In this document: piece after piece, positions 1-64,000 of the stretch
Layout of the letters: the number at the start of each line of letters is the position of its first letter
How positions within the stretch are numbered: the first letter of the stretch is position 1
Source: Hydrolagus colliei
Taxonomy: Eukaryota
Direction: 5' to 3'
NCBI GenBank assembly: GCA_035084275.1
Contig: CM068757.1
Location: forward strand, 9,796,001 to 9,860,000
Length of the DNA: 64,000 nucleotides
Translations under genes and position numbers: made by a program
Notes under the pieces: generated by a model
What the model was told of the DNA's origin: nothing
The model's input: the letters and a program-made list of their open reading frames with translations, nothing else
The model's database searches: none

Positions 1-419
1 CATACAGTTTTCTACCAAAAAACGTTTAATATTCTTTGCACTGGTCATTTTTACAAGATGACAATGAAATGGCTAAATCTTAACTTTTTTTGTTCCCAAA
101 TAATCTTAAATCTTATTACAAATCATCTCCAAACTTCTATCGCTGCTTGCAACCGTACTTACTGGTTGCATTGATGAATAATTGAATGCAAAGTCCTGTG
201 TTTCTAACAGTAAAGCCAACAAAATTAGGTCATCACCCGTCATCATGGTGCTGTAGATTGTCATGGCCCAAAGACAGTTAATGTTACTGTAAGAATGACA
301 AACGTAACTTTGTGAAAGTCATATTAAGTCAATTGATACAACTTAAGTGAGTTTGCCCAAATATAGTATTTGTATTTCCAACAAATTGTATTAAATGTTA
401 TCCCGATGCATACCACTTA

Positions 420-3400
420 TGCAAGTTTATATTTCACGTGAAGGCGCTTTATAAATTCAAGGTGTTTTTGTTGTAATGTAGATTCCTTAGACTTTGTTTG
501 AAGTTACAGTTGTGAAGCATCCAATGATGTTGTTCTGGTTGCTTTTCACATTGGCTCTCATGCTGTTTTTTTATGACCTGTGCTTTCCATCTTTTTTCAA
601 TGTAATAGCAGCAATGACGACACACTCTGAACCAACAGGAAAACCTGAAGCAGATGGAAACCAGTTTGCTCAAATTCAAGGAGACAATGATTCAAGAACA
701 CGTAAGGAATCTGAAAATAAACATAAAAATGAACAGAAAGAAATTGGTGAAGATGGTCAGAGAAATGACGGTGAATTGTGTGGAAGAATCTTATGTAAAA
801 TAATTCAATATATAAAGTATCAAGAATTTAAAGAGAGTCATCTCTGTTCAACACCATACCTCATATATTTCATGACAATATATTTATATGAATGATAAAG
901 AGTATTTAGCCTAAAATAGATCCCTGCAGAAATCCACTTGCTTCTCTTGTGAGTCTGCAGTTACAGTTCTGAAGCTTTGTAGAATCCAATGATGTTGTTC
1001 ATGTTACCTTTCACATTGGCTCTCATGCTGTTTTCAATGACGATACACTCTGAACCAACAGGAAAAACTGAAGCAGATGGAAACCTGTTCGTTCAAACTC
1101 CAGGAGACAATGATTCAAGAACACACGTGGAAGCTGAAAACAAACAGCAAAATGAACAGAAAGAAATTGGTAACGAGGGACAGGAAAATGAAGGTGAATT
1201 GTGTGAAGTATCTTATGTAGAATAATGAAAAATTGAAAGTATCAAGAATTTAAAGAGTCATCTCTGTTCAAAACTATACGTCATATGTTTCGGGACAATA
1301 TATATATATGAATGATGAAGGAAGTTGTTTCCCCTCTGATTTCAATGTCTTTTGTGACAGTTTGTTTGAGTGAAACCCGTGAGACCCAAGTTAATAGAAA
1401 ACAAAGTGAAGACAAACAAAATGGAAACAACCCTGATAAAACTGAAACAAAACCAGAAAGTGCCACAGCAGTGAATAAGGCGGCTCCTGAACAAACAGGT
1501 TTAGTATTGATAGATCTGAAAGTGAAATAATATTTTGAATGAAGTCCCATTGTCAGCAAATATGTATTTTGGCACTTTGCACCTTGTATTTTCACTGCTG
1601 GACCTTTCTTTTTTTATTGCAGTATCTTCACTAAATCTTGATCTGACAAACAATAAAGATAAGCACTCGAACACCGACGGTGACCCAACACCAAATGCAG
1701 CAAATCTGCCTGTGGCTAGTAATGCTAATCAAGGTAATGATCAGTGGAGACCTCAGTGGTTAGTGGACTTGCCGACATGTTGAGCCTATCCATTCACAAG
1801 TGGCTTCAACATCAACAACTTTGATTCATATAGCACCATCCAAGCCGGGTGGCATATCAGAGCGCTTTCATCCAGGGATCCAAACCAGGTTCCTCTTTCT
1901 TGTGAGGCAACATATATAAAGTATCAAGAATTTAAAGAGAGTCATCTCTGTTCAACACTATACCTCATATTTCAGGACAATATATTTATATAAATGATGA
2001 AGAGTATTCAGCCTAAAATATATCCCTGCAGAAGCCCACTTGTTTCTCTTCTGAATCTGTAAGATCCTGGTCCTCACATTTAATGCCCTTCACAACCTTG
2101 CCCCACCCTACATCCATGACCCCCCTATCGCCTTACCAACCTGCCCACACCCTCCGCTCAGTAGGCTCTGCCCTGTTCCATGTCCCCTGACCGAACCGCC
2201 CAACCATTGGGGGGTGAGCCTTCAGCCACCCTAACCCAACCTCTGGAACTTCATCCCAAAGTCCATCCGCCTCTCCCTGGCCTCCTTCAAGTATCGCCTC
2301 AAGACTCTCCTCTTCGATGGATCCATCGGCAACACCTTGTGCCCCTGTCCTCAGCTGGGTCATCAGCTGTCCTCGGTTGATGTTGAAGCCACTTGTGAAT
2401 GGATTGCTCAACCCAGTTGTCAATCAAGTGTGATATGACTGCACCCAATCTCTCCCTTATTTTCCCCCTATTCCTCTGCCCCCTCACTGTTTGACAACCC
2501 AAATTCACTTATAAATGGCTAAAATCCACAGTCAATCAATCACAATTTGACCCTTCCTATCTCCACATGGAGCCCTTTGTGGCTGAATAAAGCTGCTCGA
2601 GACACAGAAGGTCTCCACTCTCCATCTAGTTCAGTATTATCCTCCACCATTGTTAATCATTTCAAGATGCTAACTCACGTGAAGGCGCTGTATGATTTCA
2701 AGGTGTTGTTGCTGTAATGTAGATTCCTTAGACCTTGTTTGCAGTTACAGTTCTGAAGCTTTCTAGAATCCAATGATGTTGTTCGTGTTACCTTTCACAT
2801 TGGCTCTCGTACTGTTTTCAATGATGATACACTCTGAACCAACAGGAAAAATTGAAGCAGATGGAAACCTGTGTGCTCAAACTCAAGAAGACAATGATTC
2901 AAGAACATGTGAGGAAGCTGAAGACAAGCAGCAAAATAAACAGAAAGAAATTGGTAATGATGGACAGAAAAATGACGGTGAATTGTGTGGAAGAATCTTA
3001 TGTAAAATAATTCAATTTATAAAGTAGCAAGAATTTAAAAAGAGTCATCTCTATTCAACACTATACCTCATATTTCAGGACAATATATTTACATAAATGA
3101 TGAAGAATATTCAGCCTAAAATAGATCCCCGCAGAAGCCCACTTGCTTCTCTTGTGAGTCTACAAGATCCCGGTCCTCACATTTAAAGCCCTCCACAACC
3201 TTGCCCCACCCTACATCTGTGACCCCCTATCCCCTTACCAACCTGCCCGCCCCCTCCGCTCAGTAGGCTCTGGCCTGCTGCACGTCCCCTGACCCTCCCG
3301 CCAAACCATTGGCGTGTGAGCCTTCATCCACTCTAGCCCCAACCTCTGGAACTTCATCCCAAAGTCCATCCACCTCGCCATCTCCCTGGCCTCCTTCAAG

Positions 3401-3990
3401 TCTCGCCTCAAGACTCTCCTCTTTAATGGACCCATTGACAACACTTTACCCACCCTTTCCCCAGCCCCCCTGTCCTCAGCTGGGTCATCAGCTGTCCTCA
3501 GTTGACATTGAAGTCACTTGTGAATGCTAGGACTCAACCCAGTTGTCAATCAAGTGTGATATGACTGTACCCAATCCCTCCCTTATTTTCCCCCTATTCC
3601 TCTGCCCCCTTGTTTGCAGTTGTAGTTCTTTGTAGAATCCAATTATGTTGTTTGTGTTACCTTTCACATTGGCTCTCATGCTGTTTTCAATGACGATACA
3701 CTCTGAACCAACAGGAAAAACTGAAGCAGATGGATACCCGTTCGTTCAAACTCCAGGAGACAATGATTCAAGAACACACGTGGAAGCTGAAAACAAACAG
3801 CAAAGTGAACAAAAAAAAATTGGTAACGATGGACAGAAAAATGAAGGTGAATTGTGTGAAGTATCTTATATAAAATAATTCAATATATAAAGTATCAAGA
3901 ATTTAAAGAGAGTCATCTCTGTTCAACACTATACCTCATATATTTCAGGACAATATATTTATTTAAATGATGAAGAGTATTCAGCCTAAA
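420..3990 (+). repeat. Tandem segmental repeats, each carrying a 132-nt exon-like unit (4 copies)
   Basis: Near-identical blocks (ctctgaaccaacagga...gacaatgattcaagaaca...ggtgaattgtgtg...gagtcatctctgttcaac) surround 639, 1062, 2846 and 3715. L2 fragments at ~2060-2510 and ~3160-3610 are also duplicated. Confidence 0.9.
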
Positions 3991-5412
3991 ATAGTTCCCG
4001 CAGAAGCCTCTTGCTTCTCTTGTGCGTCTGAAAGGCTACAATTTACCTGTATTCTTAGTTGTCATGTTCTTGGCCATTCTCAAATTAACTTTTCACTTTT
4101 CATGGACAAACTATACAACAACCCCAGAACAAAATTATACATGTATTTCGCCTTTCACGTCAGGAAATACACTATGCATAATTTTCTGAGAAGCATTTTG
4201 AAGAGTTCCGAAGATCTGATAAGGCACTATATCAAATGAAAGGATTATTATTATTCATTATTTTCAATGACATGCATTTTCCATTTTCTCCGATTGCAGA
4301 GGGAGAGGAAACAATCAGTGAACGAAGGAATACAATTGGAGACAATGGCATAGAAACAAGGCCTGACTCTCAAACTGAACAAGACGTATATTCAGATGTG
4401 AGCAAGTTGATGGAAAAGATTACAGTAGAAAGAATAACGAAAATAAATTGGGTGGAAAAATCTGATCAATCTAATACAAAATACAGTATCAAAGACTGGA
4501 TTAGAGTTGTCTTTTTCTTCATAATATAGATTCCTGAGACTTTCTTTGATGTTATTATATATCCTAAATCCCTCTCTAGTGCATGGTGATATATGACTGT
4601 TCCTTTTTGCACATGCTCCCTCTTTTTGGATCTTAACTAACATACTAACTTACAAATACCACATTTTCATTTAGATCAATATTACTCTGCAACAAAGTTC
4701 GGCATCTCTGTGCTAATCTGGCAAGGGTGAAATTCAACATTTCTATGATATACATTGCATAAATGAAAAGATTTTGCCTCAGCCTGGCTGAATGGGAGTC
4801 AAATTATCTCCTGGTTGGTATATCCAATCTACCTTGCAAATTGTCTGAAGTGTTCAACCTGAAGTTATTTTTATTCTCCTAAACACCGTGAAAGGTTATC
4901 ATTTAATTGTATAGTTATATAATGTCACATAGTCTCGGCTGAAATTTCATTGCAATACTGGCACCATGCTACAATGTCAGATAACAAAGAGAGAAGGGAG
5001 TTTCTTCCAGTGTCCTGGCCAACATTGTACCCGAAAGAAACAGTTGTTCACTTCAAGGCTGTTTGTGAGACATGGCTGTGAATGAATTGGCAGCCATGTT
5101 TGTCCACCAAACACATCATCATTACACTTTCCAGTAAATCCTGTAAAGTGTTTTTAGACTTTCTCCCGACGTGAAAGGCTGTTTGTCAAAGAGCAGGATC
5201 GCTTTATGATATTGTACAGGGCGTGTGGCATTGCTGCTGTTGCTGTTGTCCTGTTATAGTTTGGTTTTGTAAAGTTTCTTTTTCATAAATTCAGGTCAAT
5301 AAAAATTCTACCAGAGGAACAAGTGAAGGGAAAAATGCCGATGATGGGGGAAGATGATGTCACCACTGATCAAGAAGACATCAAGACAGAAGACGGGAAG
5401 AAATCTGAGTAA
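639..5412 (+). CDS. 3' part of an upstream gene: small phase-1 exons encoding a charged, low-complexity (D/E/K/N/Q-rich) region
   Basis: Candidate AG/GT exons at 639-770, 1062-1193, 1361-1498, 1659-1733, 2846-2977 and 3715-3846 are all multiples of 3 and open in phase 1. A further exon starts at 4300 but its donor is unresolved. A terminal exon at 5315-5412 reads EEQVKGKMPMMGEDDVTTDQEDIKTEDGKKSE*. The 5' part lies outside the window. Confidence 0.5.
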
Positions 5413-5914
5413 AAAACTCGCTTCTTTCCCCACAAAATATGTGCAGAAATTGATCAATGTTCTCACATTTTCCAATCATAAGAAAAAACGTTTAATTAGG
5501 AATACTAAAAGAATACTATAAATTTATGTACATTATAAATATAATTCAAAAGCCTGACCCAAAACTTTCTAGATGAATTCACCTGATGCTGCATAATTCA
5601 CAAAGTATTGCTTGTTTTGTTGGATCGCATTTGTCTGTAAAACTAATCATGTACACATGGCAATAACTACCATCAAGCACTGTCCAAGAAATGTTAATGT
5701 TGATTTTTTTATTGCTATTTTTCATTTTCAATCAAGGGAAATGCCTTGAATATTGTGCTTTTCAGAGCAAGCTTGAAAATGCATAAGGTTTATTGTTAAA
5801 TGTTGTGAATCTTATTTTTTCTTACTCTTTTCGAAAATTGTAGCATGATAATTTTTTTTACATCAACCAGAATTTGTATTTATATCTCACATAAGTATGT
5901 GTGGTGGGAAGCTT

Positions 5915-7012
5915 TCCTTCTACATCTGTCCCACTCACAAGGACCCCTTTCCTCTATCTCTGTCAAATTGCCCTCCTCTAACAGTACCTCAAACCCAACA
6001 CAACATAAATCCTCATTCACACCTTTTCCTTATTTATATGCTTCCTCTCAGCGATGTCATCTATAGACATAGGATAAACTTCTGTATGTACGCAGATGAT
6101 GCCTAAATCTACTTCTCCTCCAGCTGTGATTCCATATCCACTGATGTTCTGACAGCTTGTCTGTCAGACATCAAGGCCTGGCTGAGGGCAAACTTTCTGC
6201 AGCTGAATGGTGACAACCACAACAACAAAATTGCATTTCATGTCAGGAGAATGTCCCAAGAAGGTAACCACACTGCTTAGGTCCTATCAAAGTCTTCCCT
6301 CCTGTGGCTCTGACTTGTTCAACCTCCCCACCTATCCCCCAAAACTTGTTGAACCAGTACCTAACCTAGGTGTCAAGTTCGATCCCCAGCTTTCCTTCCC
6401 ACACCACAATCCCTAACAGGACCACTTTCCTCCAACTCCGTCACATTCCCTGCGTCCAACCCAACACAACCAAAATCCTCATTCACACCTTTGTCACCAT
6501 CTGCATTGACTATTCCAAAGCCGCCCTCACTGGTATCCCAAGTTCCATCACCCACAAAATGTAACTGCTCCAAAACCTGCTCAAAACTCCACACCCCCAT
6601 CACAACAGTCCTCGCCAGGCAACACTGGCGCCCTAGCACAGAACAGATTGACCTCAAGATCCTCACACTCAGCTACAAATCACATTCATACTCTGGCATT
6701 TTCCTATCTCTCAAACATGCTTATTCTCCATGCCACCACCTGCCAACGTTACTTGACTGGCACTGCATGCCCCCCATACTCTCCATTCCACGATTGGTGG
6801 AAGTTTGGCTTCCAAAACTTTGGAAGTCTCTCTCATGTCCTCGGCCTAGACCCTCCTTCTCTATTTTTAGATTATTTCTTAATAGTTTATGCTTCACTCA
6901 TGTACATGGACACCTATCTCCTCACCCAGCTCGGGATCAGGCTACGCTACTGTCCAGTCCTCTGAGATGCTAGCTTGCAAGAAGGCCATTGTATAAATGC
7001 AAGTTGTTGTTT
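5915..7012 (+). mobile_element. Degenerate L2-type LINE, 3' portion
   Basis: RT remnant FCMYADDA, L2-like C-terminal motif (EQIDLKILTL) and 3' tail ...tataaatgcaagttgttgtt. Multiple stops and frameshifts. Confidence 0.75.
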
Positions 7013-7184
7013 CTTTTGAAGTCACGTCTGCCTGTCTAGGTGTTTAGATGGACGGTATAGTGAATTGACTGATTATTTGTGGGTGAAATGTGATAGTCAA
7101 TTATGCTCATCAGTGTCCCATGGATTGAAGTGAACAATTTTTTATTGTATTTTTTCTTGAGGGATCATTATCAGGTGTGTGTAG

Positions 7185-7275
7185 TAATAAAACTTGCTCA
7201 AGGTTTCACCCTGCCGGGAATCAAACCCAGATCTTTGCTTGCGACTCGAGTACTCTAACCACTGAGCCACAAGAC
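7185..7275 (-). mobile_element. tRNA-derived SINE head
   Basis: The reverse complement has an A box (tggctcagtggtt) and a B box (ggtttgattccc). It resembles the SINE head at 20245. Confidence 0.6.
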
Positions 7276-7671
7276 TACTGTAGCTCAGTGTTAACTTTTC
7301 AAATGTTACCATAATGTAATGACCTTTGTATTGGGCTGTTTAATCATTAATCAACGATTGGAAAATTAATTTGAAATCATATTTTGATTGGAACACTATT
7401 TGCACAAGGTCTTTTCCAGCAAAGCTTACTGTATAATTTGTCAGATGTCTCTGTGTTGCTTGCTGTCCATGTGAAAAAAAACATTAAAATCACCACAAAC
7501 TGCTTAACTCTTATCTAAGCTTATCATTGCCTATCACACCAAATCATGAGCTGACTGTTGATATCAGTTAGTGCTATGTAAACAGAGATGTGTGTAGTAA
7601 GGAAACTTGCCTCATTTTCACCCTGCCCGGGAATTGAACTTGCGAGGCGAATACTCTAAACCAACAACAAT

Positions 7672-7955
7672 AATGTGCATTTATATTGTGCCTTCCATGC
7701 CGGGCGGTGTCTGGAAGTGCTTCAAAGTGGCAGAGCCCAAGGCTGAGTCAAGGGTGAGGGGGGAAGGTGTCTGTAAGCACAGTTGAAGAGAACTGTCTTC
7801 AGGCATAAACTGAAGGTGGGAAAAATGAGGTTGAGGCGAAGGGGTTGAGCGAGGAAGTTCCAAAGTTTCGGGGCGTAGTGGTTGAAAGCCTGGCCGCCGA
7901 TGGTGGAGTGGAGGATTTATGGGCACAAGGAGTAGGCCAGACCGGTAAACCACAT
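7672..7955 (-). mobile_element. L2 3'-end fragment
   Basis: Minus-strand L2 tail of the same family as 19085-19605 and 49345-50485. Confidence 0.65.
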
Positions 7956-8268
7956 GACTCCACTACAAAGTCAAATTGCTCCTGATGAAAACCTTTGGAC
8001 CTGGATCAAACCCAAGTTTCAACAATGCTTCATGTGGACCTTACTTTAGAGATTGATTACCCATATAGTAGAATGGAACAGTTTTTTTGCTTGGGGGGGT
8101 GGTGATATTAACCTAGTATATTTATCCCAGTTATGGGATCAGCTGTACTAGTGTTTGAATTCTGTCCTGAGTAAGGATTTTATTGTGATGTTAAACTTAC
8201 TTTCTGTTGAAATCCTGGGTTTTGTTTTGTGCAAAGCTACCTGTGATCCAAAAAGAGAGTGGAGCAGT

Positions 8269-8280
8269 GAAAGTGAAAGA
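8269..8280 (+). promoter_or_regulatory. IRF-E/ISRE-like element, gene 1 promoter
   Basis: GAAAGTGAAAGA, starting 111 bp upstream of ATG 8380. Confidence 0.65.
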
Positions 8281-8379
8281 GTGGTTTCCATGCATAGGTG
8301 ATAATCGCTAGGACTATGAGATAATCGGAGCAAGTCGTTTTATTAAGAACATCCTGCACGAAATCCTGTGGAGGGAAGA

Positions 8380-8431
8380 ATGGCGATTCTAGCTTTGTGC
8401 GTTGTCACTGTCTCTTTTATCTCAACATCAG
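8380..8431 (+). CDS. Gene 1 exon 1, signal peptide
   Basis: MAILALCVVTVSFISTS, followed by a G|gtaagt donor. Confidence 0.8.
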
Positions 8432-11400
8432 GTAAGTATCATTGAGCCCATCTCTTTCTCGTCCTCAAACCTGGTTTGGTTGTAAAATGTGAACAGAGGA
8501 ACCGTTCAGCTTCACGCCAGCCTCTGTTGCGTTTTCCATTCTCTACTTATCGTTTCTTTTAAAATAGAAATCTTTGATTTTCATCAATCAATTTTGCAAA
8601 TGTCTAAAGTTACTGTTGTAGCTATGGAAGCTGATGTGAGTGTAAACGATGTACCCATGATAGAGTAAGAAGCCTTCAGAGCGAACTATAATATTGCATT
8701 TGATAGTGGTTTAGCATTTACAATTTTGTTGTCCATTTGATAATTATTATTTCAAACAGAAATATTTTTCTTCACCTTTGTTTGTTCTCCATCACTTGCA
8801 AATATATCCCAAGTTACCATTATAACCGGTACTGTAACTTCAGACATTTGCAATGGGAAACCCGCCTTGAAATGAAAAATACAGAGCGTTACTTTGTCAA
8901 GAAAGCCCGTGGAGTGAGCAGAGTTGCTGTAGATATGGTAAATGTATACATGAGGCTTTCTGTCGCCAATGGGAGGTGGTGATGGAAATGAGAAATATTG
9001 TGGAGTTAGGGAAATCTGAATAGGTCGAAGCATAGATTTGAGGTTTAATGAAAAAGACTTCAAAGCCTGGATAATGCCATGAATGGTTGGAATTTCCAAG
9101 TCAGAGATAAAGATCTTAACTTTGTGTGCATTTTGTGGTTCATTTCTCCCTCAGCTTAATAATGTAAAGAGATCAACTGTATTGTTAATTTGTTTTTAAT
9201 GTCTAGTCTTTTTTTAAGAAAATAAAGTTAAGGAGGCATTCATATTATATCTAGGGGGTTTGCCAGCACCCTGAATGAAGTGTTGTCATGGTTGTAGAGT
9301 TTTATAAAGTAAGGTTGTTTGTGTGCTAATTGGATCTCAGCTTTCACATTAGTTACACTCTGCAGTTACAAGGAGTGAGAAGGTGGGTATTCTGGGAGTG
9401 CCAGAGCAGAAATAGCTGAAAGGGCAGAGAGGGCAGAATACATGAGGCAGGCCAGTGTTTGCTGAGTGAAGCAAGTAAATCTCACTTGAAATAATAATAA
9501 TAACAACCCTTGTATTTGATTTAGCGCATTATCATGTCGTTGAGGCGGCTTTACAGAATATACTCTTTGTGAGCAAAATCTTATCACTTTAAATGACTAT
9601 CGTGCTTATGAAAGATGTGTAATACCCACTAATTCTGTTTGAAATATTTTGTTTGTACTGTATATAGGTGCCTTGGATTTGGAGATATTTCACTCCCCAA
9701 AGAAAGTTTTGGCAAATACAGATGTTCTTCTCAATTGTAAAGTAACTGGTTACGATAAATCAGACTTTGAAATCAAACATGTAGCTGTTACATGGAACGT
9801 GGTTTACTCAAGTGGAATTAAAAAAAACTTGTATGTATTCAATGGAGGAAAGCATACAATAACAAGACCTGGAGCAAAAATCTTTGATGAAGAAATACTG
9901 GAAGGAAATGCCTCACTTTATCTACCATCTGTACAGATGGAGGAGAGTGGTGCATACACCTGCACTGTTTATGTTACCCCAGAAAGTGAAGAAAAGAGTG
10001 CAGAGCTGCAGCTGATAGGTAAGGCTGTCAAAAGATGGCAAGGCTGCCAAAACACATCTCACGGCCTGAAATTCTACTTAGTATGGCTAAATTTATTGTT
10101 TCAGGGCACTTGTCAATGAAAGAGAAAATAATTTCATCTTATTAGTCCAGCAATGTTTGACATGGACTAACTGGGCTGAATTGTTTCCATCCATATCATT
10201 CTGTGTAACTCCAGCATTTGATGGATTTATTGGAATCATAGAAATTTTTGCCATTGCAAATGCCGCATTGTGTTGTGCCAGCTCCTTCAAGAACAATCCT
10301 TTCAGCCCCATTTACCTACTCTTTTCCCGTATCCCTGTAGGGGACCCTTTGTAGGCTATGTCTGGTTCCCTTTTGAAGTACAGTATGGATTTTGCGCCAG
10401 CCAGCATACCTGGCAGGGCATTCCATATCTTAATAATTCTGTGCATGAAATCATTTCTTCTAGCCTTGGAAGGTTTTTATGTGGTACGACCCTGAGGTAA
10501 GATAGTACAGAAGCAATGGATAAATCAAAGGGTTAATTTATTAATTATAAAGACGGTTATTAAACAGTTACAACTGCAAAAGATGATTCAGGGCAGGCTC
10601 ACCTCGACCTTCGCTGGGGACACCAACACACCAATAATCCTTTGGCTAATTGTTTAGCCATGAACCCACATGGACCATAGGATACACTATCTCACAGTGA
10701 CTGATACTGTCTCAACAGTGTCCCAATGGTATCCTAATGGTGTCCAAATTCTTAACATTTGTTTTATTCTTTTATACCCCAAATTTGGAAACGTGATGAT
10801 GAAATAAGGTGTAGGCAGAGGCCATTCTACCCAATCAAAGTTCACAGTTTGTTGTTCACTCATATTCCTGAACTGATCCATCCAATCGTGTTACCACACA
10901 TGGGATGCCCCAAGGTTTATCAGGGTTTTAATCTCAGGAAGTTGGAGTTCCTCTGATACCATATTTGAAGAGTTCAATTCGACAGTTAATTGTCCTTTCT
11001 TGACACCTTCACATCGTAATATCCTTTGAAGATCTCATCCAAGCAGACTGGAAGGCACCAAGAGTCAACAATTAATCAGGACAGTGTCAGGTTAACTTGA
11101 AGCTATACACATTTCTGATCTTGTGAATGTTGACTTCGGGTCTTCTTCGTAGTCTCTTACATCAACACATTGTCCATTTTATTGACTTGAGATAGACTGC
11201 TAGACACTATCATTCCAAATAAAGAAAGGAATAACACCTATCCATCAAGTTTTTATCAACACAATCACAAACACAAACCTCACTCCATTTGGTCCAAACT
11301 CTCTGTCTTGCATTCCTTAAGATCAATCAAGATTATTCCAGTTTTCACATACACTTTGGGGTATCAAACAATAATTTTAATAAAGATTCTATAGCTCCTC

Positions 11401-14400
11401 TTACAGCCTCCCCATTTGCTCATTTACTAACTTAAAATTTATGCCCTCTAGTTACTGACTCATTAACCAGTGGAAATAATTTCTCCCGATTATTTACTCT
11501 ATCACATCCCCTCATAATTTTAAGGATCTCTTATCAGGTCACTTCTCACCATTTTATGTTCCAACAAACAAAGTCACATTTCCTCTGTTCTTATAGGTCA
11601 AACCATTAACTCCAGGTATAATCCTAGTAAATATTCTCTGCCCTGCCTCCTTCCAACTCATTCTCATCTTGTATAACCCGTTTTTCTTCTCCACAGCTCG
11701 GCCAGAGATCAGCTTGTCCACTGCTGGTAACAAGGGTTCATCGAGGTCAATCAGATGTGAAGTTAGCAGATTTCATCCCGAGAAACTTGAGATAAGTTGG
11801 TTCAAAACATCACAAGGAAAAACAGAACATGTTTTAAGTAATACTTCAACTGAAGCTCCTGTTAGAAACAAAGATGGGACGTTTAATGTTTTCAGTACAT
11901 TGAAAGTTGTATCATCAGAGGATGAAGTAATCGATGACAATGCCAAATATAAATGTACTGTGAAGTACGGAATATTTCCTGATACCATTACAGCTGAAAT
12001 ATCATTTCAAAAATCAAATTATGGTAAGCTCTATTTTGAGAGTAATGTAATTTTCACTTAAATTTTGATTTACGGTTATCATTGCTTGTTCTCACTTAAA
12101 CCAGGGCTAAATGAATGAGTGTAGAGAAATTAAATCTGTTTATAGATTTTACGTCCTACACCAATACAAGGTACTAATATAAAGTAGTCCAGCTTCTATC
12201 CCTCTCACAGAATCCAAACAGCTCACCTTTGAGATGCAAATTATGTAGTTTTAGTCACTCGTCTTCCTTAATCTTTCTTTGCTGTTTTTTATACTGTCGA
12301 CCATTCAATCCTCTTTGATCATCTCTCCTCTCTCATTCAGCTTCATGGGATGGACTCTCCTGATTATTCCAGTCCTATCTGAACTATTATCTCTGTTTCA
12401 TTTCTTCAAGTTGTTTCTCCTATTCCCCCAGAAAGTAACGTAGAACAAACATTAGGCTAGATCTTCAGTCCCTTCATTTCCCCCATCTCCCTCATCTACA
12501 TGTCCTTTCTTATTGATGTCAACCACGCTCATGGACTACATTTTTATGTATATGCTCATAATCCCCAAATCTACCTCCTGAATTAGTCATTTTCTTCAAC
12601 TCAACTTGAACAAAATGACAGCTAATCTTCTCAGCTCTCACCAGTGCTTCCTCACCATTGGTTCTCATACCTCAATCTTCCTGGCTGCTCACTCCGTCCC
12701 ATTAAAGCCCCTCCCTAAATCCCCCAACTTCTTTGTCTTTTGAAACATTCCTGTAAACCTATTTTTTGACTATGCCTACAATCACCTCCCACATCTTTTC
12801 TCCCTCATTCCCTGCTTGGTGTTGGAGGCAGGGAAATAGTAAGGAAAAATAATTGAAATACAGGACACATAAAAGTGTTCTACACCTTTGTAAATGTTTC
12901 TCAATTTGGGATTAATTTTATTGTAATAAAATGATATTGACCTCAGTAGGGAAATCATTTGGTCAGCCAGGGTTCTTGTGCCCAGAATGAGAGAAAAAGT
13001 GATACCAAAACGGGTTTTTGAGATATTGAAGATAATTAATGAGAGTGGATAGTTAAAACCTCTGACTTTTTTTATTGCCGTGGCACAAATCATATCTAAG
13101 TTTCATCTTTTCTTGTTACAAACCCAGTTCCAGCAATAGTTGGAGGTGTTGGTGTTCTGCTGGTGTGTGCCTTATGTGTAGCCATTTGGATTTATTGTAA
13201 AGGTAAGATGTTCCTCATGAAGAAACAATACAGATGTTATTTAGTTGATAAATGCTTTGAAATCTCTGCTGAAAAAGAATCTAAAAAATATTTTCAAGAG
13301 ATAGAATAGTGTGGATCTTGATTTATATTTCCTGCTGAATTGCACATAACATTGCAATTCAGTGAGCTGAGAACCGAATGGCGAGTTGAGAGCCGACCAG
13401 AGTGAGCTGCGACCGGAGTGAGGCAAGACCAGAGTGAGAAGGAATTGGGTGAGAGGGTAGAATTAGGTGCAGTGGGGGGGAAGTAAGTGCGAAGTTGTAA
13501 AATATATACAATATTATATAATATTGACAATAATTTAAAACATATCTGTGAACATGGCTGGGCAGCTGAGAACCAGGGCATGTGGCACGTAGGAACTCCA
13601 GGATGCTTTGTGCAACCTAGACAATCATGTATACAGGAAGTGCTTCCGGCTGCTTGAGCTTGAGCTCAAGATTTCTGAGCTCGAAGGGAGAATGGAGTCA
13701 CTCCATTGTATATGGGAGGCTGAGGATTTCATGGATCAAACATTTCAGGAGGTAGTCACCCAACAGCCACCGAGGGTTCAGAGGGAGAGTGACTGGGTGA
13801 CAACCCGGCATGGTAGGAAGAGGGGATGGGCAGTGCAGAAATCCCCTGAAAGTGTGGCACTCACAAAGCGGTACTCTGTACTGAATACTAAGGGCGTTGA
13901 TACGTCGGGGAAAGAGTAGGAAAAAGTAATTGGTTGAACAGGGGGAATGTAGGGAAGAGTGTAAATGCAGTTGTCATTGGGGATACAACAGTCATAGGTA
14001 TAAACAGGCGTTTCTGTAACCAAAGACGTGAGTCTTGGATGGTATGTTGCCTCACTGATGCCAGGGTTGAAGACATCACAGAATGAGTGAATAAAATTCT
14101 ACAGGGGGAAGGAAACATCCAGAAGTGGTGGTCCAATTTTGGATCCATGATGTCGTGGAAAAAAACAGGCTGAGATGCTATTGGGAGAGTATCAGAAGTT
14201 GGTGAAGAAACCAAAGAGTAGAACCTCAAAGGTGGTAATCTCTGGATTACATTCAGTGCCTCATGCTAGTGAGTTTCAAAATGGCAGGATCATGCACATG
14301 AATGCATGGCTGGAGAAATAGTGCAGAAAGGATGGTTTTAGATTCCTAGATCATTTGGACCAGTTCTGGGGCAGGTGGAACCTCTACAAGATGGATGGGG

Positions 14401-16934
14401 TACATCTAAACAGGGCTGGGACCAATATCCACGAGGGAAGTTATCTAGTGCTGCAGGGGAGGCTTTAAACTAATTTTGAGTGGGGAAGGGAATGCAAAAA
14501 GCAGGGGTCCAATAAAATTAGATAAGACGGGGGGAGGGTGGGGAGGGGGGAATGCAGAACAGGCCAAGTCATCTTGGAGTGTGACAAACAAGATTGGTGA
14601 GCTGCAGGCTCAAGTTGCCGCAGGGGGATATGATATAGTACAGCAACGGAGACTTGGCTCAAACATAGGCAAGAATGGGAGCTGAATATTCCTGGCTATA
14701 CAACAACAACAAAATTACATTTGTATAGCGCCTTTCACATCAGGAGGACATCCCAAGACATGGAAAGCACTATACAAAATGTAAGGATTATTATTATTAT
14801 TATTATAAGATTCTATGATGCTACGAACATTTAAATGAGATCAGTGTCTTTGCCTCAGCCACCTTTTCTGACAAACTGTCCGAACCATTAATTATCTTAT
14901 CCATAAAAAAAACTTCCTGGGGTATGTCCTGAAATTGCCATTTCAATTTTAAACCCATGTTCTCTTGCCTTGGTCCATCCTAAAGCATTATTCTGAGTTC
15001 CTTTTTTATATTATCATGCATGAATTGGTACTGCATTTCAAAATGATATTTATTTTTAATCTATTTTTAAAACAAATTAATTGTTTTTTTGCTTCACTTG
15101 TTTCATTCAATTAGATACAGCAAAGCGTGAATACAATCAAGTCAAGCACGATGATTCCATTGAATCCAAGTCTGGAACTGATAAACCTCAGCAAACACCC
15201 ATTGAATGCAAACAATTTTGCATTACTTCTGATGAACTTGCCACTCCCCTTAAACCACATTCCACTGCCCCTAAACCACCACTTTCCACTGCCCCTATAC
15301 CACCACTTTCCACTGCCCCTAAACCACCACTTTCCACTGCCCCCAAACCACCACTTTCCACTGCCCCCAAACCACCACTTACCACTGCCCCCAAACCACC
15401 ACTTACCACTGCCCCTAAACCACTTCTTACTGACCCTCATGAAACTCCAACTGACCCTAAACCAACTTCCACTGACCTTCAACGAACTCCCGCTGACCAT
15501 AGACCACTTCCCGTTGTCCCTAAACCAACTCCAACTGACTCTCAACCAACTCCCACAGACCCTCAAACAACTCCAACTGACCCTCAATCAACTCCCGTTG
15601 ACCCTAACCCACCTCCCACTAGCCCTAAACCACATCCCACTGACCATAAACCACCTCCCACAGACCTTAAACCGACTCCCACAGAACGCAAACTAACTCC
15701 CACTAACCCTCAACCAACTCCCATTGACCCTCAACCAACTTTCACAGACCCTCAACTAACTTCCACTGCCCCTAAACCATTTCATACTGACCTTAATCCA
15801 AGTCCCAATGAACGCAAACCACCTGCTACTGAGCCTAAACCTCATCCAGCTGCCCTTAAACCAAACACTGCTGACCATAAACCAACACCCACGGAATGCA
15901 AACCATCTCCCACTGACCCTCAACCAACTCCCACTGACCCCAAACTACCTCCCATTGACCCTAAACCACCTCCCACTGACCCTAAACCAACTCTAAATGA
16001 CCCTAAACCACCTCCCACTGACCCTAAACCACCTCCCACTGACCCTAAACCAACTCTAAATGACCCTAAACCACCTCCCACTGACCCTAAACCACCTCCC
16101 ATTGCCCCTAAATCACCTCCCACTGACTCTAAACCACTTCCCACTGACTCTAAACCACTTCCTACTGACCCTAAACCAACTCTAAATGACCCTAAACCAC
16201 CTCCCACTGACTCCAAACCAACTCTCACTGACCCTAAACCGCCTCCCACAGACCATAAACCACCTCCTGCTGCCCCTAAACCACCTCCCACTGACCCAAA
16301 ACTATCTCCCATTGACCCTAAACCAACTCTCACTGACCCTAAACCACCTCCCACTGACTCTGAACCAACTCTCACTGACCCTAACCCACTTCCCACTGAA
16401 CCTAAACCACCTCCCATTGACCATACACCACCTCCTGCTGCCCCTAAACCACCTCCCCCTGACCATAAACCACCTCCCACTGACCATACACCACCTCCCA
16501 CTGACCATAAACTACCTCCCACTGACCCTAAACCACCTCCCACTGACCCTAAACCAACTCTAAATGACCCTAAACCAACTCTCACTGACCCTAAAGTACC
16601 ACCCACTGACTCCAAACCACCTCCCACAGACCCCAAACCACCTCCCACTGACCCTAAACCACCTCCTGCTGCCCCTAAACCACCGCCCACTGCCCCTAAA
16701 CCACCTCCCACAGACCATAAACCACTTCCCACTGACCATAACCCACCTCCTGCTGCCCCTAAGCCAACTCCCACTAATCCTAAACCACCTCCCACTGAAC
16801 CTAAACCAACTCCCACTAAACGTAAACCACCTCCTACTGATCCTAAATTAACTCCCACAGATCCTAAACCTCCTGTGCTTGACCCGAAATCTGCCCCCAT
16901 TGAACCAAGTTCTGTTTCCGTTGAACCTGATTGA
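8380..16934 (+). CDS. NCR3LG1-like: Gene 1: B7-H6/NCR3LG1-like type I membrane protein, SP-IgV-IgC1-TM plus ~600-aa Pro-rich tail (874 aa)
   Basis: Exons 8380-8431, 9668-10018, 11697-12023, 13128-13202 and 15115-16934 total 2625 nt, open, all introns GT-AG phase 1. V motif RPGA...GNASLYLPSVQMEESGAYTCTVYVTP and C1 motif CEVSRFHP...W...NKDGTFNV...YKC resemble B7-H6 as I recall it. Family-level call, not orthology. Confidence 0.85.
9668..10018 (+). CDS. Gene 1 exon 2, IgV domain
   Basis: 117 codons. Motifs LLNC, VTW, ASL and GAYTC. Confidence 0.92.
11697..12023 (+). CDS. Gene 1 exon 3, IgC1 domain
   Basis: 109 codons. Motifs CEVSRFHP, ISW, NKDGTF and YKC. Confidence 0.92.
13128..13202 (+). CDS. 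Gene 1 exon 4, transmembrane helix
   Basis: VPAIVGGVGVLLVCALCVAIWIYCK, with a ccag| acceptor and g|gtaag donor. Confidence 0.85.
13290..14700 (+). mobile_element. CR1-type LINE 5' part (5'UTR, degenerate ORF1, start of ORF2)
   Basis: 5' subrepeats (ccagagtgag). ORF1-like HVYRKCFRLLELELKISELEG, followed by an esterase-like remnant (gtcattggggat...tgttgcctcactgatgccagggtt). Endonuclease start NKIGELQAQVAAGGYDIV...ELNIPGY. Confidence 0.7.
15115..16934 (+). CDS. Gene 1 exon 5, Pro/Thr/Asp/Lys-rich tail
   Basis: ttag|at acceptor in phase 1, 606 aa open to TGA, largely PPTDPKP-like repeats. Confidence 0.8.
15260..16900 (+). repeat. Coding minisatellite: 7 x 24-bp units (TAPKPPLS) then ~70 x 21-bp units (PPTDPKP)
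   Basis: Consensus near actgaccctaaaccacctccc. Unit number estimated from span divided by 21. Confidence 0.95.
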
Positions 16935-17094
16935 TTCAAACTCTGTTTTCACAGAATCTCTCTCTTAATCTACCAAATCCTTTCTTTCACATACCGAATC
17001 CCTCCTTGATTTCATAGCCCCACTTTTCACTAACACCATGATTCCATTGAATCAAATCTGGTTTTATTAATCTTAATGTTGTTTTTGTAATGAA

Positions 17095-17815
17095 GGGTGG
17101 AAATGGCAATCAACCCAACGTCAGTACCAGGGAAACATCTGGAGACTATAATGCAGGACAATATAAATTCTCACTTAGAAAATATGGTTTAATAAAGGAT
17201 AGTCAACATGGATTTTTTTAAAGGCAGATCGTGTCTGATAAACCTAATAGAATTTTTGGATTAAGTGACTGAGAGGGTGGGTGCAGGTAGAACAGTGAAT
17301 GTAGTTTATCTGGATTTTCAAAATGCATTTGACCACACAAGGGTACAAGGGTACCACACAAGTGATTTATAAACAAAATAGAAGCCCACAGTATTAAAAA
17401 GGGATGGTGGCAATGCAGATCCAGAACTGGCTAGGAGACAGAAAGCAGAGAGTGGTAGTGAACAATTGCTTTTCTGACTGGAGGGAGATATGTAGTGATG
17501 TGAAAGTGGCTCTATAAATACAATTTTTTTTTGGTGGTGGTGGTGCCCCTCAGAGGTCGGTATTGGGACCACTGCTCTTTCTGAACTATATAGATCTGGA
17601 CCTGGATATAGGGAGCACAATTTCCAAATTAGCAGATGATACTAAGCTAGGATATGTAGTAAATTATGTGGAGGATAGACTCCAAGAGGACTTAGACAGA
17701 TTGGTGAAATGGGCAGGAACATGGCAGATGAGGTTTAATGTCGAGAAATGCGAAGTGTTGCCTTTTGGTAGGAAGAATGAGGAGAGACAGTATAAGGTAA
17801 ATGGTACCATTTTAA
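17095..17815 (+). mobile_element. CR1-type LINE reverse transcriptase fragment
   Basis: Remnants of SCLINLIEF, VVYLDFQNAFD, VLGPLLF, ISKLADDTKLG and QMRFNVEKCEV, with frameshifts. Confidence 0.85.
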
Positions 17816-18164
17816 CAACAACAAAACAACACTTGTATCGCGCCTTTCACATCAGTAGGACGTCCCATCATTCCATCTTTGCTTGGTTTCATTAGTGCTG
17901 CAAACCCCAGTGAGTTGAACGGAACTCAATCCTGGTGACCCTTTGAATTACTTACTCTTTCGCCTCATTCAAGATCTAGCTCTTTGACCACACTTTCGAT
18001 TATCTTTCCTCTCCTCACCCCGTTTGTCTTCCACTTCCGATTGGATCCCCAGCCAGCGTCAAACAAGTTGGCGTGTACTGTATTATTAATTTGAAAGGTA
18101 TTATGTATAAGGTATTGTATATAATATAATCATATAATAATATAACATAATAAACAATAAAATG

Positions 18165-18343
18165 ACATTGTTTGTGGGACACTGCTGTGCGCAATTTGGC
18201 TGCCGCATTTCGCCCACAAATTTACAGTCAATTTTCCTGCTCTTTTCCATCCTGCCCCGACTCCTCCCCCTGCTCTTGTCCCTACCTAACTGTACAGCAC
18301 CTTGGGATGTCCTCTCGACATGAAAGGGTTTTAGAAATGTAAG

Positions 18344-18421
<78 letters not shown>

Positions 18422-18423
18422 GA
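18165..18423 (+). mobile_element. Deu-domain-like SINE with (GATT)n tail
   Basis: Core tttgtgggacactgctgtgcgcaatttggctgccgc. (GATT)n of about 19 units at 18347-18420. Close copy at 21467-21660. Confidence 0.75.
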
Positions 18424-19084
18424 TAAATATCAAAGAATGGAATTTCAGAATTTTTTTTGTAGCTTGACCTATACAGGGTTCTTCAGTGGAAAAATCCTCA
18501 AGTTAATTGGGTTTTAGACTGAATTTACAGCTGGCCATTAGGTCCAGAGTAACAAACATTGACAAATTCATTTTATAAAGTACCTGTGATATCCCAAACA
18601 TTACCGAGTACACTTGGATGATCACAAACTTCCTGCCGCTGAACAATGACAGTATGGAAGCCATACTCCTTGGTTCCCATCATTGCCTTCTTTCCTGCGT
18701 CCCTGACCTCTTCAACTTCCCTGGCCACTCCATAAGAATTACTGAACCCTTATGCAATCTTGGCATCAGGTTCAATTCCCAGCTGTCTTTCCTATCCCAC
18801 ATCCGATCCCTGACCAGGGCTGCTTTCCACCACAGCTGTTACATTGCCTACACTCCAAATGTACCTTATACCAGAAGCTTCCAAACTTTAAATAGCAGCA
18901 TCCCCCCTAACTCAGCAAAGGTTTTGTTGTGCTCACAAAGATTCCATGAAATGAATGATCAATTGTAACCAGAGGATTATTGGCCAAGACACTAGCAATA
19001 ACCCCTTCTTTCTTTGCATAGTAGCACAGAATCTTTAAATTGCCTACAAAATACACAGTTGCTGCACTCAACAGTAAATCATGT

Positions 19085-19605
19085 AAACAACAACAACTTT
19101 GATTTATATAGCGCCCTCCACGCTGGACGGTGTCTCAGAGCGCTTCACAGTAGCAGATCCCAGGAACAAGCTAGGGGCAGGGGTAGAAAGGTGAACAAAG
19201 GTGCGGTCGAAGAGAAAGGTCTTCAGCTGGGACCTGAAACTGGGAAGAGAGGGGGTGAAGGGAGTGAGGAAGGGCGTTCCAGAGCCTTGGGGAGTGGTGG
19301 CTGAAGACACGGCCGCCGAGGGTGGAACGGAGGATTCGGGGGACATGGAGGAGGCCAGATCTGGTGGAGCGAAGACAGCGGGTGCTGGTTTGGGGAGAGA
19401 GATCAGAGAGATAGGTGGGTGCAGAGGAGTAGAGGGACTTGAAAACAAGGGTGAGGATCTTGAAGTCGATCCTCTCTGGGATAGGGAGCCAGTGAAATGT
19501 GGTAAGGACTGGAGTAATGAGGAAGTGAAGCTTGGTGCGGGTGAGTATGCGGGCGGCAGTATGTAAAGCACTTTGAGACTGCTCAATGCATTGTATTAAA
19601 TGCAA
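19085..19605 (-). mobile_element. L2 LINE 3' fragment
   Basis: Minus ORF with ARILTRTK...FHWLPIPERIDFKILTLVFKSL...STLGGRVFS, and an aacaacaac tail at 19085. Confidence 0.8.
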
Positions 19606-20244
19606 GAATTATTATTGAACATCCAGTTGAACAGGCGGATGAAACCCAGTTTAACATCTTATCAAAAGAACACAAACTCTATTGATGCAACACTAGCCAC
19701 ACTGTACAGGTATGTCAGCTGACACCATGAACTCAAAGCCCCAAAATAGAACTTGACCCGGCAACCTTCTGATTCAGAAACATGAATGCTAATAAGCCAG
19801 GTTGGGACAATTCATTGGAACTTAAAAAAACAATGAAATATGTGGCCCATAATATTTTCATATTCGCTGCTGAGTATGTAAAATGTACTGTATATATGAA
19901 TCATAGTGATTAAAATATAATGCATTGGAAGTCAATGATTATTTTCAAATATGATTGATGTCATAATGTAATACCCTTTGAGTGGGTGTTTTGACGATTT
20001 GATCACTGATTTGAAATCAGTCAAATTTAACTTGAAATTTGTTTCGTTTAGGAAGGCAGTTTCGAGAATGATGCTTTTCAGCAAAGCTTATTGTATAATT
20101 TCTGTTTGATTAATTTATATTGCTGTCAATGTTAAATGCCTTGTAATGTTGCCTTGTCATTCCAAAACTACAATACATATTTATATATAGTACTTTACAA
20201 CCTTAATCTGTCTGTGATATTTTCATACATATTTGTATATCATG

Positions 20245-20630
20245 GAGTCTTGTAGTTCGGTGATTAGAGCACTCACCGTACAAGCGTGAGACCAATGTTC
20301 GAATCCAGGCAGAGCAGGGTGAAATCTTGGGCAAGTTTCCTTACTTCACTTACATGCATAATAATCCCTCAAAAAAAAACAATAATAAAATTGGTCATTT
20401 CAATCCACGACTGTTTGTGGAATACTGCTGTGTTCAATTTGCTGCTGCATTTCACCCACAAGTAGATAGTCAATTCATTTTACAGTATATTCTGTGAAGC
20501 ATTTTAAGACATCTAGAAGATGTGAAAAGTGCTTTATCAAGTGCAAGTGTTATTCTTATTATTCTGTGAAGCGCTTTAAGGCAACTAGAAGATGTGAAAA
20601 GCACTATATCAAATGCAAGGATTATTATTA
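20245..20630 (+). mobile_element. tRNA-headed SINE with Deu-like core and L2-like tail
   Basis: A and B boxes (tagttcggtgattag, gttcgaatcc), core ctgtttgtgg...gctgctgcatttc, and tail aaagcactatatcaaatgcaaggattattatt. Confidence 0.7.
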
Positions 20631-21107
20631 TAATAATATTCTAACTCACTCCTCACCGGTCTCCCATGCATCACCCTTGACAAGCCCCAACTCATCCAAA
20701 AATTGCTTCCTGCAACATAACTTGCAACAAACTCCACACACCCATCCCTCCAGCCCTTTCGATTCTCCACTGGCTCCCCCATTTCACAGTGGATCAATTT
20801 TAAGGTTCGTGTTGTAACCTACAAATCTATCCACTCCTTGCAACCCCTTTATCACTCTGATCTTTTACTCCATTTCCCCCCCCCCCCCCCCCACTTCCTC
20901 CGCTCTGGTAATCTAGGCTTTCTCCACATCGTTAATCGAGCTTTCATTCCAATACCCCCAACCTGTGGATCTCCCTCCCCCTACAATTTCATATCAACTC
21001 TCTTTCTCTTTGAATCCTACCTAAAATCGCATCTCTTTAAACTCCCATGAAAGATGTTTAATGCCACTAATATTCTGCTTGAAATATTTTATTTATGTAC
21101 CGTAGAT

Positions 21108-21736
21108 GTGTCTTAGATTTTGAGAACTTTCTCTCCACAAAGAAAGTGTTGGCAAATGAAGAAGTTCTCCTGGAATGCAAAGTAACCAGTTATGATAAAT
21201 CAGAACTTGATACGACTTTCACAACTGTTAATATGACTATTGTCAAATAGGTTTAAAGAAAGTCTAGAGTGTACACATTCAATGGAGGGAATCGTACATT
21301 TACAAGACTTGGAGTGAAAATTTTTGTTCATGAATTATTGGAAAGAAATGCCTTCCTTTATCAGCCAAATATACTCTCTTCCTCCCTGACTTTACCCCTA
21401 TCTCACCATTCCCTCCCTCTCTCCCCTTGCTCTCTTTTCCGCCTTTCTCCCCTGGCCCCATTTCCGTGACTGTTTGTGGGACACTGCTGTGTGCAATTTG
21501 GCTGCCGCGTTTCGCGCACAGATATAGTCAATTTTCCTGCTCTTTTTCATCCTGCCCCAACCCCTCCCCACCCGCTCTTGTCTCTACATAACTGTACAGC
21601 GCCTTGGGACGTCCTCTCGAGGTGAAAGGGTTTTATAAATGTTTTGATTGATTGATTGATAGCTGGAAGAGAGAGAACTGTACACCTGGACTGTTTATAT
21701 CACCGTACAAAAAGAACAGAGAGCTACTCGTGAAAG
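21108..21736 (+). pseudogene. Orphan degenerate IgV pseudo-exon (copy of gene 1 exon 2) interrupted by a SINE-containing insertion
   Basis: Colinear with 9668-10018 including the upstream intron (atgaaagatgt...gaaatatttt). It has frameshifts, a damaged acceptor and an insertion at ~21375-21660. Confidence 0.8.
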
Positions 21737-22288
21737 GTGAGGCTGTCAAATCCAATTCCATGTCCTGAAAATAAAACCTAGATTTAGCCTGCCATTCTGT
21801 AAATCTTAATCTGGAAACCAGATTGGTTTTGTGGAGTTGCAGAAAAGTGACTTCAAAATTATGATTGAGTATAAGAAATTTCCATAATTCAGCGTGAATT
21901 TAAATTGTAAGAGAAAATTGTCTCACAGGCTAAGACCGTGGGTTCCTGGAATGGAGGGACGTGTGTTAAGTGTGCCAACAATTTTTTTTAAAAAAAGCAA
22001 CATCTGAGCATATATAGATACCGGATGATAATCTGGAAGAGAAAATTTGTTTCTTCTTTAAAAAAAAATGCAGAACACCATTGGAATGTAAAATGTCTCA
22101 ATTAAAATAATGATGTTATATATGCCTAACATGCAGAAAGATAGCATCAAGCATCCCCCCCACCCCAACACCCCTATTTAAATTCTGTGACTGGTGCATT
22201 TGTTGGATGATCCCTGTGAGGCTGAGACCAGCGGGGGGAGCTGGCTGTACAGCTCGGGTTGCTGGGTTGTCTGCGTAACATCCAAAAA

Positions 22289-22304
22289 GAAAGTGAAACT
22301 GAAA
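22289..22304 (+). promoter_or_regulatory. ISRE/IRF-E, gene 2 promoter
   Basis: GAAAGTGAAACTGAAA (three GAAA half-sites), starting 112 bp upstream of ATG 22401. Confidence 0.75.
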
Positions 22305-22400
22305 TGCGACTTTTTTTTATTACAGTAATTTCGGGAACAGTTCAAAATGGTTCCGATCAGAGTCGGCCGGCGACAGTGGCTTAGGGTAAAGCTTCCAGCC

Positions 22401-22464
22401 ATGGGAGTCAACCTGTGTGTCCTGGTGTGGGCTCTGATGTCCAGCGGTCCCTTCTGCTCGGCAG
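22401..22464 (+). CDS. Gene 2 exon 1, signal peptide
   Basis: MGVNLCVLVWALMSSGPFCSA, followed by g|gtagtg. Confidence 0.8.
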
Positions 22465-25400
22465 GTAGTGAAGTAACTCGCTTTATAGCAACCTGTCTGG
22501 TTGCCTTGTTTGGTTGCTGTGGGGTGTGTGTGTGTGGGGGGGGGGGGGGGGAGGGGGTAATAGAGGAGTGAAATCAACATGTTCTTGTTATCACATTATA
22601 ATTCTTTCCATTTCAAAAAAAACCTGTAGGTTTCTAATGGCAACGAAAAATCCAGATGCTTTAAGAGCTGCCTTTTATGCTTGTGTGAATTTGTCGGCTA
22701 CAGTCCTGTTAATACCGAGGCGCGACCCAACCCTTGCTCTGAGCAAATGCTGTTTTCACTAGTAGATCACACTGGGCCTGGATAAAGACCCTTTAGATCT
22801 ATCCCCCCCCCCCCCCATCGGGAAAGGCACCCTATAAATGCAATTTTGTTGTTACTGTTGTTGTACCCTCTGGGTGAAGAAATACTCTTGAGGTGTCTGC
22901 TCTTTCCAATCATTAAATGTGTGCTTCTGTCCCTGAGAGGATCGACTTCAAGATCTTCACTCTTGTTTTCAAGTCCCTCCACTCCTCTGAACCCCCCCTA
23001 CATCTCTGATCTCCTCTCTCCCCAAACCAGCACCCGCTGCCTTCGCTCCACCGGGTCTGGCCTCCTCCATGTCCCTCAAATCCTCCGCTCCACCCTCGGC
23101 GGCCGTGCCTTCAGCCACTCTGCCCCGATGCTCTGGAACTCCCTTCCTCACTCCCTTCACCTCGCACCCCCCCCCGCTCTTCCCAGTTTCAGATCACAGC
23201 TAAAGACCTTTCTCTTCAACTATGCCTTTGGTCACCTGTTTACCCCTGCCCCTGGCTCTGTCCCGGGATCCGTTACTGTGAAGCGCTTTGTGACACCTTT
23301 CGGTGTGGAGGGTGCTATATAAATCAAAGTTGTTGTTGTTGTTGTCCCCTTGTTCTGCTGTCTCTGTACATCTGAAAAAAATTGTTCTGGCCTTACTTTC
23401 TCAATTCAATTTTAAAACAATCATAACTTGCTGTTATATAATTGTCTTCGCGTGGGCTAGTGCTCCGGAGATCTTAACAATGGTACAGTTTGATGCAGAT
23501 CTGGGGAGAGGTGACAGTAGACTCGGTCAAAGGAAAAGGTCTTTGGGTGAGATTTGAATTTGAACATGGGCCAAACAAGTTGGAGGGATTGAAGCAAAGG
23601 AGTTCCAGGTTTTCAGGAAGTATGGACAGAAAGCATGGCCACAGAAGGTGGAGGAGAGGGGATGAGGGATATGCAGAAGGTCAGAGTGGTAGGCGGGTGC
23701 TGGGTATGAAGAGATTTAGAGGTAAGAGCAGAGATCTTGAAATCGATCCATTCTGTAACAGGACATGAGTGGAGTCTGGCCAGTGCTGGGGTCATGGGAG
23801 TGCGGAGCCAGGTAAAGGGGAGAATGTGGCTGCGGAGTTTTGAATCAGTTGGATTTTGTGAATGGCGGAGCTGGGGAGACCGGCATTGTAGCAAGTAGGA
23901 GAAATCTTGTAGCAAAGTCTGTTTGAATTTAGCTCAGCAATAGTCTGTGCTTTTAAAATCCACCATTAGGTTACACATTGTTTACAATCTACAGTAGTTG
24001 TATTTGATGGCACATTTGTTAAGAATAACACTATCCCTTGTCAAGTAATGTGATTTCCTCTTGATGTAAGAAAGTGTGTTTTTAAATAATAAACCACTCA
24101 GAACAACTTTGGTTGACCAACATAAAGTGATGGATGTTTCAATGTAACACTAAGAATTCCGAAACAAACACCCTTCATAAGTGCCTTGATATTGTTTGTG
24201 GTAAGAGTTACAAGCTTGAAGGGCTTAGATGTTATTCTTAGTGAAGGGCACTGTATAAAGTGTATAATTTTGTTTTCTGTCATCTGCAGGTACCTTAGAC
24301 GTAACCATGTTTAAAGGTGCAAAGGAAGTGCTATTAGACGCAACAGTTAACCTCGAGTGCAAACTAGCTAAACATGTACCAGGTACACTTAACCTTGAAC
24401 AGGTGGGCGTACAGTGGATGTTCACCCGAAAGGATGGAACGCCGGAAGAAATCTATGTGTACAATGGACAAAAACATCTTCCAAAGAGAGCAGGAACAAT
24501 GATGTCAGACAAACTCTTAAAACTAGGAGATGCAACCCTTGAACTTTCTAAAGTACAATTTGAACACGAGGGACTATACACATGTATTATATTTGTTACT
24601 CCAGATAAAGGAGAAATGTCTGGATCAATTTTGGTGTCAGGTAAAAGAGATTCAACAAGCTGTACATTGGGATATGTGTTGAGATGTAAAGAGCATTTGA
24701 AGATAGGAACAGGAGTAAATTGTTCAGCCTGACCAGACAACTTCACCATTTATTAGACCATGGCTGATCTGCAAATTTTATTTCCCTACCATTTTATCAG
24801 ATCCCTTGAAGCCAGTCAGGAATCTGGGTGTCTAGTTTTGACCCTGAACTGTCCATCTTACCCCACAAATGAGCCATGACCAGAACTGCCTTCCACCATC
24901 CCCATAACATTGCCAGACTCTGCCACTGCCTCACCCCTCAGGCTGCTGAAACCCTCGTCCATGTATGCATCACATCAAGGCTCGACTAAGGAAATGCCCT
25001 CCTCGTTGGCCTTCCTGGCTCTTTCCTTCACAAGCTGCGGATCATGCAGATGTCTGCAGCTCATGTCCTCTCCCGCACCAAGCTCTGTGACTACATCACT
25101 CCCAGCGTCACCTGGCTTCATCCCCCAGAGGATTGAATTCAAGATCCGTTTTCAAGGCCATTCACGGCCTTGACCCCTTCGACTCCCTAAGATCCTGCCT
25201 GCCCCCTCCATTCACCAGGCTCCGGTCTGATCCATGTCCCCCGCACAACTTGCCCTACCATTGGTGGACGGGCTTTCAGCCCCTCTGCCCCCACACTCTG
25301 GAACTCCACCCCACAGTCCCTTCGCCTGGTTCCTCACTTGCCTCCTTCAAGGCCAGTCTCAAGATCCTCCTCCCAACTCTCTCCCTCCCCTCCAAAATCT

Positions 25401-28400
25401 CTCCCTCCCCTGTGTCTCCCCCTTGCTCAGGTCCTGAACTGACTGTTCGGTGCCTTGGCACGTCCTCCCAACGTGAAAGGCACTCTATAAATGTAATTTT
25501 GCTTGTTGTTACTTAATGTCCTTCTCTCCTCTCCACCCTGGTTTTGCAACTAATGTTCTTTTTTTACAGTTAAACCAACAGTCAGCTTGTCTACAAAACA
25601 CTTTACTGTGGTGAGCAATTCAGAGGGCTCTGTGAGGTGCGACATTGCCAGATTTTATCCTCAGGAATACAGTCTCAAGTGGCTCAAGGTGTCATCAGGA
25701 AAGACAGAGACAGTTGTGAATGATATCTGCACAGGTGCTCCAGTGCCTAACAAAGATGGAACGTTCAATGTGTCCAGCCAGATACAGATTGAACCAACAA
25801 TGGATGCCGATGGGACCATCTACCAGTGTGAGGTTAAGCACAGAACGCTTAGTAGGCCCTTGATAACAGAGGCCAAACTCACCGTGAAAGGTAAATAGAT
25901 ATCAGATAGCTACAAGAAGAGTGAAAGGAGAGCTTCTAAGAATTATTTTCACACACTCTGAGCTGTTTGGCCATGGAATGGTTCTATCAGAGGCAGAGTT
26001 AATTGTGTTTTTCCAGAAGAAAGTAGACGGGTACTGTATGTGAAAGAAAAATGTCTTGAAAGGGTGTGGAGAAACAATGGGGCAGTGGGATCAAACAAAT
26101 GATTTGCTCTGAGAGCTGGTCAGACTCAAAAGTTTAATGTGTAAATTTGTAAACTGATGTGTAAATGTTTATGATTCTATTTCATAAGTAGAGAAACAAA
26201 ATTAGAGTTTTTTGTGACTCGTAGAGGAAGATTTCAAGATCAGTTTGCACTTTTATATGCAAGGTCTCAGAGGCAAAGTCAAATATTAATTTCAGCTTTT
26301 GGACTGTGATTCTCAATTTGAGTTTCAAAGAAAACAATTTTGGCTCTCGAATCCTGAAAGTTGTGCTTGGTTTTCCGGCACATTTGTTGGAACTGTAGAG
26401 CCATACCTGCGGTGAAATTCCACATGCATCAGACACCATGTTGCTTGTGATGTTGCCTTTTGCCTCGAAGACTGTACCCTGTTATTTATCATGTTTCAGA
26501 ACCAGAGAGAACATCAGGAGGAGCGATTGCCGGGGCTATAATTGGAACATTGATCTTCAGCGTGTTGGCATTTGCTGGACTATTTTTCGTTTATACAATG
26601 CATTTTCAAAAAGGTAAAGTGTTGCTTGGTTATAGGCTTTCAGTTTACATTGTGTTAGGGATCTGTTAAATGTGATCTTTTATCTAATCTGCTATTTTTA
26701 CCTCCCTTTTTTTCTCATGTATGCATCGAGTTTCCTCTTAAGTGCATTTTGAAATGAATAAGTACAAGAATATCATTTACATTTAATATGTCAAATTTCA
26801 CATTGGGTTGCTGTCTGAAATTGGTTTAACATGTTGAGGTGCATGAACGTAAGAGGAAGCTGGATTCTCATTTGGGGGAAAAGTGAATAGAAGTTTGTGG
26901 GAAAGAGTACAGAGTGCATGGAGACTCGTGCAGAGTAAACACCAGCATGGACTAGTTCGGCCAGAGATCCTTCGTAAATCTATGTAAAAGCACAGTTGAG
27001 AAGACAGGTAGGGAGTGAAGAATGTGAGACAGTGTCCCAGAGCATGGGGGCAGAGGGGCTAAAAGCTGTTCTTATGTGCATGTATGATACTGTATCTCCT
27101 ATTCTATGTTCTTACTGGAATCAGTGCTTGGGTGGCAGTACACACAGAGCAAACACAGGCAAACATTAGAATACCCGGTTTTAACTCGTGTTTTCTTTCC
27201 TCAGCTTCTCCAAAAATCACCGAAATCAGCACACCTGTCACTATTAGACACCAAGAAGAAGCCTTAATAAGTTGCCAAGTTACTAGTTTTAGACCAGTTA
27301 AAATTTCCATCTCTTTATATGTCAAAAGAAGCAAACAGGATAAGAAGATAATTTATCAATGGAACAACACTATGCCTCAAAATTCTGATGAGGAAGCGAA
27401 TCTTCTCTCAAATGGAAAGGACTGTTGTGATAAATCCTTCATTCCTAATTTCTCGCTTATTAGTTTGAAAGACGGGAATTCGAGTGTGAATTGTTGCGTT
27501 AAAATGTTTCCCGACATGTATAGTGATAACGAGGTGGAATTAACCTTTCAAGTGGAGCATCAATGTTTTTGGACTCCAGTGGAGAAGAAGATAATTCTGG
27601 AGGTCGTTGGAGGTAACTGAATGAATTAACACTTTTTATGCAATTCCGCATGATAACATAATAATTTTTACATTTGTCGTTGAAATGTTTGAAATCCTTC
27701 ACAAGATTTTACTTTTTAACATGGACATGCCTTGCTGATAATCTGGAAAAGTTACCATAATCATGAGTTGAATTCCTATCTCCATTGGTGGCACGCTCAT
27801 CGGTCATGGGTTCAAGCCCCGTGCCAAGACTTGGAACTCATATAATCTAAGATGACTTTGCAATAAAAGTACTTGGGTGTGCTGAATTGCTCAAGGTGCT
27901 CATCTTTGTGTGAGACATTAAAATCCAAGGCTGTGTCTGCCTGTTCGGGTAGATATCAAAGAGTGCACAGCATTATTTGCAAAGAGAAAAGAGTTTCTCC
28001 CAATGTCCTGACCAACAATCCCCCCACCCCACCAAACTTTGGTAATAGGCTGTTGCATTTGCCCATAGAATACACTTTGGGATGTCCTACTAACATGTAA
28101 ACTGCTATATCAAATGTAAGGATTATTATTGTTATTATTTCACTGCTGGCTGAGTGAAAATTTTGCCCACCAATTATAGTTAATCCACTTTACAGCATAC
28201 TCTGTGAATCGCTCTGAGAGGTGATGTAGTTCTATATAAAACTAAGTATTATTAATATTATACACATAGTGCTTTGTCTGCATAAAAGTAAGACATCTCA
28301 AAAGGATTTGCATTTATTTAGGAAGGGCATTGCTACCTTTTAATTTTGGCTTATTCAGAGAAAATTCCCATCAGCAACCAGGATCTTGTCCTTTTTCTGA

Positions 28401-31400
28401 TGCTATTTTTCTATGTTCTGCTATTTTTCTTTCTCAAAGTTCCACCAAAGATTTCGGACATTGTACTGCCACCTCGTATCATTCACAATGAGCTGGTGGC
28501 CTTGGTCTGTCCCATCAATGGATTTAAGCCAAGACCATTGAGCATCACTTGGTACCAACATGAGAGTAATGGCAACAAGAAAGAAATTGCTTACCTCAAC
28601 AAAGACACAAGTAGATGCCTCGGAGTTGCCTGCAGGAAGATGAATAAGTTCAACCACTACATCAGTGAAATGCAATATGAGGATAAGACGTATACCATCA
28701 TCAGTGTATTGAATGTTATACCAGATATTCAAGACGATGCGGGAATGAATTATATCTGTGAGGTGCATCATGAACCCACTGGCAAAGTTGAAGAGAAAAC
28801 AGCTAGGCTGTTTATTAAAGGTAGGTTTATTTAAAAAATACATGACCGTTAAAAATTACTGAAGCAGCTCTGTACTGCAATAGTGAAATACTTTATTATT
28901 GCACTAGTCAAGAGGTTCTGGAGGCAGTGATTCTGTTAACCTTGCAAGCCAAAGGCCAAATGTGCAGGCTGATCTGAGCTGCACAAGCAAGGAAGCTTGT
29001 CATTGTTCCCAATGTCATGCTCAGAGATTTAACTTGCTCGAGTAATCTGGTGTACCCCAAGCCATGATTCTTGCAAACCTGCACTTGCTTTAGTTATACT
29101 GGAGGGTGCTGTGGACATGTGTGGATGGGTGGGAGTGAGGTGGGAGTGGGGTGGTAATTGGGATATTACCGAAAATATCAAAGAAGACAATGACTTGCCT
29201 TAAAATAAACAAGCGAAAAAAAAGTATCCTGTTTGTTTTAGTTTCAAAATGTCAATGATATCCTTCTGTTTTAATGCTGCATTCATATTATTCTACTTTC
29301 AGGCACACCCAAACTGCAGGAGATTCAGATAGACCCCAAAACACCTGTGGCAGAAAAGCCTTTGAAATTAAGCTGCCAGGTCAATTCATTTTACCCTCAA
29401 ACAATCAAAGCTGAGTGGTTTAAGAACAATGAGGAGATACCATTAGAATCACAAGATAGTGAGCCTACGATAGGAAAGGATAAGTTGTTCCATTTTGTAA
29501 CTAGCATGACGACTGTAGTCACAAAAAAGGATGTTGACAGCAAGTACATATGTAAGGTGCACCACGAAAGCCTAATAGAGCCAGTGGAGACACTTTGGGT
29601 CCTCAGCCGTTTGGGTGAGTATTAATTTTGTACATTGAGGGTTGATGTTGATCATCATTTTGTGTCTTCTATGAAATGGCAGAGTGAGGTATTCAAATAT
29701 TTTAATATTTGCTATAAAATGTTATTTTTTGCATTGTGAATTTATCATATGCACAAAAAATCACAAATATACGAATCAATCTGGTATAAAATGAAAAAGA
29801 AAGTGTTTTGCTACATACATACATATATAATTATAAACAAAACAAAATACTGCAGATGCTGGAAATCTGAAACTAAAACAGAGAGCTGGGAAAACTCAGC
29901 AGGACAGGCAGCATCTATGGAGAAAGGAAAATAATGCCTTCAGAAAACCCCCCTGTAATAAATTGGTCATTTCAATCCATAACTGTTTGTGGGACACTGC
30001 TGTGCGTAATTGGCTGTCGCGTTTTGCCCACTTGTATATAGTCAATTCACTTTGCAGTATATTCTGCAAAGCACTTTGAGACGACTAGAAAATGTGATAA
30101 GCATTTTATCAAATGCAAGGATTATTATTATTATAAAGAGGGAAAAGCACCAAGCCTACTTGTAATATATCTGTCATTCAACTTTTTATACAATTATGAA
30201 TCGGTCGAACTTCACAAAGGGAGGAATGTTTGTTTTGGTATGAATTCAGCAGATACTAATTCTTGCATCTGCTATAGAGCCTTATCACATTATCAGGATA
30301 CCTCAAGGAGCTTCATGTGATTTACTGTGAGGTTTAGCGACTGTATTTGTAGGCAAAAGAAGGCAGCCAATTTGTGCACAGGAATGCCCTATAAAAACCT
30401 AAAAGTGAATGACCAACTTAAGCTCGTTAGTCAGGAAAATGGGAAAAACTCAATTCTCTTGACGAATAGTGCCATGGGATCTTTAATATCCACCTGAATA
30501 GACAGTCTGTTTAACAGTCCATCTGTGTCTCACCCAAAGTACAACACCTCTGGCAGTTGCTACCTATATCAGTAAATCCTTTGAAGGTTTTGAGGCATCC
30601 TCCCAATGTGAAAGGCAAAGTATCCAATCCAAGGATTTATTATTATTAGTTGGCACTAAAGTTTGGATTTCAAAAACTGGATTGGAGAAGATAGGGATGA
30701 GTAATATTTAGATGACAGAAGAAAAAGAAAGAGTAAGGAAGGTAAGGAATTATACCTGGGAATTAATGAGTTAGTGTGGGAGATGAGATGGTGTCAAGAG
30801 TCTTGATTTCAATATCATGAGGATCCAAAATTGCATATTTAGCAGTAAGCATCACCAAGAAGGATAAGTTAAGAAAAACAAATTATTTTAATGATATTGA
30901 TAAAATAGAAGCCGAGGGAGAAAGATTGGAGACTTGGAAGGGAAACAGGCAATGTGGGAAAGTTACTGGAAAAAAAACTATACAGTATTTGTTACTGGTC
31001 TTCAGAGCAGTCAAGACTAATCTTAAACCTTAAGAGACACTGTAGCATAAATTGTGAAGCGATTTGAGACATCTCAATGATGTGATAAGGCACTAGGATT
31101 ATTATTTATTATTAATTTGTAACTTTTAAACTATTGAAGATTTGTGTGTTATTTACTGCCCGGTAAAGTGATCCAGTTGTTATTTTGTTCATCAATGTGC
31201 AATTGATTAATTTTCTCTTGTTCCAAATAAAGTATCTTTTCCCAAACTGACGGAGATTGAAATTGATCCACCGTTCCCGGAGATAGGGAAATCCGTTACT
31301 CTGTCCTGCAAGGCATATGACTTCTATCCCAAGGGAAATGAAATTTCCTGGATTCGGGCTTTTCAGAAAATGGAAACAAAATTCGAAAGTGAAGATACTA

Positions 31401-34400
31401 AACAGGATCTGATCACCGGCCTGTTTTATCACGAGTCCAAGTGGACGTTCATTCCAAACGAACTGGATCATGGCACAGAATACACAATGGAAATTCTTCA
31501 TGCAGAAACCTCTAATATACCACGAAAAGTCTGCCGGACGCTGATCTTAAAAGGTAAATATTATTTTAGTTACATACGTAAATTTATGGTTGTAGAACTT
31601 TAACTGTAACAAATAATATTTAATCGGTGGACCAGCTTGCGGTGTTTCGTGCAAGTCTTATCATTGATTTGGTTGCGTGACTCTACAGTCGTGTTTCTGA
31701 ACAAAAATGATCCAAATATTTTGAGTAATTCAGAAACATAATTTATAGCAATATGGCTCTACTGACTATTTTTCTAAATGTGTATCATTCCAGGCAGCTC
31801 AGTTGGTAGTATCCTTGCTAGCTCAATCAAAGGAGTTGTGGGTTCAAGTCCCATTTTGGGACTTTGCTCATATTTTAAGATGTTTCTTCTCTGATGTGCT
31901 TGGGGAAGTAGTACATTGCTAGAAGTCCTTCAGGTGAGACGTTAAACCTGTCAGATAGACATTAAAGATACTGTGGCATTATTGAAAAATGTAAGGGAAT
32001 TTTTCCAATGTCCTGATCAACAATTTGGTAGATAAAATTCAATTGTTCACTTTTTGGGCAAAATGTGGGACATTGCTGTGCACAAATGGATTGCCACATT
32101 AGTTTATAAATACACACTTACTACTTAACATTAGATCCTATGAAGCCTTTGAGCTATTTCAACAATGTGAAAAGGTGCTATACTAAATCCAAGGTTAATT
32201 AGTCTTGAATAAGATCGCTGAATGCTCATTTTATTCTGCTGTTAGACCTTTTAAAAAGAAAGGAGGTGTCTTGAAATTCCTGGTCATAGCCTACCGATGT
32301 GAAAGTCGCTCTATAAATATAATTTTGTTGTTGTTGTTTTGAAATTGAATATCACACCGAATTGTTTAGTGTCTTAAATTCAGTCTTAAATTGGAAACTT
32401 GTTGTTTCAAAAAAGTGCGTCTTTAAAAGGACAAGTAGCCTAAATCAAAAACATTTCCACAATTCTGAGCGATCTTAACTTTCAAGCAAAATTGTCCCAA
32501 AGACTAAGACTACATAAAATTGCAGATCTAAAGTTTATCAACAATCTACCATCTGTGCAATTTTTAAACAGGTATCCCAGCAGTTTCCAACATCATACTT
32601 GACCCGTCTGAGCCTGTGTATGGAAAGGAACTTGTTCTCACGTGCAATGTGAACAACTTCACGACTCAGGTGATCACAACATCTTGGTTTCAGCAGAAAA
32701 CTAAGATCTTCAAAGGGATCAGTAATCAGGGTCCTGAACCAGATGAAGGTGGATGCTTTCGGTGTTCTTCCATCCTGAAACTTGTGCCAAATGCCAGGGA
32801 TTTCGAAAAGGATTTTTCATTCCATGTGGAACATACCAGATTGACCCAACCAATCGTGAAAAGCATCTGTCTCAGCCTACCAGGTATGGTTCTGCAACAT
32901 AGAAGATGTCTATCCCTTACTGTAGATGCGTGGAACTATTTTCAACAGATTTGTGGCACTTCAACAAATTGGAGTACACTTATATTCACAGCCATAAAAT
33001 AGCACAAGGAATACTGTGTTGTTCAATAACTCTTCTTTTAAGAGAGAAGTGGATGATTATTTGGGGAGGACATGTTTGCAGGGTTATGGGGAGAGAGCCA
33101 GGGAGTGCGATTGAATTGTGAGTAGCTCTTTTCAAAGAGCAGGCACAGACTCGATGGACCGAATGGCCTCCTTTTCTACTGAAAAAATTCTATGATTCTA
33201 TGATACCTGCTTTCTTGACTAATGGTTGTGCACGTTTTTCTGTTTCCTCAGCTATCTCTCCCCAACTCTCTCATATTAAATCTGATCCTGTGTCACCGCA
33301 AATCAACCAAATGGTATCACTGAGCATTTCATTGAGCAACTACGTACCTAGTGGTATCATTGTGAAATGGTTCAAAAAATGGAAGCCTTACCCAGGAACT
33401 GTGGTCAATAGCCACCCAGAAGTGGCTGAAAATGGTCTTTTTTTTTCCACTTCGAAGATAGAGTTTCAGCCCACTTTAGACGATCAGGAATGTGATTTCA
33501 GGTGTGAGATCACTCACGAGGAAACTAAGGAGATTCATGAGAAGGATTTTGTTTTGTGTATCAAAGGTAAATGTCACAATATTCCATCCCAATTCACTAC
33601 AAAACCCTCCAGACACTTTAATGCTGCTAAATTCTACCTTTTTATCCATGTTCTCCCAATGTGGGATAGGGATTCTTGCCACTCATCTCCTTTTTAACCT
33701 GTAAGCCAAAGCCCTAATGCATAAGGTGGTTTTAGCTGGACATGTATAGATAGTGTTTTTGATGGCAAGCTATCGAGAGCTGGTTGAGAACTATTGAAGT
33801 AACCCAAGCACACTCTGGGATCCACAAGCCTTCGCTCTTGCCAATCTGGACATAATATATTCCTTCTGGAATTGGTTAAGCAGGATGTGTCTCTCCAAGG
33901 AGAGATTCTCTTTTAGAAAAGTAAGATCTAGATGTGACTAACCCTGGCTAACCGCATGAAAATCATGGAACCATAAAGATTTACAGCAAGGAAGGTGCCC
34001 ATGTGGCCCATTGTACCTACATGGGATCTCTGACTATGCTATCTGCATAGTACTATTCTCTTACCTTTTCTCCCACAGTCTTTTATGTTATGCTAGCAGA
34101 AATTCCTAGATGTGAGATCTCTGCCTGATTTATTTCCCCCTCTATCATCCAGATGCATCGCCCCCTAGTTGCTGCCACCCCACTATCCACTCTACTGTCC
34201 TCATAGAGAAGTTTGTTGGAAATGCTGGGGTCAATTATGCAACATTACTTAATAGGATTTCATAAGAAATCTAAAAGGGATTGCCTTCTGGTAATCCTAC
34301 ATCCAGTTTGCTGACTCGAGGGAGCCCATTCTAAAATGGATTGAGTTGGTTCAGGCTTTTCAAGTTGAAATCTTGTGAATCCTGGTTTGTTTATTATGAA

Positions 34401-35715
34401 ATCATGCATAATCTACCCCACACTTCACATTAGGTGATTTAACTCATTTTAAGCCTGGAAACTACTACTGTTTAACTTATTGTAACTATTTGCATGATCT
34501 CGCTGATGATGTAACCAGTCTAATATTCTTGTTTCCTATTTAAGATGGTGATGATGAGAATGATGAACCTGCACCAGGTGGTGAATCAGGCAGTGATGGT
34601 AATGTATTCTTATGTTTCACTAAGTTTCTGTATTTAGATTTTTCGGTCAACTTGAATCTATTATTTTCACAAATTAGTTCAAATGAGGAAGTTCTATTGA
34701 CCCATTTGATCTAATCTTTCCAGAAAATCCAATCTACCCAAGATTTAGCTTACTCTAAATTGGCAAAATGCCCATTTTAAATAGTCCTCATGGTAAGAAA
34801 GGTCTCCTTGTGGGTTAAGTGATCCTGAGGAGATGCACAGAGAAAGCAGTGTAGGTCTGCAGTTAATTCATGGCATTGAACATGGCTGAACGGGTTTTAT
34901 TGCTCATTGTTGAGATTTGGATGTGTAGGCAAAGACTTGACCCTGTAAGCCAAAGCCCAAAAGAGAAAAGTCGTCCTAGCAGGAGATGTGTGGTAGCTTC
35001 ATTCTTGTTCAATTAAGATGTTCAGTTACAATGATGTTACAAACCCTTTCACTTGCATGGCTTCCTTTCTCACCCAGAAGATTTTCTGGCTTTTTGATCT
35101 CTAATATTCTACAAATATCCATTCCACTATTGGGCATCAGAGGTGTATTTATCTGAGAGATTCCTAAGGGATTATTTCTTCCACAAGAGCAATAATACCA
35201 TTAACACTTCACCCGGGGTAAACACCGGGGAAATGCTCACTCGTGATGGACGAGAGGAATGGTAACCAGGTAATGGTAATGGTAAGGAACAAGGTCTCCA
35301 CGGCACAATGCTTAAGTAGAGTAACCTGTTCGCATTCAAGAATGAGCTCCAGATTGACCTCAACAATAGACATGACTGACGAAAGGCTTGTATTTACTTT
35401 TTTCCCCCAGATGAGGAAGCAGAATTTGTCTCGGAAATCGTGTGCGAAACAGAAAATCCAAAAGCTGGTCAACTTGTTACTGTGGCCTGCACTATTCAAG
35501 GGCAGGACATCAATAACTCCCACATCACTTGGTTTAAGGGTGTATACCCTTATGAAAAGGAAGATGTAATTCAAAAGATACCCCTTCCAGATGGAAGTTT
35601 CAAGAGCACATTAACTTTTACACCAAACGAGGAGGATAATGGAATCCTATTACAATGTGATGTTATTACTGAGATGGAGCCGGTTAGCAAATACTTAACT
35701 CTGCAACTCAGTTGA
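22401..35715 (+). CDS. NCR3LG1-like: Gene 2: NCR3LG1-like SP-IgV-IgC1-TM followed by 7 post-TM Ig C-type domains (1085 aa)
   Basis: Exons 22401-22464, 24290-24640, 25570-25890, 26500-26613 (TM), 27205-27612, 28440-28820, 29303-29614, 31233-31553, 32572-32883, 33252-33566, 34545-34598 and 35411-35715 total 3258 nt, open, all phase 1. Confidence 0.85.
22935..23345 (+). mobile_element. L2 3' fragment
   Basis: Same family as 19085-19605, ending in gttgttgttgtt. Confidence 0.7.
24290..24640 (+). CDS. Gene 2 exon 2, IgV
   Basis: NLEC, VQW and GDATLELSKVQFEHEGLYTCIIFVTP. Confidence 0.92.
24745..25512 (+). mobile_element. Degenerate L2 3' fragment
   Basis: QRIEFKI motif and tail gtgaaaggcactctataaatgtaattttgcttgttgtt. 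Confidence 0.65.
25570..25890 (+). CDS. Gene 2 exon 3, IgC1
   Basis: CDIARFYP, LKW, NKDGTFNVSS and YQCEVKH. Confidence 0.92.
26500..26613 (+). CDS. Gene 2 exon 4, transmembrane
   Basis: EPERTSGGAIAGAIIGTLIFSVLAFAGLFFVYTMHFQK, containing GxxxGxxxG. Confidence 0.9.
27205..27612 (+). CDS. Gene 2 post-TM C1 domain 1
   Basis: 136 codons. ISCQVTSFRP...TFQVEH. Confidence 0.85.
28440..28820 (+). CDS. Gene 2 post-TM C1 domain 2
   Basis: 127 codons. LVCPINGFKP, ITW and YICEVHH. Confidence 0.9.
29303..29614 (+). CDS. Gene 2 post-TM C1 domain 3
   Basis: 104 codons. LSCQVNSFYP, AEW and YICKVHH. Confidence 0.9.
31233..31553 (+). CDS. Gene 2 post-TM C1 domain 4
   Basis: 107 codons. VSFPKLTEIEIDPPFPEIGKSVTLSCKAYDFYP, ISW and YTMEILH. 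Confidence 0.88.
32572..32883 (+). CDS. Gene 2 post-TM C1 domain 5
   Basis: 104 codons. LTCNVNNF, TSW and FSFHVEH. Confidence 0.88.
33252..33566 (+). CDS. Gene 2 post-TM C1 domain 6
   Basis: 105 codons. VKW, ENGLF and FRCEITH. Confidence 0.88.
34545..34598 (+). CDS. Gene 2 acidic linker micro-exon
   Basis: taag|at acceptor and g|gtaatg donor. 18 codons, DGDDENDEPAPGGESGSD. Confidence 0.65.
35411..35715 (+). CDS. Gene 2 terminal exon, Ig domain 7
   Basis: ccccag|at acceptor. VACTI, ITW, DGSFKSTL and LQCDV, then TGA. Confidence 0.8.
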
Positions 35716-38700
35716 AGCATTGGAGCAAATGTGCAACTTTTTTTTTGAATCAGCAAGTGAGATGCCAATGTTGTATATGTGTATCATGCTTGGACTCCTA
35801 ATCCTTATTGCAAATGCAAAACCTAATGCATTGATATATTATAAGTTTTATATTTTCTGCCTGGCAATTAATTTGGTTTAGTTTATAAGTCCCAAACGTA
35901 TTGAGTTTATTTAGCAACTTTGTAAATTGAATCTTTCTCTTTCTATATGTTTTGGGGGGAGACTTGCGTGGAGTGCCATATAAACACCATGACGGACTGG
36001 TTGGAAGAAGTAGGAAGTGGATTACTATACATATCGCACACAATAGTCTGGAAGTTGATTTTAGTGGAAACATTTAAATGATGATCAGTGATAAGTTAGA
36101 GAAAAAATGAATGTTCAACATTCATTTTCCACTTGTATTTGAAGAATAATATTATAAGAATAGTTCTGAATTAGGGTTTAGATGGAGATGTGATTAACCA
36201 CAAATTACATTTGTATAGAGCCTTGCATCTCAGAAGGATTAAGGGTAATGAATGATGGGAACAGGAAAGGTGGTAAAGGCCAAGTCACTGGACGTATTTG
36301 AAAAGCAGCTGGATGCTGCAATGGGGAGACATTATGATGAGTGTTCTGGAAGGATGATATTGGATGGGCTGTAGGGCCTTCTTTCATCCAAACTAATCTT
36401 GTGATTTTGTGATGAAAAGAAGATTAGAAGATGAAAGGTGTGTCTTGGTATCAGCCTGGCTTTTTGTGTTAGTCTGGCTCAGGGACATGCAGGCCATACT
36501 CATGACTAAAAAAACAGAAATCTCAGACGTCCAGATTGATGATTCACCCAGTACATACTAACATAGTTTTATGATTCTTTGTATTTCATTTCTCTGCCTA
36601 ATGTTTACATGGTGACACTATGGTAAATGGTGAGACAAAATATTATGGGAAAATGTTACTATGCTGTGCCTTGAAGTCTTAAATGGGACCATCCTTACAT
36701 TCAAATAGAACAATATTGAAAGAGCTATAGTAAAGCTATATTTTATCCAGTCAGAATTGTTGTTTGGTCTGAGCTGGTAAGAGCGAGAACATCATTCGTT
36801 CTGCGACTGTTCAAGGTTCCAGGAATACTAGCAACATCGGGAAAACAGCCAAAGAGAAGTACAAAGTACAGTACAGCTTAATCAAATGAGAATGCAGTTG
36901 CAACGCAACTTTTTATTTTTTTATTCAACATCTGCTATTATCAGCGTTCAGTTTCGGAGAAAAGGGAAGCAAGGACTGTTTGCCTACTGTTTTAAGAACT
37001 TATGAACTTTAATATTGTCATTGCTACAGGGAGTTAGTGGAAGCAGAGAGTGTTGATTCTTTCAATGATAAATTACATTGATTTCTGTTAGGAAATAATA
37101 TCTCTGGAAACAATAGATAGTTTGGAAAATGACATGTGACTACCAGGATGGCCCATGCTCTTCTTTCAACTAACTAGTTAATATACGTGAGCCTAACCCT
37201 GAGTCTTTGACGCTGCCTATTGAAATCATGTTTATTGAATAATGTAAAATGATAAGTATTTCTGTTTTGCTACTTTAAAGTAAAAGTGACTTTGGTTCTG
37301 CTGTTAATAAATTCCTAATTTTAAATTCAGATGAACAAAATAAGCTAGTCTTTTCCAGCCACACCTTTTGTTCCAGGGTTCAACTGAGTAGTAACTGCTA
37401 CCTTTGAACATTGGGAGAAACGCCCTTCTCTTATGAATTGTGCCATGAGAATGTTAACATCCACCTGAGCAGGAGCTGCACTTTTTCTATGGAATCTTGT
37501 CAAATAATATTTGTTTAAACTGCTTATAATTTGTTTGTTGAAATGGGTTTTATTTGTATTCTCTCTGTGTATATATTTTTAAATAAATAAAATTTTAATT
37601 AAATAAAAAGGAAGGAAAAATTCATATTTGGCTGTGTTTTTAACAATAATTGATCACATATTAATTTACATGCAACATAGTCCACCTTTGGGATTTGTAT
37701 GTGTCTGTATTCAGACACATACAAATCAAAAAGGGAAAAAAAACAGCCATGGTTCCCACTTTTCATCCTTGCATTTGCTACAAAATTACAAAGTGCTTCA
37801 CCAGATTACTGTAGACTGTGGTGATTGTATATTTTAATACAACAGCTACCTTGCTTATAGCAATGTCACAAACAGCCGAAAAGTAAAAGCTCAATTTTAT
37901 CTGGAGGAGTGTCGGCCAGGGCACTGGAGGAAACGCCTTTCTCTATTCTCTATTCTCATTGTACCATGAGATTTGAAACATTCACTTGAGCAGCTGCAGA
38001 CGCGACCTCAGTTTTACATAACATCCAAAGGGAAATGCAGAACTCTCCCAACGCGGCATGGATTGTCAGCTCAGTTTGCGAGTTCAAAGTCGCGGCAAAA
38101 AAGATCTCTATCAACTTGATCTCTGAATAAAAGAGTATAATAATAATAATAATGCTTGCATTTGGTATATCACCTTTCACGACCAGATGACGTTCTTAAG
38201 AGCCTCACAGGATGTATTGCGTGTTAGCCTATCGCAGTGGTAGCACTACTACCTGAGTCAGAAGCACTCCCACCTGCAGGTTTAATTGACATATAGGGAC
38301 TTGGAAACACTCCACTGCAGTGTTGGGGGTGGGGGTATTGCTTATCGGAGGTGCAGTATTTGGATGATACATTAAATCTGGTCCTTTCTATCTGTGCAAG
38401 TGGACGTTAAAGATCCTATGGCACTAGTTGAAAAGAGAAAGAGGGTCTCCTAGTGTCCTTGCCGATAGTCCCCAAAATAAAATTTGGTCACTCACTCCAT
38501 GGCAGGTTGTGGGCCACTGCTGTGTGCATTTTCCTTTAAAATACACAGTAAATCCACTTTACAGTATATCCTGCGAAACGTCTCAACAACATGATAAGAC
38601 GCTATATCCAAATGCAAAGATGATTATTAGATGCTGTGGGACGTACTCCAGACGTGAAAGGCACTATATCAAAGCAAATGCATGAAGTTTTTATTTCTCC

Positions 38701-39980
38701 TCTACCCACCGGATCTGCAGGTATTGTTTTCTGGCCGCATTATTACATGGAATATCGGGAGAACTATAGACATGGGGTAAAAACGCAAAACACTGCAGAC
38801 TGTAAATCTGAAATAAAAACTGAAATCTGTGGAGAAAGGAAAAGTGAGTCAAAGTTTTGGGTCCGCAACACTTCATCAGAGCTGGTTTGACGAAGGGTCG
38901 TGAACCTGAAGCGTTGACTCACTTTTCCTTTCTTTATAGATGCTGCCTGACCTGCTGAGTGTTCCCAGCGATTTCTGTTTTTATTGACATGGGATGCTGG
39001 CTTCATCTTGTCGGTAAGTTTAAGATGGTTGTGACAGAGGCTAGAGGATCTTTGCATTCTGCCTCACTCGCAATGTGGGATGAAATGCAGACAACATTCT
39101 GAGGTAGGATGGAAGCTGGTGTGATTCTCTTCTTTTACAGCTCGGATCTTTCCCCAATCTCCGAGGGAGACTCCAGAGGTTTATTGGCCAGGACATCGAA
39201 TCATGAGATCTTTGACAGATGGGGGACAGGCAGACTGGAGCTGGGTTTAAAGTCTCACCCTCACGATGAATTTCCTTTTACAATGCTCAAACAGTAACTT
39301 CTTGTCCTGTTGCCTTGTCACACACCACCATCAACAAATAAGATTTGTTTGGCACCTTTCACATCGCAGGGCATCCCAAGATCCAGGAGTCAGGGATTCG
39401 GACCCGAGCTGGGAATTGGGAGAGGGAGCCGGGGAGGGTGGGAATACAAAGGCGACTTGAAGAGGAGAGTCTTGAGACATGACTTGAAGGAGGCAAGGGA
39501 GGCAGCGAGGCGAAGGTACTGGGATGGAGTTGCAAAGAGGGGGGTGGGGGTAGAGAGGCTGAAGACCCCACCTCCAATGTAATAATAACCCATAAAACAC
39601 TGCCTCCTGGGGCAAGGCTGGGTTTGGCTGTGGGTGAACTCATCCTGACAAGATAGGGTGAAAGATACGGCTGTATGGGATGGCGACAGTTCATTATTAC
39701 CCAACGATTTATTCACACAGCTTGCAATCTCAAACCATCATTATACGTAAAAAGTCCAACCTGAACTCAAATTCAGTCTTTATTTCACACAGAGACAAAC
39801 TAGCTTCTGCAAAGCATTAACTGCCCGTGAAGTCGATCCATAGCTCCGAGCTTTCCGATTGCGTTTCATCCAACAAAATCTGTATTAATTCTGTATTCAG
39901 CTAAGCTCGTTCCTCTGAGCTACACCGAGCCCTCTCCGCGGTGTATTCTAATGCAATTGCGTGCACAGTGCAGTCAATGT

Positions 39981-39992
39981 GAAAGTGAAAGC
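39981..39992 (+). promoter_or_regulatory. IRF-E, gene 3 promoter
   Basis: GAAAGTGAAAGC, starting 131 bp upstream of ATG 40112. Confidence 0.7.
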
Positions 39993-40111
39993 GTGAGCTA
40001 CAGAGAGAGAGAGAGCGAGAGAATCGGGGAGAGACCTGGGGAGAAGCAGATATATATCAACTGTCCAGCCCTGACGCCCTCCCCCCCACCCACCGACTGT
40101 CGCTGGGGATA

Positions 40112-40175
40112 ATGAACCTGAATCTGCTGCCTGTGTCGCTGTCGCTGCTGCTGCTCACCTATCTGCCACTGTCAG
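40112..40175 (+). CDS. Gene 3 exon 1, signal peptide
   Basis: MNLNLLPVSLSLLLLTYLPLS, followed by g|gtacag. Confidence 0.82.
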
Positions 40176-43100
40176 GTACAGAGCGAATGGACAGGCGCGT
40201 GTTGGGGGGAGTTGAGTCTCGCTGTGTAGCGTTAACGAGTTTGAAAATCATTTCTATGGGCCTCGAGTAGGATGTTTCTGCTCAGCGACTGTTCGCAAAA
40301 TGGTGCCGCTTCCTTATTTCGCGCTGCATTGAAGCCCCCCAAAAGAAATTCACAAGAAAGAAAACTGAGGCTATTTTTATGTTACAGTATTTGTATTATT
40401 GTTGTGATTACTTGCTCTGTTTCACCAGTTAGTTATCATCCATACTGTTATTTCTATATTAATCCTTGCATTTGATAGACAACAACAACAACAACAAATG
40501 ACACTTGTTACAGTCTCCTTCATATTGGAAAGACAGATAGTCAGGGTTTTTTGGATCAGAGCTGGGAGTTAGGGTCAGGAGGGGTGGAGGGGATGGGAGG
40601 GTGGCTGGAGGCATGGTCGAGAAGGAAGACCTTTAGATGGGACTTCAAAGAGCAAAAGACGGGAGAGTCGGAGGGATTGGGGGATGCAGTTCCAGAATGT
40701 GGGGCCAGAGATGCTGAATGCGCGACCACCAATGGTGGGGAAGGAAACGCGGGGGCCCTGAAGCAGGCAGGTGTTCACCTAACTGGGGGAGTGGACAGGT
40801 TGGTAGGAATTGGGTGTTTGGAGAGGTAGGGTGGGGGAGGGGGGTGGGGGGAGCAAGACCATAGAGAGCTTTGGAGGTGGCAACGAAAGCTTTGTACTCG
40901 ATTCGCTGAGGGATGGGGAGCCAATATAGCGCCTTTCACACCGCTGAGACGTCTCAAAGCGCTTCACAAAAAGACCCGGATGGTATTCCCTATTCGTGGG
41001 ACATGTTGATAAGCGCAAACTGCAGAAAATATTAAATATAAGAGGAACAGAACAGGCTTTTTTTTTAATTGCCCGCAAAAATATACCGTCAATTCATTTT
41101 AAAGTATGTTCTGTGAAGCTCAGGCCACCCAGTTATTTGTATGAAACACCTTGATACTTGCTCCCACTCTGTAATGTAAACTGTTGCTGTTTCATCCCAC
41201 AAAAAATGAAGTGGAATTTCAAGCACTGTAAATTTAGACTGAGGGGAAATTTCTTCCCCTTCACCCATCTCCTATTGGCAGGTTTGGTGATGGGTAAATT
41301 CCTTGAAAGTCTGACTAATTTTATTTTGGTTGCTCTGTATAGAACAGGTTAATAAGTGGGTATTACAAATTTTAATATCTAAAGGGTGGATTTTTCGTTC
41401 TTTATGGTGTATACAGCATTATTTTTGTGATGGATATGATTTACGCACTAACTTTCGCTTTTCTGTTAAATTACCACAGTGGAAGATGTCCTCACTGTAC
41501 TGATGGATTCAGGAGCTATGAACACCATGGTAAATAAGGATGTTTTACTGAAATGTCAGGTACCTGGCTTTGAATCGAGAACCATTGACCTTGCAAGTGT
41601 TAGCGTTGAATGGTACTTCTCGAAACCTCCTGATGTCGCTAGGAAACTGGTATACAAATTTGGAAGCAGCACACACACACCTCATCGAAAGGGAGCAAAG
41701 ATATCTGATGATAAATTGAAGAAGGGCATCGCTTCCCTGTTGCTGTTGAGTGTGGGATTCCAGGATGAAGGACAGTATGAATGTATTGTGTTTATCACAT
41801 CTGACAGTGGAAGGGGAAATGTGGAAATGTTTGTTTCAGGTAAGTGGCTATTGGGGCTTGATCAATGGGATTTTTCAAAAGGGAGAACAAATTCTGACTA
41901 GTTTTTTTAAAAAAAAGATATGATGCTTTTTACATGCTGTATCATTCTAATTCCTGCAATCTTGTTATGTTATTGCTATTCTATGTTCCAAAACACCAAC
42001 AGTGCAAATGAGACCTTATACTTGCACAGCTCTTATCATTTAAAATAATGTAATTAAGCGTTTTACAGACAACATGGAGGGTGGGGGGAAGGAGGTACGT
42101 GGAATGGGGGGAGAGTGGAGGATATTGACAGAAAGCAGTCAAAAGACTGATTTTGAGGAGGGATCTGAGGGTAGCGTGAGGGTGTAGTGTAAAGGAATTT
42201 GAGGAGGGTGAGGGCAAAGAATAAGCTTTTTGAGAGAATGCATTTTACTTGGAATTTATGTGGTTGGATCATGGTACAAATTGGTTATAAGTTCTTATCC
42301 CAGTAGATCTATTGTAGGCAGTGGAATTCTTGTAATCCCAGAAGTGTTCTGATTTGGCCTCTTGTAAAGAAATCACTGGATGATATGGTCCTGTCCTCTC
42401 TATGTTCCAGTCCTATAACCTATGGGGTGAATGGGTTGTGGAAGTCCAGGCACCATCATTGATTGATGCCATGGTTACACAATTCAAAAGACCTAGTAGG
42501 TACAGAGAGAAAGTTGCAGAGAAAATGTGAAAATTAAATTTTTTAGATCGGAAGGTTTTAAATATATTTAGATGTTTGATACAGATTTCTGTTCATCTTC
42601 ACAGCTGCACCACAGGTGAATGTAGATCAATCCAATATCATAATCGAAAATGGCACAGAGAAGTCAGTCATGTGCAACATTCACTGGTACTATCCTTCGA
42701 AAATTGATGTGAAGTGGGTTCACAACGAGGATGGAAAACAACAGGTTTTAAAGTCCAAATGCACAAAATCCTCAGTGGTAAACGAAGATGGAACTTTCAA
42801 TCTGTCCAGCCGTCTGACCCTCCGACCAGACCTTACAGACAATGGTAAAACCTACACATGCCTCGTCAACCATAGGACACTCGCTAGTGCCATGAGCAAG
42901 GAAGTTCACCTGACTGTCAAAGGTACAGTCTTTATTTCAGAAACGTTCATCAATCTCCAAAAACTGGTTTGTGATAGAAAGCGAAGGTGGAGTTGAAAAT
43001 ACTGTATGTGAGTCTAGTGATAGGTCTTTTTGGATCAATGTAGTTAGTCTTAGTCTGGGAAGGGGATAAGTCTTTCATCTATGTCTGATAGCCTTCCTCC

Positions 43101-46100
43101 TCCCAGCTGGAAATTGTGCTTCTGTTGGATGCCACGTGAGGATAGGATTAGGCTCAAAACGGAAGTGCCCCCATGTTCAACGCTGACTACCAATCATTCT
43201 TGCACAGGAACTAACCCCTGAGTGAAACAGAAAATTTCATACTTTTCAGGAGGCATACAACTCTGCCTTGTGTTAGCCTGTAACACCATTTTATTTTACG
43301 ATTTGAGATTGCGCAGGATTGTGCAGATTTCTTTTCAGTCTCAATCTGAAGCTGGTTTCTTTTAAGAACCATCAAAAAACCTGCTTTAAAAGGAAGACTG
43401 AATTTAACAGTTCTGCATGACTGTAAATTTTAAGACAAGATGGTCTGACAGGTGGAATTTCAGGTCTTCAGTTGGAATTGTTTTCCATTTTCCAGGCAAG
43501 TTATATTTTGCTTTTTGTAACTCACTGCAGAGCTAAACATGTTGGTTCTTGTGTCTTCTCCTCAGAGAAAGATATTGTTACACCAGTAGGACGAATAGTG
43601 ACGAGTGTGTTCATTACTGTTTTGCTGTGTGCCCTGATCCTGTGTGGAGCATTTTATGCTTACCTTAGAATCTTCAAAAAAGGTAAAAATTATTTGTCTT
43701 AAATTAAAGTACAGTAGTATGTGTACTGTAATTATATTTTTCAATAAAATATATTTGCATATTGTCTATTAATCTACATACTGTATTATGTATTTTTATT
43801 TTGTAATTAATAATAATACATTTGATGTAACATTTTATCATACCATTGAAACATCTCAAAGAGCTTTGCAGAAGTTTAGTGTAAAGTGTAAGGTGTTTTT
43901 GATGTGGCATCCTCAGAACAAATAAATTCAAGTGTGCTTTTCAATGTTATTTTAGTTGCTCCAAAAGTTACAAACATCATTAAGCCACCTCGCTTTGTAC
44001 ATCAGCAAGAAGCTTTCTTGGACTGTGAGATTTCAGGATACAAACCAGATGGTATTTCTATTGAATGGCTGCTGCAAAGAAGAGCGGAATCCAAGGGAAG
44101 CACAATATACAAATGGTCTGACAAAGGCATAGAGCCCACAGAGGGTGTCAGCAGTCACCTTCTGTCTAGCAATGAGACCTTAGATGGGACTTTCATTATT
44201 CAAACATCATCTATTGAACGCCATGGTGATGGGACTTCCAGTGTCAAGTGTCATGTTAAATTGCTGCTTGATATTTTTAAGGATGACAAAGCTATTCTCA
44301 TGCTTCAAGTACGTCATAATATCACGAAAAGCTTCATTACTGAAAGTGTCATCCTGAATGTGGAAGGAGGTATGTAAGCATTCAAACTGTTAGCAGTTAT
44401 TGCTGAGACCAGTGTCTTTTTTTTGTGTTCTGTTTGAGTAGTTACAATTGATGGCTTTAATAAGACTTATTTACAAAAAAAGAGTTTCAGTGATATCATT
44501 ATTTCAGCATTGTCAATCAAACCTCTGATAGGCGACCTTACATAACAAAATATCGGGAGTCATCCACATTGGGAACATCTCAGAAACTGAAAATTCCACT
44601 ACGCTTTAGCCAGTAAGATTGGCCTCAGTGCATAGGTTATGGAGTAAGAGGTCAGCCAAGTCCAACAACCTCTGATTTTGTGTACCTGCAGATTGAAGAG
44701 AAGTTTTTAAACCAGTGTTTTAAAACAAATTGAGTTTCAAATGTGTTTCAAAGTGGAAGTTATTTTTTTGCCACCATATGTCCGACTTTAATTTTTCTTT
44801 CTTACTCAAAGTCCCACCGATGTTGAATGACATTGTGATGCCGCCTCATGTCATCCACCAAGAAGTTCTGGCTCTGACCTGTCCAATTAATGGATTCAAG
44901 CCAAGGCCGCTGGCTGTCTCCTGGTACAAAAGACATAACGACAAGGAAGTGGAAATTGTGAAGGTTGAACCAGAGAAACCGAGAGAGGAAATGTTTGGAA
45001 ATGAAACAGAGAGGCCCAAATATGTCCACAATTTGAATGAGTTGAGATACGAAGATGGCACCTACAGTATCACTAGTATATTAAAGTTTATTCCAACCAT
45101 AATTGAAGACAACAATTCAGAGTACATTTGCAAAATAACACATCCAGCAACAAATGTAACAAAAACCAAAGAAGTGAGCATAACTGTTAAAGGTATGTTG
45201 TGCATTTCTGACCATTGTGTTTAAAATTAATGATAATATTGTTGCATTTGATAATACATATTTCTTATATTTAATATTGTGCCTTTAACATCAGGAGGTC
45301 ATGTCAAAATGCTTCACAGATTTACTGTAAAATGGCACCCAAGTACAGTACATTACTGTGGGCTAAAGTTTTGTCAGAGGTGCAGTCCTTTAGATCAAAT
45401 ATTAAACTGTGGACCCACCTGCCGATCCTGTGGCACTACTCAAATAGAGAAGGAAGTTTCTCCTTGTGTTCAAGCCAACAATCTCCCAAAATAAAAATTG
45501 ATCATTCACTCAATGGCTGTTTGTGAGACATTGCTATGCGCAAACTGGCTGCTGTTTCACCCACAAAATAGTCAAAACAGCTACAGTATTTCATATGAAG
45601 CATTTTGATATGTCTCAATGAGATGAGGCACTTTATCAAATGCAAGTATTATTAATATTATTCTTATTTCATTTGGTTGTCAGCTCTGCCGAAATTTGAC
45701 GACATTATACTGCTTCCAAAGTCTCCTGTTGCGGATGAAATCGTGATCGCCACCTGCAAAGTGCATTCCTTTTTTCCAAGAAACATTACAATTGTTTGGA
45801 GAAAGAATGACGAAATCTTGGCTGAAATGACCCCTGACTCAGAAGCCACCTGCGGGAAAGATGACCTGTTTTATTTTAAGAGTCGGCTGGAATTTGTTGT
45901 GGTTAGAGAAGATTTCGGAAAACGCGTATATTGTGAAATGCTTTCTGATGTTCCTGGAGATTGTGGAAGAGCTGAGTGTCAGCTCGTTCCAATGGGTGAG
46001 TACAATGATAGTCACCTATTTACAGCTTAAATGTGAAGCTTGTCAGCCTAGGACTGGAAGGGTTGCTCTTCAAAAGAGCCAGCATGGACATAATGGGCTG

Positions 46101-48533
46101 AATAGCCTTCATCACTTCTGTAACTTTCTGTGTTCTATCGTCCTATATTCCACCGAATAAGATAGTCACTGTCCAGTAACTCCTAAACAAATACTTTTTT
46201 AGGTTTAGTGTGTGTACAATGATTGTTTATTGCTATTTTTAATTTCTGAGCAACTTTTTTGACAACTTGACGATATGCGTGCTAACTTTGTTTTACTTTC
46301 TGTGTTGAAACAGTAGCATCTCCAATAATAGAATACCTAAAATCCGAGCCACACTTCCCAGAGCCAGGCAAAGAAGCAACCATCAAAATCCGAGTGCATA
46401 GGTACTTTCCGAAGGATGTTATCTTCTTGTGGTTCAAAAATAATGAGCGAGTGGATGAGGCCAACATCAAATCCATTGAGCCTCAGGGTAATTTACAGAC
46501 TGGTCTTTACTATCGAGAGTCCATTTGGAAATTGTTTCTAACCCCAGAAGACCATGGAGCTGAGATTAAGGTTGAAGTTCTACATTTTCCAACATCGCAC
46601 ACTCCTACAAAAGCCGTACTCACCCTGCACCTCGGAGGTACCCATTAACTATATGTTACATTGCTTCTATAATGTACTGTTCATCCGACCATATTGTGCT
46701 TCCACCTCTTATGTTTATAGCTCCCATTCCATGCTAGTTATGGATAAGCACCAAATGGGATTGTAGTTGTTTGAGAATGTAGATGAATAGGATTTGCAAA
46801 GAAAACAGTTTGGACATGATGTGAGAAACAATTGTCCTTTGAAAATTGCTTTTTACAGCAGGGTCAACTTAAATTGTTGAGCCAGTTCATTTTACATTCT
46901 TTTTCCTTTTCAATTTGGTATTTTCAATTCGGTTACTACCCCCGTCTGAGGCCATTGGTACCCATCCACCAGAGGACAGAGTGCCAAATCCTCGTCCTCA
47001 ACCTCAAAGCCCTCCATGGCCTTGCTCCTTCACCTATGTGACCCCATATTGACTTGTCCACTCCCTTGGTTCAACATCCTCCGCCTGGCCCGGTCCACCA
47101 TCGAGCCTTCAGCCTTTGGAACTCCATCCCACAGTTCAGCTCTCCTGATCCTAATTTCCCTTGGGTTCATATACCTGACTGTCGAGCCACTTGGGACGTC
47201 CTCCACACATGAAACATAATTTGATTTTGTTGTACTGTTTTGCAAAAGATTACTATGTGACATTTCTTCATTCATAACTAGCTGAAATGATTATGTCTCA
47301 GGTAAAACAATTTATTTTCTTGTGCTTTTCTTGAAACAGGAATTCCGAAAATTTCAAAAATTGAGTTAGAGCCAGTCGACCCGACCTACGAACAACCTCT
47401 GATCATGAGATGTTGTGTGACTAATTTTTCTCCAAAAGAAATCGTAACCACTTGGTTGCAGGGTGAAACGATCATCTCCGAAGGAGTAGGAAATATAGGG
47501 CCTGAGAAGGATAAAAATGGATATTTCCAGCTGACATCCTCCTTAACGATAAAACCGACCGCTTTGGATTACAATAAAACATTTTCCTTTTTAGTCAAAC
47601 ATAAAGCTTTGCAAGAGACTATTCAAAGAGAAATTCTCCTTAACCTTCCAGGTAGGTTCAAACAGGGGTGACAAACAGATGCCAGTAAGGTTTCCTTGCA
47701 CCCTTGTTGGTGTGCTTGCACTGATGGCGGAGTCTTCATCTATTATGCTCCTAACCTTTGTTCAGCCTAACTCAGTTGGTAGCACTCTCTTGCCTCTGAG
47801 TCAGGAGGTTTTGCATTCAAGTCCCACTTCATGACTTGAAGCTCATAAGATAGGCTGACATCCCTGTGCAGTGCTAGAGGTGTTCTGTATTGTTGGTGCC
47901 ATCCTTCGGATGAAACTTTAAAGCTAGATCTATTTATATATGTAAACTTGTCTGCCACCCATTAAAGTCCTGTGGCACTATGCAAAAAAAGAAAGGAGCT
48001 CCTTCCTGTGTCCTGGCCAACAATCCCTTAGATAAAATTGGGCAACTCATTTCATGGCTATATTATTGTCTCACAAATTGGCTGTCACTTTCACCTACAA
48101 AAATATAAAGTCAGTCACTCACCACACTGTATCTGCGAATGCTTTGAGATATCTATTGAGACTTGAAAGATCAATCAAACACGAGGTTTATTTATTATTA
48201 TTGTATTGTACTGTTTCAGCTTCTGCTCCCACCATATCCGAAATGCAATGTGTTCCAACACCTCCAGAGATAAACAAGCAAACGACTTTCAGCGTTTCAC
48301 TGACCGACTACGCCCCTGAAGAAATTGAAGTGAAGTGGTTCAAAGACAAAGTGCCTTATACAGGTCCAGTGACAAACACCAAGGAGCAGATTGCAGAGAA
48401 TGGACTCTTTGCTTCAGTTACAAAAATCGAATTTGCCCCCGAAAAGTCTGATCAGAACACCACTCTCAGGTGTGAGGTTACTCATCCTGAGACCAAAGCA
48501 GTGAAGGAGATAAAGTACCTAATTTCCTGTTGA
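40112..48533 (+). CDS. NCR3LG1-like: Gene 3: NCR3LG1-like SP-IgV-IgC1-TM followed by 6 post-TM C1 domains (971 aa)
   Basis: Exons 40112-40175, 41480-41839, 42605-42922, 43566-43682 (TM), 43956-44369, 44812-45192, 45684-45995, 46314-46637, 47340-47651 and 48220-48533 total 2916 nt, open, all phase 1. Confidence 0.87.
40484..40980 (-). mobile_element. L2 3' fragment
   Basis: Minus-strand PTIGGRAFS motif and (aac)n tail. Confidence 0.6.
41480..41839 (+). CDS. Gene 3 exon 2, IgV
   Basis: LLKC, VEW, GIASLLL and DEGQYEC. Confidence 0.92.
42605..42922 (+). CDS. Gene 3 exon 3, IgC1
   Basis: CNIHWYYP, VKW, NEDGTFNLSS and YTCLVNH. Confidence 0.92.
43566..43682 (+). CDS. Gene 3 exon 4, transmembrane
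   Basis: EKDIVTPVGRIVTSVFITVLLCALILCGAFYAYLRIFKK. Confidence 0.9.
43956..44369 (+). CDS. Gene 3 post-TM C1 domain 1
   Basis: 138 codons. LDCEISGYKP, IEW and MLQVRH. Confidence 0.88.
44812..45192 (+). CDS. Gene 3 post-TM C1 domain 2
   Basis: 127 codons. LTCPINGFKP, DGTYSITS and YICKITH. Confidence 0.9.
45684..45995 (+). CDS. Gene 3 post-TM C1 domain 3
   Basis: 104 codons. ATCKVHSFFP, IVW and VYCEM. Confidence 0.9.
46314..46637 (+). CDS. Gene 3 post-TM C1 domain 4
   Basis: 108 codons. TIKIRVHRYFP, FLW and IKVEVLH. Both canonical Cys are absent. Confidence 0.86.
47340..47651 (+). CDS. Gene 3 post-TM C1 domain 5
   Basis: 104 codons. MRCCVTNFSP, TTW and FSFLVKH. Confidence 0.88.
48220..48533 (+). 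CDS. Gene 3 post-TM C1 domain 6, last coding exon
   Basis: DYAP, VKW, ENGLF and LRCEVTH, then TGA at 48531-48533. Confidence 0.88.
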
Positions 48534-49344
48534 GGTGAGTTTTGTATGTCTGTTTGAACCTGTTCTGGTGCAGCAAAAGATGCTGTGGCATTGTTTGGAC
48601 ATCAAGCAGAGGAATGATGGAACTGGAAGGTGATCGAAGGATTTGGTCAAAGGAGTAGATTTTTCATTGATATTTGAAGCCAGGTGGAGAGGTCGTGAGA
48701 TGGGATTGGTAGATGGAGGGAGTTTGAGATGATGGTGGCTGAAAATTGAACTGCTGATGGTTGAGTGGAGGGTGGCAGAATAAGTTCAGCAGTAATATAA
48801 TAATAAATTATTATTATTACTACAAGCACATAAGAAGCTAGTTTAGACTTAAGTATTTTCCATGGTTTCCAATGGGTTTAACAATGCATTTTGTTCTCCA
48901 CAAAGGAATGCCTGGAAATATAATCCAATCTGCAATATCCATCTTGGTGACCTGAGTACAGAAACGGAACTCAGTCTATCGGAACAAAACATGACGTTTC
49001 TAAGGAGAAGAACAAATTTTTTAAAATGCAATATACAACACTGAGCTGTGTAAAGTGGTCAGCTGAACAGATATTTCAATCAGAATAACACTACTTGTCA
49101 CCTAAATGTGCCTGAACTTTCTTAAATATCTACACCGAATGAAATGTGCTGTAAAGAGGTTGTGTAATAACATCATGTACACAATAGTCAAATGATATTA
49201 TAGTTGTAATTAATATATAGTTGTCAACTGTTTTTATACTGTACTGATATTACATGCTATTTGATATATCATGTTTCTTACCACACGGGATCATGAGAAA
49301 AAAGCTCTTCAGTGCGTTTGATCTTATCCTACCCCCCTACTGTC

Positions 49345-50485
49345 TTTTCATTACAGCATCAGACTGTTTCAAACCCCCGCACAGTTTCCCACGGCGTCCC
49401 TCAGGGCTCTGTCCTCGGTCCCCTTCTTTTCACCCTTTACACGCTCCCTCTGGGCGACGTCATCCGCAGACATGGGGTAAATTTCCACATGTATGCGGGT
49501 GACACCCAGTTGTACCTTTCTGCCTCATCCCTCAACCCCCAGACGATCGATGTTCTGATGTTCTGACGATTCGATGTCTGTCCGACATCGAATCGTGGAC
49601 GAGGGACAACTTTTTGCAATTGAACGTGAATAAGACCGAGGCCCTCCTGATTGGCTCAAGCCAGCGCCTCCGCACATCGGGCGCTGCCAGCCTCAACATC
49701 CAAGGCTGCACTCTCCACCTCACAAAGCCAATCAGGAACCTCGGCATCATGTTCGATCAAAAACTTTCCGTCCTCCCCCACATCCGCGCCTTGACCGGCA
49801 CCGCCTATTTCCATCTGCGCAACATTGCCAGGCTCCGCAACTATCTTACCCCCCGCGCTGCCGAAACACTTGTGCATGCTTACATCACCTCACGGCTGGA
49901 CTATGGAAATTCTCTCCTAGTCGGCCTCCCCAGTTCCTCCATTCATAGGCTGCAGGCCATCCAAAACTCTGCAGCCCGTGTACTATCCCGCACCCACCTC
50001 CGCGACCACATAACCCCCACCCTCGCCCGTCTCCAGTGGCTCCCCATCCTCCAGAGGATCGAGTTTAAGATCCTCGTCCTCACCTACAAGGCCTTACACG
50101 GCCTTGCCCCATCCTACCTAACTGATCTACTCTCCCCCTACATGCCCACCCGGACCCTCCGTTCAACAGGACTTGGCCTGCTCCAAGCCCCCCGCCCGAA
50201 CTGCATCGGAGGCCGGGCCTTCAGTTTCTCCGCTCCCACCTTATGGAATGCCATCCCTCAATCCCTCCGTTTCGCCTCTTCCCTTTCCTCTTTCAAGGCC
50301 GGTTTGAAGACTTTCCTCTTCGATCGTGCCTTTTGTTCCACCCCGAACTCTTTTACCTCCCCTTCGTGTTTCACCCCTTCCCAAACACTCCCCTCCCAGC
50401 TCGGGTCACATGCCTCTTGTTCAGCGCCTTGGGAAGTCCTCCCGACGTGAAAGGCGCTCTATAAATGTAAATTGTTGTTGTTGTT
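49345..50485 (+). mobile_element. Best-preserved L2-type LINE 3' part (RT C-terminus)
   Basis: [16 protein letters not shown]...[10 protein letters not shown], one stop, then a 278-aa ORF (LNVNKTE, AYITSRLDYGNSLL, QWLPILQRIEFKIL) and tail aaaggcgctctataaatgtaaattgttgttgttg. Confidence 0.9.
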
Positions 50486-52769
50486 TGTTTTTAATATGTC
50501 CTGGCTTCAACCACCGATCCTGGTAACCTGTTCCACTCATTAATTACCATTATTTAAAGGTGACTAGAAAAATATAGAGTACTGTACACTAGGTGAATGT
50601 TAAAAATCTTTTGGTACTCTTTGAAAAAAGGGTGATTCTCCCATTATCGTGGCCAAAATTGGTCGCTCACTTCATTTGTGTTTGTAGGACGTAACTGTCC
50701 AAATGGGCTGCCAAATTCACCTACAAATTGGCGGATCTCTAGACCCTTTGGGTCCACTGGTGTCCCTCGCGCCTCCCTACTCCCATCTCGCCCCAACTAG
50801 ACCACAGAATTTTTGGTAAAGAAGAAATTGATAAAAATGTTTTGCAACATCTTATTTCCTCATGTTCATTAGCAACAAAGTTTAAAAATGTGGGTTGGCT
50901 GTAAAATGTACTTGGAAATTTAGATTTATAGCAAATATTTCCTCACTTTTCTTCTGGCCGAAGCTATCAGCCATCCTGTTCTGGCACTCCCTTTGAGTCG
51001 TTCCACTTTTTTCTCCTTGTTCAAGACATGTCTGAAAAGCTTTCCAATTTGACTGTATTTTTGGTTATCTTTCCCCTCCCCTCCTATCTCCAGCTTGCTT
51101 GTTCAGCCAGTATTGCCAAGGGTTTGGAGACGTTTTTCTCAAAGTGAAGGTAAATGTAAATTGTGTTGTGTAATCAGGGCATTTTTTTTGTTGTGCCCTG
51201 AACATAAAATGACTTTTAATAATAAATTAAAAATACCATTTGTTAAGAACTATGTTTGTGAATATTTTTAATGTAAATGAATAAGGTGACAGCCTGGCTC
51301 AGTTGCTAACGTTATTGCCACTAATTGGGAATGTGGTTTCAAGCGGCAGGTTAGGTTTATTGGAGATGCCGTCCTTCAGATGAGACATTAAAATGATGGT
51401 CCTGTCTGTTTGTTTAGATGGATATTAAAAATCCAATGGCACGATTTGAGTTTCTCCTGGTGCCTGGCCAACTGATAAAATTAGCCATTCACTTCATAAG
51501 CACAGTAGCTGCTTCATTCACATACCAATTCAGTAACTACACTTTACAGTATATTCTGTAAAGCGCTTTGAGACGTCTAAAAGACATGAAAAGCGCTATA
51601 CTAAAGGCAAGGATTATTATTAACGGTATTACAACAAAACCAAAATGACATTTATATAGCGCCTTTCATGTCAGGAGAAGATCCCAAGGCGCTGGACAAT
51701 CAGAGTTTCGAACTCGAGCTGGGGGCCGGGATTTGGGAGGGTGGAGAGCAGGGGGAGTAAGGAGGGTGACTGAAGGCATGGTCGAAGAGGAGGGTCTCGA
51801 GAGTGCGGGCTGGGTTGAAAGAAGTTAGAATGTCACAGAGGTAGGCAGAAGCAAGGCTGTGGGGGGGCTTTGAAAGTGAAGACCATAATCTTGAACTGTA
51901 TACCAGTGGTTGGGAGAGGTTGTGGTCGCAAAGCCTGCTGCAGAAGAGGACACAGGCTGCAGAGCTTTGAATGATCTGCAGCCTATGGAGGAAGGAGTTG
52001 GGAGAGAGCAGGAAATGGCACAGATCGGATGAAAAGAGGAATTAAGAAAGGGCAGTGCAAGAGTAAAATTGCCTGATCTCTCAAAGCAAAGAATTTCCAA
52101 TAAATCCAGTGTAATCCCAAGAGATTACATTCAATGTAAAGAATGACATCTACAAATTGATTTAAAAACAAGGCAAAGCCAAAGTTAAACTAGAATTTCA
52201 AAATCATTTACAGCCAGTTTATAATCAAGTTTCACAGTACTTGAATTGTACTTATTACAAGACAGGGTCTATATTCAAATGAAGGCATGTGTCGACTATG
52301 AACAAATGGTGCAGCTAATCTCTCCCTCTCGCTCTGCCCTCTGTTCCACCAACAGAAAAAAAATTAACATGGTGGCACAGTTGCTCACTTGCTTAAATTG
52401 TTGCTCACTATATTTTCAAGGATAATATGCAACACAAACTAGTCAGATTTTCAAACTAAAAACTAGGCTGCTGATTGCCTCTCCTATAACAAATACACAC
52501 TTGACAGTGAAGAGGATTCCCTGCTTAGCTGTTCTTGACAAGCTGCCAAAACAGCAGCAGCCTTAGGGCAGAATTGGAGCCTTGCAAGTGCATTGTGTAT
52601 TGTATCTCCTCCACACCCTCAGTGCGGAGAATTTTGCATGGGCCATGGGCTCCAAAGCCTTTTACTTTCTTCTTCTTGAAGACGCGATAAGGCACTATAT
52701 CAAATGCAAAGATGATTATTACAGAGAAAGCCCCCCACCCACCCCACTTCCACCCTAGGGTATGTGAAT

Positions 52770-53655
52770 CTGTCACTCCACTCCCTCTTCAGTGAAAAAA
52801 GTGCCTGTATTCCCCCTCCCACTCCATACCTCCTTTACCAATTTCTCCCGCCTCCAGTGCCTCCCTCTCCCCCTTGCTCCTCTTTCCCTTCTTTCCCAAT
52901 CTCTCCCCGCTGTGCCCCTTTTCCCCATGCCCTCTCTGCCCCCCTCCCCCCCTGTGCCTCTCCCCCACTATCCCTTTCTCCCCCCTTTGCCAAGTTCTCC
53001 TGCCTCCTGTGCTCCCCTCTCCCTTCCTTTGCCCCTCTCTCCCCCAGGACTCATTGGTTACCGCTCGATAGTTCGAAGGTTCGTTAGTCCGAAGCTTTCC
53101 CTAACCCTAACCTTTGGACTAATAAACCTTCGGAGTTCTCCCCCCACCCTTTGCCAATCTCTCCAGCCTTCTGTGTCCCTCCCTCCCTTTGCCTATCTCC
53201 CCCTGTGCCCCCCTCTCCCCCACTATGCCCCCCATCTCCCCGAGCCCCCCTCTCCCCCACTATGCCCCCCATCTCCCTCCTTGTGACCCCCTCTCCCCCC
53301 CACTATGCCCCCCATCTCCCTCCTTGTGACCCCCTCTCCCCCCCACTATGCCCCCCATCTCCCCTTGTGCCCCCCTCTCCCCCCCACTATGCCCCCCATC
53401 TCCCTCCTTGTGACCCCCTCTCCCCCCCACTATGCCCCCCATCTCCCCCTGTGCCCCCCTCTCCCCCACTATGCCCCCCCCTCTCCCCCCCACTATGCCC
53501 CCCATCTCCCTCCTTGTGACCCCCTCTCCCCCCCACTATGCCCCCCGTCTCCCCTTGTGACCCCCTCTCCCCCTACTATGCCCCCATCTCCCCCTGTGCC
53601 CACCCCTCCCCCCCACTATGCCCCCCCCCCTCTCCCCACCCCTCCTCCTCTGTCC
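52770..53655. repeat. C-rich low-complexity region and ~45-bp minisatellite upstream of gene 4
   Basis: Recurrent ccccactatgccccccatctccc..ttgtg.ccccctctc units from ~53200. Confidence 0.9.
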
Positions 53656-53666
53656 CCGTTGATAAT

Positions 53667-53680
53667 GAAAGTGAAACTGA
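53667..53680 (+). promoter_or_regulatory. ISRE/IRF-E, gene 4 promoter
   Basis: GAAAGTGAAACTGA, starting 124 bp upstream of ATG 53791. Confidence 0.75.
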
Positions 53681-53790
53681 GCTCAGGGCGCGGTTGCAGC
53701 TCAGGCTGAGGCCGCGGAGACAGAGGGAGAGAGAGCGAGAGGCCTCGCCACCCACACCCAGCTCAGACCCTCACCCCAACCTGGAGGATC

Positions 53791-53848
53791 ATGTCGGTGC
53801 AGCCCCTGGTCTGGACTGTGCTGCTGCTGCTGCCGCCCCCGCTACTCG
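53791..53848 (+). CDS. Gene 4 exon 1, signal peptide
   Basis: MSVQPLVWTVLLLLPPPLL, followed by g|gtacag. Confidence 0.78.
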
Positions 53849-56800
53849 GTACAGTCCCGGGGCCTGGGGAGCGGGGGGGGGGGGGGAGAGCGTGGGGGGG
53901 ATGCCGCGGCTCCTCAGAGTGATCAGGCCCGTCAGCCGGGGCCTCACCAGAGCAGAGGGTGGGGGGGGGGGTGAGGGGTAGTGCGGTGGGGGGGGGGTTT
54001 GGGGGAGGGTAGGAAGGGAGGGGGTAGTGCTGGGGGGAGAGGGTGTGAGAGGGGGAAGGCGGGCAGGTGGTAGGGGTCGTGTTTGAACCAAAGTATTCAG
54101 TAGATGTTGATCCATCACTTACTGTGGTTGTCGTCCCTCCCACCCCCCAGGTTACAGTCTATCATCCCCCCCCCCCCCCCCCCCAGGCTACTGGGTGTCT
54201 ATCACCCCCCTCCCCACCCAGGGTATATGGTGCCTACCTCCCCCTGCACCACCATGTCTGCCTCCCACACCAGGACTACATTGTCAGTTTGAACTGGGGT
54301 CCGTTTGATATGGAAATTTTCCGATATCGATGTATCGGTGGGCTCATATCGCTATATACCGATATATCGATATCTCCGGGTTTTTTTTATCCTGTGTATG
54401 CGCGCGCATTCGGAGGTGCGTGCTCTAGGCCCAGGAGGTTTGCAATGCCGGCGACAAGGCAAGTTGTAAAAGTTTTATATTATACCGATATATCGATATA
54501 TCACCGGACACGATTTATCGATATTTTGCGATACACCAATTTTTTTAATATCCTGAATTTTTCGATATACCAATATATTCGAGTTTCCAATATCGGCATA
54601 TCGATATGAAAAATTATACCGATATAACCGATATATCGCCGGACACTAGTTTGAACAAACTCAGATTCCTGTTGTTGGCTCAGAAGCCACTATCTCTGGA
54701 GCAGAGGAGAGAGTGCGACCAACTGAACCCGGGTTGACACCTATTTTAACAACAATAATAATCTTGCATTTGAAATGGTGCCTGACCACGTCTTCGAGAC
54801 ATCGCAAAGCTCTTCACAGAATATCCAGTAGAGTGAATTGACTGTATTTTTTTGTGTGGCCAAAATTTGGAAAATCTTCGATTTGCTTCCAATTGTACTC
54901 GTCTTCAAGTGACTGAGTAGATCACACTGTGACTCGCATTGTTGTTTTGGTCAGTGATTCCAAGAGGGGAATGGAGGAATTATTCACTTGTTTACAGCTT
55001 AGGATGGGGGGGTCAGATATAGTTAGAGTGTTTTCCTGAATAATATTGGTTTGTCTTTATTCAAATCTACAGCCAAGATGACATTGAGAACGAGTCCTGC
55101 TGAATCATTGGTAAATGAAGATGTACTCCTACAGTTTGAAATTGCTGACCTGACAGGCATTTCGTTGGATAGAAAAAACCTTGGAGTTCTGTGGGCCTTC
55201 AATGGTGAAACTGTTGTTCAATACAATAACGGAGTCTTGAACATTGCCTCGTCAGGCATTGAGCTGCTGGAAACTTCCATCCTAAAAGGAAACATGTCAC
55301 TGTTATTGAAAAAGGTGACGGTGAAAGAAATGGGAGAATATCAGTGCACAGTATTTGTGGCTCCAAATGAGCAAGCTATTGGCAATATAACTCTTGAAGT
55401 TTTAGGTAAGCTACTGGTGATTGTTGCAAACATTATTTAAGAATCCTACAATCATGTTTGGTTTTGATATATCACATCAGGAGGATTTCTCAAAGCCCTT
55501 GTTAAAAGCTTGTTAAAAGAAATAGTACATGTTTGTTTTGTACATAATAATAGTTATCCTTGATATAGTGCCTTGTCACTTTGATTCACAATTATAACTG
55601 TAAGGTACTAGTATATTTGTAGGTATTTACATTACAGTACTCATATTTGTTCTGGCAGCACGGCCCTCAGTGATTGTGGTTTCGGAAGAAAAGGTGGAAA
55701 TCGGCCATGGAGGAGAGATGACCTTGGATTGTCAGCTAAATGGATTTTATCCTTGCAAAGCCAGTGCTGAGTGGTTTCAGAAGACGTCACAAGACGAAAT
55801 GAAGCAGTTAACAGATATATGCATTAGCCAAGTATTCACCAACACCGATGGGCTGTGCAATATATCCATTGAGGTTCGACTGTTACCTGTCATGGAGGAT
55901 ATTGGTAGCACTTTCTACTGTGTTGCAAAACACAAGACTTTTCAAGAACCATACTTTGCGGAAGCTCGGGTTACATTGAAAGGTTAGTTGCAGTGGTCTT
56001 TGTCCTTTATTAAAATGGTAAACATCAATTCTGATTCAAGGCGTAGGGGGGAAAAATGTATAGGTGCAAGTTAGATTTTTTTTAGGAGAGTTTTGAAAAC
56101 AGGGCTAAGAGGTGAACTTTTAGATCAAATTCGAAGATTGAGATGAGGAGGGATTTGGGGAGGGAGTTTAAGAGAATGGAAGTATAGATTTCTCAAGCTT
56201 GGCCATTGATGGTGGGGAAACCAGACACGGGCCCCAGTTTGTGGAATGGGCAGGAGAGAGGCTGGCTGGAGGAAATTGGAGAAGTTTGGGTATGACACAG
56301 GTGTGGAGGGATTTACCAATGACAGGATCGTGAAGTTGATCTGATGACAGGACAGGGAATAATGGAGTTAGGCAAGGATGAGTGAGTTTGTCAGCACACA
56401 GATCCTTGTGGACAGGATGTGGGAAAGTTGGGCTACTTTCTGTTCAGCAGAAACAGGTACATTAAGCTGCAAGGTGATAGACCTGTGAGGCGCTTGTTTT
56501 AACACCAGTATAAGATAAAGATGTAGTATTGAGAAAGTATGGTTGAAATATCCTTACTGGGTAATGACACAGCCCATTTTCTCCAGAAAATTCCATGTTA
56601 TTCTGCACAATGTTGAACACTGATAGTTATGATCTTTGTTTGTCTCTCTGATTAAGCAGTTGGCACTTGTTATTCTCTGCTGTAGCATTCTGAGCTATTG
56701 AAAAATGAAGTCAATTTGAAAAGTATTGTAACTAAATCTTAATGTTTTTTGTTTATAGAGGTAGAAATTCGTATTTCCCATGGATCGGTCGTTGCAAGTA

Positions 56801-59800
56801 TTATCTTGAGCATTATATTCACTGTTGCAGCAATAATACTGGGGATCTTTGTCTATATGAAGTACTTTCATAAAGGTAATCATCTGGAAATTTTGTGTGC
56901 TACTTTCTAGGAATATATCCCTGTGCGAACTAAGAGCTTAAGGGGATGAAAGCTTCACTGTCCAGTAGTTATGTAGATTCTCTTATGTGTCTTGTATGGA
57001 ACAGATCATGCAAAACTGTTGTCTCTTTTCCCCTTCATTCTAACATTCATAGACACATTTGTTGGGCCAGCTAAATGTTGTGACACCCCTTGCCATCCCA
57101 TCATGTCTGTCCTGTCTGTATTAAAGAGCAATCCTATCAGTCCCATTTAACTGCCCTTTCTCCATACCTTTACTTTTTAGGTATCTATCTAGTTTCCTTT
57201 TTGAAGCTAATATTAAGAGTGTATCAGATGTGACTGGAGCTGGTCATCAAAATATGTTGGACAAATGCAATTTGAAATATTCTTGCTTTGACTTATGTTG
57301 TTTTATTTTCAGTTCCACCCAAAATTTCAGATATCAAAAAACCTGCTCGTATTGTACATCAAGAATCTGTTGAATTAATGTGCCATGTGTCTGGATACCA
57401 ACCCGAAGACATTTCTATTTGCTGGTACCTGAAGAGTTTGAAGGAAAAGCAAAAAAAATTGATTGGGGAATATCATAAAAGTCAAATGCAAAGTTTACCT
57501 TTTATTGGTAAAAAGAGCAAAATCCCAGGCCCTGACCCCGAGTTTGCAATATATGAGAACCCTGATCAGTGGGAAGTCAAAACAGTCAATGTTAAAAAAA
57601 ATAAGGATGGAACATTCAGTCTCTCCAGCATTCTTTGTATCTTTCCTGATATAACTGAACACAACAAAGCTGAAATCATGTGTGACGTGAACCATCCATC
57701 TGGCAAAAGAGTCGTCAAAACCCTCTCTTTAGAGGTTACTGGAAGTAAGTGAACAAATGTCAATTGGAAAGTGACTTCTATAATGCGTAGCTGCTGTGAA
57801 ATGTTTTGCTATGGGGCACACGTGTCTCCCTATTTGTGCTCATTGTAATTAGAGTCGCAAGGTTCTACAGCCAATGCTTTCTCAAGCCTCACCATTTATG
57901 GCCAATCTAAATTCAATACCGAAGATCCATGATTTGGAGTTTTCAGGTTAATGTCTTGTTGAGTTCTCTTCACCATCTTTTCCCTAATTGCTTTCTGGAG
58001 CCCGTGTCATTCTCTTTGTAGGTCATGGTTTTGTACTGTATATTCCATCTTCATTGGAACAACAACAACAAAATTACATTTGTATAACGTCTTTCACGTC
58101 GGGAGGTCATCCAAGGTGCTAGACACTCAATGTTTCAGACCTGAGTTGAGGTCGGGATTGGGGAGGGTGAAGCGAAAGGATGGGATTTGGGGTGATTGAT
58201 AGGATTGTCGAAGAGGAGGGTCTTGAGGCAGTACTGGAAGGAAGCTAGGGAGGGGGCGAGGCGGAGGGTTTGCGGGATGGATCAGAGTGACTGAAGGCTC
58301 GCAGGCCAATGGTGGGGTGGGTGAGTTGGTGGACGGGGAGCAGGCCGGAGCTCGCTGAGCGCGGGAGTGGGCAGGGGTCAGGAGGTCAATAGGGTGGGGC
58401 AAGGCCATAGAAGGCTTTAAAGATGAGGAACAGGATCTTGAATCCTCTGGGTGATGAGGAGCCAATGGATTCAGGTGAGAATGGGAAAGATGGGGTCACG
58501 GAGCTTGCAGCAGTAAAAGACACGGGCCTCAGAGTTCTGGATGATCTGCAGGCTATGGAGGTAGGAGTTTGGAAGACTGAGTTGGAAGCAACGAGTTGGC
58601 ATAGTCCAGTCAGGATGTGATGAAGGCATGAATGAGAGTTTCAGCGGCCTGAGGGGCGAGGTAGTGGCACAGTCGGGCAATGTTGGGTAAGTGAGGGAAG
58701 ACAGTGTGGGTCATGGTTTGGATGTGTGGGAGACAGTTGAAGATCGAACAAGACACCTTGGTTCCTGATTGGCTTGGTGAGGTGAGTACTAGACAAGGGG
58801 CCAACACCATGCAGGAGATGACCCTGGTTAAAAAGAATAAGGCAAATATTTGGTTGATGTTTGGGTTGTTGATTAGATCCCATAGGAGGAACGAACACTG
58901 AGGGAAGTGGTGAATTCTATGGAACCCACATAGGCACAGTTCACTCAAATACTGCACTCCAGTGTCTGAATACACTGGTTTCTGGATCCAATCCGTTGGT
59001 CAAATGCCAAATCTGTATCCTTAAATCGAGGTGTGAAACATGCCCGAAAATCACTGTGGCAAATCTTTAACTTTGGTCTTAATTAGGAAACTGCAGTTCT
59101 TCTATGTACTGTATATTGTATATATATACTTGAAAACTTGCAAAGTAAAAGTAAATTTTCTACAGTTCTGTATAGCCTTAAATTTAAGACCAAATTCATC
59201 CTGTATGAACAGTAACACCCGCTATCTCTGGTTCCTTGGTTTGATAGTTTTACCGAATCCCGAGTTAGTAATTCATGATACTGTACATTGTAGAAAAATA
59301 ATGTGCTCGCCTTCAACAGATGATATTACTATCAAATGACTATTTACCTTCAAAGCCAATGTGGGATTCTAACCAAATTAATATCTTTTTTTCTTTCCCT
59401 TTAGTTCCTCCGCAATTGGATGAAATAATTCAACCTCCTATTGTGCTTCATAACAATTCAATCATGCTGACGTGTCCCATTAATTTTTTCAAACCAAGCT
59501 CCTTAGTTATCAAGTGGTACAAAATAAAGGATATAGGGGAGAAACTTCTCATAGTACACTATGTTAATGGCATGGATAAAAACAGCTGTCAGCCACAGTT
59601 TTCCCATAGTGTGAGTAAATTCAGTTATCCTAACCACACTGAGAGTATTCACAGCAAGCTGCTATTCAATGCAACAATTGAAGAAGATGAAAAGAGTCAG
59701 TACTTTTGTGAAGTTCAGCATCTTGCTTTGCAGAACCCAGTTGAGCAAGTTGTCGAACTACAAGTCAAAGGTAATTCTTTTAAGTTCACTTACACATAAG

Positions 59801-62620
59801 TAGTTACTACACTTTACAGTAAAGCACTTTGATATATTTCAATGGCTGATAAGGTGCTATATCCAATGCAAGGATTACTATATGAAATATGTTGGAAGCA
59901 GTTTAAACTGTTCCTTTTCTTTTCCAGCTTTTCCAATCCTGAATACCATTGTGAGTGACCCACCAAACGCTGTAGTTGGAGAGAGACTGTCTCTGTCCTG
60001 CAAAGTGCATTCCTTTTATCCAAAATATATAATGGTTCGTTGGTTTAAAAACAAGGAGCTTCTTGAAACCGATGACATGATGAACGCAACTCAAGGCTCT
60101 CCTGAGAAAGAGTTGTTTGAACTGACCAGTCAATATACATTTACTGTGTCGCTCTCAGACCTGAGCTCGGTATACAAATGTGAGGTTGATCATGAGAGTC
60201 TCATGTATCCAAGAGTCGAATATTATATTCCTGAAAACCTGGGTATGTTTGAAGTTATTTTCTGCCAAGTCATTTTGTGAAGCACATTTTGTAGAAGAAT
60301 ACATTTTGTTTCATGTATTGACATTTTAAAATTAATTTGGATGAACATATATATGTTGGGCTTAAGAGTTTTTATCTATTTTGTGCTTTTCAGTTGAATT
60401 GAAATTGTAATTGTACCTTATTTTTTTTCTTCCGTTTTCTCTGGATTTCAGTGTCTTTCCCAAAGGTATCAGAAGTGTTGAGTGACCCACCCATCCCTGA
60501 AATTGGAAAGAAGTTGACCTTAACCTGCACCATAAATGAGTTTTATCCAAAAGACATTCAGGTTGAGTGGTTCAGAGACAATGTGGAAATGGAAATGAAT
60601 GGGGAATATGGAACAATTACAAAAGAATCATCCAGTAAAGATGGTCTAAACTGTATAGTTACCACAGTCACCCTTACTCCAACCACTGATGACCATCAAG
60701 CCTTATACACAGTAGAAATTTGCCATTCAAAATCGTCAACCAAACCTTACAAGCAAACTTATCAGCTGTTGATTAAAGGTAACTTGAAGAATAGTTTATT
60801 GCAGGAGACTACAAATGTCCATCAAGATGTAAGGAGATCAGGTGGGAAATATTTGAGCAAATGTAGGGGATGAGTGTAACCCTAAAATTATACTAGAGGT
60901 ATAGGTATGCTGTTACTATCCAATGTTGCTTTTGAAATGGTAACTTTAATAAACCATTTGAAGTAAAACTGGACAATCCAGGACAGATGATAGTGATGCA
61001 GTATATATTTATTAGTCTGAGCTCAGGGAAAATAAAGTCTCAATTGTTCCCAGAAAATGTAACTTCTACCATTTTCTGTTGGTGCTTAAAGGTAGTAAAA
61101 GAAACACACAACTCTACTGGCACATTTCTTTCTTCCTCGCCCTCACCAACTCCAAATTATATCCTAAGCAAGTGTTCTATGTAAGAGAATGCTCTTGAAA
61201 ACCATGCTGAATTCTATATGTTCCCAGCTCTATTTGCTGTGATGTACTGGTTTAGCACTCGTGATACAAGGAGAGCTTTATTCAAATAGAAATTGTGTCT
61301 CTTGCACTAATTTGTGCTTGTTCACGTTATCAGAAACTATGGAGAGTTAATGATTTGCGTAGACAAAACATATCTAGACAGGTTAATAAAATAGATTCAT
61401 CAGGACTTATTCATATTTGTTACCTATTCAGTGTTTTTATGATCTTGTTACAGGTTCCCCCAGATTTTCAGAATTCGTACTGGAACCAAAGACACTTAAG
61501 TTTGGTAAACACGTATCTGTGTCCCAAACAATGACTGGCCTTTGCACTAAAGATTTTAGTATTGAGTGGTACAAAGGGGATAATCATGTTATTGAAGGAG
61601 TTGTGAATTCCAGCCTAACTCGGGAAACTCAAAACACTTACAGCATGAATAGTTGTTTGAAATTCCTCCTGACTGCAGAGGACTTTGAAAAAGATATAAG
61701 TTTTCATTACAAAGAGAATACCAAAACAGATGTGTTCAAACGACATTGTCATTTGCCTCTGAAACGTGAGTATATTCTGAGTATTTAATATATTTCTAAA
61801 ATCTTGCAATAATTTTCACATTACTGTTTATTGGATTTAATAGTCTTCTTTGCAAGGATAGAAGCTCTTATTTAACATGCGACTGATGCACTTCTGTATT
61901 TATCTTGTTACACATTAGTCTTTTCTATTGAACCATATTTTTATGATTAATAATTCATTAATAGTATGCTTCAATAGAAAAGACTAACGTGGAATAAAAT
62001 AAATAAATAAGTGCTTCAGTAATAATTATTAATAATAATAATCCTTGCATTTGATGCAACCTTTGCTTAATTTCTTATTGAAGCACATTACCTGCATTTT
62101 TGTAGTGCTTTCTCCAGCTCTGTTATGGGATGTCAACCTGGACTGTGGCTTGAACCAACTATCATCCTTTCTTGGAGGACTAAGCCAGGCTGACACATAA
62201 CATCTTGTTAAAGCTCAGAACAGTTTTATTCCTTCTCATTAATTGTGTCATCATGCAGTTGCTGTCAGCGAAACTTACATTGAGCATTGCTTCTGTTTCC
62301 TCGCAGATGTATCTCCTATAGTGTCAGAAATCATATGCAAACCTGAACGACCCAAAATTGGTGAAATGTTAACGTTGACTTGCACGATTGATGACTTCTG
62401 CCCGGGGGATATTACCATTCTTTGGAGTAGGGGATGGATGGATTTCCACAATGAACAATTTTTACAGGAACCCCGCATTGGTGCAAATGGACTTTACTCT
62501 ACGTTTTCGGAGCTGAAAATTAAGATGGAGCCAGATGATGAACCAGAGGAATTTAGTTGTGAAATTCGACATGCAAAAACAAATGATGTTGTGGAGAAGT
62601 TTACCAGTCTGTTGGCTTAG
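53791..62620 (+). CDS. NCR3LG1-like: Gene 4: NCR3LG1-like SP-IgV-IgC1-TM followed by 6 post-TM C1 domains (965 aa)
   Basis: Exons 53791-53848, 55073-55405, 55659-55982, 56759-56875 (TM), 57313-57744, 59405-59770, 59928-60242, 60452-60778, 61454-61765 and 62307-62620 total 2898 nt, open, all phase 1. Confidence 0.85.
54295..54648. mobile_element. Non-autonomous hAT-like MITE (354 bp)
   Basis: Exact 8-bp direct repeat GTTTGAAC at 54287-54294 and 54649-54656. Imperfect TIR (tggggtccg / cggacacta) and many internal gatatatcg subterminal motifs. Confidence 0.75.
55073..55405 (+). CDS. Gene 4 exon 2, IgV (B-strand Cys absent)
   Basis: DVLLQFEI, VLW, GNMSLLL and GEYQCTVFVAP. Confidence 0.9.
55659..55982 (+). 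CDS. Gene 4 exon 3, IgC1
   Basis: LDCQLNGFYP, AEW, NTDG and FYCVAKH. Confidence 0.92.
56759..56875 (+). CDS. Gene 4 exon 4, transmembrane (absent from the ORF track)
   Basis: tatag|ag acceptor and g|gtaat donor. EVEIRISHGSVVASIILSIIFTVAAIILGIFVYMKYFHK. Confidence 0.88.
57313..57744 (+). CDS. Gene 4 post-TM C1 domain 1
   Basis: 144 codons. LMCHVSGYQP, ICW, NKDGTFSLSS and IMCDVNH. Confidence 0.9.
58058..58800 (-). mobile_element. Degenerate L2 3' fragment
   Basis: Minus-strand NIARLCHYLAPQAAETLIHAFITS motif and (aac)n tail. Confidence 0.75.
59405..59770 (+). CDS. Gene 4 post-TM C1 domain 2
   Basis: 122 codons. LTCPINFFKP, IKW and YFCEVQH. Confidence 0.9.
59928..60242 (+). CDS. Gene 4 post-TM C1 domain 3
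   Basis: 105 codons. LSCKVHSFYP, VRW and YKCEVDH. Confidence 0.9.
60452..60778 (+). CDS. Gene 4 post-TM C1 domain 4
   Basis: 109 codons. LTCTINEFYP, VEW and YTVEICH. Confidence 0.9.
61454..61765 (+). CDS. Gene 4 post-TM C1 domain 5
   Basis: 104 codons. VSQTM, IEW and ISFHYK, with a c|gtgagt donor. Confidence 0.85.
62307..62620 (+). CDS. Gene 4 post-TM C1 domain 6, last coding exon
   Basis: LTCTIDDFCP, ILW, NGLY and FSCEIRH, then TAG at 62618-62620. Confidence 0.88.
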
Positions 62621-63022
62621 GTATTTCCTCTTCTTACTCAGGAGGTTTCTGCAAATACAATTGTGCCTGAAGACCTTTTCCTTCAACCGCACTAGCAGTC
62701 ACCTTCTCCTCTTCATGGCTTGGCCTCGGACCCCACCACTGTTAAGCCCTCTGAGATGGGTAAGGTGTGTTTTGAGATGGTTTTAATGAAAAATGTAAAT
62801 TTGTGTAAAGTTCAGAAGATGTAAATTAATGTAAAGTTCACAAGATGTAAATGGATTTACAATTATACAGCACAGAAGGAGACCAACCATTCAGCCTTTC
62901 CTGTGTGTGACGGCTCTTTTATTTAACAAAAAAGCTATTCAAATCAATCCAACTCCTCCATTCTCTCCGGATAGCTCTGCAAAACTTGTCCTTTCCATAT
63001 AATTATCTGAAGTCAATATATA

Positions 63023-63943
63023 CCGTAAATCTCCGCGTATAAGGCGCACTTTTTTTCATGTCGGAAGATCTCGAAAGTTGGGGGTGCGCCCTATACGCAG
63101 GTACAAGAAATTTTGAGCCTCAGAAATGAGGAGGGGCGGCCGGCGCGCTGTCAGCCGGGGTTTGGTCAGTGTGTCCAGTGGGGGTTGGGGGGAGCGGGTG
63201 ATGGGGCTTCGGCCTCGACCGCCCGGGCAGCGGCAGCAGCAGCAAACTTCAGTGCTGAGCCTGCTGCCTGCCTTCTGCCAAACCCAGTCTGTCTCCCTCC
63301 CTCCCTCTCCTGCCTCCTTCCCTCTCCTGCCTCCCTCACTGNNNNNNNNNNNNNNNNNNNNNNNNNNNNNNNNNNNNNNNNNNNNNNNNNNNNNNNNNNN
63401 NNNNNNNNNNNNNNNNNNNNNNNNNNNNNNNNNNNNNNNNNNNNNNNNNNNNNNNNNNNNNNNNNNNNNNNNNNNNNNNNNNNNNNNNNNNNNNNNNNNN
63501 NNNNNNNNCTCTCTCTCTCTCCCTGCCTGCCTGCCTCCCTCCCTCCCTGCCTGCCTCCCTCTCTCCCTCTCTCCCTGCCTGCCTGCCTCCCTCTCTCCCT
63601 GCTTGCCTGCCTCCCGCTCTCCCTCCCTCCCTACCTGCCTCCCTCCCTCCCTCCCTCCCTGTCTGCCTGCCTCCCTCTCTCCCTCCGTGCCTGCCTGCCT
63701 CCCTCTCTCCCTCCGTGCCTGCTTGCCTGCCTCCCTCTCTCCCTCCGTGCCTGCCTGCCTGCCTCCCTCTCTCCCTCCGTGCCTGCCTGCCTCCCTCTCT
63801 CCCTACCTACCTGTCTCTCCTGCCTCCCTCCCTTCTGCCGGCAATATTATCGAAAATGCTTCCGTTTTTTTTCACCAAGAAAAGATCAAAAGTGGGGGGG
63901 TGCGCCTTATACACGAGTGCGCTTTATATGCGGGTATTTACGG
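63023..63943. mobile_element. Non-autonomous Tc1/mariner-superfamily (Tc2-like) element with internal CCT/GCCT repeat and assembly gap
   Basis: TA on both sides. TIR ccgtaaatctccgcgtataaggcgcac matches its right-hand counterpart at 23/27. N gap at 63342-63508. Confidence 0.8.
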
Positions 63944-64000
63944 TACTTTGTGAAACAGTATTGCTTATATTATTTGAAATGTTTGGGTCATTTATCACAA

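Follow-up and report, generated by a model that had tools for sequence, protein, structure and literature searches.

The promoters of four B7-H6/NCR3LG1-like genes carry the same 10-mer, GAAAGTGAAA, shortly upstream of the start codon, and orthologous genes of sharks, rays and a frog carry it at the same place on the same strand. From its conservation and sequence we conclude that the motif has been maintained by selection, is almost certainly functional and is probably an IRF-type proximal promoter element. The explanation that we favor, and consider probable, is that GAAAGTGAAA(C/G) works as an IRF-family binding site of IRF-E/ISRE type, present in sense orientation in the proximal promoter of every member of the ancient B7-H6/NCR3LG1-like family, where it would couple the genes to interferon or virus signaling. 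Occupancy by IRFs, a position upstream of the transcription start and interferon inducibility of the motif-bearing genes are what we infer from sequence comparison.

The window (the whole stretch of chimaera DNA that was analyzed, 64 kb) contains five copies of GAAAGTGAAA, compared to 0.37 expected from dinucleotide-preserving shuffles. The largest count in 100 such shuffles was three copies, and none reached five. Four of the five copies are located at gene promoters on the + strand (8269, 22289, 39981 and 53667). An earlier note on this DNA had placed the 10-mer 111, 112, 131 and 124 bp upstream of four ATGs and proposed that it be counted against the background; direct reading of the leader-exon ATGs (8380, 22401, 40112 and 53791) reproduced the coordinates and distances, and the total of five includes a copy at 1518 that the note did not list. 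Each of the four ATGs starts a hydrophobic leader ending with a phase-1 GT donor; gene 2 has an additional in-frame ATG at 22347. The strict IRF-E pattern GAAA[GC][TC]GAAA[GC][TC] has exactly three matches on both strands of the whole window, at genes 2, 3 and 4, which bears out the claim that three copies fit the consensus in full. The gene 1 motif departs from the pattern at the last base only. The third GAAA half-site reported for gene 2 is present too, within GAAAGTGAAACTGAAA. The copy at 1518 was considered as a fifth promoter and rejected, as its position 11 is T and no leader/V/C1 gene follows it. We judged it to be a stray, and one such copy fits the chance expectation. Feature coordinates are listed in Table 1.

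Table 1. Motif copies, other promoter features and predicted exons of the four genes, in window coordinates.
Feature	Coordinates	Strand	Remarks
Fifth motif copy, GAAAGTGAAAT	1518..1527	+	Unique sequence between tandem repeat units; T at position 11
Gene 1, second positional element AATTCTGT	8158..8165	+	-222
Gene 1, PRDM1-type sequence AGTGAAAGTG	8266-8275	+	Overlaps gene 1 motif
Gene 1, IRF-E/ISRE-type motif cAGTGAAAGTGAAAGAg	8269..8278	+	111 bp 5' of ATG
Gene 1, core	8380..13202	+	Leader 8380-8431, V 9668-10018, C1 11697-12023, TM about 13128-13202
Gene 2, second positional element AATTCTGT	22181-22188	+	-220
Gene 2, motif GAAAGTGAAACTGAAA	22289..22304	+	112 bp 5' of ATG; three half-sites; contains full ISRE core GAAAGTGAAACT
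Gene 2	22401..35715	+	Leader 22401-22464, V 24290-24640, C1 25570-25890, TM about 26500-26613
Gene 2, seven C1-type exons after TM	27205-27612, 28440-28820, 29303-29614, 31233-31553, 32572-32883, 33252-33566, 35411-35715		Last exon with stop
Gene 3, second positional element AATTCTGT	39887-39894	+	-225
Gene 3, motif GAAAGTGAAAGC	39981..39992	+	131 bp 5' of ATG
Gene 3	40112..48533	+	Leader 40112-40175, V 41480-41839, C1 42605-42922, TM 43533-43682
Gene 3, six C1-type exons after TM	43956-44369, 44812-45192, 45684-45995, 46314-46637, 47340-47651, 48220-48533		Last exon with stop
C-rich minisatellite	53195..53651		43-bp unit, about 10 copies; fills region upstream of gene 4 motif
Gene 4, motif GAAAGTGAAACT	53667..53678	+	124 bp 5' of ATG
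Gene 4	53791..62620	+	Leader 53791-53848, V 55073-55405, C1 55659-55982, TM about 56759-56875
Gene 4, six C1-type exons after TM	57313-57744, 59405-59770, 59928-60242, 60452-60778, 61454-61765, 62307-62620

Ten promoters from chimaera, sharks, rays and a frog were compared: the four paralogues and the orthologues of Heptranchias, Pristis, Rhincodon, Hypanus, Scyliorhinus and Mixophyes. The exact 10-mer is found on the sense strand at -119 in Heptranchias (sevengill shark), -98 in Rhincodon (whale shark), -91 in the frog Mixophyes, -82 in Pristis (sawfish) and -56 in Hypanus (stingray; -77 from a conserved second ATG), and Scyliorhinus (catshark) has a one-mismatch copy, AAAAGTGAAACT, at -84. 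In all ten promoters the motif lies 56-131 bp 5' of the ATG on the sense strand. The background is low, with 11 copies of the 10-mer in about 700 kb (both strands), nine of which are these promoter sites. When the ten promoters were aligned on the motif, information content was about zero in the flanks and maximal across the 10-mer. In the profile, AAAGTGAAA is invariant, all ten sites have C/G at position 11, and seven of them have T/C at position 12. Five promoters have GAAAC and the other five GAAAG; GAAACT occurs at four sites (genes 2 and 4, Rhincodon and, with one mismatch, Scyliorhinus), while genes 1 and 3, sawfish, stingray and frog have GAAAGTGAAAG. The conserved sequence conforms to the IRF-E consensus G(A)AAA[GC][TC]GAAA[GC][TC] or the ISRE core GAAANNGAAACT.

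No k-mer other than the motif exceeded the shuffle null in the ten promoters. One candidate, (A/G)AATCGGGG some 40 bp downstream of the motif, was rejected as a further element; it is found in three of the 10 promoters and falls within the shuffle null. A search of the same promoters for partner sites (kappaB, GAS, E-box, ETS/PU.1, CCAAT, Sp1, CRE, X-box-like, GATA, TATA and SXY) found none that recurs, and the 5' GG that favors ISGF3 is missing from all ten sites. Constraint on the motif relative to its flanks is seen in the four paralogous and the six orthologous promoters alike. By these comparisons the motif is under purifying selection and is the sole conserved element across the ten promoters, from chimaera to frog.

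The earlier note had described the surrounding promoters of the four paralogues as sharing no obvious similarity, and this holds with small exceptions. MAFFT gave nothing usable for the four promoters and left even the motif unaligned, so k-mer sharing and motif-anchored analysis were used instead. In an unbiased k-mer test, the hexamers common to all four 400-bp upstream regions all tile the motif, and the same is true of the whole range of shared 6- to 10-mers; 300 shuffles gave 0.09 shared 6-mers and zero shared 8-mers. Among the exceptions are ATCCAAAAAGA 5' of the motif in genes 1 and 2 and a GA-box 3' of it in genes 3 and 4. At gene 4, the minisatellite has taken the place of all upstream sequence up to 15 bp from the motif, yet the motif is intact. 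A second positional element, AATTCTGT, is present at about -220 in genes 1 to 3 and absent from the gene 4 promoter and from all elasmobranch and frog promoters examined. With this distribution it was rejected as a core-promoter TATA and is kept as a TATA-like element of the chimaera lineage, without explanation.

All four genes have a leader, V, C1 and TM exon in this order, with Pfam V-set and C1-set domains in each, and genes 2 to 4 add about six to seven C1 exons (exon limits were predicted from phase-1 splice sites). Among solved structures, the V-C1 ectodomain is closest to human NCR3LG1 (E 5e-25), with CD276 ranking behind it. Given the leader/V-set/C1-set/TM architecture and nearest similarity to B7-H6, a ligand of NK cells, the four genes are best classified, on their predicted products, as B7-H6/NCR3LG1-like IgSF paralogues of an uncharacterized family. 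They are deep paralogues, with only 28-38% identity in V-C1, a distance at which neutral DNA should be saturated. With the TM exon left out of its model, gene 3 is 79% identical to Callorhinchus XP_007885687. Gene 3 groups with elephant-shark and elasmobranch orthologues and is also an orthologue of the motif-bearing frog gene. In a tree of chimaera, elasmobranch and amphibian sequences, a bullfrog protein annotated as NCR3LG1-like nests in the family and groups with amphibian long-form genes; placements in this tree are unsure because of long branches. Proteins of the family are labeled 'uncharacterized' in databases.

The non-rearranging shark genes UrIg and UrIg2 encode a VJ-type V whose end is J-like, with C1 domains after it (PMC12227049). 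Identity with these genes was rejected. The V exons described here end in B7-H6 style (..YTCTVYVTPESEEKSAELQLI) with no J motif, and UrIg2 is a weak match (E 3e-7 vs. 5e-25 for B7-H6). The family resembles B7-H6/NCR3LG1 in having a V-C1 ectodomain with a TM segment after C1, but most members continue past the TM with about seven C1-set domains. Human B7-H6 has a gag-like cytoplasmic tail instead of C1-set domains. The main family product is topologically odd, with V-C1, a transmembrane segment and then seven disulfide-type C1 domains. Such a predicted topology would mean either that a cassette TM switches the product between membrane-bound and secreted forms or that Ig C1 domains face the cytoplasm. 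Conservation of N-glycosylation sequons was uninformative on the topology of the tail.

In the favored mechanism, the motif would be located at, or a few tens of bp 5' of, the transcription start, and IRF DNA-binding domains would bind its two tandem GAAA half-sites, between which the GT spacer is invariant. The best-fitting class would be the IRF1/IRF2-type IRF-E, and the versions ending in ...GAAACT would also be compatible with ISGF3 and IRF3/7. IRF binding would then couple transcription of cell-surface or secreted V-C1 ligands to interferon, virus and pattern-recognition signaling. Two proven IRF sites have this 10-mer at their core: the IRF1 element of human PLAAT4, used in IRF1 reporter and pull-down experiments (PMC10201418), and the ISRE probe GGGAAAGTGAAACT, to which IRF3 binds (PMC4863739). 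Cartilaginous fishes possess all IRF groups, all STATs including STAT2, and IRF9 (PMC11841930). In fish promoters, ISREs are required for induction by IFN, poly(I:C) and IRF3/7 (PMC3688568). Because all ten sites lack the 5' GG, induction of the classical type-I-IFN/ISGF3 kind is less certain than binding of the IRF1/2 type. The papers retrieved on how human B7-H6 is regulated deal with c-Myc and with inflammatory stimuli; an ISRE is not mentioned in them.

Probes of the GGGAAAGTGAAACT type represent the ISRE of ISG54/IFIT2, a classical interferon-stimulated gene. The motif resembles the classical ISG ISRE in genes 2 and 4 and the whale-shark orthologue, in which GAAAGTGAAACT equals the core of the IRF3-bound probe (PMC4863739). 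It differs in that half of the ten sites end in GAAAG instead of GAAAC and in that the 5' GG, which is contacted in ISGF3-type ISREs, is lacking. As in the IFIT genes, the element is promoter-proximal and sense-oriented (PMC3688568), but two or three ISREs are typical of IFIT promoters and a single element is found here. With the PLAAT4 IRF1 element, GGAAAGTGAAAGTGAAA, the motif shares AAGTGA hexamer repeats and a G/C-T/C spacer, and GAAAGTGAAAG is the same string (PMC10201418). PLAAT4 and synthetic (AAGTGA)n elements contain at least three half-sites, whereas the motif contains two (three in gene 2). The PRDI of IFN-beta is an IRF-E/PRDI-type site for IRF1 and IRF2. MHC class I promoters carry an interferon consensus sequence/ISRE, AGAAGTGAAACT, inside an enhancer A-ISRE-SXY module. 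In both cases an immune-recognition gene from the IgSF C1 world has a single IRF-E-like site roughly 100 bp from its start, and the GT spacer and the 3' half GAAACT are identical; kappaB (enhancer A)/SXY-like partners, however, are non-recurrent in the motif promoters. CD274 (PD-L1), a B7-family ligand of another subfamily, has IRF1 sites in its promoter and likewise represents a V-C ligand with IRF sites tying its expression to interferon signaling.

IRF sites also serve constitutive or lineage-specific IRFs (IRF2, 4, 6 and 8), so that 'IRF-dependent' need not equal 'interferon-inducible'. The motif could thus be a functional IRF-family/PRDM1 site that sets constitutive or lineage-restricted expression or repression (by IRF2, IRF4/8, IRF6, or PRDM1/Blimp-1 competing with IRFs) instead of inducibility by interferon or virus. 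We regard this as unlikely, although the same core binds all IRFs. The absence of the ISGF3-type GG and of recurrent GAS and kappaB partners also agrees with it. A PRDM1/Blimp-1-type site had been pointed out in gene 1 and is indeed present there (AGTGAAAGTG), but it is not a feature of the whole set. The strict PRDM1 consensus (A/C)AG(T/C)GAAAG(T/C)(G/T) fits gene 1 (CAGTGAAAGTG) and gene 3 (AAGTGAAAGCG) only. PRDM1 requires GAAAG, which five of the 10 promoters provide; because the other five have GAAAC, PRDM1 cannot be the conserved reader and was rejected as the common one. Against a purely constitutive role is also the full GAAAGTGAAACT ISRE core, of the IRF3/ISGF3 probe type, in genes 2 and 4, Rhincodon and Scyliorhinus (one mismatch). 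Moreover, IRF1 is itself IFN-inducible, so even IRF1-only sites usually give IFN responsiveness.

It is very unlikely that the 10-mer is read by a sequence-specific factor outside the IRF family and matches the IRF consensus by coincidence. Constraint over just 10-11 bases would suit such a factor, but the constrained bases are exactly those of the IRF-E definition, including the C/G at position 11 and the preference for T/C at position 12, and sites of identical sequence have been validated for IRF1 and IRF3.

GAA-rich elements can serve as RNA enhancers. The motif might accordingly be transcribed and act in RNA, as a purine-rich element of the 5'UTR or first exon for splicing, stability or translation, which we consider more improbable still. 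Its sense orientation in all ten genes would fit an RNA element, but promoter-proximal ISREs are typically in sense orientation as well and lie less than 200 bp from the TSS (PMC3688568). If the TATA-like AATTCTGT of genes 1 to 3 were the core promoter, the TSS could lie 5' of the motif and the motif inside the 5'UTR; neither gene 4 nor any of the elasmobranch and frog promoters has that element. The sole transcript available, an RNA-seq-derived mRNA contig (L007, run SRR5172151) from a batoid-like species, has a 5'UTR of 79 nt with no motif copy; its 5' end is possibly truncated. On the 3' side of the motif there are fewer ATG triplets than expected (6 vs. 12.6, P=0.03, a weak test), and on its 5' side there is no such deficit (12 vs. 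11.6 expected). The contig and the upstream-ATG depletion suggest that the motif is located just upstream of the transcription start.

Chance, or a functionless neutral leftover of an ancestral promoter copied by duplication or gene conversion, is effectively refuted by the comparisons above: some common promoter ancestry is expected of paralogues, and faint extra similarity is seen in genes 1/2 and genes 3/4, but the 10-mer is perfect between unalignable flanks in genes whose proteins are so diverged, six more species, the frog among them, have kept it in the same position, and a specified 10-mer on one strand of a 100-bp window has a chance probability of about 1e-4.

As a mechanism this is not novel, since IRF-E/ISRE elements are well understood. 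The novelty is that a whole B7-H6-like gene family, previously uncharacterized, bears an IRF-E/ISRE-type element, and that between chimaera and frog this element has kept its promoter position and every letter in surroundings diverged past alignment. It is a clean natural case of deep cis-regulatory conservation found through paralogue comparison, and it provides a concrete and inexpensive hypothesis for 'uncharacterized LOC' genes as interferon/IRF-responsive immune ligands. More tentatively, a B7-H6-like family from the base of jawed vertebrates, with the odd V-C1-TM-C1 product topology, may possibly have been wired to IRF/interferon by an unchanged 10-bp site since the ancestor of chimaera, shark and tetrapod. 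If this is true, interferon-induced display or release of an NKp30-type ligand would be an ancestral innate-immune circuit. The finding suggests that NK-type ligands may have been coupled to the interferon system before cartilaginous and bony vertebrates diverged.

The window contains five copies of the 10-mer GAAAGTGAAA, an IRF-E/ISRE-type string, and each is on the + strand (1518, 8269, 22289, 39981 and 53667). In the comparison with background that the earlier note had suggested, the expected number is 0.37, and five copies were never attained in dinucleotide-preserving shuffles of the window. Four of the copies precede a leader-exon ATG. Direct reading shows that a short hydrophobic leader begins at each of these ATGs and closes at a phase-1 GT donor. 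With the start codons so located, the motif-to-ATG distances of the earlier note are exact. The loose pattern GAAANNGAAA has 19 matches in the window (both strands). The strict IRF-E pattern GAAA[GC][TC]GAAA[GC][TC] is matched at three sites only, those of genes 2, 3 and 4, which bears out the three full copies described before; the gene 1 site misses it at the last base only. The third GAAA half-site claimed for gene 2 is also present (GAAAGTGAAACTGAAA). The copy at 1518, absent from the earlier note, lies in unique DNA between tandem repeat units. It was rejected as a fifth promoter, having T at position 11 and no leader/V/C1 gene found downstream. A single stray copy is within chance expectation. 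The tandem units around it (1-4500; ~0.9-1.1 kb, four or five copies, 62-94% identical) hold short open frames (NPMMLF..SEPTGK..) without a Pfam match and may be the repeat-rich 3' portion of a gene further upstream.

Pfam searches identified a V-set exon and a C1-set exon downstream of each leader. In all four genes a transmembrane (TM) exon follows C1 and ends ...KG(K/N) at an AAG|GTAAA donor. Genes 2-4 carry six or seven more C1-set exons after it, and their exons splice in frame into 930-1020-residue models with no internal stops. The closest solved relative of the V-C1 unit is human NCR3LG1/B7-H6 (E 5e-25), with CD276/B7-H3 ranking behind. The genes were rejected as UrIg because the V exons lack a J-like end, a defining trait of UrIg genes (PMC12227049), and the shark UrIg2 chain is a weak match only. 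Proteins with the long architecture carry the label "uncharacterized protein" in Callorhinchus milii (79% identity to gene 3), in about a dozen sharks and rays (42-49%) and in amphibians (about 30%). A V-C1 tree groups gene 3 first with the Callorhinchus protein (82% identity) and next with the genes of elasmobranchs. The other three, genes 1, 2 and 4, are paralogues on long branches that share only 28-38% identity with gene 3 and with one another, and a bullfrog protein annotated NCR3LG1-like is placed among the amphibian members. The V-C1 homology and the tree together indicate that the window comes from a chimaera-lineage fish and that its four genes are old paralogues within a B7-H6-like family. 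Downstream of the gene 1 TM exon, where genes 2-4 carry the C1 array, there is a 617-codon open frame (15081-16931) with 76 copies of a 21-bp unit (repeat 15251-16874). It encodes a Pro/Thr-rich KPPPTDP-type repeat and has no Pfam match. A weak RVT_1 reverse-transcriptase match (17518-17892, E 3.7e-4, below Pfam's cut-off) and a long open frame judged LINE-like by eye (49297-50447, main ORF without a Pfam match) are read as retrotransposon fragments between the genes. At 63342-63508 and 63511-63833 an N run is flanked by CTCC/CTGC-rich low-complexity tandem repeat.

The upstream regions of genes 1-4 could not be aligned with MAFFT. Over the 400 bp that precede each ATG, no 6- to 10-mers are common to all four genes except those tiling GAAAGTGAAA (shuffle null for sharing by all four: 0.09 hexamers, 0 octamers), and the dissimilarity of the surrounding promoters reported earlier thus holds. 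Small residues of common promoter ancestry are present. AATTCTGT is found at -222, -220 and -225 from the ATG in genes 1-3 (8158-8165, 22181-22188, 39887-39894) and is absent from the gene 4, elasmobranch and frog promoters; in genes 2 and 3 it sits in TATA-like sequence (TATTTAAATTCTGT, TATTAATTCTGT). Two faint traces are ATCCAAAAAGA, directly 5' of the motif in genes 1 and 2 (8255-8285, 22279-22305) and followed in gene 1 by a degenerate copy GAGAGTGGAGC, and a GA-box ACAGAG(A/G)GAGAGAGAGCGAGAG 3' of the motif in genes 3 and 4 (40001-40022, 53719-53740).

Positions of the motif relative to the start codon in the window and in six orthologous loci (CDS start at locus position 6001 in each), and of the TM-like exon in the window
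Feature	Position	Strand	Start codon	Motif to ATG	Sequence or remark
Gene 1, motif	8269	+	8380	111 bp upstream	direct reading
Gene 2, motif	22289	+	22401	112 bp upstream	direct reading
Gene 3, motif	39981	+	40112	131 bp upstream	direct reading
Gene 4, motif	53667	+	53791	124 bp upstream	direct reading
Heptranchias perlo, exact 10-mer		sense	6001	-119	flank gcggcGAAAGTGAAACGagg
Pristis pectinata, exact 10-mer		sense	6001	-82	flank ccgccGAAAGTGAAAGTacg
Rhincodon typus, exact 10-mer		sense	6001	-98	flank tcggtGAAAGTGAAACTcgg
Hypanus sabinus, exact 10-mer		sense	6001	-56 (-77 from conserved second ATG)	
Mixophyes fleayi (frog), exact 10-mer		sense	6001	-91	flank ataGAAAGTGAAAGTaga
Scyliorhinus canicula, sense-strand copy with one mismatch			6001	-84	AAAAGTGAAACT
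TM-like exon	43533-43682; ~13128-13202; ~26500-26613; ~56759-56875				between first C1 exon and C1 array (genes 2-4)

In each of the five exact-match loci the promoter 10-mer is the sole + strand copy in 33-55 kb, and the Scyliorhinus locus has the exact 10-mer on neither strand. Nine of the 11 copies in about 700 kb examined (both strands) are promoter sites of these genes. When the ten promoters are anchored on the motif, information content is near zero in the flanks and maximal across the 10-mer; every promoter has AAAGTGAAA unchanged and a C or G at position 11. No other k-mer in the ten promoters exceeded the shuffle null with one mismatch allowed. Chimaeras and elasmobranchs split more than 400 million years ago, and cartilaginous and bony vertebrates about 450 million years ago. 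This 10-11-bp island is under purifying selection, being perfect across splits of more than 400 million years amid otherwise unalignable sequence. The observation on four paralogues is confirmed and extends to a vertebrate-deep phylogenetic footprint, and the motif is almost certainly a selected cis-element. The annotated Hypanus start (L006:6001-6024, MKKSGEAMGC...) is probably mis-called, since the ATG aligning with the GCCATGGG start of other species lies seven codons further in. A second IRF-like array in the sawfish locus, GAAAGTGAAAATGAAA (L002:24504-24519, - strand), is antisense and lies within an intron towards the 3' end of the gene; it may be an enhancer in that intron, the promoter of a neighbouring gene or a chance match.

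Three indirect results, each weak singly, suggest that the TSS coincides with the motif or lies shortly downstream. The homologue P0010 is encoded without introns on L007, a Logan RNA-seq contig of 3,517 nt, and matches its ORF translation exactly. This contig, possibly truncated at its 5' end, extends 79 nt 5' of the first in-frame ATG, and the stretch lacks the motif even at one mismatch; in batoid-like relatives of P0010 the motif is at -77 to -82. ATG triplets are depleted from motif to start codon (6 vs. 12.6 expected, P=0.03); over the same length on the 5' side of the motif they are not (12 vs. 11.6 expected). In gene 4, a C-rich minisatellite (53195-53651, 43-bp unit, about 10 copies) fills the whole upstream region and stops 15 bp from the intact motif. 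The motif is therefore the 5' edge of retained sequence. Gene 2 has an in-frame ATG at 22347, 54 bp upstream of the leader ATG, and a start there would put 18 further residues ahead of the signal peptide. A TATA-like, T-rich box near 22312 would set the TSS close to this ATG or past it.

The bases under constraint match the IRF-E/ISRE definition. In the human PLAAT4 promoter, GAAAGTGAAAG is the element to which IRF1 binds, and it has served as both reporter and pull-down probe for IRF1 (PMC10201418). Activated IRF3 binds GGGAAAGTGAAACT, a standard probe for ISREs (PMC4863739). ISREs usually lie <200 bp from the TSS in sense orientation and are required for induction of fish promoters by IFN, poly(I:C) and IRF3/7 (PMC3688568). 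The IRF groups and the STATs (STAT2 among them) are all represented in cartilaginous fishes, as is IRF9, whose STAT2 interface is conserved (PMC11841930). The earlier suggestion of an interferon/IRF-inducible cluster is partly supported: the motif is very likely a functional promoter element of the IRF class, and IRFs are quite probably its readers. With its invariant GT spacer and no 5' GG, it fits an IRF1/IRF2-type IRF-E better than a pure ISGF3 site; the ...GAAACT form at four sites fits ISGF3 and IRF3/7 too. We consider, with moderate confidence, that interferon or virus inducibility would be the most probable mode for these genes. Recurrent partner sites (kappaB, GAS, E-box, ETS, CCAAT or SXY-like) were not found across the ten promoters. 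The PRDM1-type site noted earlier in gene 1 (AGTGAAAGTG) is present. PRDM1/Blimp-1 needs GAAAG, and it was rejected as the conserved reader because five of the ten promoters carry GAAAC; the strict consensus is found in genes 1 and 3 only, and PRDM1 may act on some family members.

Protein topology was compared in P0002-P0010, P0016-P0019 (homologous proteins) and L007:131-3007. The TM segment is kept at about residue 240-260 in L007 and nearly all annotated orthologues; L007 and most of these read V-C1-TM-(C1)7 with no second TM. The canonical Cys-Trp-Cys triads of the tail domains are nearly invariant in 13/13 sequences from chimaera to frog, which argues for disulfide-bonded, extracellular-type folds, at odds with a cytoplasmic location. 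Among four shorter models (742-743-aa isoform X2 and a 773-aa catshark model), the TM segment at about residue 250 is missing only in Cetorhinus and Carcharodon (P0012 and P0013, 742-aa isoform-X2 models). Based on these two, the TM exon may be a cassette toggling membrane-bound and secreted forms. This topology may be the more unusual feature of the locus. The promoter mechanism belongs to a thoroughly known class of element; its value is a specific and easily tested regulatory hypothesis for an uncharacterised, ancient B7-H6-like family.

Follow-up and report, generated by a model that had tools for sequence, protein, structure and literature searches.

Tandem genes of a B7-H6-like family in the chimaera Hydrolagus colliei encode arrays of C1-set-type immunoglobulin domains after the transmembrane segment

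The window analysed here, 64,000 nucleotides of the Hydrolagus colliei genome, contains three tandem forward-strand genes (gene 2, 22401-35715; gene 3, 40112-48533; gene 4, 53791-62620) that raise the question of where a long array of immunoglobulin (Ig) domains, encoded downstream of a transmembrane (TM) exon, resides and acts. Exons for a leader, an IgV and an IgC1 domain come first in all three and are followed by a single TM exon of strong hydrophobicity and then by the post-TM Ig exons: six in genes 3 and 4, and in gene 2 seven together with an acidic mini-exon (Table 1). Every Ig exon is an open frame with AG/GT borders and phase 1-1, and the stop codon lies within the final Ig exon, leaving no tail beyond the last domain. 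Exon lengths in genes 2, 3 and 4, respectively, are 408, 414 and 432 nt for D1 (136, 138 and 144 codons), 381, 381 and 366 nt for D2 (127, 127 and 122 codons), 312, 312 and 315 nt for D3, 321, 324 and 327 nt for D4, and 315, 314 and 314 nt for D6, and D5 measures 312 nt in all three. The initial annotation had given these D1-D6 lengths exactly, and the order that it proposed, SP-IgV-IgC1-TM-(Ig)6-7, is borne out by the exon bounds and the Pfam matches, with all coordinates agreeing with the sequence; it had missed the 54-nt mini-exon of gene 2, and the TM exon of gene 4 is now placed to start at 56759. The spliced models are not chance constructions, for they can be aligned over their whole length with Callorhinchus LOC103174895 (71% identity) and LOC103174894 (83%). 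Upstream lies a fourth member of the same family, gene 1 (Pfam V-set 34.5 bits, C1-set 46.7 bits), in which a 606-aa Pro/Thr-rich region directly follows the V-C1-TM module.

Table 1. Exons of the four family members in the window (D1-D7, post-TM Ig domains)
Feature	Position	Strand	Basis
Gene 1, same family, upstream of genes 2-4	8380-16934	+	clean 874-aa ORF
Gene 1 leader	8380-8431	+	
Gene 1 V	9668-10018	+	
Gene 1 C1	11697-12023	+	
Gene 1 TM	13128-13202	+	
Gene 1 tail	15115-16934	+	
Gene 2 leader (MGVNLCVLVWALMSSGPFCSA), phase-1 donor	22401-22464	+	leader scan; spliced ORF aligns with LOC103174895 from residue 1
Gene 2 IgV	24290-24640	+	AG/GT, phase 1-1; Pfam V-set 75.8 bits on protein
Gene 2 ectodomain IgC1	25570-25890	+	exon bounds; Pfam C1-set on protein
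Gene 2 TM cassette exon, 114 nt, phase 1-1 (...GGAIAGAIIGTLIFSVLAFAGLFFVYTMHFQK)	26500-26613	+	splice sites; hydropathy 2.51
Gene 2 D1 (post-TM Ig)	27205-27612	+	exon bounds; Pfam
Gene 2 D2, contains CPINGFKPRPL	28440-28820	+	exon bounds; motif residues invariant in alignment A1
Gene 2 D3	29303-29614	+	exon bounds
Gene 2 D4	31233-31553	+	exon bounds
Gene 2 D5	32572-32883	+	exon bounds
Gene 2 D6	33252-33566	+	exon bounds
Gene 2 acidic mini-exon (GDDENDEPAPGGESGSD), 54 nt, phase 1-1	34545-34598	+	matches acidic linker of LOC103174895
Gene 2 D7 and stop codon; generic Ig, not C1-set by Pfam	35411-35715	+	exon bounds; per-domain Pfam
Gene 3 leader, tentative	40112-40175	+	leader scan; clean ORF; resembles Callorhinchus leader
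Gene 3 IgV	41480-41839	+	acceptor picked by comparison with P0001
Gene 3 ectodomain IgC1	42605-42922	+	exon bounds; C1-set 55.6 bits
Gene 3 TM cassette exon, 117 nt, phase 1-1	43566-43682	+	splice sites; D1 273 nt downstream
Gene 3 D1	43956-44369	+	exon bounds; C1-set 21.7 bits
Gene 3 D2	44812-45192	+	C1-set 41.6 bits
Gene 3 D3	45684-45995	+	C1-set 29.8 bits
Gene 3 D4, without canonical cysteines	46314-46637	+	C1-set 17.4 bits (below cut-off); cysteine table
Gene 3 D5	47340-47651	+	C1-set 49.4 bits
Gene 3 D6 and stop codon	48220-48533	+	C1-set 45.4 bits; exon bounds
Gene 4 leader, tentative; inside GC-rich block	53791-53848	+	leader scan
Gene 4 IgV, B-strand Cys to Phe	55073-55405	+	exon bounds; cysteine table
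Gene 4 ectodomain IgC1	55659-55982	+	exon bounds; Pfam
Gene 4 TM cassette exon, 117 nt, phase 1-1	56759-56875	+	acceptor sequence; rebuilt CDS a clean ORF; hydropathy 2.84
Gene 4 D1	57313-57744	+	exon bounds
Gene 4 D2	59405-59770	+	exon bounds
Gene 4 D3	59928-60242	+	exon bounds
Gene 4 D4	60452-60778	+	exon bounds
Gene 4 D5	61454-61765	+	exon bounds
Gene 4 D6 and stop codon	62307-62620	+	exon bounds

The proteins of genes 2, 3 and 4 match the Pfam C1-set in 5-6 stretches each (E-value = 9e-55 to 3e-65). The earlier claim that the post-TM domains belong to the C1-set holds in gene 3 for D1, D2, D3, D5 and D6, all of which exceed the gathering cut-off of 21 bits (PF07654), but not for D4 of gene 3 (17.4 bits) or for D7 of gene 2, which has weak generic Ig matches and no C1-set match in Pfam and corresponds by homology to the domain that closes the caecilian, bichir and frog proteins. 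The C-strand Trp is kept in D2-D6, and that of D1 is replaced in gene 2, caecilian, bichir and frog. The post-TM domains are nearest to the constant domains of Ig heavy chain and SIRP, and are conserved to the same degree as the ectodomain; on alignment of the sequences, the D2 motif CPINGFKPRPL is the most conserved face of the array. Membership of the sarcomeric I-set group was rejected, since I-set matches reach 33-53 bits per protein against 183-217 bits for the C1-set. For the ectodomain, the best PDB sequence matches are CD276 (B7-H3; E-value = 5e-22) and NCR3LG1 (B7-H6; 9e-22), and its model superposes on B7-H6 in Foldseek with a TM-score of 0.87-0.89 and an rmsd of 2.3-2.5 Å. The description "B7-H6-like" is thus supported, with B7-H3 matching equally well, although "ligand" may suit these molecules better than the "receptor" of the initial annotation. 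The AlphaFold model (mean pLDDT 83.6) shows a beta-sandwich for each of the eight domains and a helix at 264-280; a fold search with the whole model returned only generic multi-Ig matches, and we leave the inter-domain geometry uninterpreted because the pTM is 0.41.

Gene models of more than 20 species show the same domain order, and the predicted proteins come from chimaera, sharks, rays, bichir, coelacanth, lungfish, caecilians, frogs and newts. Database models of such proteins, suspected from the outset, therefore exist, nearly all as "uncharacterized", with a few automatically named NCR3LG1 (B7-H6) and others "hemicentin-1-like". Among the mammal, bird and teleost matches obtained the family is apparently absent, a possible reason why it has so far escaped notice. 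Shark and salamander proteins of the gene-4 type group in a single clade with 100/100 support, in agreement with the old, selected architecture postulated earlier; judged from these comparisons, the order SP-IgV-IgC1-TM-Ig array has been conserved for more than 400 million years, since before the split of sharks and bony vertebrates. Related to it are the shark "NLRC3-like" proteins P0017-P0022, uncharacterised gene models encoded elsewhere than in the 64-kb window, which share a homologous V-C1-TM-D1 unit (D1 starting VAPKVT(D/N)IIKP) and differ in that D2-D6 are replaced by CARD, NACHT and LRR. In the P0019 gene model, V (28-116), C1 (145-227), TM (~252-270) and a D1-like Ig domain (278-424), which begins VAPKVTDIIKP and gives a full-length match to gene 3 D1 (E-value = 8e-10), precede CARD (444-517), NACHT (653-819) and LRR.

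Each TM exon contains a 19-residue window with a mean Kyte-Doolittle value of 2.5-2.8, followed by a basic flank (HFQK, RIFKK or KYFHK in genes 2, 3 and 4). Over the 15 residues on either side of the TM, the net charge is -0.26 N-terminally and +2.83 C-terminally (positive-inside bias), and the orthologues carry signal peptides. The single membrane segment of the initial annotation stands: the proteins of genes 2-4 contain no second hydrophobic segment, and there is no credible TM exon downstream, the only hydrophobic ORFs found there (37520 and 40365) being intergenic and either stop-flanked or upstream of the next gene. Among 66 proteins with the D2 hallmark, the TM precedes D2 in about 55 and follows it in none but one 2407-aa fused model. 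Given one TM and no other hydrophobic segment, the post-TM array of the TM-containing isoform is predicted to lie in the cytosol. The cysteines differ between the two sides of the membrane: in 20 sequences, the canonical B/F pair is present in every V and every ectodomain C1 (20/20 each, 40/40 together) versus 51 of 120 post-TM domains (D1 13/20, D2 19/20, D3 17/20, D4 0/20, D5 2/20 and D6 0/20). Conserved columns hold 90% of the ectodomain cysteines versus 38% of those after the TM, and sporadic cysteines number 0.24 versus 1.25 per 100 aa (about fivefold; Fisher p = 1e-11, with sequences treated as independent despite their kinship). N-glycosylation sequons after the TM (nine in gene 3) occur at the density expected by chance, and so are only weakly informative on topology; none is conserved beyond cartilaginous fish, and two in the ectodomain are conserved from chimaera to amphibians. 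In short, the signal peptide, the single TM with its charge bias, the cysteine pattern and the NLR-fused paralogues together favour a cytosolic array.

A cytosolic array presupposes that the TM and the Ig domains belong to one protein. The V-C1-TM unit and the array might be separate genes or alternative transcripts, produced by an internal promoter and leader before D1 or by polyadenylation after the TM exon, and merged by annotation pipelines: gene 2 has an in-frame ATG at 27084 with a leader-like sequence (MILYLLFYVLTGISAWV) upstream of the D1 acceptor, read-through of the TM donor meets a stop after 6-18 codons in each gene, and genes 3 and 4 have introns containing A[AT]TAAA motifs. However, genes 3 and 4 lack an equivalent of the leader-like ORF, a mere 273 nt separate the TM and D1 exons in gene 3 (273-591 nt in the three genes), and the join recurs in more than 20 species and three paralogue lineages. 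The TM-exon donors of genes 2, 3 and 4 are strong (AAG/GTAAA or AAG/GTAAT). Transcripts, which it was feared might never join the TM exon to the C1 exons, do so: the intron-free, RNA-like Logan contigs L001 (7529 nt; ORF 135-3044, 969 aa) and L002 (2754 nt; ORF 121-2475, 784 aa) carry C1-TM-D1 unbroken in one ORF, and the join is also contained in the Callorhinchus milii protein V9K7L7, which we take to derive from the C. milii transcripts deposited as JW861113-JW881738. When transcripts were searched with a short query spanning C1, TM and D1, the only matches were an Ensembl read-through chimera (P0024) and an unrelated Ig heavy chain. With the 27084 ORF confined to gene 2, short introns and transcripts that join the exons, separate genes or an internal leader were rejected, and an annotation artefact is largely refuted and highly improbable.

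A weightier alternative, which we nevertheless consider rather unlikely, is that the array acts outside the cell: the relevant long product would be a TM-skipped, secreted protein of eight to ten domains (V-C1-D1…Dn), and TM inclusion would be a switch to a tethered B7-like form, its cytosolic array being baggage or degraded. In five species, comprising two sharks, a ray, a caecilian and a frog (Carcharodon, Cetorhinus, Hemitrygon, Microcaecilia and Bombina), RefSeq lists isoforms from which precisely the TM exon is missing, and skipping is harmless to the frame because the exon is 114-117 nt long and in-frame. The skipped isoform would secrete the whole chain, with the array predicted to be luminal, so that the array may also, or mainly, act outside the cell. 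The true C1-set character of the domains, closest to Ig heavy-chain and SIRP constant domains, and the end of the protein at the last domain fit such a role, as do the disulfide cysteines of D2 and D3; this pair, kept in 17-19 of 20 sequences, would be surprising after more than 400 million years in a reducing compartment if it did not also serve a secreted isoform or core packing. On the other side, the TM is included in most gene models and in L001, L002 and V9K7L7, and its exon is 95% identical between the two chimaeras (gene 3 versus Callorhinchus). Three of the six array domains lack the disulfide in all lineages and each protein has 3-23 sporadic cysteines, which disfavours oxidative folding and secretion; moreover, some 700 aa are without a glycosylation site conserved beyond cartilaginous fish, and the D1-like domain is retained beside CARD-NACHT-LRR in the shark paralogues.

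We therefore prefer, as the probable though by no means certain explanation, that genes 2, 3 and 4 are ancient paralogues of a jawed-vertebrate B7-H6-like family with a membrane-borne V-C1 unit, a cytosolic Ig rod and a secreted second form. Going by the gene models and RNA contigs, the main mRNA would yield a single-pass type I membrane protein with a cleaved leader, an outward IgV-IgC1 ectodomain of B7-H6 fold and one stop-transfer TM helix, from whose basic flank to the C-terminus six to eight C1-set-derived Ig domains would extend in the cytosol. The ectodomain may be shown to an NKp30/CD28-type V-domain receptor on lymphocytes, and the rod may be a binding scaffold or sensor that couples the intracellular state to surface display, in parallel with the butyrophilin B30.2 domain and with the CARD-NACHT-LRR module that replaces D2-D6 in the shark paralogues. 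Skipping of the TM cassette, as in the predicted isoforms, would give a soluble, fully translocated V-C1-(Ig)n, probably a minor or regulated form.

Like B7-H6/NCR3LG1 and B7-H3/CD276, these proteins have a leader, an IgV, a C1-type IgC, a single TM and one phase-1 exon per domain; however, described B7 proteins have non-Ig cytoplasmic tails, whereas the TM is here followed by Ig domains totalling 680-830 residues. The butyrophilins (BTN3A1, BTN2A1), which combine a B7-like V-C ectodomain and one TM with a large folded domain in the cytosol for sensing an intracellular ligand and for inside-out signalling to lymphocytes, offer a working analogy, and the BTN2A1-BTN3A1 complex is among the structural matches (rank 50). 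Their cytosolic module is B30.2/PRY-SPRY rather than an Ig array, and membership of that family was rejected because B30.2 (PRY/SPRY) is absent from the Pfam matches. Cytosolic Ig-fold domains that work without need of disulfides occur in the muscle proteins titin, obscurin and APEG-1, but those are I-set and soluble in the sarcomere, whereas the present ones are C1-set and tethered to a membrane-spanning, immune-type ectodomain. To our knowledge, C1-set domains are otherwise confined to luminal or extracellular proteins, and the searchable literature offered no cytosolic precedent. UrIg2 and Ig heavy chains, with C1-set chains after a V domain, are among the best sequence and fold matches; all their Ig domains are extracellular and disulfide-bonded and their TM is C-terminal, whereas here the TM follows the second domain. 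UrIg2, a VJ domain plus nine C1 domains with the TM at the C-terminal end (PMC12227049), is therefore a different molecule. Searches for post-TM Ig domains, these LOC numbers and TM-anchored NLRs found none of them described in the searchable literature, an earlier mention being possible in the key B7H6 paper (Flajnik et al. 2012) or a review; the family has apparently never been studied.

Since cDNAs are defined in many species, these hypotheses are directly testable. C1-set domains are a hallmark of the extracellular machinery of adaptive immunity (Ig, TCR, MHC, tapasin and B7), and six to eight of them kept behind a TM would, if cytosolic, break that extracellular rule and provide a natural case of Ig constant-type domains folding without disulfides. 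In the conserved TM cassette exon there is a rare candidate for a splicing switch moving a 700-residue domain array between compartments, and the NLR-fused paralogues, taken with the Ig arrays, suggest that intracellular sensing and a lymphocyte-facing B7 ligand are directly and physically linked. Only tentatively, and at low probability, we suggest an unrecognised class of jawed-vertebrate immune molecules in which a B7-H6-like ectodomain is wired through one TM to an intracellular recognition module (Ig rod or D1-CARD-NACHT-LRR) for inside-out reporting of cytosolic events to NK/T cells, in which the cassette exon toggles the array between the cytosol and the outside, and which would contain the first C1-set domains selected for the cytosol. 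If this is true, the inside-out reporting logic of Ig-rod and NLR-fused B7-like molecules would predate the butyrophilins.

The three tandem B7-H6-like genes (genes 2, 3 and 4) lie on the + strand in the 22.4–62.6 kb interval of the window, and all of their exons have AG/GT borders and phase 1-1, one exon per domain being the classic layout of the immunoglobulin (Ig) superfamily. The spliced ORFs of genes 2, 3 and 4 encode 1085, 971 and 965 aa, respectively, and the stop coincides in each case with the end of the last Ig domain. The codon counts in the initial annotation agreed exactly with the exon lengths measured here, but the acidic mini-exon of gene 2 had been missed; it is kept as an acidic linker in LOC103174895, the Callorhinchus milii counterpart of gene 2. 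Each protein has one hydrophobic segment (Kyte-Doolittle 19-mer mean 2.5–2.8) followed by basic residues. As had been claimed, no second such segment was found by hydropathy in the three proteins, and a scan of the intergenic DNA of the window gave no credible candidate for an extra transmembrane (TM) exon.

Exons of genes 1–4 (D1–D7, Ig domains after the TM segment, numbered from it)
Feature	Position	Strand	Remark
Gene 1	8380-16934	+	upstream of gene 2
Gene 1 leader	8380-8431	+	
Gene 1 IgV	9668-10018	+	
Gene 1 IgC1	11697-12023	+	
Gene 1 TM	13128-13202	+	
Gene 1 tail	15115-16934	+	single 1.8-kb exon, ends with stop
Gene 2 leader	22401-22464	+	
Gene 2 IgV	24290-24640	+	
Gene 2 ectodomain IgC1	25570-25890	+	
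Gene 2 TM	26500-26613	+	
Gene 2 D1	27205-27612	+	
Gene 2 D2	28440-28820	+	
Gene 2 D3	29303-29614	+	
Gene 2 D4	31233-31553	+	
Gene 2 D5	32572-32883	+	
Gene 2 D6	33252-33566	+	
Gene 2 acidic mini-exon	34545-34598	+	18 codons, DGDDENDEPAPGGESGSD, between D6 and D7
Gene 2 D7 (last Ig)	35411-35715	+	includes stop
Gene 3 leader	40112-40175	+	tentative
Gene 3 IgV	41480-41839	+	
Gene 3 ectodomain IgC1	42605-42922	+	
Gene 3 TM	43566-43682	+	
Gene 3 D1	43956-44369	+	
Gene 3 D2	44812-45192	+	
Gene 3 D3	45684-45995	+	
Gene 3 D4	46314-46637	+	
Gene 3 D5	47340-47651	+	
Gene 3 D6	48220-48533	+	includes stop
Gene 4 leader	53791-53848	+	tentative, least certain exon
Gene 4 IgV	55073-55405	+	
Gene 4 ectodomain IgC1	55659-55982	+	
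Gene 4 TM	56759-56875	+	
Gene 4 D1	57313-57744	+	
Gene 4 D2	59405-59770	+	
Gene 4 D3	59928-60242	+	
Gene 4 D4	60452-60778	+	
Gene 4 D5	61454-61765	+	
Gene 4 D6	62307-62620	+	includes stop

Two intron-free Logan contigs behave like spliced transcripts. In L001 (SRR22028074, 7529 nt), protein P0035 is encoded by a single ORF (135–3044), downstream of which lie 4.5 kb of non-coding sequence, and L002 (SRR26159664, 2754 nt) has an ORF (121–2475) encoding P0038; both ORFs run unbroken through leader, V, C1, TM and D1 onward, and in the tree L001 is placed with newts and L002 with bichir. The TM-D1 join is also included in the C. milii UniProt entry V9K7L7 (P0193), which has a few residue differences from the RefSeq model. 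The assembled transcripts of the elephant-shark project were deposited as JW861113-JW881738, and we take the V9K entries of UniProt to stem from them. In the window, the TM-to-D1 introns are short (273–591 nt). Based on the two contigs, V9K7L7 and the short introns, the reading that the TM exon and the downstream C1 exons belong to separate genes was rejected, and their joining, as initially proposed, was borne out.

In the Pfam comparison, genes 2–4 showed one V-set match per protein and C1-set matches in 5–6 separate stretches (whole-protein E = 9e-55 to 3e-65). When gene 3 was scored one domain at a time against the Pfam C1-set (cut-off 21 bits), the ectodomain C1 reached 55.6 bits and D1 to D6 reached 21.7, 41.6, 29.8, 17.4, 49.4 and 45.4 bits, respectively; the extra last domain of gene 2 matched generic Ig only. 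The best solved relatives of the V-C1 ectodomain are CD276/B7-H3 (5e-22) and NCR3LG1/B7-H6 (9e-22), and the post-TM part matches Ig heavy-chain constant regions and SIRP-alpha. The AlphaFold model of the Callorhinchus orthologue, built with a 20-sequence alignment (mean pLDDT 83.6), has eight confident beta-sandwiches and a helix at 264–280, with disordered loops in D1 and D2, and its ectodomain resembles human B7-H6 (TM-score 0.87–0.89, rmsd 2.3–2.5 Å).

For the TM-containing product, several sequence features point to the cytosol as the predicted location of the array (D1 onward). Topology rules favour this side: the proteins have a signal peptide at the N terminus and one TM segment, and the 15 residues on either side of the TM bear a net charge of -0.26 (N side) and +2.83 (C side) over 23 proteins. 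The canonical cysteine pair is present in 20 of 20 sequences for both ectodomain Ig domains, and after the TM in 13/20 for D1, 19/20 for D2, 17/20 for D3, 0/20 for D4, 2/20 for D5 and 0/20 for D6. Conserved columns hold 90% of the cysteines of the ectodomain and 38% of those of the post-TM part. Sporadic cysteines amount to 0.24 per 100 residues in the ectodomain (11/4600), whereas the post-TM part has 1.25 (179/14300; Fisher p = 1e-11, a statistic that ignores the shared ancestry of the sequences). A reducing compartment tolerates free, unconserved cysteines and dispensable disulfides. N-glycosylation sequons in the post-TM part are as frequent as shuffling predicts, and outside cartilaginous fish none of them is conserved. 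Two sequons of the ectodomain are common to chimaera through amphibians.

RefSeq isoforms without exactly the TM exon (114–117 nt, in frame) were found in two sharks (Carcharodon P0012 and Cetorhinus P0011), a stingray (Hemitrygon P0212), a caecilian (Microcaecilia P0206) and a frog (Bombina P0052). In these, …LTVK is fused directly to VPPKV…, and in three of the five species the TM-containing partner isoform differs by this exon alone, which suggests a conserved splicing switch between a membrane and a soluble form. Skipping would route the whole chain through the translocon, giving a soluble Ig protein of 8–10 domains. The main rival reading, that the real work of the array is extracellular and performed by this soluble isoform, draws on such skipping being annotated in five species and on the cysteine pairs retained in D2 and D3, for which the isoform could account. 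However, we weighed it lower because both RNA-like contigs and most models show the TM-containing form, D4–D6 are unable to form the disulfide in any lineage, and as many as 23 stray cysteines would make a secreted protein a poor folding substrate. The basking shark (Cetorhinus) models P0011 (gene-3-type) and P0031 (gene-4-type) share an identical leader peptide, MGWAENSLPFLVPVLVALVTLAPLSE, either a first exon common to neighbouring paralogues or a modelling artefact.

Gene 3 shows 83% identity to C. milii XP_007885687.1 (LOC103174894), and gene 2 shows 71% identity, end to end, to the adjoining LOC103174895; the window thus probably belongs to another holocephalan. The order leader-V-C1-TM-(Ig)6-8 is also recognized in sharks, rays, bichir, coelacanth, lungfish, caecilians, frogs and newts, in records nearly all titled "uncharacterized protein"; the automatic name "natural cytotoxicity triggering receptor 3 ligand 1" occurs in Bombina, Rhinophrynus and Polypterus (as "NR3L1"), and one record is named "hemicentin-1-like". 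At E<=1e-30, an exhaustive profile search yielded 618 cluster representatives, of which some two dozen match near full length, and no mammal, bird or teleost was present among the 20 representatives identified by name. In the maximum-likelihood tree, gene 4 forms a clade with shark, ray and salamander proteins (support 100/100), and thus its lineage predates the divergence of cartilaginous and bony vertebrates; gene 2 clusters with a sawshark protein, and gene 3 with ten chondrichthyan sequences. The post-TM domains match the ectodomain in degree of conservation, the TM exon shows 95% identity between the two chimaeras (window and Callorhinchus), and D2 has a near-invariant motif, LTCPINGFKPRPL-I-W. 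The architecture is conserved and, judging from these comparisons, old.

Other post-TM parts are found in paralogues. Shark "NLRC3-like" proteins (gene models P0017–P0022, not in the window) have a B7-like V (28–116), a C1 (145–227) and a TM (about 252–270), then a domain (278–424) that can be aligned from end to end with gene 3 D1 (E = 8e-10) and likewise opens with VAPKVT-IIKP, and finally a CARD (444–517), a NACHT (653–819), NLRC4_HD2 and LRR. Because NLR modules work in the cytosol, the D1-type domain of these proteins would be on the cytosolic side, which also speaks indirectly for a cytosolic array in genes 2–4; the predicted proteins are in effect NLRs anchored in the membrane and bearing an extracellular Ig part. 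Gene 1, the fourth family member, joins its V-C1-TM module to a Pro/Thr/Lys/Asp-rich tail of 606 aa with PKPPPTD-like repeats, in a clean spliced ORF of 874 aa. To judge from these predicted proteins, the V-C1-TM module evidently serves as a platform to which different post-TM parts are joined.

Between genes 1 and 2, an open frame at 21257–21466 (+) resembles the middle of the gene 1 V exon (…VYTFNGGNRTFTRLGVKIFVHELLERNAFLYQPN…); Pfam gave no match for it, and it is probably the decayed remnant of a V exon. Two low-complexity blocks, both GC-rich and Pro/Ser-rich, carry long ORFs on either strand; they lie at 52000–54200, directly upstream of gene 4, and at 63126–63953, which includes an N run (63342–63508); the former may be the gene 4 promoter or a CpG-rich region. 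Intergenic retrotransposon remnants lie on the + strand at 49297–50450 (RVT_1, 31.4 bits at 49297–49563) and 17518–17892 (weak RVT_1 match), with related C-terminal ORFs on both strands, e.g. 19171–19605 (-) and 22846–23322 (+).

The family of genes 2–4 agrees with the B7 family in ectodomain, TM and exon phase, but not in the non-Ig cytoplasmic tail of the latter. Because the B30.2 domain of butyrophilins is absent, identity with these was rejected; UrIg2 and Ig heavy chains differ in their C-terminal TM (PMC12227049), and sarcomeric I-set proteins are also unlike this family. Gene models of the family are already in public databases, and we found no account of the Ig array after the TM, of the cassette exon for the TM or of TM-anchored NLR paralogues in the searchable literature, which did not include the 2012 B7H6 paper. 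On balance we favour, with moderate confidence and partly by analogy, a type I membrane protein with a cytosolic rod of C1-derived Ig domains, the soluble isoform from TM skipping being a second product. The partner to which such a protein would display its B7-H6-like ectodomain is presumably an NKp30/CD28-type receptor. The role proposed for the rod, modelled on the butyrophilin B30.2 domain and on the NLR-fused paralogues, is that of a scaffold or sensor.
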